Below are positions 1 to 64,000 of a stretch of DNA of 64,000 nt, piece after piece. The notes beneath the pieces are model-generated. The model was not told the DNA's origin. It was given only the letters and a program-made list of their open reading frames with translations, and did not search any database. Made by a program: the position numbers and the translations under genes. The DNA is from Ylistrum balloti (Eukaryota). How positions within the stretch are numbered: the first letter of the stretch is position 1; every line of letters starts with the position of its first letter. Location: NCBI RefSeq assembly GCF_031769215.1, contig NW_026781953.1:248001-312000 (forward strand), in the 5' to 3' direction.

Positions 1-12390: not shown

Positions 12391-13448
12391 CCTTTACCTT
12401 AAAAATATCATTACTAATCCTTTGACAACATACAACATTTTCCATTGAAAACTTCCGTGTCGACCGCTGCAAAGAATAACCTGAAATGCCAATATTCTGA
12501 TTGAAAATAGTTTATTTTCATCACGTGTAACATTTTAAATCATACAATATAAAAATATATGTATAACAGGCGAAGTGATTGCTTCTCTGACTAAACAATA
12601 AAAGGTACAGGTATTATGTCGCTTGGCACTAGTTCAATTATGCACAACGTATGGTATTGACATATATATATATATATACTTATATAAGATATGTTTTAAT
12701 ATGTTATATAGGATCCAATTACGGTATCCATTATTCCGTTTCTGAGAAATTACGAATGTCTCGGCTTCGCCGCCGTTTGAGTCGAAAAAAACGATAACAT
12801 CAATTACACCGTCATTTTGCGTCTGCACTGCGGCGACAGAACGAGGTTTTTCGCTGCTTCACTTTGACGAAATATTATTCTTTATTTTGCCGTCCCGGGG
12901 GTCAGAATGATAAAACATCATCGATATTTCGACCCGAGATCGTTATTTCACCCTGTCATTTACAAGTACTGAATAGTAATGACAGAACGATGATCATCAT
13001 TATTTCACTTCGCGTGGTACGAGAACGATAGATAAAGATAACCCGAGCGAACTACCTCTATATTGGTTTGCTGAGTAGTGACTTTGTAGTTTATTATTTC
13101 GTTCTCTCGATAAGAAGTAGTACAGCGATATGATCAGTTCTCTAAATACTGATTTCATGCTTTTGTTATCTTCATCCAGTCACTGTTATAAGCCATTGTT
13201 ATACGGAGCGACATAGCGTATATCAGCTACCTTATAACTACATATAGAGGGTCGTTGATATGTAGCGTATCATCCTTAAACCAAGACAAAATGTCCACAA
13301 CAAACGGTACTTCCACAGGAATGGAACTCGCCACGAAGAGTTTCATCAACACCTGGTTTGTTTGGCGACGTATTTGATATACGCCAGGAATGTTCATTCA
13401 CTTTTACTGTGAACGTTGTTTTAACATCCATGTGCCGTTCTATCATGG

Positions 13449-13529
13449 TGGCGTCACTTCCTTTCTACAAGATGGCTTTGATCCTTGAATGAAAGAAGGA
13501 AGGGTTTCATTAAAAACTGCAGGTACGTA
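13449..13529 (+). promoter_or_regulatory. ETS/CRE-like plus CAAGATGGC (YY1-like) block followed by a CAG|GTACGT donor
   Basis: Motifs at 13449-13476, donor GT at 13523; same arrangement at 18850-18930. Confidence 0.35.
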
Positions 13530-13859
13530 AAACAAATATCTGTATTATACTTCCGTGTTAAAAGCATAAAAGTACATCAAGTGAAATTATCAAAGTAATA
13601 TGATGAAATGACATTGCTGCAACGATGTAACACAGGTAGCATTATTACTCTAGTATTTAACTGTACCTATGAGGACAACAAGATAAAAATGTCTGTATGC
13701 ATAAACCTACTATATCTGTTTCTACCATGGAAAATGATCACGTGGTATCCTTAACACAAACTTGACTTTCTCTCTTCATCCATTTAACACTAAATATACC
13801 TTCTTTCTATACCTGTCGGGGGTTTTAAAATAATTAATTGTATTGACATCCGATATTTC

Positions 13860-14250
13860 ACACTAATTACCTTCTCTCTACATCCGTCCGAGATTTTACT
13901 CTAAATATACCTTCTCTATAGATATCCGTCCGAGATGTTCCAGTAATTACCTTCTCTCTACATCCGTCCGAGATTTTACTCTAAATAAACCTTCTCTGTA
14001 TATCCGTCCGAGATGTTCCAGTAATTACCTTCTCTCTACATCCGTCCGAGATTTTACTCTAAATAAACCTTCTCTATAGATATCCGTCCTAGATGTTCCA
14101 GTAATTACCTTCTCTCTACATCCGTCCGAGATTTTACTCTAAATATACCTTCTCTTTAGATATCCGTCCGAGATGTTCCACTAATTACTTTCTCTCTACA
14201 CCCGTCCGATACTTTATACTAATTACCTTCTCTCTATACCCGTACGTGAT
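13860..14250. repeat. 80-bp higher-order repeat of two ~40-bp subunits
   Basis: taattaccttctctctacatccgtccgagattttactc... at 13864 and 13944; paralogous at 19290-19650 and degenerate at 7190-7440. Confidence 0.9.
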
Positions 14251-14336
14251 TTCACATCAAATGGCTTCTCTCTGTACCTGTCCTTGATTTTGCACACCTT
14301 TTTATACCTGTGCGATATTTTACACTTACTACTTTA

Positions 14337-14495
14337 TTAATCCCTCCTCTGTTGGCTGACCATCCATTGAGTGAGACAGTCGTTTGTTGCGGTCAAACCT
14401 CGCACAGTCAGTTGGGGGCGACTCACACTATCGGCAAAATGTTTGCTATACCTCCTCTCACTTTCCACCATAGTCCTGGAGTTTGATCTAGGATT
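14337..14495 (-). CDS. Copy 2, predicted exon 2
   Basis: cctccagttccag|AAT CCT AGA; 52 aa, identical to the first 52 aa of copy 1 exon 2; 213-nt intron; spliced product 337 aa. Confidence 0.65.
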   Translation of the reverse strand, partial: NPRSNSRTMVESERRYSKHFADSVSRPQLTVRGLTATNDCLTQWMVSQQRRD

Positions 14496-14708
14496 CTGGA
14501 ACTGGAGGCTAAATGACGGCAAACGGGGCCCACGTGCACCCTAAAAGATAATATTGCCATATTTAAACAACAGTGAATGAAAACCCTATATATACATATA
14601 AATATTAGTTTTGTTCATTCAAGCGTCTTTCATAACTCTTTGAATTATAGAAATGTGTGAAAGTTCCATAAGATAGCGAGACGATGTTAATTTGTAAATA
14701 AATCTTAC

Positions 14709-15563
14709 CCTTGGTCGAAGCTGTCTGTTTCTGTAATCTCTTGTCGCTACAGCATGTGACCCAATAAGTTGCTCAACTTCTGCTTCGAATTCTACAATAT
14801 GGTGAGCAATCTCGGCCGGATCTGGTGCCGCTTGGACAACATTTCTTGTTCTTCTTGCGGCGTTAGACCTGACTACAACACGGCAGTTGATTTGTGGAGG
14901 CAAAACGGAATCTTCGCTGCTGGAGGAGGATGACCTTCCATCGTCTTCTATATCGAGATCTGGCATTTCATCTTTTTCTAAGATGTTGTCAGTGGTGTTG
15001 TCTCTTTGTAACAGGACAGTGATTGACCTCGTATCCGTGTGCCGAGGTGTAGGCGACCTCTCACATCCGCTTGATGATGTATCCTCTTCATTTCCATCTC
15101 CACCTCCATTGTCCTCATCCACTGACACATCGCCATGAGTAGGAACCCTACTCCGTTTCCCCATTTGAAAGAAGTTGGAAAGGCTTGATGAAATGGTGGA
15201 AGGATAGTGACTTTGCACTGACAAAGATGCTACATCACTAAATGATGTCCCTGGCCTGCTTTCCTCTCCCTCGAAGAAATTTATGTCCATTTCACTTTCT
15301 GTGGCAACGGTCCCTGAATCTGAATTTCCGTCCATGTAAAAGGGAGGGTACATATGTGGACTTAACACTTCGTCCTCCTCTGAATAGGTATCCGATATTG
15401 CCAGTTGACATTTCTCTACAATTTCTCTTGTGACTGGCGCATTGTGACACTCCAAATCTTTCTTTGAGTCCGTAAAACTAGAACTTTGGCTAATCACTTC
15501 CGAAATCTTCCCGTCGTCATCACGGGAACGCTGATCCCTGACCTTCGTGAACTTACAACCCAT
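14709..15563 (-). CDS. MGC-start uncharacterised protein, copy 2, exon 1
   Basis: 285 codons to AGG|GTAAGA; unspliced ORF 314 aa (14619-15563). Confidence 0.85.
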
Positions 15564-15663
15564 CGTAATATGATGATTATTTAGCAGCTAGCAGTTGTAT
15601 GCATTTAGCATGGCTCGTAGCTAGGCTAGAGTTGGGCGATCCCGAAATGCAATCATAACAATG

Positions 15664-15700
15664 ATTATGACGTCATAATGTTTCAATGACTATTACGTCA
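15664..15700. promoter_or_regulatory. Palindromic CRE (ATTATGACGTCATAAT) plus TTACGTCA, copy 2
   Basis: TGACGTCA at 15668-15675; TTACGTCA at 15693-15700. Confidence 0.65.
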
Positions 15701-16659
15701 CGAATTATTTATTCCCTGGTGTTGCAGACATCAATAATTTCTATCATACTGGCACTGCCATTATCGGAATACACCTGCCATATATGTTTTTGCTGTATCC
15801 GGCAATGGAAAAAAACAGCCGTATTTAAGCACGTGCATTAATTCGATAGAGTTACTTTCAGAATTAATTTAAATATCGCGTTCGAAAATATAAATAAATG
15901 ATGAAATAATCAATCTTGTATGATATAATGAAGAAGTTTACTTACGGAAACTCTTAAAATAGCTGTTATATCAATCCGAGACTCGCCACCTTTGTCTTTG
16001 ATTATGAGACACTGGTCATGTATTCTCTATATGTAACTTGCTATATTACTAATGTTATTTATTTATTTACTGACGACACTGAAGAAGTTTTACATACAAA
16101 GATTCGCCGAATCTCGGAATTAATGGACTCATTTCTTCAACAGACGTTATTTTGGTAATTCGTAAAACCAACCGCATACACCCTAGAATTTTTTTATCAA
16201 GAACGGCTATGTTATTATATTCGGTTTTATGGATTTAAACAAAGCGGTGTCCTGAATTTCTCGGTTTTTCAGGAGGAGAGTGTCCGGATTATCTCGGTTT
16301 TACATACAAGATTTATTTTTTTATACGCCCAAAAAGGCAAATAAATCTGCATTTTGAGTAAAAATCCGAGGGATTATCTGTTTCGGACGTGCGAGTACAC
16401 ATAGACGTTTGTGAATGATTTAGATTAGTGCAGCTGCAAAAGCGAAACGTAATTTTTTTTTTTTCAGAATAGTTGAAAGGTGAGACGACGTCGTGAAAAC
16501 GTTTCGTGATGTTATGGAAGGGAAGTAACGCTAATGGAAAGTTATACAACATGTATCAATCTGTATTCCAGCTTAAGATCATGGTGACACTAGACTACCG
16601 ATACACGATATGCACACCAATGAATACTCCAGGGACTAATTGCTGGGAACAGCGGTTAT

Positions 16660-17805
16660 CTCTCTGGACTTAAATCCGTGGACTATTGTCATCCCTAAAC
16701 TTAATTTCGTAGGCTATCGTCATCTCTGGTCTTAATGCCATGAGCTATTGTTATCTCTGGTCTTAATGTCGTGAGATATTGTTATCTCTGGTCTTAATGC
16801 CGTGAGATATTGCCATCCCTGAACTTAATTCCGTGAGCTATCGTCATCTCTGACTTAATTCCGTGAGCTATCGTCATGTCTGGTCTTAATGCCGTGAGCA
16901 ATTGTCATCCCTGAACTAAATTCCGTGAGCTATCGTCATCTCTGGACTTCAGTCGGCTGTGGTCATCTCACTGAACGGATTTCGATGGTGCATGGTCACC
17001 ACTGTGGTGGACTGTTTTCCGTGGTATATGGTCACCACTGTGGACTGATTTCCGTGGTATATGGTCACCACTGTAGTCTGTTTTCCGTGGTGCATGGTCA
17101 CCACTGTGGACTGATTTCCGTTGTGTAATGTCACAACTATGGACTGATTCCCCAGGTATATGATCCCAACTATGGACTGATTATTGTACTATGTATTGTG
17201 GCCACTTTTGTTGAGTGATATGTGGGGATAATGTTCATCTGGCTTGACCTAATTCCCTGGACTAACGTCATCTCGATTTCCGTGATATATGACCACCCCT
17301 CTAGACTGATCCCGGGGTCACCTGTCACCTCTCTAGACTGATTCCGGGATCACCTGTCACCTCTCTAGACTGATTCCGGGGTCACCTGTCACCTCTCTTT
17401 ACTGATTTCTTGGGTCACTTGTCGCCTCTCGTGACTGATTTCCGTGAAAAATTGTCACCGCACTCGACTGATTTCCAGGGTAAATTATGACCTCTCTTGA
17501 CTGATTATTGGGGTCAATTGTCACCAATGTGAACTGATTTCCGAGGTCACCTGTCATCTCTCTGGAGTGATTTTCGGGGTCAATATTCACCTATGTGAAC
17601 TGATTTGCAGGGTTGATAATTACGGTAACCATGTGTTTACAGCAGGTTACCATTTTACAACTGTCGGTAATTACGGTTACCATGTGTTTACAGTAGGGTA
17701 CCGTTTTACAGCTGTCGGTAATTACGGTAGCCATGTGTTTACAGTAGGGTACCGTTTTACAACTGTCGGTAATTACGGTTACCATGTATTAACTGTAGGT
17801 TACCT
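16660..17805. repeat. Shorter paralogue of the 31/33/32/51-bp repeat tract
   Basis: Same order of unit types as 9845-12390, with fewer copies. Confidence 0.9.
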
Positions 17806-19289
17806 TCACCGTAAAATGATATAACTAATCCTTTGACAACATACAACATTTTCCACTAAAAACTTCCGTGTCGACCGTTGCAAAGAATAACTTGAAATGC
17901 TAATATTCTGATTGAAAATAGTTTATTTTCATCACGTGTAACATTTTAAATCATACAATATAAATATATGTATAACAGGCGAAGTGATTGCTTCTCTGAC
18001 TAAACAATAAAAGGTACAGGTATTATGTCGCTTGGCACTAGTTCAATTATGCACAACGTATGGTATTGACATATATATATATACACTTATATAAAATATG
18101 TTTAATGTGAAATATACGATCCAATTACGGTATTCATCATTCCGTTTCTTAGAAATTACGAATGACTTGGTTTCGCCGCCGTTTGAGGCGAAAAAATGAT
18201 AACATCAATTACACCGTCATTTTGCAGCCGCACTGCGGCGACAGAACGAGGTTTTTCGTTGCTTCACTATGACGAAATGTTATTCTGAATTTTGCCGTTC
18301 CAGGGGTCACAATAATAATATATCATCGATATTTCTACCCTATATTGTTATTTCACCCTCTCATTTACAAGTGCTGAATAGTAATGACAGAACGATGATC
18401 ATTATTTCACTACGCGTGTTGCGAGAACGATAGATAAGATAACCTGATCGAACTACCTCTATATCGGTTTGCTGAGTAGTGACTTTATAGTTCATTATTT
18501 GGTTCTGTCGATGAGAAATATTACAGCGATATGATCAGTTCTCTAAACACTGACTTCATGCTTTTGCTATCTTCATCCAGTCTCTGTAGAAAGCCATTGT
18601 TATGCGGAGCGACATAGCCTATATCAGCTACCTTATAACTGCATATAGAGGACCGTTGATATGTAGCGTATGATCCTTAAACCAAGACCAAATGTCCACA
18701 ACAAACGGTACTTCCACAGGAATGGAACTCGCCACGAAGAGTTTCATCAACACCTGGTTTGTTTGGCGACGTATTCGATATACACCATGAATGTTCATTC
18801 ACTTTTACTGTGAACGTTGTTTTAACATCCATGTGCCGTTCTACCATGGTGACGTGACTTCCTTTCTACAAGATGGCTTTGATCCCTGAATGAAAGAAGG
18901 AAGGGTTTCATTAAAAACTGCAGGTACGTAAAACAAATATCTGTATTATACTTCCGTGTTAAAAGCATAAAAGTACATCAAGTGAAATTATCAAAGTAAT
19001 ATGATGAAATGACATTGCTGCAACAATGTAACACAGGTAGCATTATTACTCTAGTATTTAACTGTACCTATGAGGACAATAAGATAAAATTGTCTGTATG
19101 TATCGTAAACCTTAGGGATAAACCTACTATATCTGTGTTTCTACCATGGAAAATGATCACGTGGTATCCTTAACACAAACTTTACTTTCTCTCTTCATCC
19201 ACCCGAGATTTAACACTAAATATACCTTCTTTCTATACCTGTCGGGGGTTTGAAAATAATTAATTGTATTGACATCTGATATTTTATAC

Positions 19290-19650
19290 TAATTACCTTC
19301 TCTCTACATCCGTCCGAGATTTTACTCTAAATATACCTTCTCTATAAGTACCCGTCCGAGATGTTCCACTAATTACCTTCTCTCTACATCCGTCCGAGAT
19401 TTTGCTCTAAATATACCTTCTCTACGGATACCCGTCCGAGATGTTCCACTTATTACCTTCTCTCTACATCCGTCCGAGATTTTACTCTAAATATACCTTC
19501 TCTACGGATACCCGTCCGAGATGTTCCACTAATTACCTTCTCTCTACATCCGTCCGAGATTTTACTTTAAATATACCTTCTCTTTAGATATCCGTCCGAG
19601 ATGTTCCACTAATTACTTTCTCTCTACACCCGTCCGATACTTTATACTAA
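19290..19650. repeat. 80-bp higher-order repeat, unit 3
   Basis: Same unit as 13860-14250. Confidence 0.9.
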
Positions 19651-19791
19651 TTACCTTCTCTCTATACCCGTACGTGATTTCACATCAAATGGCTTCTCTC
19701 TGTACCTGTCCTTGATTTTGCACACCTTTTTATACCTGTGCGATATTTTACATTTATTATCTTCTGCCTATAAACGTTCGGAATCCCTCCT

Positions 19792-19938
19792 CTATTGGCT
19801 GACCATCCATTGAGTGAGACAGTCGTTTGTTGCGGTCAAACCTCGCACAGTCAGTTGGGGGCGACTCACACTTTCGGCAAAATGTTTGCTATACCTCCTC
19901 TCACTTTCCACCATAGTCCTGGAGTTTGATCTAGGATT
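19792..19938 (-). CDS. Copy 3, predicted exon 2
   Basis: Same acceptor; 48 aa with one D-to-E change; ends at a CAG-to-TAG change; 213-nt intron; spliced product 352 aa. Confidence 0.6.
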   Translation of the reverse strand, partial: NPRSNSRTMVESERRYSKHFAESVSRPQLTVRGLTATNDCLTQWMVSQ

Positions 19939-20151
19939 CTGGAACTGGAGGCTAAATGACGGCAAACGGGGCCCACGTGCACCCTAAAAGATAATATTGC
20001 CATATTTAAACAACAGTGAATGAAAACCCTATATATACATATAGATATTAGGTTTGTTCATTAAAGCGTCTTTCATAACTCTTTGAATTATAGAAATGTG
20101 TGAAAGTTCCATAAGATAGCGAGACGATGTTAATTTGTAAATAAATCTTAC

Positions 20152-21063
20152 CCTTGGTCGAAGCTGTCTGTTTCTGTAATCTCTTGTCGCTACAGCATGT
20201 GACCCAATAAGTTGCTCAACTTCTGCTTCGAATTCTACAATATGGTGAGCAATCTCGGCCGGATCTGGTGCCGCTTGGACAACATTTCTTGTTCCTCTTG
20301 CGGCGTTAGACCTGACTACAACACGGCAGTTGATTTGTGGAGGCAAAACGGAATCTTCGCTGCTGGAGGAGGATGGCCTTCCATCGTCTTCTATATCGAG
20401 ATCTGGCATTTCATCTTTTTCTAAGATGTTGTCAGTGGTTTGGTGTCCATGACCTCCTCTCCGATATGCAGCCATTTTGGATCGGTTAGGCAGTGTGGTG
20501 TTGTCTCTTTGTAACAGGACACTGTTTGACCTCGTATCCGTGTGCCTAGGTGTAGGCGACCTCTCACATCCGCTTGATGTATCCTCTTCATTTCCATCTC
20601 CACCTCCATTGTCCTCATCCACTGACACATCGCCATGAGTAGGAACCCTACTCCGTTTCCCCATTTGAAAGAAGTTGGAAAGCCTTGATGAAATGGTGGA
20701 AGGATAGTGACTTTGCACTGACAAGGATGATACATCACTAAATGATGTCCCCGGCCTGCTTTCCTCTCCCTCGAAGAAATTTATGTCCATTTCACTTTCT
20801 GTGGCAACGGTCCCTGAATCTGAATTTCCGTCCATGTAAAAGGGAGGGTACATATGTGGACTTAACACTTCGTCCTCCTCTGAATTGATCTCCGATATTG
20901 CCAGTTGACATTTCTCTACAATTTCTCTTGTGACTGGCGCATTGTGGCACTCCAAATCTTTCTTTGGGTCCGTAAAACTAGAACTTTGGCTAATCACTTC
21001 CGAAATCTTCCCGTCGTCATCACGGGAACGCCCATCCCTGACCTTCGTGAACTTACAACCCAT
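20152..21063 (-). CDS. MGC-start uncharacterised protein, copy 3, exon 1
   Basis: 304 codons to AGG|GTAAGA; unspliced ORF 344 aa (20029-21063). Confidence 0.85.
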
Positions 21064-21165
21064 CGTAATATGATGATTATTTAGCAGCTAGCAGTTGTAT
21101 GCATTTGGCATGGCTCGTAGCTAGGCTAGATTTACGCGATCCCGAAATGCAATCATAACAATGAC

Positions 21166-21177
21166 TATGACGTCATA
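21166..21177. promoter_or_regulatory. Palindromic CRE, copy 3
   Basis: TGACGTCA at 21168-21175; similarity to the other units stops about 25 bp further on. Confidence 0.6.
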
Positions 21178-22754
21178 ATGTTTCATTGACTTTATACGTC
21201 ACAAACGATAACTCCATTGATATTGTTAACGTTACATTTTTCTGAAATCTTTTGGGTTTTTTTTATTATTTTTTTTTAATCCCTTTTTATTTCTCATTGA
21301 TTTCTAAAATCCCCACATTCGTTTACAATAGCCTAGATACATGTCATCAGGCTTCTAACAAGGTACTTACCCGCTAAAAATCTTAACTAACATCCATTAG
21401 ACATACCCATAAACTTTGCCGATATTTATTATGTGTTCAAATTGTACATTCTGCATGTCAATCAATTTGCTCTAAACTTAATGATTTTGTATTCAGCTCT
21501 TATCATGAACACGCGCCTGGTCAAACGCTTGCCCGATTTTGTTTCTATATCGACAAGCCCCGAATCTATGTATAAATGTTTAAATAAGGCTTCAAGGTCA
21601 ACGGCCTCTTAGGTATATATGTAAAAGTTCTCTAGAACCAAGATTGATTTAATTTGGAGAAAATTGAAGAAATGGTTAAACTTCTGGTCACTGTCGCCTG
21701 GCGGAGTGAGGTTACAGATTTTGGGTGCCGAAAATTCGAGAAGGTTACCAGAAAAGAAAAAACGAAGTGCTGACACGAAATCAAACTCATCTGTAGCTGA
21801 ACGCAGGCGACTTCAACCGAATCGAGAGGTGAACATTGATTCAGGGTGCGACCTAGGTGATATCTTTTTCAAAATACAAAGACCTGCAAAATATCATTGT
21901 CGGTGGCCTTTCACAGTGTAGTCGTTGGATTTCTTGGTACAGTTGTGGGATCGCACATCTGTACACGATGTACACAGATGTCTGTACACGATGTACACAG
22001 ATGTCTGCACGATGTATGAACGAACCAAAAACCGGACGTAGTAAACTTTTGCACATCAGTGCGCACGCTGTACAGTTCTATTGCACAGATGTGTACAGAT
22101 TCTGTCCTGGTTCATATAAATTTAGAAATTACTTATTGACAAGTGTTGGATAGGGTTTATTCACTTTCTGATTAAGTCATAAATCTGAAGATTGAACCCT
22201 TGTATATCTATCAGATACAGACTGATTAGTTGTAAACATTAGTAATTTAAAGTATTTTGTGCAACACGTGACCAGCCTTAGTGTACAATCACTCATTATT
22301 TATACATTGTTTATTCTAAAAAATAAATGGACGTCTCTTTTTGTCTCTTCGGTGAATCATCTCAAATTTCATACCAATAGAAATGAATTTTATTTTCATT
22401 ACTTCTGTATTACTCTCATTTTTCTATCATTTTGTAGACAACAAAAAATATGTATTCGAGTATACCTAAAATGTTATGTTTGTTACACGGGATGACTAGC
22501 TGGTACGTATCCGGATACAGGTAAATTTTGTTTCCGCGAGACATACCACTCGCCACTCTCTGAAACTGTACGATTGAAAGACTATTTTAATGCATGGTCC
22601 AGTTATTAAATTGACTCTCATAATCACCGACCAATTTTAATACGCCTGTGATCACTATTTAGTCATACTACACTATTTTTTCCGTTTAATTTTCAATCCG
22701 TAATATTAACCTACCATTTTTACGAAACCACACATGATGTGAGATCCTATCGCA

Positions 22755-23085
22755 CAGTTGCGTACCAGATCTTGTACAGTGAGTGTGTACGGACGATGTG
22801 TGCACGACTACCAGATCTTGTACAGTGGGTGTGTGCGGACGATGTGTGCACGACTACCAGATCCTGTACAGTGTGTGTGTGCGGACGATGTGTGCACGAC
22901 TACCAGATCTTGTACAGTGAGTGTGCGGACGATGTGTGCACGACTACCAGATCTTGTACAGTGAGTGTGTGCGGACGATGTGTGCACGACTACCAGATCC
23001 TGTACAGTGAGTGTGTGCGGACGATGTGTGCACGACTACCAGATCTTGTACACTGAGTGTGTACGGACGATGTGTACACGACGTT
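22755..23085. repeat. 46-bp minisatellite, about 7 copies
   Basis: Unit gacgatgtgtgcacgactaccagatcttgtacagtgagtgtgtgcg; tgcacgac at 22801 and 22847. Confidence 0.95.
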
Positions 23086-24315
23086 TTTTAATGCGTTGTA
23101 CGTTATCACACCCTCGACACCCACAGTTTCGAATATGTGGACCGGATTAAGGTTTCCACCTGGTCTTATTTAACCAGAAAGTGTTACCCTTTGTTACAGA
23201 ATTGCGTATTTTATTAAATATTTTCACACATGATTTTAATGCAGATTATCCAGAGAAATTAATATGAATTGTTGATATGTTCAAGAATCCGCTAGAGAAA
23301 AGTCAAGTCGTGATGTCGAATTAAAATTAGGGACTAAAATCTACAATAGACGTCCTTGGTCCGAATCAAACACAGATACACCAGTCTAGTGAAATAGCTA
23401 TTGTGACGGCACACCGTCGACGTTTCTTTGTCCATAATAATGACGCCATAAAGGCCACGCGCTTGATGGCATATATTGGATCTCAAATCGTACATCTTTC
23501 CGGTTAGTAAAAAAAGTGGCAGTGCATAGCTAATTTTGACTCGTATCCGAAATTCTTTTTAAGTTTAACATTCGTTCGTTGTATAAATACAAGTTAATCG
23601 AAGTTATTACTTACCTGTCACAAAAAATAGATATAAATGTACTAATATTGAATTGATTTTCAAAGTCGATTTCGAAAGGATTAATCATGAAAAGAAAGAT
23701 ATTTTTTTAAGAAAGACATTTCAAAATTTTGTGGGAAAATATGTTGTAAACTTGATAACGTCCACGGCAGGAATTACTGTCTTGGCTGTGGAAATACGCC
23801 GTGTTTTATTATTGAGTTTGAAACGGGAATTGACATTGCATTATCGAGAAAAGCGAAAGAAACACTATCAAAACAGATGTACAAATGGTCAGTTAAATCT
23901 CTTTACGCTGATCACAGTTTTAACACAATAAGGAATGGATTGTATAGATGATACTTCCTCCAATTCTTCAAGCGACAATGTAGAACGTTTAGTTGAGGAC
24001 GACCAAAGTACAGTTAGTTTTTAAATAGTTCATGACAGGAATTGTGGGGATATAAATTAGGGCGCGCGTGTATGGTCCACCTCTCTTTCATTCATTGTCC
24101 GTACAATATTCCAATCTGTATGAACCAGGAATATTTTGCATCACACAAGATCTGAACATACATTCTGTCCTTATTGAAATTCATCACAGTGGGGCTACTT
24201 GTACAAGACAGCTATTGTAAAAAGGCCTCTGCTTGAATGGGCTGCTCCATACCATAGTTAAAGTCCCTTCAGTCATTCTCAATAGATGTTCCAGTTGACA
24301 ATATTATTTGACAAC

Positions 24316-25700
24316 AGATTTTAACCCTCTCAGGGCCTGTAGACCTGACAAACTAACACAACAAACAACGACTCCATGTTCTGGTCAGCTGAAACAACAA
24401 CAAACAACATCTCCATGGTCTGGTCAGCTGACAACAACTCCATGGTCTGGTCGGCTGACAACAACTCCATGGTCTGGTCAGCTGAGACAACAACTCCATG
24501 GTCTGGTCAGCTGACAACAACTCCATGGTCTGGTCAGCTGAGACAACAACTCCATGGTCTGGTCAGAAAAGCAACAACAAACAACAACTCCATGGTCTGG
24601 TCAGCTGAAACAACAACAAACAACAACTCCATGGTCTGGTCAGCAAAAACAACAACAAACAACAACTCCATGGTCTGGTCAGCAAAAACAACAGCAAACA
24701 ACAACTCCATGGTCTGGTCAGCTGAAACAACAACAATCAACAGCTCCATGGTCTGGTCAGCTGAAACAACAACAAACAACAACTCCATGGTCTGGTCAGC
24801 TGAAACAACAACTCCATGGTCTGGTCAGCAAAAACAACAGCAAACAACAACTTCAAGGTCTGGTCAGCTGAAACAACAACAAACAACAACTCCATGGTCT
24901 GGTCATCTGAAACAACAGCTCCATGGTCTGGTCAACAAAAACAACAACAAACAACTCCATGGTCTGGTCAGCAAAATCAACAGCAAACAACAACTCCATG
25001 GTCTGGTCAGCAAAAACAACAGCAAACAACAACTCCATGGTCTGGTCAGCTGAAACAACAGCTCCATGGTCTGGTCAGCAAAAACAACAACAAACAACAA
25101 CTCCATGGTCTGGTCAGCTGAAACAACAAACAACAACTCCATCTGAAACAACAGCTCCATGGTCTGGTCAGCAAAAACAACAACAAACAACAACTCCATG
25201 GTCTGGTCAGATTTTAACCCTCTCAGGGTCTGTAGACCTGACAAACTAACACAACAAACGACTCCATGTTCTGGTCAGCTGAAACAACAACAAACAACAG
25301 CTCCATGGTCTGGTCAGCTCAAACAACAACAAACAACAACTCCATGGCAAAAACAACAGCAAACAACAACTTCATGGTCTGGTCAGCAAAAACAACAGCA
25401 AACAACAACTCCATGGTCTGGTCAGCTGACACAACAACTCCATGGTCTGGTCATCTGAAACAACAACTCCATGGTCTGGTCAGCAAAAACAACAACAAAC
25501 AACAACTCCATGGTCTGGTCAGCAAACACAATACCAAACAACAACTCCATGATCTGGTCAGCTGATACAACAACAAACAACAACTCCACGGTCTGGTCGG
25601 CTGACATAACAACTCCATGGTCTGGTCAACAAAAACAACAACAAACAACTCCATGGTCTGGTCAGCAAAAACAACAACAAACAACTCCATGGTCTGGTCT
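24316..25700. repeat. Variable-length minisatellite (core acaactccatggtctggtcagc plus (AAC)n) with a higher-order duplication
   Basis: Header agattttaaccctctcaggg(c/t)ctgtagacctgacaaactaac occurs at 24316 and again at about 25208. Confidence 0.95.
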
Positions 25701-26599
25701 GCTGATAAAAAATTCCATTTTCTTGTCAACAAAACAACAACAAAAAAGAAGTCAATTCATTATATATCATTATGAATGACATTTTATTGCAAATTATCTG
25801 TTATCTTAAATGAATACAAAAGAAAGTTTTCACTCTTCCTTATCGCCATAAACATTATTCATTACAAAGTATTGGTAAAGTTATTATCGTGACACAATGA
25901 GTTACTTGTACAAGATGCCACATACTAAAGTTGTATGACAAGTTTGTGATCTGTGCTAGAATCCCATATTGTGTGACCTTTAGCATGACCTTCAAGGTCA
26001 TCGAGTCAACAACTTGCCAAGTAATATAATTTTCTTATATAAATATTGTATATCTTATTCATGGCATAAACATGTATGTCAAACTGACTAAATATTAACA
26101 GTCATGATGATTATCACCAAAGTCAAATATTCAGAGTTTACTTAAAAAAATCATTTCAAACATTATATGAATAGGTCAAAGGTTAAAGCCATTGATTTAC
26201 AAAAGTCGGGCATAAAGAGTGTTAACAGTAGGTATTGCATAGTATAGACAGAGTGATGCTGTTGTAGGCGTGGAGTGTACCATCTAGGAAGACGATTCTA
26301 AAACACAGAAATAAATTGTTTATAAAACACCCATCCTTTGGAAGTTTTAATGTAATACTACAAGTTAAGAACCATAAAAAAATTTAATGTATTATCAACA
26401 GTTAAGAACTTACAAAAGTTGTAAAGAGAATGACAAAAGTTATTTTCTTGTTTCATATGCCTGCTTAGCTGCATTTGTTGACAAGCTTACCAGGATGGTA
26501 TGTTCCTTCCCAGAAAAAGATTTACATTTCTAGATCAAGGATTCAGTCATCCAATACACTGAACAAGCTTTAGCTACAATGTATTATGGATATGAAAGA

Positions 26600-26995
26600 C
26601 TTTGTTTACCTGATGCCAAATGGAGCAGGAAATTGACAACTTCCTGTTTACCAGATGCCATGGTGCAATAAATTATCAACTTCCTGTTTACCAGATGCCA
26701 TATGTTGCAGGAATTGGCAACTTCCTGTTAACCAGATGCCAAATGGTGCAGGAAATAGTTCACTTCCTGTTTACCAGATGCCATATGGTGCAGATAATTG
26801 TCAACTTCCCATTTACCAGATGCAATATGGTGCAGGAAATTGTTAACTTCCTGTTTAACAGATGCCATATGGTGCAAGAAATTGTCAACATCCTGTTTAC
26901 CAGATGCCATATGGTGCAAGAAATTGTCAACATCCTGTTTACCAGATGTCATATGGTGCAAGAAATTATCAACTTTCTGTTTACCAAACCATATG
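26600..26995. repeat. 42-bp minisatellite, about 9 copies
   Basis: Unit tttaccagatgccatatggtgcaggaaattgtcaacttcctg. Confidence 0.95.
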
Positions 26996-27194
26996 GTAGA
27001 GTAAATTATAAACTTTCTGTTTTCTTCACTGTTTGTTTTGCAGATAAACCTGTTCATCTGCACAAATTTAAATATAACATTATTTCATTTTATTTAAAAA
27101 GATTTTGTCAAAGCTTGTCAGAAAACAAAACCAGGTCATAAGGTCTGCTTTGTAACTAAACATCAGATCATACCATTTGATCCCTGTTCAACAG

Positions 27195-27385
27195 AAATGG
27201 CCACATGGCTTCCTGTGTCATCCTGTGACTTACTGTGTACTAGCAAGATGTCAGAGTACAGAGAGAACAGCTTCTTTGAAACTTATATTGATGATTCTGG
27301 AGTCTTGACTTGTCAATTTAGCTCTTCAACTGATGATTTTAACTACTTGAAAAACACCATAAGAAAGTCTCCTACAGTGGGTTAA
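27195..27385 (+). CDS. Possible terminal exon of an unidentified plus-strand gene
   Basis: Acceptor gatccctgttcaacag| then an open frame MATWLPVSSCDLLC...SPTVG*. Another candidate exon at about 27043-27135 (ttttgcag|AT AAA CCT). The two do not join cleanly and I recognise no homology. Confidence 0.25.
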
Positions 27386-30300
27386 GAAATAACTCTTCAC
27401 TACATGATAATATTAAGACATTCTTTAACATCCGAACTACGATGGTACATACGGAGCTGGATTAGTATGGTGTCCACTTCAAAAATTCTTTGACCATAAT
27501 AAAAGATCACACAATGGCACAATTTTGGAAATTTGGAAGACACCAGTTCCCAAATCATCAAATAGCTGGACATGAGAAACAAATATTACGATCATGGCAG
27601 CTGTATATATACATGTTTGAGAAATTTGGGTGGCTTTAAAAAATATATATAATCCAATATCATTGATAACATATAAAATGATAAAATCTAGCTGTTTTTT
27701 TCTTTTTTTTTTTTCAAATTCAATCATGTTACAGATGAAACATCTCTGTACATACACAACACCATCATATGTTTCTCTGCCTATATAAAGCTGCACATCT
27801 TGAGTTCAGGAAATAGCTTTGTAGTCGACATTCTTGCTTGTACTGAAGATAAGCCAAGGCTCAGTGTTAAGCCTATCCTTATCATACAGATTTCACAGCG
27901 TGTCATTTCTTGGAACACATTTTTTTTTAATAAGACTTGATTCAGAATTCCAAAATTGAACAATCCATGTACCAAATTTTCTGGATTTTTCATGGGTAAC
28001 AAAAAGCACTGGTACAAAAATCAAATATCCCATAATTAAAAACATTTTGTAAAATTTATTTGTTATTATTTAGTATGAAGTATCAGCATGATTGAAAAGT
28101 GAAAAAAAATTGTCAACAATTTGTAACTATTTACCTTACGTAGGAATGGTTGTTAAGACTGCTACATGGAATATCAACCATATACCAGGTAGATTATAAA
28201 ATCTTCAGTATTGTACATGTACATCTCATCAAACAGTAGTAATCGCACACACCATTATAATGTTGTCTTAAAAAATCTATTGTTCTAACTCCACTATACT
28301 TTTACCACTATGAACTAAGGTGGAAACCGAGAAAAAAAAATCTTCAATGGTGATTAAGTCAGCCCTAATCGAAAGAGTTTTTTTTTAATCTGTTGAAATA
28401 ATTGTGAAGAATAGCATTTGAAACTTATGATTACAGTTTAATACTACATGAAATTCTAAAGCAGCAGCAGCATTTCATTCTCTTTGTCAGCGACAATTCT
28501 AATCAATATTTTATCATAAACACGACAAATCAATAAAAATCAAAGCAATCCATCCCAGAATCTTGATATTTTAGCTCACAAGATAATTTTTTTGAAATAT
28601 ACTGCAGGCAAATGTGTCTATATAGGTAACAGAAAGGAAATTTCAAGGCACTTCATCAATGCTATCAATGTAATGCCATTTATGTGTAATGCTTTTTATA
28701 TGTTAATTTAATACTTTATCAAATGGTTGAGAACAACACGTAAGAATTTTTGGAATCTAAATATGTATCTCTTTTTAGACTTAATTCTTCAACAATTCTA
28801 AAATCTATGGTAACTATGACTCCTTAATTTGTGATCCTCTGTGTAATTTACTACTAATTACCAGTCATATGTAACTGCATATTTAGATCACCACAACAAT
28901 GTTAAGGACAAGTTAAGGATGTATGCTACCTTGTCATCATATACATTATGTAACTCCTTTCCAAAAGAGTTCCGTAGTCATAAAGCTGTAACAAAGTGTA
29001 TAATTGAAATGTCATTATATAGTCATTAAATTGATGACAAATACAACATTTCACAAGAATGCATATTTTGATAAAATCAACGCAAACAGTTACCAAGGGA
29101 GATAACTTATAACAAGAGTTAACAGTAAGATGTGGAAAGTAGCAGCAAGGAATCCTAAACTTGTAACAAAATAATCAGTGTAAGGAATAAACTTCAGCAT
29201 GTAGGAATGCATTAGATCAATGTAATTTTTTTATCTCAATCATTGTTCAAAGAAGCAAAGATCACAAATAAGGCAAAAAATTAAGTTTCCCCTTTAAAAA
29301 GGTCTTGGTCGGGTCACAAACGAAGGGACACAACTCTTATGATACCAAGACCTATATTATTGAAACACACTACACATCCATACACGTAAAAAAAGTCTCT
29401 CACACTAGAGTATTAGCACAGATCAATTTCAACTATGTACAAGAATCAAATTATGACATTTTGAGAAAAGCATACACAAATTAGTGTAAACAAAAATATT
29501 CTTAAGAAAGACAAGTAAATTGATGATATCAACATACATGTTTATACCGGTATAGACATATATACATACATGTACATTTCATCTATTACACATTTTTATA
29601 TATATAAAAAAAAACATCAAACAAATGGAAAATTCTGCTTACAAGCTTCTAACTATGTATATAATCTAGATATTGCGTAAATAATGAAAAATCAGTCACA
29701 TGAATATCCCATAAAGCAGTGATTTGAATATACATGTAGAAAAGAGAGTTAAACCGCACTGCAGCATTTGAACACAATTCTTTGCTAACTGTGTATTTGG
29801 CACCTGTACTCTTTCATCAGAAATAATGACACTGAATGGTAAAGTAGAGAAAACTTTGAAGATTATCTATTAAAAATTGGTGTAATAAGCCATTATAAGG
29901 GCATACAGTCACATGGTCTGAGTGCCAGAAGTGTGACAAGCCGTAAAATGAGAGGTACGTATCAAGTGAATTGGCCTAGTATAGAATTCTCACATCCGGA
30001 CAAGTTCTAAAGAATGTACCTAAGGATATAAAGTTGACTTTACCTCGTCTTCCATGACAGAGAATGGATAAACGGTAATTTATAAAGAACATCCTACAAT
30101 AAATCCTTCCTTCCATCCATCAACAAGATTTGATTTTAAGATACAGAAAATTTGAAATATTGGCCAATTTTCCATTTAGGGGCCAACCTAAGCCCTTAGG
30201 GTAATGAACAGTACACCAAAATTTTACAACAGTATACCAACCTCCACTAAGAAAAATACACAAAGATTGAAAAGTCTTGAACCAGCTTTCTAGTGGAAGT

Positions 30301-33300
30301 AAAAGTTTACTGTCAACAAATAATGCACTAGATTTAGTGAAAGTGACTGGTTAGGTTACATTTTTGTTTCACTTTTTTCATATATATATATATATTAATA
30401 TTGATAAGTCTGCAAAAAACATACATATTCAAAATTGAAATAAATGATGGATGTGAATATAATTATCTGACTTTCCAATACATGTACATAAACAAAATTC
30501 AAAGCACCTTCCCAAAAATTTTTATCTTATTATTACACTGATAAATATCATTCAACAATATTCTTGCTTTAGCATCAAGTTTACAAACTTTAATCAGGTA
30601 TAGACTAAAACAAAATGAATTTCACAAAATAAATCATGATGAGACAATTCAATCAACAAAGGCTTATCAAATAACAAGAATCCCAGCAAGGATGTTCGAG
30701 ATTTGCTCCAGTTTACTGCTATAGGTTTGACTTAAGGAGTCACCCTACCTTATAGTTAAAGAGTTCTACAGTATATCTTAGTTGATTTGTCATTTACAGT
30801 AGTTACTTGCATACTAGAAAGGTACACAAGGCAGGTAGAAGCAATAATTTATATGTTAAAGTTTAAGCGGATAGAAAATTGCGATAGACAATTCAAACTC
30901 AAATTAATGATCTGCTAGGAGAGGTAGTGTTTACTCTACCACGACAAACCTAATCAGTAAATATCTCAATCATCAGTAAATATTCACTCACTCATCAGTA
31001 AATATTCACCCAAGTGTTTATCTTACCATAGCAAACCTAATCGGCAAATATTCACCCCAAATGTTTACCCTACAACACCATAACTAAGTAAATATTCATT
31101 CAGGTTCTACTCACATATCTAATTTTTTTTTAAAAATCCTTTTTTTTTAGAGTGGCAGAACATTTACATTTATTGATCTTTAATCTGCCCACTTTTGGTT
31201 TATTCCCACAGCTGTGAATTAGTTTTTATTTCTACAACAATCTACCATACATTATGTCCTGTATAAATATCTAAATATAATTAAATACTCAATATAGTAC
31301 TAGTGCTACTCCAGTGAAGGATAATATTCTCCCATTATAAATCATGTGTATTTTAAATAATTCTGATCACCATTAGATTTTAAATATTGATCACCAATAA
31401 ATGTTAAATATTGATAAAATCATGAATTACTATTACATACAAAAAAAAATCAATCCTATATATTTATATCAAATTACAAAATACATGTATTGACTATGTA
31501 AAGTATTCAATAATATCCCCATTAAAAATTCTCCATACAGTAACACCAAATTTTCTAACTTTACAGTTCAAGACAATTTTGAAATTTTGTACCAATATGT
31601 CACAAAAAACTTTAATACAAAAAGTAAATGTTGACAAGCCTGTCTCACAAATAACTTTATAACTGGTTTAATGAAAAAGTCAGCTTTAGTAACAGAACTG
31701 GGGTCGACAGTAATAACACTAAGGTGTAATCAATGTATAATTAATCTGGATGGAAAAGTTAAAAAAAAAACAAAACAAAAAAATCAAAACCATGAATAAC
31801 ATGTTGACCAAGGCATGAATTAGCAAGGCAAGGCATGGATATAGGAAATGTTTTCTAACCACCATTTACCATATCCAGAATGACTGATAAAGTGCTGTCA
31901 TACAGACTCGCTAAGTAAAGAGAACTGTTTTTGTACTTCTTCCTAGGTTGTGACATGTAACCATACAATTCTTCCTACAACTGATGTAAGGGAAATCCTA
32001 CTTCAGTTATTTCGAGGTAAAAGGAATCTTTTGCTTAGTCTCAAAATTTTTCTACTTTCTCTAATTAATAATATAATGTTCTCCTACCCTGAGGGTGTGA
32101 CAGAGGTGCTGTATACAGTATAAGCTGTAACACATACCAGGTATAGAGACACATTGTACTTACGATATTAGAATACTCAAGTCTAGTGTAAAACAATCAG
32201 CTTTATACAGTTAATGTGCTGTTAATAACATGATGTAACAAATCTGTCTGTTAACATTTGTGTTACTCAGCATTAGATAGAACTAAAATTCAAACACACA
32301 GCTTGTATCAGATAAGTTTCCTATTCAGAATATACCAGTATCATTTTACAATTTTTCTTGCCCTATTTGCGATAAAATAATTTTAAATTACATCCCTCAA
32401 ATTTAGCCATCCTTCCTACCAATCAATCAAAGTTAAAGTTAAGAATTAAAGCATACATACATATTAGATGGCTAGCTTATCTTAATCCAGAGCATGGTAA
32501 ATAGAACATTAGACATGATATACTGTAAATTACTTAAGATTCCCTGAATACTTTTTTTCGCAAAAGCTGATATTTTAATATGCGAATGATCAGCTATCAG
32601 AGATATGAAACTGTGAGACTCCAATGTCGGCTACGAAGTCAAAATTGATGCTATCCTGAGTTGTTTTTATACGAATTGTAGCAAGAGATTTTAATCTGCA
32701 ATGGTTTCTTTGCATATTGATGTGAAAACAATTCGCACATGAAATTTACAGTTTAAGTCTCACTAGTACATCGAAACAAATCTTTGGCTTCAGCTGTCTC
32801 TGGAGTGAAGAAAATTATTAAATTAGAATTACCACAATCAAGATCGTCTCTTATCAAAACCTTCATTTGATGTCTAAACTTCACATTTCAGTAATATGAC
32901 TTCAAAAGCATCTTTTTTAAAAGTAATATTAACTGGTACCTACACAAATTTAACTATAATCTGATATATCTGTCTAGCAAAGCACTGAAAATCAAATAAC
33001 AAGATTAACCACATCAAAAATTTCATCAACAAACCATATCGGTAATATTTTATAATAAATCATAACAGTAATACAATGAAGTCGTTACAACAGACAAGAG
33101 AATATCTCATTAAGTCGGGCAAGAGTTACCCAACTTCATTTGAAATATATAATGAAAAATTCTCATTTATTTCAGATTTTGCATCTATAAGTTGTAAAAT
33201 CTTGCAAAAGAAGAAAAATGAAAGAAAGATAGAAAGAAAGAAAGAAAAATAAAGAAAAAAGGAAGAAGAAAATAGAAAGAAAAAGGAAGGAAAAAGAAAG

Positions 33301-34583
33301 AAAGAAAAAAGGATTTTCATTACTTTTGGTAAAATATTTGTACATGTTGAAAAACCATGACAGACTACATCTGAAATTAAAAAAAAACCTCATTATTTCT
33401 AATCTTAATACTAAATATTTCAATAACGTGACATTTTGTTTTGAACAAAAGGTAGCACTACTTGTACTAAGAGGAAAGGCACTTGATCACTATAGATATT
33501 TATACTGTTACAGTTCTAACACAGGTTTCTACTTTGATATTTGCAATCATGAACATAAAATGAAAATTGACCTATTGAAAACTGACCTAACAGCTAATAA
33601 TATCCACACACCTTCTACCAGAACAGCACATCTATAGTGATTTGGTCAGGAAAGTATAAAGCAGAGTTACTAAATTAACGATGGATATCACACAAAAAGA
33701 CACCATTTTTATGCAACTTTTTAAAAAGTTTAGACAAAAATTAATAAACCAATTATTTTCTTCATGCATTTTAAAATTCAATTTGATAATCACCAAAAAA
33801 GTATTGAGCCTGAAATTTGTGACATCTGAAGACATATACCAAACAAACTAAACATTTATCAGCTTTTAGTTCTGAGAAATGAATTAATCTTTTTTAATTG
33901 TTATATGATCTTAAGAATTTCTCTAAACACCATTGAAAATGAAAGCTAAATGACGTCTTTGTCAATTCATATGTTTCCAACCAACTTGTGTCCCATTCAG
34001 AGGAAGAGAATTCCTCAATAAATTTCCTAATTGCGTCTATTTTGAATGCAATTCATTCTTTCCTGCCAGTTCATAAATCCAAGCACATATTCTAGATATC
34101 ATTGAGAATTTTTACAAAAAATACATACATATGTATCATATGTACAACAGCTGGTGGTACTCATAAAAGATTTACCAGCAAACACTGACTAGGTATTTAG
34201 GGGCTCCGTAGGATTTAGTATTTTTGCTCTTTGTTTGTTTTTGGGGTTGGGAGGGGGTTGTGTGAAACTTATCTAGATTTGTAAGGGAGCTATGCCACAG
34301 TATGTCTGGAAGACATGGTGAAACCAGCAGTATTATGATACACAACATTAACATTATTTCTCACATTCAACTTTTATCAATATTTACACCCCTGCCTTGT
34401 CAAGTGTCTTCACAAGCTATGCTTTCTCACCAATCAAAGATAAAACACTTAACATAAACTGTGCGTTTCATTCCAATCAAATTTTCCACTTTTGGTCATT
34501 ATTTGTAACAAGGGGAAAACAGTTCTGGCTAAGTGTGGAAATAAAATTTCAAAGTCAATGAATTTTAAAGAATCTTGCTCCTG

Positions 34584-34846
34584 TTAAACCATGATTACAT
34601 CATCAGCACTTCCAGTATTTTCTTCTGTATCAGGGGGAGTTGTCTCCCCCTTGTTGCCATTGCTATCTTCCTTGTCTGCATCTTTGCTATTGTCTCTATC
34701 TTTGTCCCCATTCACAGATAATTTCTCAGTTGAATCTGCCTTTTTGTCAGAGGACACTGAAACGGGAGATAACTCTTCTGAGGTTGTGGACACGTTCATG
34801 GGATCATGAACTGATCGATGTTTCCATTCCAAAGAGTTTTCTTTTT
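34584..34846 (-). CDS. CARMIL: CARMIL/LRRC16, last coding exon (…SADDVIMV*)
   Basis: ttttctcag|AA phase 1; stop at 34584; hydrophobic C-terminus resembles vertebrate CARMIL1 …EFIFV. Confidence 0.8.
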
Positions 34847-34889
34847 CTGAGAAAAAAAAGCAAAAAACATATGAATGAATTGATTGGAT

Positions 34890-35550
34890 TATATAACAAA
34901 GGGCAATAACTCTGTAATTATGAGGTTTAAGGCACTGGATTGTGGTACACTGCTTGTACTACCTTTCGGTGTCTCAGTATGATCAATGCATACACAAAGT
35001 TTCCTTATCCCAGTTTACTTGAAAGCCAAGTAAAGCTATGGATATAAAATTTTAAGAAAGGGCACTAACTCTGTAATTATTCAGTTTGAATTTGGTACAC
35101 AGCATATCTTCTTATTATGACTAATGTATACATCAAGATTCATTACCCTAGCTTAAATGACCTCAGAGTTATGTTCTGGACTGAAAATTAAATCAAAGGA
35201 CAATAACTCTGTAATTAAGGGGTCAAGGGTCAAGAATTTGATCCATGGCACATTGCTTTTGTATACTTAATGTATATATCATATTTCATTATCATATTTA
35301 AACGCAGGCCAAATTATTAACAAAATTTAAACAAAAGGGCAATAACTCTGTAATAAAGGATTTGTGGTCCCTGAATTTGGTAACTACATATTATCTTAGT
35401 ATGACCAATGTATACACTAAAGTTCATGATTGTTGCTTTTACTTTGGGCAAAGTCATGCTTCAGACACGAAAAAATGAATGGAAAGATGGACAGACAGAC
35501 AAGGCAGCAACTATCTGCTCCCCCCAAAAATATTTGGGGAGCAGAAAAAA
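34890..35550 (+). mobile_element. Helentron/HINE-like non-autonomous element (intronic)
   Basis: Internal repeats aaagggcaataactctgtaatt, (GACA)n, terminal hairpin tctgctcccc...ggggagcaga (35514-35545), then an A-run. Confidence 0.6.
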
Positions 35551-35676
35551 TCATAAAAAACTATTGATACAGTGAAAAGTGATTTCATTTTTTCTTTTTC
35601 AAAATCTCTTGTACTGGTATAGTTGAAAATAAGTCAGTGATGTGTTACACCATTCAAAATTTTAAACCATAAATAC

Positions 35677-35871
35677 CTTTACTTATATTAGGTAAGGACT
35701 GATCTCTGGGTAGGGAGCTGCTCTTTTTCTTTAACTCTGGTGGTGGAGCGCTCATGTCCAGCCCCATTTTCTTTATTTTGTCTTCCACAGACAGCCGTAA
35801 GGTCTTTGAGTCCACTACTACACCTTCCTCCGTCTTCTTACCATCTGCTGACTTCTCACCATCAAAGGACT
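35677..35871 (-). CDS. CARMIL: CARMIL exon (ESFDGEK...LPNISK)
   Basis: 195 nt, AG/GT, phase 1-1, open. Confidence 0.8.
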
Positions 35872-36446
35872 CTGCTCAAATAGTTTACATAACAAAAGTA
35901 AATACATGGACAAAAAGGGAGTTATATGTTACTGTTACATATCACATCCTTGATACAATAGGGGTTACGCTCACTATCACTCTCTGCACCCCTAGAACAT
36001 GTCATGACAAAATTGAAGGCACTGTGTGACACCTTATGGATAAAATGAATAGTCTAGTTTGATTCTTTGAAAGAAATAAAAAAAAATCTCAAGGTCGCAT
36101 AACACTATGGTGTACCTGCGTGGAAGTTTGGTGTCACTCCTCTGTAATCTTTAAAGAAGGGTATTTGTCTGTGTTTGGTCAATTTTTTTTCTCCTGTAAC
36201 CCTGCTCTAGACCAATCAAATAACTTTGCTTGTGTCTTTAGTTTTACTATGAAACATTCCTGGGAAGCAGAGAGCGAAAATAAGCGAAACCCCAAGACTA
36301 TCGAGGATGGCTATTTCATAGCTGTCACAAAATTCTTTTAAAAAAATGTGATATACGAGTACATTTGTACATGTATCAAACTTTCAGGTATTAAATATCT
36401 CACACATTGCTTTAAAACCAAATCAGCAGGTTGATTTCACTCTTAC

Positions 36447-36554
36447 CATCACTGGTAGAGCTCTGATTGGAACTGGTGCGTGGTGAGCTGCCCGGTTTGT
36501 TTGGAGGTTTTGGTGGGCGTGGCTTCAACAGCGGAGGTGGAGGTTTCTTCACGT
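36447..36554 (-). CDS. CARMIL: CARMIL proline-rich exon (DVKKPPPPLLKPRPPKPPNKP…)
   Basis: 108 nt, tttcag|AC ... G|GTAAGA, phase 1-1. Pro-rich segments of CARMILs are known to bind myosin-I SH3 domains. Confidence 0.85.
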
Positions 36555-37149
36555 CTGAAATAATATAAAACCGATAGAATAGTCAGTGATGCTGAAAGCT
36601 CTATTAAACAGTTTTGTAGAAATGTCGTAGATCTCATTGATTTCTTTTCAAACTAGCATTGCTGTTGCTGGTCTCTGTCTTCGTGCAAACAACACATTTA
36701 GAAAAACAGTCATGAAAAATAAACCTACGGCACAGTACAGTACGGCAATCTCTTATTCACTGGATAATTTCTACATTAATTCAACTTTGTCTTCTGAGAC
36801 CTCCATATTAAGGGCTTCATCCTGACAGCTGATAAATAGGACATGTAGGGGGGAAAGTGTTTTTTCAAGAAAAGGTGATATTAACCAGAAAGTGACAATA
36901 AGCAAATTAGCACAATGCATCCACAATAATTACTGATATGTAAAGAGTGTATACATACCAGCAAAATTTGAAATGGTGTTTTAAAAGAAGACAACTTTTG
37001 GTACAGGTCTTGAAGATCAAGTCTGATCAAAGAAATTGAGAAAGTAAGAAATATAACACATGGAAAATTTCAGACAAGAAGAAGGTGATCCTCTGATTCC
37101 AGCAAAATAACCCAATCCTTTCTTCCTGACTTTTGTTGTTGGGGATTTA

Positions 37150-37295
37150 ATTGACAAATGTTGGGGGGTATCACAGGGATATTTCCACACGCGAGGTCAC
37201 AAAATGTTGTTTAACAAGAGGCTTTGCCGAGGGTTCTACCACATTTTGTGAATCCCGAGGGTGAAATATCACATCCTTCACATATCCTATAATAC
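37150..37295. mobile_element. Palindromic MITE-like element
   Basis: tatttccacacgcgaggtcacaaaatg ... cattttgtgaatcccgagggtgaaata form imperfect inverted arms; related copy at 58545-58700. Confidence 0.5.
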
Positions 37296-37299
37296 CTAC

Positions 37300-37498
37300 C
37301 TCCAGACTTTCTGTCTCCTGTTCCGGCATTCCCTACCACTTCCTCTACATCTGAGCGACGATTACGTGGTGCAGGTTTGGGTTTTGATGCTATTGATGGA
37401 GGCCTTGAAGATCCATTGGGTTGAGGTGAAGGGGAACTAGCTGTAGATCCTGCCCCTGGCGACGTGGCTGTTGGAGAATCATCTTCATCCAAAATATT
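37300..37498 (-). CDS. CARMIL: CARMIL exon (NILDEDDSPT...RKSG)
   Basis: 199 nt, phase 0-1, G|GTAGGT. Confidence 0.85.
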
Positions 37499-37633
37499 CT
37501 AAATTAGGAAAGGAAAATATTACAAAATAAATTCAAACTTACTGTGACTACAACTTCTCCTGAATGTTCTTTCTTGCTTCCTTCATTCATAAAAGCAAAC
37601 TTAATGCTATCCTCAGTAAAATTAACGACATAC

Positions 37634-37887
37634 CCCAGAGAATCGTTTGGTCTGCAGCATCTGTTGCATCATGCTCTCCCCGAATCCCATAGGTTTGCCT
37701 CTTCCTAAGCCATACTTGGGTTTCAAGGCTTGTTTAGGCTGCCTTGGCTCCTCTGGTTCAGGGTCTGGCTTTGGTTCAGCCTTGGGTTCAGTCTGAAGTT
37801 CAGGAGAAGGTTCATGTTTGACCTGTGGTTCAGGTGTTGGTTCCCTTGCCACCTCCTTCACTGTCTCAGCAGGCTTTTTCTCAGCTT
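37634..37887 (-). CDS. CARMIL: CARMIL exon (EAEKKPAETV...TKRFSG)
   Basis: 254 nt, phase 1-0, GGG|GTATGT. Confidence 0.85.
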
Positions 37888-38337
37888 CTGCAACAGCCCA
37901 GACAAGTAACAGTCAACTAGGTGGGTTTTTTTTATATGGTCCGTAAGTTTATCAACATATTCATCTTAAGTGGCCTATGAAAACATCAACAAAAGTATTG
38001 AGTAATTTGAACAATCAAAGTTTGATTCATAGAAGTCAATAAATAGTCGATAATATAAACACACTTGGTAGCCCTTCATATCACCATGTTACAGGCCAAA
38101 TATAATCAATATTGGTCTTTTGGTTACTTGGAAGAAGTCAATTAACGAGTTTGACATATTTGGTACCTGTGACTTTGAAAGTAGGTCAAGGTCAATAATA
38201 TGAGAAGATGTGATAGCACAGCATCCCAGGATACCACTGGCTCAATATAAGCATTCTGTGCTATTTGTTTATTCAGAAGAAGTCATTTCAACACATTTAA
38301 CCCCTGTGACTTTGAAAGTGGGTCAAGGTCATTCATT

Positions 38338-39140
38338 AACAAGAGATCCCAGAGGGATCTTGGCGCCCACCATTTGAGGATCTGTTTTCAGTTCTTGAAG
38401 ATTTTTTTTTGTTTGTTACAGGTGTTGTAAATGTTCCTGAACTGGTCTTCATTGAATGTACTCAATGATGGCACAAGATATTTTTATTAAGCACCTATTA
38501 GCAAATATCATTTGAAAAAGATCCCAAAGTATTATTAGATAGCAGTCAGTTACAGGTGGATAATGGACAATATGCTTGTGCTGTATTACTGTCGACATCC
38601 AAGATGGCTGCCTGTGGGCCACCTTGATTTTAAATCAGTCCAAAAAAGGTACAATGCACAACTAGGGACCAAGGGAAATCAATATCTATGAAATATCAGA
38701 AGGATCCATCCTGGACTTCCTCAGATATAGCAGTAACAAACTTTTACATTCAAAATCCAAGATGGCCACCTGTCGGCCATCTTGAATTCGAATCAGTCCA
38801 AAAAAGGTACAATGCACAGCTAGGGACCAAGGGGAAACTGCATATGAAATTTGAGAAAGATCCATCCAGTACTTTTCCAGAAATAGCGGTAACAAACTTT
38901 TACTTCCAAAATCCAAGATGGCCACCTGCCATCTTGAATGCGAATCAGTTAAAAAAAAAGGTACAATGCACAACTAGGGACCAAGGGGAACCTGCATATG
39001 AAATTTGAGAAAGATCCATCCAGTACTTTTCCAGAAATAGCGGTAACAAGAATTGTTTACGGACGGACGGACCACGGACCACGGACGCAGGGCGATTTGA
39101 ATAACCCACCATCTATTTGAATAGATGGTGGGCTAAAAAA
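38338..39140 (+). mobile_element. Apparently complete Helentron/HINE-like element, nested in an older related element (about 38050-39180)
   Basis: 5' aacaagag with hairpin agatccc-aga-gggatct, sub-terminal inverted repeats gcccacca / tggtgggc, three internal core repeats, (GACG)n, 3' hairpin cccaccatcta-tttgaa-tagatggtggg (39105-39132), A-run. Confidence 0.7.
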
Positions 39141-39249
39141 ACAATATCAGTACTCTGGGCCATTTGGCTAAAAAGAAAAATTAGAAATTAGAAATTGTTT
39201 GTGACGCAAAACACAAAGCACCAGAAAAAAAAGGTGATCGCAAGAAGTC

Positions 39250-41310
39250 ATATTTTACCTGTTGCTTCCTCTGTTCTCTAGACATACATCTCGCCTGTTG
39301 CTTTCTCTGTTCACTAGACATACATCTCACCTTTTGGTTTCTCTGTTCACTAGACATACATCTCACCTGTTGCTTTCTCTGTTCTCTAGACATACATCTC
39401 ACCTGTTGCTTTCTCTGTTCACTAGTCAAACATCTCACCTGTTGCTTTCTCTGTTCACTAGACATACATCTCATCTGTTGCTTTCTCTGTTCACTAGACA
39501 TACATCTCACCTGTTGCTTTCTTTGTTCACTAGACATACATCTCACCTGTAGCTTTCTCTGTTCACTAGACATACATCTCATCTGTTGCTTTCTCTGTTC
39601 ACTAGACATACATCTCATCTGTTGCTTTCTCTGTTCACTAGACATACATCTCACCTGTTTGTTTCTCTGTTCACTAGACATACATCTCACCTGTAGCTTT
39701 CTCTGTTCTCTAGACATACATCTCACCTGTTGCTTTCTCTGTTCACTAGACATACATCTCACCTGTTGGTTTCTCTGTTCACTAGACATACATCTCACCT
39801 GTTGCTTTCTCTGTTCTCTAGGCATACATCTCATCTGTTGCTTTCTCTGTTCACTAGACATACATCTCACCTGTTGCTTTCTCTGTTCACTAGACATACA
39901 TCTCACCTGTTGCTTTCTCTGTTCACTAGACATACATCTCACCTGTTGCTTTCTCTGTTCACTAGACATACATCTCACCTGTTGCTTTCTCTGTTCACTA
40001 GACATACATCTCACCTGTTGCTTTCTCTGTTCACTAGACATACATCTCACCTGTTGCTTTCTCTGTTCACTAGACATACATCTCATCTGTTGCTTTCTCT
40101 GTTCACTAGACATACATCTCACCTGTTTGTTTCTCTGTTCACTAGACATACATCTCACCTGTTGCTTTCTCTGTTCACTAGACATACATCTCACCTGTTG
40201 CTTTCTCTGTTCACTAGACATACATCTTCTGTTGCTTTCCTTCTCTAGACATACATCTCACCTGTTGCTTTCTCTGTTCACTAGACATACATACATCTTT
40301 CTCTTTTTATCCTTTTTTCTCTGCACTAGACATACATCTCATCTGTTGCTTTCTCTGTTCACTAGACATACATCTCACTTTGGCTTTCTCTGTTCAAACA
40401 TACATCTCACCTGTTGCTTTCTCTGTTCTCTAGGCATACATCTCATCTGTTGCTTTCTCTGTTCACTAGACATACATCTCACCTGTTGGTTACTCTGTTC
40501 ACTAGACATTTCTCTGTTCACTAGACATACATCTCATCTGTTACTTTCTCTGTTCACTAGACATTCTCATCTGTTGCTTTCTCTGTTCACTAGAAAATCT
40601 CACCTGTTTGTTTTCTGTTCACTAGACATACATCTCATCTGTTGCTTTCTCTGTTCACACTGTTCACTAGACATACATCTCATCTGTTGCTTTCTCTGTT
40701 CACTAGACATACATCTCACCTGTTGCTTTCTCTGTTCTCTAGACATACATCTCACCTGTTGCTTTCTCTGTTCACTAGACATACATCTCACCTGTAGCTT
40801 TCTCTGTTCTCTAGACATACATCTCACCTGTTGCTTTCTCTGTTCACTAGACATACATCTCATCTGTTGCTTTCTCTGTTCACTAGACATACATCTCACC
40901 TGTTGCTTTCTCTGTTCACTAGACATACATCTCACCTGTTGCTTTCTCTGTTCTCTAGGCATACATCTCATCTGTTGCTTTCTCTGTTCACTAGACATAC
41001 ATCTCACCTGTTGCTTTCTCTGTTCACTAGACATACATCTCACCTGTTGGTTACTCTGTTCACTAGACATACATCTCACCTGTTGGTTTCTCTGTTCACT
41101 AGACATACATCTCATCTGTTACTTTCTCTGTTCACTAGACATACATCTCATCTGTTGCTTTCTCTGTTCACTAGACATACATCTCACCTGTTGCTTTCTC
41201 TGTTCACTAGACATACATCTCATCTGTTGCTTTCTCTGTTCACTAGACATACATCTCACCTGTTGCTTTCTCTGTTCACTAGACATACATCTCACCTGTT
41301 GCCTTCTCTG
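39250..41310. repeat. 36-bp minisatellite (about 57 units) containing the exon end plus 5' splice site
   Basis: Minus-strand unit AGAGAAAGCAACAG|GTGAGATGTATGTCTAGTGAAC; continuous with the real donor at 41296. Confidence 0.95.
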
Positions 41311-41543
41311 CTTTACTCTCCTCCTTTCCATTCCTTTCTGGAGATTTGTCTCCCTTTTTATCCTTTTTATTCTTGAAAGGGGACAATCTCACTTTGGAGT
41401 TCCTGTCAAACAGTCCTCCACCCTTGCTAGATGAACCTGATCGTTCTGGTGAGGATCCTTTTTTCTTACCCCGATCTGGAGATTTATCTGCTTTAGCAGA
41501 TTCATCAGTAGATGTTTTCTTTTTTTTGAAAAAACCTGCAAAT
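41296..41543 (-). CDS. CARMIL: CARMIL basic exon (FAGFFKKKK...KAEKAT)
   Basis: 248 nt, phase 2-1, aaacag|A ... G|GTGAGA. Confidence 0.85.
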
Positions 41544-41764
41544 CTGTTTGAAAACAATGCATAAATGAGATTAAAACCTGTGTTTTCAAAGCCTTTTAGA
41601 AACTCATTGATGGTTAATTGGTGAACAGAATCTGATATTATGTTAAATATACAAAAAAAAACTATTTTAGAGAAATAGAATTAACTTAATTAAAAACAAA
41701 ATCTCTCAATTATAGGCTGTATTTTGGAGAGGGTGTAGAAAGATAAAACTGGCAAGCCTCTGCC

Positions 41765-42925
41765 CGAACCTACCCTATTATCAACAGACCTCTGGGAGGA
41801 TATTTACCCTATTATCAACAGATCTCTGGGAGAATATTTACCCTAATTTCAACAGACCTCTGGGAGGATATTTACCCTATTATCAACAGACCTCTGGGAG
41901 GATATTTACCCTATTATCAACAGATCTCTGGGAGAATATTTACCCTAATTTCAACAGACCTCTGGGAGGATATTTACCCTAATATCAACAGGCCTTTGGG
42001 AAGATATTTACCCTATTATCAACAGATCTCTGGGAGGATATTTACCCTATTATCCACAGACATCTGGGAGGATATTTACCCTATTATCAACAGATCTCTG
42101 GGAGAATATTTACCCTAATTTCAACAGACCTCTGGGAGGATATTTACCCTATTATCAAAAGACCTCTGGGAGGATATTTACCCTATTATCAACAGATCTC
42201 TGGGAGAATATTTACCCTAATATCAACAGGCCTTTGGGAAGATATTTACCCTATTATCAACAGATCTCTGGGAGGATATTTACCCTATTATCCACAGACA
42301 TCTGGGAGGATATTAACCCTATTATCAACAGATATCTGGGAGAATATTTACCCTAATTTCAACAGATCTCTGGGAGAATATTTACCCTAATATCAACAGG
42401 CCTTTGGGAGAATATTTACCCTATTATCAACAGATATCTGGGAGGATATTTACCCTATTATCCACAGACATCTGGGAGGATATTTACCCTATTATCAACA
42501 GATCTCTGGGAGAATATTTACACTAATTTCAACAGACCTCTGGGTGGATATTTACCCTATTATCAACAGACCTCTGGGAGGATATTTACCCTATTATCAA
42601 CAGATCTCTGGGAGAATATTTACCCTAATATCAACAGGCCTTTGGGAAGATATTTACCCTATTATCAACAGATCTCTGGGAGGATATTTACCCTATTATC
42701 CACAGACATCTGGGAGGATATTAACCCTATTATCAACAGATCTCTGGGAGAATATTTACCCTAATTTCAACAGACCTCTGGGAGGATATTTACCCTAATA
42801 TCAACAGACATCTGGGAGGATTTTTACCCTATTATCAACAGACCTCTGGGAGGATATTTACCCTATTATCAACAGACCTCCGGGAGCATATTTACCCTAT
42901 TATCAACAGACCTCTGAGATAATTA
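41765..42925. repeat. 34-bp minisatellite (about 34 units) containing a donor-like site
   Basis: Minus-strand unit GTCTGTTGATAATAGG|GTAAATATCCTCCCAGAG; real donor AAAGG|GTAATTATCTCAGAG. Confidence 0.95.
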
Positions 42926-42926
42926 C

Positions 42927-43004
42927 CCTTTTTTCTTTTCTGGCTCCTTTTCTTTCTCCTTCGGATTCTTATCTTTTTTGATTTTCGCATCTGATATGGA
43001 CTTG
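42927..43004 (-). CDS. CARMIL: CARMIL exon (KSISDAKIKKDKNPKEKEKEPEKKK)
   Basis: 78 nt, phase 2-2. Confidence 0.8.
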
Positions 43005-43729
43005 CTGTGAACATAAATATACGCATATAATCATCAGACTTAAGAGCTCTTCAGAAACTGCTGTTTGTTGCTGTTTGACCACATCATCATTATCACTTGA
43101 GTTTATGCCCCATGTAGAGCCTAGGTCATTTTGTAGTAGCTGGTTGTTACCTCAATGAACAACAGACAGGAGGTCCATCAAACACCATACAGGAAAAGTA
43201 CAGTACAGTGCTATGCACAAGGACACAACTACATTAAAACAGACTGACACAGCCATTTCTTGGTTTTCTGAGGACCCCAAACCATCATGGGTAATGAGCA
43301 TCAATCTTCACACCTGAGACTTCATTAAGGTTAAGTAGGCGAACCGACAGAAATATCGAAGCCCCACATTATCAAATCTTCTTTCATGTGTCTGAATTCA
43401 TTAAGAAACATATCTTTACATGGGTACTTAAGTAGATGATCCCAATTGAACAATGAGGAGAATAATATTTACGGAAGTGTTTCTTTTAATTCAGTTTGGA
43501 CTATGTCAGTTCAATTCTAGCATCTCACTGATATGAATTACTCTTTCGTTTTGAGAATCTTTGTATCTTTAATACATAAATACATCTGATATGTGTGTGA
43601 AATTATGAACAATTTAACAATTATGGTAGACAATTTTCCTATATTGTGTTGAACAATGTTAAGAAAAATAGGCATAAATAAAATTATGCAGATTCCATTA
43701 TATTGACATAAACAAGAACCTAAAGCAGC

Positions 43730-44390
43730 CAATTACTTCTACTGTGATATTAACAGGAATAATAGCTAGCTACCTCCCTTGTGATATAAACAGGAACCTA
43801 AAAGTTAGCTTTCTTCCTGTGATAAAAACAGGAACATAAAGCAGCCTATTTCCTCTACTGTGATATTAACAGGAATAACAGCTGGCTATCTCCCTTGTGA
43901 TATAAACAGGAACCTAAAAGTTAGCTTTCTTCCTGTGATAAAAACAGAAACATAAAGCAGCCAATTTCTTCTACTGTGATATTAACAGGAATAACAGCTG
44001 GCTATCTCCCTTGTGATATAAACAGGAACCTAAAAGTTAAGATAAAAACAGGAACATAAAGCAGCCAATTTCCTCTACTGTGATATTAACAGGAATAACA
44101 GCTGGCTACCTCTCTTGTGATATAAACAGGAACCTAAAAGTTAGCTTTCTTCCTGTGATAAAAACAGAAACATAAAGCAGCCAATTTCTTCTACTGTGAT
44201 GTTAACAGGAATAACAGCTGGCTATCTCCCTTGTGATATAAACAGGAACCTTAAAGTTAGCTTTCTTCCTGAGATAAAAACAGGAACATAAAGCAGCCAA
44301 TTTCCTCTACTGTGATATTAACGGAATAACAGCTGGCTACCTCTCTTGTGATATAAACAGGTACCTAAAAGATATTAACAGGAACATAAA
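43730..44390. repeat. 116-bp higher-order repeat of three ~39-bp subunits
   Basis: actgtgatattaac at 43741 and 43857; begins about 40 nt inside the intron after the CPI exon. Confidence 0.9.
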
Positions 44391-44429
44391 ACAGCAGTCA
44401 ACAAACCTGTAAAAAGACCTGTTACTGAC

Positions 44430-44664
44430 CTTAACTGGGTGCTTGGGACCTCTGTAGCTTGAGCTGTAACAGTGTGCTCCCTTACTGTCTGTCTGTTGAA
44501 GAATGTGTCAAGACCTTCATCTGCTTGGAGTGGTTCATTTGTGGCTAACTTTGTCGAAGCGCCTGGTCGTCGTGACTGGTGGTTCTTTTGTCTCTTGGCG
44601 CGGCCCTTATTTGGATTAAACAGCTTCGGACCAGTCTCCCCAAGGTTATCCAGATCAATGGTGT
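44430..44664 (-). CDS. CARMIL: CARMIL exon with CPI and CSI motifs
   Basis: KLFNPNKGRAKRQKNHQSRRP (CPI-like, core 44594-44623) and QADEGLDTFFNRQ (CSI, 44498-44521; human CARMIL1 has RVDEGVDEFFTKK). 235 nt, phase 1-2, AAG|GTCAGT. Confidence 0.9.
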
Positions 44665-45596
44665 CTGATAAATTAAACCAAAATTTTCTATTAAAACTTT
44701 CAAACGTTACTGATATCTTAGAATCACTGGTTACAATAACAAAATCCACTATGGTTTGGTGTTTGACATAAAGAACACATATTTCTACAGTAAGTCTTCG
44801 GATAGTTTGGTAAGTTTCAAAAAGTGCATTTCACCATGAATGAACACACATTGGCAAATAGCATCAGCAATAAGCATCAGGAAGATTTTGTACACCAGCG
44901 TTACTGTGTTTATAACTCTCTCAGACTGATATCTTCACTGTTATACTTAGTACTAATTACTGGCTAGTCTACTAACCATGGTATCTGTAGTCTTTGTCAG
45001 ACAACAAACTACATACGATGAGAAACAGAATATCAAATCAGTCTGAATTAATATTTATTTAGATCTACTGTAAGATAACATTCTTTCATATGCGATTTAC
45101 TTGAGAAAATATTGTGATTGCAGCAAAATTGTTAAAAAAAAAGAAAAATTATAATTAAAGCTTGGATGATTACAGATCTTAACATTTAAACTCTGATGAT
45201 AATGATAATTTGAGGTGGCTGCCTCCATGGTTAAAATCCTAAAATCGACAATGCACTTCAAATTTTACTCGATCTATTACTGGATCGGGAAACATCATAT
45301 CCAAGTAATATAAATTTGTGAAATGAAACTCTGTCCTGAAAATTCCTGATAGTGGAGCAACCAAGTTAAACATGGGTATAAACACACTGAGTAGGGCCTT
45401 TCATAAATATACCCTAACCTCTCACCTCTTTATTGTGATCTAAATCTGATGAGGGGCTAAGGTCAAAAGTCTTTCCAAAAACATGGTGTGGGAATGTTAG
45501 TTCCAGTAGATGGAAGTGTCAACACAAAGAATTACGTCAACATATTGGAGGAAAATCTATGTACTGTAGTTGTTGAAAAAAACAAGCCAATAGGAC

Positions 45597-45810
45597 TTGT
45601 TCTGAGGGCAAACCTTACTAGGCCATACATAAGGTCACTATATGACTCATTACCAAAGCCAATATGAATTGTTCTGAGGGCAAACCTTACTAGATCATAC
45701 ATAAGGTCACTATATGACTCATTACCAAAGCCAATATGACTTGTTCTGAGGGCAAACCTTACTAGGCCATACATAAGGTCACTTTACCTCATTGTTCTGA
45801 GGATAAATGG
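45597..45810. repeat. 72-bp tandem repeat, about 3 copies
   Basis: tctgagggcaaacc at 45601, 45673 and 45745. Confidence 0.9.
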
Positions 45811-45879
45811 GCCTGTTTGAAAATATTTAAATTCTCAGGTAAGTGGCATGTTTTGTTTTATAAATATCAAAGAGAAACA

Positions 45880-46245
45880 TACTCCCAGACTAAAAAGTTT
45901 GCAGCTCACGGCCGCCATTTTGGGGAAAGACTTTTGACTTTGGCTGTATAAGGGGTTCACCAGATATTCTGTACACAAAGTTCTCACTTTAAAAAAAGTC
46001 AGGGTGACCTTGGACCTTTAACCTTCAACCTTCACTGTTGACCACCAAAACCTGACCTGGTGTAGAACGTGACAGGAGTGATGCTATGGTGGGAATGAAC
46101 TAAATCTGTCCTTGGGTTCATGAGATCTTCTACACAAGAATATCACAGATGCATAGACATATGGACGGACAGATGGACAGACAGACTGACAAACAAATTT
46201 ATTACTATTTACCCCTTTTATTTCAGTGAAGGGTATAATAACGAT
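45880..46245 (+). mobile_element. HINE-like element fragment
   Basis: gtgaccttggacc motif, (GACG/GACA)n tract and a terminal imperfect hairpin taccc...gggta. Confidence 0.45.
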
Positions 46246-46258
46246 TATTGATAGTTAC

Positions 46259-46345
46259 CTGATGTGACAGAAGATGTCATGGAGCTGGACGGCTCTTCAG
46301 CAATGGCTTCAGTCTTGCTTAGCTGAATGTTATTGGCAAGGTCTT
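46259..46345 (-). CDS. CARMIL: CARMIL exon (EDLANNIQLSK...SSVTS)
   Basis: 87 nt, phase 1-1, CAG|GTAACT. Confidence 0.75.
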
Positions 46346-46973
46346 CTGTAGATCCCACTACGTAAAACAGTCACAGATACAGAATAAAATCTGCTCTTCA
46401 GATTCCATTAAAACAGACACCTGCAGTTTTCCTCGATTACATAGTGGGCAACATTTTCATGAGTGACTATTTTTGAAGAGATGATGTAAATTCAATATAT
46501 GTCTATTTATAATTTATGCAACTATAGTTACATCAAGTTCAATGGGCAAATTAAAAAATGCATTAAGTTCAATGGGCAAATTAATAAATACATTAAGTTC
46601 AATGGGCAAATCACATGATCAGTCGTCCATATACAAAGTAAAACATGGTGAAAGGACTAACTCAGAGCTAGTGTGACAGACTATCTTATCAGGATCTGAA
46701 TATGAATATTACAGTGTCTATTTCTAATTAATTTTCTCACAATTGGCAAGGAAAATGAAAAAAAAGGAAGAAATTCTTCTGGCATCTGAAACAGATTGAT
46801 AAGCAGCAAATAGATTAGTTTTTTTTATATACCTCCTTTCTCATAAACCTGCCTTGATCAAGTAATTACCATAATAATTTTTTTTGTAACTACAATGGCA
46901 TGATATAAATCGAAGGACTTTTTAAGTGCTAAAATACTTCAGCTAATCTTGCATATCACAACACCTTTTTTAC

Positions 46974-47306
46974 CTGTGATTAGAGGGTTGGCCAGAGGCT
47001 TGGTAACCCTCTGACTCTCATTCTGTTGCTTGGCAACCCCCTGACTTTGACTCTCAGACTTTCCTGAGACTGATAACAGCACAGACCTTCTCTTGATCCG
47101 AGGCTTGGGAACAGGATCTTGTGAAGTAGGGGTGGATTCTGGGGAGGGGCGAGTCAATGTGGGTGTGGTCTGAGGGGTTGTGACTGGCGTGACCTTTGGG
47201 GTTGTTTGTATAGGGTCAACAGGGTCACCTTTGGGAGGAGAATTTTCAGCAGTGCTTTCCAATTTTCGGTTGTGCATTTGTAAAGCTTTTTGTACCTGCT
47301 CAGCAT
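46974..47306 (-). CDS. CARMIL: CARMIL exon (DAEQVQKALQ...ANPLIT), symmetric and possibly alternative
   Basis: 333 nt, phase 1-1, cttccttaccag|AT ... G|GTAAAA. Confidence 0.75.
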
Positions 47307-47707
47307 CTGGTAAGGAAGCAAGCATGGTTAGAATCTCAACACTACAAAGCACGCAGTTATATAAAGGTTTCATCTGTAGTCCAAAAACTCATGTTTAGAA
47401 ATTCGAAACAAAACAAAAAAAATTTTAAATTTACAATTTCTTCCGAAATTTCCAATGATGTATATCCGATAATGATTTCATGTCCAATTTTCCAACAAAA
47501 AAATTGAAAATTTGTAAAGTTTTTGGTTTTGCAGATCAATGAATATTGTGACTGATGATTTAGCCATACTAGTGGTAATCCTGTGTCAACATTGAGAAGT
47601 TCGTCTAAATTGTCTTTGATAAACCATTGGATAGCTATCATTTATAATACCATCCATTCAAATACTGTCTTAACTTTTGATTGGTCAGATTTAGTTCCAT
47701 AGGGTTA

Positions 47708-48015
47708 CCACTAGAGGGCAGTGTGATGCCTTATAAACACTGTGCTTCACAGCCGTAAGAAAAAAGCAGAAAGTAATGAAAACGAGCCACTAGAGGGCAG
47801 TGTAGTTTTCCGTTTTACCAATAGAGGGCAGTGTACCTAGGTAGTAATCCTTATTTAACCAAAAGAAGGCAGCAAAGAAATAATTTTAACCTTAAGAAGG
47901 TAGTGTTGAAATCCACTAAATGGACTGAAATCCATTCCGTTTATCAATCAGAGGTCAATGTATTGTATTGTATGTTCAAATGAATATAGAACATTCTTTA
48001 ACCACTAGAGGGCAG
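47708..48015 (+). promoter_or_regulatory. Cluster of four co-oriented CTCF-like motifs
   Basis: CCACTAGAGGGCAG at 47708, 47787 and 48002; CCAATAGAGGGCAG at 47818. Confidence 0.6.
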
Positions 48016-48655
48016 CACAATCAAATCATATAGCTTCAAAGGGAGAAACAAGAATATTTTAACGAAGTAAACTTAAACATTACGATGAATTGTAGAAAAA
48101 ATTGTCTTGGTTGATAAGGCAAAACACTAGTTCTATCTAATAAAGATATAGTGATATAACAATCTGTGGACACTCAACACTGTGACAGCAGAGTGACAGA
48201 CCTTAGCAGAGAAGCAGTAGAAGTAGTGATAACAGAATTCTAAATAGACTTCAGATAAGTATAAACTTTTAGCTATAATTGTTTATAAATAGGGCCTTAT
48301 TAGGTAATATCATCAGATAAGATAATAAATAAACTTGTTTACATCAATCAAACATTAGAAATGTTTTCAACATATGTCAACTCTTTTCAGTACTGATTCT
48401 CTGCTGGTATAAGGCTTCCATACAATATTTGTAAGATATATTATATAGATATATATTTTTTTTATATTTTGTATATCAGTGTATATAATATTGATTATAT
48501 GTAGAGTGATACATTTTTATAAACAATATAAATTATAAATATAGTTATAATTTTGTGTATAAATAATATGTATTTCTAATATTTGTATATATAAAGAATA
48601 TTTGTACATATGGTAGGATGGTAGCTTTTGGAGAAAGTCTGTATCACTGACAGCC

Positions 48656-48980
48656 AAGTTATAGATTAGTAACCAATCAGGGACAGAACTGATTTATTTA
48701 TCAAAAAAGTACTGTATTTGTCTATGTTGTTTTCACTGAACTAAAATAAAAACATTTCAGATGAAATTTTACTTGTTATTATATTTTCATTATAACCACT
48801 CTTTTGAAATTTCAGTTAGGAATTCCATGTGAATATCTCTTGCAACTGAATTCGTGATTTATCTTGAAGTTATAGATTAGTAACCAATCAGGGACAGAAC
48901 TGATTTATTTATCAAAAAAGTAGACTGAGTTGTTTTCACTGAATAAAAACATTTCAGATGAAATTTTACTATATTTTCAA
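48656..48980. repeat. Local duplication of about 210 bp
   Basis: aagttatagattagtaaccaatcagggacagaactgatttatttatc at about 48656 and 48867. Confidence 0.85.
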
Positions 48981-50940
48981 TTCATTTTTTTTTCTCGACA
49001 GCCTTAATTGGCGATAGTACAGAATAACTGCTAAGTATATCAGTACTCTGACAATCCCTAATTTATCTTCTACACATCTAAACAGACATGACTGCTCTCA
49101 GTTATAAGTTATTGATCTATACATCTTTGTTCGATTTCTCCTTCACTTGGTGCCACTCATTAATCCCAAGTTTCTAACTATTTCATATTCAATCCAGGAT
49201 CCTATCGACTGTTAATAAACTATAGAATACATGAATCATGCAAATTACGCTTTCACCTAAAATTTAGATCTATATTCAATTTTGCATTCTCATCATCCTG
49301 GCATTTTGATTTTTTTTTTTTAATTTTCAGATATATGTTTTCAATTAGTATGTTTCTATTTCAAATTCTATTTTTTGATTTCAGAAAGACAACTAATATA
49401 AATATCTTTACACCAAAAATTAATTAAAAGAGTTTGATGTTCTAAGTTAAGATTCACAATATATATATTTGAAGAATATACCATACAGATATTACAGTAA
49501 CTTCATACAGTTACAGACCTTTACCTCTTCCTGACATCTTTCTTCCTGTTGAAAATTTTCACATTTGACAAGAAATATTTGGTCATAAATTAATATATTT
49601 AAGTATTTTTTTAAGAAAAAATTATGTCATGATCAAAGTTTACAAATTTGATATGGACTTTTTTTATGATAGACTTCAATTATATAGTATCTCCAGGGGT
49701 TGTTTTTGTTTGTTTGTTTACTTTGTTGTCAGAGATAATTAAATCAATTTGGGGAGTTTTAAAAAAAAAATGAGTTTTAGTAAATGATAAATTGTAAAAA
49801 CCCAGGCAGATTGAGATCTCAAATTATTTTACTGACGTTAAAAAAAAATAGTTTGCCCTTGGTATCTAGGTCTGCTATTGATATCACAGACTGGAATTAA
49901 AATTCAAATATCATAAATTAACAAAACTGATTTTTATCGAAATAATTTACTTCATATAGATAAAATGTTTACAAAGTTTGAGATCCCAAAGCCATCCAGT
50001 GATTCAGAGAAATTAACAATCACCAAAGTTAGTAATCAGTATGTAAAATTAGTTCTGGAGTAATGAATACTAGCTTTCTAACTAAGTCTAATACGAGATG
50101 CTTCCATTGCTAAACAGATTCCAAGACAAAGCATTGTAAGTAAATCTACGTAACCCTCGTCATACATATACACTTTCCGGGAGCAAACATTTCCAGAAAC
50201 AAGGGGAGACTACTACCTTGGACTGTGTTTCTATGTGAAATTCAAACCATGTGATCTCAATCCTTATCTAAGTAGCTAGAGTTGCAGATATCATTGTGGA
50301 AGCTCACATAGTAACAGATATAAGTATGTCAGCATTCATGTTACTATGGTAACAGATTGTTTCCATAGTAACAGATTTTCATGTATTATATTTTCTACAG
50401 TAATATTACTTATGTAAGATGTTGCGGTCATGGTAACATATCATGGTCATAGTAACATATTGAGGTTATAGTAACTAACCTGTTTCGGTATTGGTGTTAC
50501 TATAGTAACAGGTTGTTCCAATTATAATTTACTTATAACAAGTTTTCTTGTTAAAGTAACTATAGTTTAATATTGTTTCCATAGTAACAGATATACCTGT
50601 TACCTTTGTAAGTGTTAATGTTACCACAGAACCATATTTACTAGTAACCAGTGGCCGTGTTAATGTTACCATAGTAACACTAATCTATCTATACCTGTGT
50701 AAGTTTGGTATATTATCTAGCCCTACATTCAGCTTTCACTGTTATTTCACTGTTACTATAAATCTATAATGTTGTAATATCAACAGCGCCACCTATGACT
50801 ATCGGAGGTCGGCATTTTTATAAACTTACCTTTGTTACCATGGTAACAGACAATTTCTTTGTCATCAAGGTCAGCCTTACCTCCTTTAAATGGTAACAGG
50901 TTCACCTTCAATGTTTTGAATCCTATTTCCTGTTACTTAC

Positions 50941-51007
50941 CTATAACAGTTGGAGGTCTAATCATTCGTTTAATTTTGCTCTCTCTTCTGTCGATCATCG
51001 GTGAATC
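50941..51007 (-). CDS. CARMIL: CARMIL exon (DSPMIDRRESKIKRMIRPPTVI)
   Basis: 67 nt, phase 0-1, ATAG|GTAAGT; aligns by eye with human CARMIL1 TPKSKRKSIHSRMLRPVS. Confidence 0.75.
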
Positions 51008-54000
51008 CTATAGTAAAAAAGAGATAATTGTTGAAGGCAAAAAAAAAAAAAATCTATCTAACACCCTTCAGATTTATAGTTAATGGATAAATATTATTAT
51101 ACAGGGTCATCAAAATAGCAGTAATCAGTGAAATACATTTCCATGGCAACAAAATATTAAATATGACAAATCGTGTATGAAATAACCATTTAAATTTTTC
51201 TTATTTTATGCATCAGATCACCGTGTTGTCATGTTACATGTAGCACCAGTGTTAGTTATGTATGTCTTATCAATGGTATTTCAAGCATTCACTCAAACAC
51301 AATCAATTACGATTTACAATAATTTGATTTCTTGAATCAACAAATATATTTTCCACTTTTGTGAATATATTTGCAAGTTTTTCTAAGCAGCCTGGTTTCA
51401 AATTAAAAGGGCAATCTGTTACTTCTTTAGGACAAACCTTTTGTAACTACGTCCTAAACAGTTCACTCAAATGCTGTTTAAATACACATATAGGGATGCT
51501 TGGAGGAAATATTGGTATTTACATGCAACATTCATTTGAAGGGCAATATTGTTCTTTTAGTAAATTCCTAAAAACAAACTTAAATCTGACATAAATATCA
51601 CAGCTTAGTAACTAACACTTTATGGTAGTAACTTTGTGTTATACATATATTTCGGATGATTAGCCTGTGCCTTAGAACTGGACGAATAAGACTTTATAAA
51701 GCAATGCCATGTGATCCTTAAGCAAGCTAATAAGCAGAAAAATTGAGCTGTAGATGCAGCATAGCAACTCATGTGAATCGTGGATTGTTTGTACGATTTT
51801 ATCATTATCAATTAAAAACCAGAGGCAAGATTTGCATTTTATAATTATCAAACCAAACATTTAATTAGTGTTACACTAAGTGTCTATTGATGATATGCAA
51901 AATTTCTGTATTCAAATACAATTTTCAAACATTTCAAATTAAAATTTTCATTAATTAAGACAAATTTATCCCACAAGATGTTCGCTTATCCATGTCAAAT
52001 TTACCATATCAGGGTTTATAAAAATAAACATAAAATACTAAATAATTTTTAACTTCAAAAGCACAAACGTCTTTCACATCGGTAAACTGGAATGTATGTC
52101 AAAATCTAAGATGCAATATAACTATATTAAGAACAAGACAATGAATTCTAGGTATTAGTGATGAATGCCTAATATGTAACTTGTATCCTTCAGGACAAAT
52201 ATCACTGTAAAATGTGGATAGACGAATAAGGCACAGTGACATTATAACTAAAGACTCTAAATTATGGTACTTACTATGTTTATCAAAACCAAAGCATCAT
52301 AGTTATTTTTAGATAAAAAAAAACCTTTTTTAAGATAAAATGTCTTAATAATTTCATTGATTTTGTAAAATGTCTACTTTTCGAGAGAACTTCTGTTTGA
52401 AAAAAATCAAAGCTGCGGGAAAGTTAACATCAAGCTTCAATTAATCTGTTTACATTGATTAGCCAAGAACTTTACAGAAACAAGTACATGTACCTCAAGT
52501 TCCTAAGCATATAAAATCAGATATTGAATAGGAAAAAGTTTGCCATTTTGTAGTTCCATAATAAAGTATGGGAACAGTTTTTGTCAAAAAAAAATGAAAA
52601 TAGAAAAATCTATTATATATACAAGTTACATACGATAGCTGTTGCTACCAACTGATGATGTCATTTCCTGTCTCATTCTGAAAGGGAATGTGAATCTGTT
52701 AAAAATTTAATACTTTTCTTTATAAAGCCCTTCCCCATTAGGCAAACAGATGCATTAATTGGTTTTACAAAAAGGAAATTAGTTAACATAATGATATATT
52801 AGACTGTTCAGAGAGTAAGAACAATATCCTGACACACTAATCATCATAATATGTCAATTACTCATAAATCAACAGGCATTAATATGATTTTTAAAAAAAG
52901 CATAAACTATGCATTTTCTACAATCTACATGGCTTTGGTCCTGCCTCTACCAATCTGTCAAGCAACAAGAAAAAGGCAACTCTGTGCAAAAAATGCCACT
53001 CTAAATCAGCATGTAACCATGATCTACAAGGGGAGGTAACTGTAACCTCAATCCAATACAAGGGGAGATAATACTTGTGAAGTGTATTTGGATGTAGCTG
53101 GTACAATGGGGTGTAGCTTCTGTTCAATACCATGCAATCACCTTTCAGAGGTAGCCTTTTTTTAAATAGTGGTCTATACACACTTGAAGTGGTGTGAGAT
53201 TTCCTGGTCTCAACGACAAAATAATCGAGATGGGTTATTTCCCTTTCATAATCACAATAGCATGTCAACATTAGAAAGCAATGTTATACCATCAATCAAT
53301 ACGTGGTAAGACAATCATAGTAAGAGAAGAAAAACCATTCACTCTGTTGTTGGTGAGATAGGGGATCACAACACTTGGAGGAAGATTATAAATTGTAAAT
53401 ACCTAGTTTTTTCCAACTTAATAATCTCCTCCTAGCTCATCCCCAGTGGTGTGAAAAATTCTATTAATCTTCCCTTAAGAAAAATTGTAAAAAATCAATT
53501 TTTCCATCATTGCTAAGGGGATGCAATCACTATCTTGTGTAAAACTAATGTCTTGATTTATATCTAATATACATTTTTACATTTAATTCAAAAGAACAGA
53601 ACACACCTTTTTTCTGAAGTCATGCTGGTATGATTGCAAATTGTATACAATATATGAAGCTCACTATAGTACATATCTATGTCTTAAGTCAAATAATACT
53701 GTATATTCTTTAAACAAGACTAAGAAAAAAAGTATCTATGATCAGAGTAAAATATATTTCACATCTGAAAACATCTATGAATATTTAAAGTGGAAAAATG
53801 TAAATATGAAATATACAGTGATACCAATATGTAATGTTTTATTATCTATATATATATATATGTATATGAGAGGTACTAAAGCTGTGTGAATCAGGTCTTG
53901 CCAGGTCAAAAGCAGAAAAAAAAAGATGTCTTCCAGTTGATGAAAAACACTTACGCAGTCTTGTGTAAAGAGTGAGTGCCATCGCGGTATCAGCTGATTA

Positions 54001-54426
54001 TCAAGAAAACAAGCTGTCAATTTCACTACACATAAAAAAATGATCTAACATATTCCATCTTTAAAGACAGAATACATCTAACTCATGTTTTACTTCCAAA
54101 CGCACATAACATCTAACTTATACTATCATTCTAAACAACCAACACAAAAATGTACATCTTAAATTCAGATTTAATATCAAGAAATCTGACTAGGAAGATA
54201 TTTGTGCACATGGGAATAAAACTCTGAATACATGCAGTATACAATTACATCATTCTGTATAATTATAGAGTAGTGTAATGCCATGTTTAAATATTTGCAA
54301 TTTGATGCAAGGTTAGAGGAGAGAAACAAGTACAGACAGGATACATCAATTTTCATATCTGTTAGTTCATCACACTTAAATATTTATCTGTCATATACTG
54401 CTGTGTTTCAGTCATTCGTTTTCACA

Positions 54427-54735
54427 TCGTTATGTAGACATGATGTTTAGTGTCACTAAGAGTATTTCTTAATTGATATCATTATGTAGACATGATGTTT
54501 AGTGTCACTAAGAGTATTTCTTAATTGACATCATTATGTAGACATGATGTTTAGTGTCACTAAGAGTATTTCTTAATTGATATCGTTATGTAGACATGAT
54601 GTTTAGTGTCACTAAGAGTATTTCTTAATTGATATCGTTATGTAGACATGATGTTTAGTGTCACTAAGAGTATTTCTTAACTGACATCATTATGTAGACA
54701 TGATGTTTAGTGTCACTAAGAGTATTTCTTAATTG
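54427..54735. repeat. 52-bp minisatellite, 6 copies
   Basis: ttatgtagac at 54430 and 54482. Confidence 0.95.
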
Positions 54736-55429
54736 CATTATAAAAATAATAATACATATCAGAACCAAAGTGATTTCAAGGAGCCTTCATTGACAATGAT
54801 GAATTCAGTCTTTTTAAAGGAAAAAGTGTCCATATTACATTTTTTATAAGATCTGCCTTATTGTAACCTCTGTCCAAGTGTCCATATTATATTCTATATA
54901 AGATTTCCCTACTGCTGTCCAAGAGTTCTTGTTATATTCTGTGTAAGATTTCCCTACCACTGTCCAAGTGTCCTTGTTAAAATCTATATAATAGTTACAC
55001 ACATGGATACACAAGTGCATTTAAACCAGCCACCAATAGCAGGAATCTGCCACCTGCAAGAAAGGCAGCCGCCTTGATGTCTTAGAAAGCATATATATAA
55101 ACCAAGACCAACAGGCAGCAAAGGTCATCCAGCGTCGGAGGATGCAGAAGATGAGCTAGACATGCCAAGGACGTTTATGCTAGTTACCTTGGTAACAACC
55201 TCAAGTCTTTTTGATACTGGCTAAAAGTTAAGGACATATATTAATATACAAAGCAAAACAGTTGTCAGAGCTCTTCATCAGTCATTAGCACTGAAGAAAT
55301 GGCACTGAAGAGATCTCCCATAGTCCAAGTCTGCAAGCACAAATTTGTGGCAAACAGATCATGAAGATTTGATTTAGTCAACATCTATTTAAAATGGTGC
55401 AACAGCTGATTTGAATGGCTAAAAGGTTA

Positions 55430-56120
55430 GATATCCTGATGATATCTGACTAGAGGGACAGATATCCTGATGATATGACTAGAGGGACAGATATCCTGAT
55501 GATATCTGACTAGAGGGACAGATATCCTGATCATATCTGACTAGAGGGACATATATCCTGATGATAAGACTAGAGGGACAGATATCCTGATGATATGACT
55601 AGAGGGACAGATATCCTGATGATATGACTAGAGGGACAGATATCCTGATGATATGACTAGAGGGACAGATATCCTGATGATATGACTAGAGGGACAGATA
55701 TCCTGATGATATCTGACTAGAGGGACAGATATCCTGATGATATGACTAGAGGGACAGATATCCTGATGATATCTGACTAGAGAGACAAGTATCCTGAGGA
55801 TATCTGACTAGAGAGACAAGTATCCTGATGATATCTGACTAGAGGGACAGATATCCTGAGGATATCCTGATGATATGACTAGAGGGACAGATATCCTGAT
55901 GATCTGACTAGAGGGACAGATATCCTGATGATATCTGACTAGAGGGACAGATATCCTGATGATATCTGACTAGAGGGACAGATATCCTGATGATCTGACT
56001 AGAGGGACAGATATCCTGATGATATCTGACTAGAGGGACAGATATCCTGATGATATCTGACTAGAGAGATAAGTATCCTGAGGATATCTGAGTAGAGGGA
56101 CAGATATCCTGATGATAAGA
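55430..56120. repeat. 29-31-bp minisatellite, about 22 copies
   Basis: Unit gatatcctgatgatatctgactagagggaca. Confidence 0.95.
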
Positions 56121-56489
56121 CAGTATTATTTTGGTTAACTGATGGAGGTTATAATGAGTTATGCTTTTCAATCTCCACAAACACAGCTGTATATAAATAC
56201 TTGATATTATTTTACTTCGATATCATTTAAATATTTCAGCCTTAACCGATAATATTCCAGCGAAAAGCACTAGAGGAATTATGTGTGGAAAGCACGTTTC
56301 TCATGCTATATAAACACTTATAAAAATACATATACATACAAAATATACACCATATATAAACATCTATATATATGTAACTCTCAAGAGCTTTACAATTTCA
56401 TTGTTCATTTTTCTCAATAGAGGTCCTTGCTTGCTCTCACATTTTCACTCTTAAAAAACATGAATTCCTGTCGTGTGGGGAGATAGGTA

Positions 56490-57235
56490 AGACGAGCAGA
56501 TATGATTTGTTTATACGCAGGAAATATCAAAGATGTCTTGATATTAGTTTCTATCTGAGGGGAGATATCAAAGATGTCAGAATATTTTATTTCTTATCTG
56601 AGGAGAGATATCAAAGATGTCTGGATATTATTTCTTATTTATTAAGACGAGCAGATATGATTTGTTTATACGCAGGAAATATCAAAGATGTCTTGATATT
56701 AGTTTCCACTGAAACAAGATATATAAGATGTCAGAATATTTTATTTCTTATCTGAGGGGATATATCAAAGATGTCTGGATATTATTTCTTATCTGAGGGG
56801 AGATATCAAAGATGTCAGAATATTTTATTTCTTATCTGAGGGGAGATATCAAAGATGTCTGGATATTATTTCTTATCTATATCAACATATAAAAATATAT
56901 TAGTTTCTATACAAAATATACAAATATATAAATATTTATATATCTTATCTGAGGGGATATATCAAAGATTTCTGGATATTATTTCTTATCTGAGGGGAGA
57001 TATCAAAGATGTCAGAATATTTTATTTCTTATCTGAGGGGAGATATATCTGAGGGGAGATATCAAAGATGTCAGAATATTTTATTTCTTATCTGAGGGGA
57101 GATATCAAAGATGTCCAGATATCATTTCCTATCTTAGGGGAGATATCAAAGATGTCCAGATATCATTTCCTATCTTAGGGGAGATATCAAAGATGTCCAG
57201 ATATCATTTCCTATCTTGGGGGAGATATAAAAGGT
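56490..57235. repeat. Composite degenerate tandem repeat
   Basis: Recurring ttatctgaggggagatatcaaagatgtc units. Confidence 0.85.
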
Positions 57236-58338
57236 TGTCCAGATATGATTACATGGGGAGGGGGGGCGGATATCAAACTTTTGTGACATTTCAGCTTCAT
57301 GAAGCTATACGTTTTTAATTCCAATAAGTATACATGCATTGTATGTTCTGCTCATATGATTTTAAGGATAATCACTACAAAGCCATATACGTATGCAGTA
57401 AATGAACACATGTTAATATATTTAATCTGAAATATTCTGATCCTGAAAACATAATCATATTCCCAGCAGTAGAAACAGGAATGGTTACCAATGATATCTA
57501 AATAAGTAAAACATTGTTTTCTGTATTAGTCACACTTGATATAAAGAGCACTAACAAAAACTATACAGGTGAATATTAACACAAAATGGTAACACATTTT
57601 AGTTGTACACCTGTTAAAAATTATATGGTATATTGGTAATTTCATATTATTTATTTGAAGATCAAATCTTCCTGAATAAAGATGGCAGCAGTTCAACCTA
57701 GAAGGATTGACAAAGGGCAAAGCACTGCAGAACAACGCCAGAAGACACTTAAAATGGTCCAAGACTTGTGTTTAGTTTTTAATATAGCAGGTCTCCAAAT
57801 TAAACGAAGTTATTACAATTTTTTTTAAGTTGGTAGCTGTTGTGTTAGTAATGCAATGAGCATTTTTCCATATCAAATGAAATGTTTTCAGAATTGGAAA
57901 AAAAAAAAACAGAAAAAAGAAATATTAGATGCATTTGATTTATACCAAGTTGAAACCTGTTTCCGCACACCAGAATCTGGGCTACAGTACAAAATACAGG
58001 ACATCACTTTTACAGGAGCAACTGATGATATTACAAACATTTAAGGGACAGTGTTTTATTTCCGATATCTTTGACAAGGTAATATTTATTTCACTGCGGT
58101 ATGAAAATTGTACGTCACAGTATTTAAGGTACCTATATATTCCTAAAATTATCACTGAAGCCTGCGCATTAACAGTGAATAATACCTTCATCAAATTGAA
58201 AAATCATTGACCCTATTTCACGAATACTTTGTACAATGTAATTACAGGGTGATATGAAGTATTTGTGAATTTTGAGAAGATTTGGGTCAGATATTCGTAG
58301 AAGACTTTGTGGAACGTGAGACAAGTAAAGAAATATAC

Positions 58339-58503
58339 CATTGGTGAGGAGTCGACCTTGAGCGAGATTTTTTCTTGACTATCAGTGTCTGGTTTCTCTT
58401 TGCCTTCATCTGCTTTCTCCTCCTTGCTTTCCATCTCTTCTTTCTTAGATTCACGCTGACTTTTCATCGATGTACTGCTCTTCATCACATTCAGATGGTT
58501 TGT
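58339..58503 (-). CDS. CARMIL: CARMIL exon (TNHLNVMK...KVDSSPM)
   Basis: 165 nt, phase 0-0. Confidence 0.8.
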
Positions 58504-58544
58504 CTGAGGTCATAGGTCAATATATTAATATTATAAGATTCTTT

Positions 58545-58700
58545 CATCTGTCAGGATGTAGGATAGGAATATTCCACCTGAGAGGTCACAAAATATCGTA
58601 AAACCTGAGACTTTCTGAAAGATTTTACCATATTTTGTGACCTTGAGGGTGAAATATCCCATCCTCCACCCTGACAAGAGTATTTTTCTATCATTTCTCA
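58545..58700. mobile_element. Palindromic MITE-like element (same family as 37150-37295)
   Basis: tattccacctgagaggtcacaaaata ... tattttgtgaccttgagggtgaaata. Confidence 0.5.
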
Positions 58701-59361
58701 TTCTAAAATATAGATAAAATACTGGCTTTAGAAATTGACAAGGTACTATTAGAGAGACCATATTAAAAAAAAATCATGTTTTATATAAAGCAATTCATCC
58801 TCAAGTTGACATAAAAAATTCTTTCCCTGTACTTAGATTTGGCAAACAAAGTTTGTCCCAGAAAATTATGATTAAATATAAATCACTGCAAATAATTATT
58901 TGTACAAAGTAAAATTTGGTTTGCCTATAGCTACTGGACAAAATTATGACCGACGGACGAATGGACGGACAAAGCGACGACTATTTGATCTCTCGTCCGT
59001 CAGCATAATTAATGTTTCTACACCATGAATATTTCATATTATACAAGAATTAGATGTGTTTGAAAATTCTCAAAACTGAAAACAGTCGACATCAATACAA
59101 AAATATCTCTGAACATCAAAAAATTATTATGATCTTCGCTTTTGTGTGGCAAAGTAAGACATCAAACCATTAGAAAAGACATCAAACCATTAGAAAAGAC
59201 ATCAAACCATTAGAAAAGATATCAAACCATTAGAAAAGACATCAACTTTATGAAAAGACACCAAATTTATACCACTGATATCCAAAGCAATGCTGATTCT
59301 GAATGGATTAAATGAATGCATTTCTCTTAAATATCATACAGATTATGCCATAAATACATAC

Positions 59362-59449
59362 CAGAGTTTTGTGACTCGATGTCAGGCTGTCTATAACTTC
59401 ATCCATGACTTTGTCAGAGATGTGGGTAGCTACCACTAAATTCAGCTCG
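59362..59449 (-). CDS. CARMIL: CARMIL_C exon (SELNLVVATHISDKVMDEVIDSLTSSHKTL)
   Basis: 88 nt, phase 2-0; human CARMIL1 has [30 protein letters not shown]. Confidence 0.9.
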
Positions 59450-60190
59450 CTGTAAAATTAGAAAATTTGTCACAGATGTGGGTAGCTACCACTAAATTCA
59501 GCTCGCTGTAAAATTAGAAAATTTGTCACAGATGTGGGTAGCTACCACTAAATTCAGCTCGCTGTAAAATTAGAAAATTTGTCACAGATGTGGGTAGCTA
59601 CCACTAAATTCAGCTCGCTGTAAAATTAGAAAATTTGTCACAGATGTGGGTAGCTACCACTAAATTCAGCTCGCTGTAAATTTAGAAATTTTGTCACAGA
59701 TGTGGGTAGCTACCACTAAATTCAGCTCACTGTAAATTTAGAAAATTTGTCAGAGACGTGGGAAGCTACCACTAAATTCAGCTCGCTGTAAAATTAGAAA
59801 ATTTGTCAGAGATGTGGGAAGCTACCACTAAATTCAGCTCGCTGTAAAATTAGAAAATTTGTCAGAGATGTGGGTTGCTACCACTAAATTCAGCTCGCTG
59901 TAAATTTAGAAATTTTGTCACAGATGTGGGTAGCTACCACTAAATTCAGCTCGCTGTAAAATTAGAAAATTTGTCAGAGATGTGGGTTGCTACCACTAAA
60001 TTCAGCTCGCTGTAAAATTAGAAAATTTGTCACAGATGTGGGTAGCTACCACTAAATTCAGCTCACTGTAAATTTAGAAAATTTGTCAGAGATGTGGGAA
60101 GCTACCACTAAATTCAGCTCGCTGTAAAATTAGAAAATTTGTCACAGATGTGGGTAGCTACCACTAAATTCAGCTCGCTGTAAGATGTAG
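59420..60190. repeat. 56-bp minisatellite (14 units) made of the 3' splice site plus exon head
   Basis: Minus-strand unit TTTTCTAATTTTACAG|CGAGCTGAATTTAGTGGTAGCTACCCACATCTGTGACAAA; AG sites every 56 bp from 59450 to 60178. Confidence 0.95.
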
Positions 60191-60447
60191 CTAGCTTTTG
60201 CAGATATTTAATTCAATAACAGCATTAGACAGGTAGGTCAAGTTGTTTTTATACTATTTCCAACAGATTCTACACAAAGTAAGCCAATCATCACATACTT
60301 TAATCTATAAAATATCTCGGTTTGGTATTTGGTGAAATCTTGAGGCAATGACTGAGGTTACCTACCTTAGTTTATTAAATATCTCTGTTTCTACACTGTC
60401 TAGGATATGTTTGGTGAAATCTTGAGGCAATGACTGAGGTTACCTAC

Positions 60448-60557
60448 CTTAGTTTATTAAATATCTCTGTTTCTACACTGTCTAGGATATGTTTGGTGAA
60501 ATCTTTAGGAAAGGAACTTTTTTCTCCACAATTTGTCTCCAAGTCAGACTGCACTTC
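60448..60557 (-). CDS. CARMIL: CARMIL_C exon (EVQSDLETNCGEKSSFPKDFTKHILDSVETEIFNKL)
   Basis: 110 nt, phase 0-2; human has …[28 protein letters not shown]. Confidence 0.9.
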
Positions 60558-60780
60558 CTTTAGAGTGAAAGAAAGATATATGAGGGATGAAATTGAAATT
60601 ACGGAATATCAGGCAATCAAAAATGTCATCCATTTCTTTTTTTTCTTAGCTTATGTGAATTTGATCAATAATTTCATATATGTAAGTTTTACAGAATTTT
60701 TCAAAGTCTGTAAACTAATCAGATGGTAACATATAAAGAAATTTATAGATTCAAGAGCGATGAGAAGATGTTTTACTTAC

Positions 60781-60843
60781 CTTATCAGCCATCACAGAAG
60801 CACACTGGTTACTAGTACATTCTAACATGTCTTCAACTGTTTT
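60781..60843 (-). CDS. CARMIL: CARMIL_C exon (KTVEDMLECTSNQCASVMADK)
   Basis: 63 nt, phase 0-0, AAG|GTAAGT. Confidence 0.9.
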
Positions 60844-61011
60844 CTGTACCAAAAATGAAAACAATTCTCATCAACATATTCCTGTTTGCATCTTGCTTAT
60901 TTGTGAACAATCAATTGATTCTCAAATTAAAACTTTTTCATGGTGTTAGTTTACTCTCAATAAAATCATTTTCTTATGTCAGAGACACAGTCCAGAGGAA
61001 AATTTTACAAG

Positions 61012-61143
61012 ACAAGAGGCCCATATGGCCTGTATTGCTCACCAGGTTTTTTTTGGCTGAAATTGCTTCATTAAAACCAAGCACACAACACAAAAAATAT
61101 CTATTTTCCTATTGAAAACTTCGGACTAGGTGAGCTAAAAAAA
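61012..61143 (+). mobile_element. Miniature HINE-like deletion derivative
   Basis: acaagaggccc...gctcacc at the 5' end and ggtgagctaaaa at the 3' end (sub-terminal inverted repeat gctcacc/ggtgagc), with only about 85 bp between. Confidence 0.6.
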
Positions 61144-61519
61144 CTATCATCATTATCACCTGCTCAGAAAACTAGATTACGAGATAGCACTATTTAGTGA
61201 CTTATAGTACTACACTGTGCAGAGGTGTTGTAATGTGGTAGAAAAACCCCCGTTGCATCATTCATGCAAGTAATGTGCATACAGCACAAAGTCTCAATAA
61301 TATATATTACAGAATTCTTTTTACTTGACAAACAGAAACACAGACGGAGCCCCTTTTAATTTCTATTCCAATTTCACTACGCAGTGAATAAAAATATATC
61401 TGACGCTTTTTAGGGTTAATGTTCATATCCAGTTAACTTTTACATGCGTAATTGGAGCGGGTTGGTGTGGCTTGTATATAGTGTTAAATACTCTCTCTGT
61501 CACTCAGCTGATTGAGCAT

Positions 61520-61593
61520 GCTTCTTTGGCTCAGTTGGTAGAGCAGGGTTGATTATCACGCTAGAGACCTGGGTTCGATTCCTGGTCAGGCCA
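61520..61593 (+). mobile_element. tRNA-derived element (SINE head or tRNA pseudogene)
   Basis: A box TGGCTCAGTTGGTAGAGC, B box GGTTCGATTCC, intact D stem; acceptor and anticodon stems are mispaired. Confidence 0.7.
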
Positions 61594-61669
61594 TTGATAG
61601 GAATGTGTATTTTCCTGGTTCTTTCACACACGTGTCAACAATAGAACAAGACACATAGCAACAACATAC

Positions 61670-61786
61670 CTTCATATGTTTCTCCAACACCTGTCTCAGT
61701 GTGTCCGACATCTCTTTAAGACATGCTTCCACAGGGTTGCCTGTTGACAGTGACTTGTTGGCAATCACTTGTAGCTGTGGTAGCAA
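61670..61786 (-). CDS. CARMIL: CARMIL_C exon (LLPQLQVIANKSLSTGNPVEACLKEMSDTLRQVLEKHMK)
   Basis: 117 nt, phase 0-0; human has LLPNLYHV…[24 protein letters not shown]. Confidence 0.9.
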
Positions 61787-62054
61787 CTGGAGCAGGAATA
61801 AAACATTATTAGAGTTATCTCCCTTTACCAATAAGGTATTAGTAACATATGGATACATGTATTTGCTTTGATTAATCAAAATATTATAAAAATTCTTTTT
61901 TAAGTAAGTTTGTCTGTATCAAAATTTTCTGAATTCGACTACATCGCCCACATTAAATTATCAATGATTTGTGAGATATGGGTTGTCAATATTTCTCACA
62001 ACATAATCTAAGTCATTTCCTCGGTAATGTAATTCTACATATCTAGGCAACTTG

Positions 62055-62590
62055 ATGTGTCCTGTGCCTGTGTTTTGTGATGTAAATAAGCTGTTAACTA
62101 GGTGTGTCCTGTATCTGTGTATTGTGATGTAAATAAGCTGTTAACTGGAGGAGGACTCCTGTATCTGTTATGTGATGTAAATAAGCTGTTAACTGGAGGA
62201 GGACTCCTGTATCTGTTATGTGATGTAAATAAGCTGTTAACTGGAGGAGGACTCCTGTATCTGTTATTGTGATGTAAATAAGCTGTTAACTGGAGGAGGA
62301 CTCCTGTATCTGTGTTTTGTGATGTAAATAAGCTGTTAACTAGGTGTGTCCTGTATCTGTATTTTTTTTATGTAAATAAGCTGTTAACTAGGTGTGTCCT
62401 GTATCTGTAATTGTGATGTAAATAAGCTGTTAACTGGAGGAGGACTCCTGTATCTGTTATGTGATGTAAATAAGCTGTTAACTGGAGGAGGACTCCTGTA
62501 TCTGTTATTGTGATGTAAATAAGCTGTTAACTGGAGGAGGACTCCTGTGCCCGTGTATTGTGATGTAAATAAGCTGTGTGTGTCCTGTAC
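62055..62590. repeat. 48/49-bp minisatellite (about 11 units) with mutated donor copies
   Basis: Minus-strand ACAG|ATACAGGA or CAG|GCACAGG, versus the real AACAG|GTACAGGA at 62591. Confidence 0.9.
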
Positions 62591-62719
62591 CTGTTTGGAG
62601 TTGCCTGCATCCTTTATAAGACTGTTGGCCACATTTATGTCAGACTGGAAGTCTTCTGTGTTTCCGTGGTCAAGAGCATTCACAGTGTCCTGGTTCTGGA
62701 CTACCAATCTGTCCATTGT
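62591..62719 (-). CDS. CARMIL: CARMIL exon (TMDRLVVQNQDTVNAL...LIKDAGNSKQ)
   Basis: 129 nt, phase 0-0; human has MIDRICVKVQDHLNSL…LMRDAKNSKT. Confidence 0.9.
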
Positions 62720-62764
62720 CTGTGAACATCAACATTAAACAAAGGTCATCAGAGTACCTCATCA

Positions 62765-63330
62765 CACAGGAAGTGTTCACATAATGAAGGTGATTCACAT
62801 ACTGAGGGTGATACACATACTGAAGGTGATTCACATACTGAATGTGATTCACATACTAAATGTGATTTACATACTGAAGGTGATTCACATACTGAAGGTG
62901 ATTCACATACTGAAGGTGATTCACATACTGAATGTGATTCACATACTGAAGGTGATTCACATACTGAAGGTGATTCACATACTGAGGTGATTTACATACT
63001 GAATGTGATTCACATACTGAGGGTGATACACATACTGCAGGTGATTCACATACTGAATGTGATTCACATACTAAATGTGATTTACATACTGAAGGTGATT
63101 CACATACTGAAGGCGATTCACATACTGAAGGTGATTCACATACTGAAGGTGATTCACATACTGAAGGTGATTCACGTATTGAAGGTGATTCACATACTGA
63201 ATGTGATTCACATACTGAAGGTGATTCACATACTGCAGGTGATTCACATACTGAAGGTGATTCACACATACTAAATGTGATTCACATGTTCTGAATGTGA
63301 TTCACATATCAAATATGATTCACATTCTGA
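62765..63330. repeat. 18-bp minisatellite, about 31 copies
   Basis: Unit gaaggtgattcacatact. Confidence 0.95.
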
Positions 63331-63597
63331 ATGTAGTTCACATATGATTTCACTAAAACACTGCATTTTTATTCATGCTTTGATCTGATAGAAACAATTC
63401 TAGAACAAGAGACATGATGAAAGATTAAATGTTTATTCACTGAGTCACCAGTAAATCTTGTCAACAAAATTTTTTGCGCATTTCACCAAAATATATTGAT
63501 CTCTACATACAACATACATTTACAGAGAGAATAATGGTAAGGGAAAATGAACAATTGCCAGAATATTTTTTGACATCAAGATGACCGATGTCCATAC

Positions 63598-63678
63598 CTG
63601 TTGGGTAGAGCTGACCAGAAATCCCTGTTGCATCCTAAAGCCCTGGTCAGATGAATATTTCTGTGGACTATGGTTTCG
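63598..63678 (-). CDS. CARMIL: CARMIL exon (RNHSPQKYSSDQGFRMQQGFLVSSTQQ), most 5' exon visible
   Basis: 81 nt, phase 0-0; human has [27 protein letters not shown]. Confidence 0.9.
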
Positions 63679-64000
63679 CTGTAGTAACATCTCAATCTAT
63701 TTAAAACCAAACAAGAATGAGGCACTTGACTTCAATACATTCAAAACTAAAATGATCTTTTTCAACATCATCAACAAATAATTTTGTTGGTTCCATTTTA
63801 TTTTCTGGTGTGTTTTCTCAAAATGAAAGCCAAGCCTTAATTTTGATTAGAAATTTGACCCAATGTCTTTATTCCAGAATATGTTATATCTAAAAGTTAT
63901 CAAAAAAAAAAAATGTTTTGAGAAATGAAAATTCCTTATAACTGGCAACCATATTAGAAGTCCAGCAAATCTAGCATATCCTACAGTTCCTATCATAGTT

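What the first reader, a model, noticed from the sequence alone, without database searches (positions are those of the whole stretch)
39250..62590. Recurrent minisatellites seeded on CARMIL splice junctions create dozens of decoy splice sites
Seen: five separate tandem expansions in this one gene have units made of exon edge plus splice site. They are a 36-bp donor array, a 34-bp donor array, a 56-bp acceptor array, an 82-bp donor duplication and a 48/49-bp mutated-donor array. In the four cases with an intact GT/AG, using a decoy gives a premature stop within about 20 codons of the new junction or less. In the one case where read-through stays open for about 69 codons, the decoys have lost GT. 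Inference: either a mutational process biased to splice junctions and tolerated because of NMD, or a copy-number-tunable unproductive-splicing control of CARMIL dose. With n=5 the correlation is only suggestive.
Basis: partly seen in the sequence, partly recalled or inferred. Interest (0 to 1): 0.8.

Follow-up and report, generated by a model that had tools for sequence, protein, structure and literature searches.

The report
Splice-junction minisatellites in scallop CARMIL
Five introns of a scallop CARMIL-like gene hold tandem copies of their own exon-intron junction; the structure is real and dense, but it is a known kind of repeat ("mirage" minisatellite, as in human F7) and nothing here shows it regulates the gene.

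Summary
Observation confirmed. A minus-strand CARMIL-like gene (Pfam CARMIL_C on three exons) has five tandem arrays whose unit is exon edge plus splice site:
- 36 bp x58
- 34 bp x34
- 56 bp x14 (acceptor)
- 82 bp x2, plus an older third copy
- 48 bp x12

About 83 decoys keep GT or AG. A frame-consistent exon chain and contiguous CARMIL_C profile matches place the real site at the exon-proximal copy each time.

- A stop within 21 codons is the default here: 76% of positions on this strand reach one, and donors without arrays do the same.
- The 36-bp array has lost GT in about a third of its decoys although its stop comes at once.
- Junction association is nominally above chance: 5 of 18 arrays against 0.8-1.6 expected, P 0.001-0.014.
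- No RNA run exists, so decoy use is untested.

This kind of repeat is already described: amphioxus "mirages", and human F7, IFI6, CBS, LMNB2 and PDGF. In F7 only the most upstream donor is used. This scan has already reported the same thing many times on other DNA of this genome.

Verdict: a new member of a known kind, most likely a tolerated by-product of local tandem duplication.

The parts
62591..62719 (-). Exon E1 (129 nt, phase 0 to 0); its donor AAACAG|GTACAG is the first unit of array A5
   Evidence: Canonical AG/GT and an open frame chained to E2-E6
62026..62595 (-). Array A5: 48/49-bp units, 12 units. The first is the real junction (about 5 nt of exon). Nine decoys read CAG|AT; the second and the last unit read G|GC
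   Evidence: read-through stays open for 68 codons
61670..61786 (-). Exon E2 (117 nt)
60781..60843 (-). Exon E3 (63 nt)
60448..60557 (-). Exon E4 (110 nt); matches CARMIL_C profile 12-50
60280..60504 (-). Array A4: 82-bp unit = last 57 nt of E4 + donor AAG|GTAGGT + 25 nt of intron. Two 100% identical copies, then an older copy about 63% alike that still carries AAA|GTATGT
   Evidence: word depth about doubled in the DNA run X1 over this stretch
59410..60209 (-). Array A3: 56-bp unit = 16 nt of intron end (TTTTCTAATTTTACAG) + first 40 nt of E5. 14 units, all with AG; the last unit is the real acceptor
59362..59449 (-). Exon E5 (88 nt); matches CARMIL_C profile 50-82, so it abuts E4
58339..58503 (-). 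Exon E6 (165 nt, K/E-rich)
   Evidence: Frame-consistent with E5
46973..47337 (-). Exon E8 (approximate). Donor ATCACAG|GTAAAA fits the phase of E9; the acceptor is uncertain
44430..44664 (-). Exon E9 with the capping-protein-interaction region; matches CARMIL_C profile 198-271
42927..43004 (-). Exon E10 (78 nt); its donor AAAGG|GTAATT is the first unit of A2
41780..42932 (-). Array A2: 34-bp units, 34 units, exon share at most 6 nt. All 33 decoys keep GT (AGG|GTAAAT). Variants recur at 238- and 408-bp spacing
41296..41543 (-). Exon E11 (248 nt, basic); its donor CAACAG|GTGAGA is the first unit of A1
39235..41308 (-). Array A1: 36-bp units, 58 units, exon share 13 nt. 36 of 55 scored decoys keep CAG|GTGAGA, 16 read CAG|AT, 3 read otherwise
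37634..37887 (-). Exon E12
37300..37498 (-). Exon E13
36417..36554 (-). Exon E14 (proline-rich, runs to a stop codon)

Best explanation
These are exon-intron boundary minisatellites ('mirages'). A short stretch that happened to span a splice junction of the CARMIL-like gene was duplicated in tandem. It then grew by replication slippage and unequal exchange, as the higher-order variant patterns and the repeated rounds at one junction suggest. Each event arose on its own and at a different time: unit identity runs from 88% to 100%. The arrays are tolerated because splice-site choice favours the copy next to the body of the exon, which is the first donor or the last acceptor. All other copies are then removed with the intron. 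They are a by-product of a genome that makes minisatellites easily, acting on what were short introns (172-282 nt for three of the four affected introns once the arrays are collapsed, 1071 nt for the fourth). They are not a device for setting CARMIL dose. Shown here: the anatomy, the exon edges, the decoy counts and the reading-frame consequences. Inferred: the mode of growth, and that the decoys stay silent.
For: - Arrays and registers.
- Exon edges: frame-consistent chains and abutting CARMIL_C profile matches.
- The units are local, with no copy elsewhere in the window.
- The exon share of the units is scattered (5, 6, 13, 40 and 57 nt, that is 0.10-0.71 of the unit), as random placement of a founder duplication predicts.
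- Collapsed intron lengths of the four affected introns (A3 and A4 share one): 172, 264, 282 and 1071 nt.
- Thirteen other arrays in the same gene are not on junctions.
- Variants in A2 recur at 238- and 408-bp spacing. A4 has an old third copy behind two identical ones.
- Precedents with splicing data: in F7 IVS7 only the most upstream of identical donors is used; IFI6, CBS, LMNB2 and PDGF are listed as similar cases (PMC1557585). Amphioxus mirages affect both donors and acceptors and leave regular splicing intact (PMC3087553, PMC3902484).
- Earlier notes of this scan report the same structure in many unrelated genes of this genome. These are leads, not checked here.
Against: - Five of 18 arrays on junctions is 3-6 times the uniform expectation, so some bias towards junctions or towards exon-near DNA may exist.
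- Loss of GT is the commonest variant inside A1 and affects every decoy of A5. This hints that decoys are not fully neutral.
- No RNA data could be laid on the region, so the silence of the decoys is inferred from other species.
Confidence: 0.8

Rival explanations
1. A mutational process biased to splice junctions (for example DNA damage or template switching coupled to co-transcriptional splicing, or a recombination-prone motif resembling CAGGT) seeds minisatellites preferentially at junctions. The arrays are still without function.
For: Nominal enrichment in this gene: 5 observed against 0.8-1.6 expected, P 0.001-0.014. Three more arrays lie within 100 nt of junctions. Earlier notes describe the pattern as frequent in this genome.
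Against: The test is post hoc, on a gene picked because it looked striking. The unit boundaries sit 5 to 57 nt into the exon, not at the junction. Most of the ancestral introns were short, which raises the chance of spanning a junction. One earlier follow-up on another gene judged the frequency compatible with chance (unchecked).
Confidence: 0.25
2. The decoys are used and give unproductive, NMD-targeted transcripts, so array copy number tunes CARMIL dose.
For: About 83 intact decoy sites match the real ones in strength. Every use of one would bring an early stop. In human IFI6 and CBS the two proximal pseudo-sites are used.
Against: There is no RNA evidence. Early stops are the default for any intron read-through here. 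GT is lost in about a third of A1 decoys and in all A5 decoys, which is the opposite of conserving a working device. By earlier notes the same structure occurs in many unrelated genes. In F7 the pseudo-sites stay silent.
Confidence: 0.05
3. The decoys are mildly harmful and are being disabled by selection. Arrays persist only where the decoys are silent or have lost GT.
For: +1 G to A is the most frequent variant within A1 (0.29 of decoys). In A5 two different GT-killing changes occur: GAT in 9 units and GGC in the two edge units. Precedent: in CBS a substitution in the second repeat is reported to prevent multiple alternative splicing (title cited in PMC1557585).
Against: A2 and A3 keep every site, 33 of 33 and 13 of 13. 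Variants spread by block duplication, so the number of independent events may be as low as one per array.
Confidence: 0.15

Closest known systems
Amphioxus 'mirage' minisatellites (Adh3, globins BflGb6 and BflGb9, troponin C, PGBD5)
   Same: Both are tandem duplications whose unit spans an exon-intron boundary. Both occur at 5' and at 3' boundaries. Many copies keep AG/GT, and unit sizes run from tens to about 160 bp. Regular splicing is reported unaffected (PMC3087553, PMC3902484).
   Different: This is a different phylum (a mollusc, by earlier notes of this scan). There are five arrays in the C-terminal half of one gene, and copy numbers reach 58, against the 3 and 6 repeat units reported for the two haplotypes of globin BflGb6. 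No transcript data are available here.
Human F7 intron 7 37-bp VNTR
   Same: The first monomer is exon end plus donor (4 bp of exon + 33 bp of intron), followed by identical pseudo-donors, and its length is polymorphic. A2 and A5 here have a similarly small exon share (PMC1557585).
   Different: F7 has 5-9 copies, and experiments showed that only the most upstream donor is used. Here there are up to 58 copies and no experiment.
Human IFI6 (6-16), CBS intron 13, LMNB2 and PDGF boundary minisatellites
   Same: The first monomer of each spans an exon-intron boundary. IFI6 has 25 pseudo-sites. In IFI6 and CBS the two proximal pseudo-sites are used; in LMNB2 and PDGF only the real site is used (as listed in PMC1557585).
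   Different: Those are single arrays per gene, and all are donor arrays. In IFI6 the extra donors add residues in frame (my recollection of Turri et al. 1995, not read here). Here every decoy brings a stop, apart from the GT-less A5.
Intron gain by tandem duplication of an AGGT-bearing exon segment (Rogers model)
   Same: A junction-spanning or AGGT-bearing duplication creates extra splice sites that could define new introns or exons (discussed in PMC3087553).
   Different: Nothing here indicates that a decoy has become a real exon edge. The exon chain uses the exon-proximal copies.

Membership tests
Exon-intron boundary ('mirage') minisatellite | Head-to-tail tandem array of units of about 10-160 bp | tested here: met
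   TRF rows for all five arrays; own segmentation
Exon-intron boundary ('mirage') minisatellite | One end unit is the real junction, so the unit holds exon sequence plus the splice site | tested here: met
   Exon edges from the frame-consistent chain and from CARMIL_C profile contiguity of E4 and E5. The exon share is 5-57 nt. For A2 and A5 the share is small (at most 6 nt).
Exon-intron boundary ('mirage') minisatellite | Further copies repeat the splice consensus (pseudo-sites) | tested here: met
   A1 36 of 55, A2 33 of 33, A3 13 of 13 and A4 1-2 copies are intact. In A5 all are mutated.
Exon-intron boundary ('mirage') minisatellite | Regular splicing uses the real site and the pseudo-sites are mostly silent | not testable with these tools
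   No RNA run holds the stretch. Support is indirect only: the open frame and the profile contiguity hold only with the exon-proximal copies.
Exon-intron boundary ('mirage') minisatellite | Length polymorphism or instability (VNTR behaviour) | tested here: inconclusive
   The short-read contigs of run X1 break inside the arrays. Only the neighbouring 20-bp array at 59156 is seen one unit shorter. Depth is about doubled over A4.
Regulated unproductive splicing (AS-NMD, poison sites) | Transcripts joined at the alternative sites exist and rise when NMD is blocked | not testable with these tools
   No RNA run
Regulated unproductive splicing (AS-NMD, poison sites) | Alternative sites conserved beyond neutral expectation | tested here: not met
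   Within the arrays GT is lost in 19 of 55 A1 decoys and in all A5 decoys. In A2 and A3 the splice positions are invariant, but so are most other positions. Conservation across species was not tested: the word search with exon E5 found nothing.
CARMIL (capping protein regulator and myosin 1 linker) gene | CARMIL C-terminal region with the capping-protein-interaction motif | tested here: met
   PF16000 scores 31.9 bits on E9 and 32.0 bits on E5, both above the 25-bit cut-off; E4 scores 18.3 bits at the adjoining profile positions. The N-terminal leucine-rich-repeat part lies outside the window.

The most novel reading that the evidence does not exclude
This scallop genome has a tandem-duplication process that really is biased to splice junctions, or the arrays act as sinks for U1 or U2AF that slow or gate splicing of the host intron. 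In that case the density seen in CARMIL (five junctions, about 83 live decoys) would reflect mechanism or function and not chance plus tolerance.
Probability: 0.1. Interest if true: 0.6.

Novelty: new member of a known kind. Interest (0 to 1): 0.25.

Why it matters
The locus is a natural test bed for splice-site choice. One gene offers 36 and 33 identical or near-identical live donors behind the real one, 13 live acceptors in front of the real one, and one array whose decoys have all lost GT. If cDNA data show that the decoys are silent, the scanning or exon-proximal rule shown for human F7 would extend to a mollusc, and to acceptors as well. If they are used, the locus would be a case of copy-number-dependent unproductive splicing. 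For genome annotation, such arrays are traps for gene predictors. As a discovery it adds little: the repeat type is already described, and this scan has reported it repeatedly in this same genome.

Tried and rejected
- **RNA evidence.** The look-up of sequencing runs returned no RNA run. The one holder, X1, turned out to be DNA contigs of another individual or haplotype, so no splice joints could be read.
- **Orthologue comparison.** The word search with the E5 open frame found no candidate. Full-length CARMIL relatives could not be reached, because a long query has no reference and the length window excludes them. I did not run the exhaustive protein search, because the family was not in doubt.
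- **Pfam on exons.** Scans of E1, E2, E3, E6, E10, E11 and E12-E14 gave no CARMIL_C match. These exons lie in poorly conserved parts.
- **The arrays as coding repeats.** Long open frames do run through A1, but in a frame other than the exon's and on both strands. That is expected for a unit without stops. Rejected.
- **The arrays as a dispersed repeat family or transposon cargo.** The units occur only in their own arrays within the window. Rejected for A2 and A5; for A3 and A4 the exon part is CARMIL_C-homologous.
- **The array at 43710-44391 as a sixth junction array.** It starts 39 nt after the E9 donor and does not include it. Rejected.
- **Literature search.** A first search failed on a term that was too short.
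Full report
**What is there**

The window is AT-rich animal DNA, very rich in minisatellites: 94 TRF rows, about 18 distinct arrays between 36.4 and 63.4 kb alone. Earlier notes of this scan call the genome the saucer scallop Ylistrum balloti. I could not check the species myself.

On the minus strand lies the C-terminal half of a CARMIL-like gene. Pfam CARMIL_C (PF16000) matches three exons:
- E9, 44430-44664: profile 198-271, 31.9 bits
- E5, 59362-59449: profile 50-82, 32.0 bits
- E4, 60448-60557: profile 12-50, 18.3 bits

**Exon model**

I read the flanks and spliced the candidate exons by script. This gave two chains with canonical AG/GT sites and no stop codon: E1-E6 (672 nt) and E9-E14 (open up to a stop at about 36417). 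E4 ends at profile position 50 and E5 starts at position 50. Homology therefore supports joining the first copy of the 82-bp duplication to the last copy of the 56-bp array. One exon (E8, about 46973-47337) has an uncertain acceptor. Further exons may hide in the 11-kb stretch between E6 and E8.

**The five arrays**

| Array | Place | Unit | Units | Exon share | Decoys |
|---|---|---|---|---|---|
| A1 | 39235-41308 | 36 bp | 58 | last 13 nt of E11 (real donor CAACAG\|GTGAGA) | 36 of 55 scored keep GT; 16 read CAG\|AT; 3 other |
| A2 | 41780-42932 | 34 bp | 34 | at most 6 nt of E10 | all 33 keep AGG\|GTAAAT |
| A3 | 59410-60209 | 56 bp = 16 nt intron end + first 40 nt of E5 | 14 | 40 nt | all keep AG; the last unit is the real acceptor |
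| A4 | 60280-60504 | 82 bp = last 57 nt of E4 + donor + 25 nt of intron | 2 identical + 1 old copy | 57 nt | the old copy is about 63% alike and still carries a GT |
| A5 | 62026-62595 | 48/49 bp | 12 | about 5 nt of E1 | 9 read CAG\|AT; the second and last units read G\|GC |

About 83 decoys therefore keep an intact GT or AG. The units occur only in their own arrays within the window, and none is expected by chance.

All are correct. Read-through stops after 5 codons in A1, 1 in A2, 1 in A4 and 21 from every A3 decoy. A5 stays open for 68 codons.

They carry no weight, however. On this strand of the gene, 76% of all positions and frames reach a stop within 21 codons (median 10). The seven donors without arrays stop after 27, 9, 17, 41, 18, 3 and 29 codons. 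In A2 and A4 the stop is formed by the donor consensus itself (GG|GTAA, AG|GTAG).

The proposed link, that GT is kept where a stop is near and lost where the frame stays open, is contradicted by A1. There the stop comes at once, yet about a third of the decoys lack GT.

**Is the junction association more than chance?**

I placed a founder unit of each array's period uniformly in the gene span and excluded placements wholly inside an exon or swallowing one.
- Expected 0.82 junction-spanning arrays of 18, or 1.07 allowing for four unseen exons. With 5 observed, P = 0.0008 and 0.003.
- After collapsing every array to one unit, which restores the ancestral intron sizes, the expectation is 1.19-1.56 and P = 0.005-0.014.

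This is a nominal 3- to 6-fold excess.

Three of the four affected introns were short before expansion. The five arrays sit in four introns, since A3 and A4 share one; their collapsed lengths are 172, 264, 282 and 1071 nt. The exon share of the units is scattered (0.10, 0.18, 0.36, 0.70 and 0.71 of the unit), as random placement predicts. The array edges do not coincide with the junction.

**Growth and age**

Unit identity ranges from 88-89% (A1, A2, A5) through 95% (A3) to 99-100% (A4), so the events are separate in time. Variants in A2 recur at 238- and 408-bp spacing, and marked variant units recur in A1. This fits growth by block duplication or unequal exchange. In A4 an old degenerate copy follows two identical ones. 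That indicates repeated rounds at one junction, with the remnant of the old copy supplying a 13-nt direct repeat for the new duplication.

**Other individual**

The only public run holding the stretch (X1) consists of DNA contigs with many single-base differences. The contigs break at the arrays. Depth is about doubled over A4, and the neighbouring 20-bp array at 59156 is one unit shorter. No RNA run is available, so use of the decoys is untested.

**Comparison with what is known**

[quoted passage not shown] They are reported in Adh3, the globins, troponin C and PGBD5. They occur at both 5' and 3' boundaries, and regular splicing is reported as preserved (PMC3087553, PMC3902484).

In humans the F7 intron 7 VNTR (37 bp, of which 4 bp are exon), IFI6/6-16 (25 pseudo-sites), CBS intron 13, LMNB2 and PDGF have minisatellites whose first monomer spans the boundary. 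For F7, 50 constructs showed that the pseudo-sites are functional, but that a 5'-to-3' scanning process selects only the most upstream donor (PMC1557585).

The present arrays meet the structural features of this class. The splicing feature cannot be tested here.

The scan itself has already reported the same structure, for donors and for acceptors, in many unrelated genes on other pieces of this genome. Two of the five arrays were also noted separately on this window.

**Verdict**

The locus is a dense example: five junctions of one gene and about 83 live decoys. The kind is known. The most likely reading is a tolerated by-product of local tandem duplication in a repeat-prone genome with short introns.

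Two things remain open:
- a modest bias towards junctions;
- mild selection against live decoys, hinted at by GT loss being the commonest variant in A1 and affecting every decoy in A5.

A dose-control function for CARMIL has no support.

Noticed in passing
window 26603-27022 (flank to about 27066): A 42-bp x10 array whose minus-strand units carry CATCTG|GTAAAC. The upstream flank reads like an acceptor (tgtgcag|ATGAAC) followed by TATGGTTTG|GTAAAC. It may be another exon-end-plus-donor array, in a neighbouring minus-strand gene.
   Followed up: no
window 22763-23082: A 46-bp x7 array whose plus-strand units carry a donor-like ACA|GTGAGT. The gene context is unknown.
   Followed up: no
window 62776-63344, 43710-44391, 59156-59265: Three further CARMIL arrays lie close to junctions without spanning them: 57 nt before the E1 acceptor, 39 nt after the E9 donor and about 97 nt after the E5 donor. 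The 20-bp array at 59156 is one unit shorter in the DNA run X1, so its length is polymorphic.
   Followed up: partly
window 61426-61581: Word depth is about 7200 in run X1 against about 10 around it, with many rearranged joints. This is a very high-copy dispersed repeat inside the E2-E3 intron.
   Followed up: no
window 7200-20000: The same series of arrays (31-, 33-, 32/66-, 51- and 80-bp units) appears twice, at about 9.8-14.3 kb and 16.7-19.7 kb.
   Followed up: no
window 38597-39049: A 154-bp x2.9 repeat with internal palindromic ATCCAAGATGGCCACC...GGCCATCTTGAAT sits in the E11-E12 intron just beyond A1. It looks like part of a mobile element.
   Followed up: no
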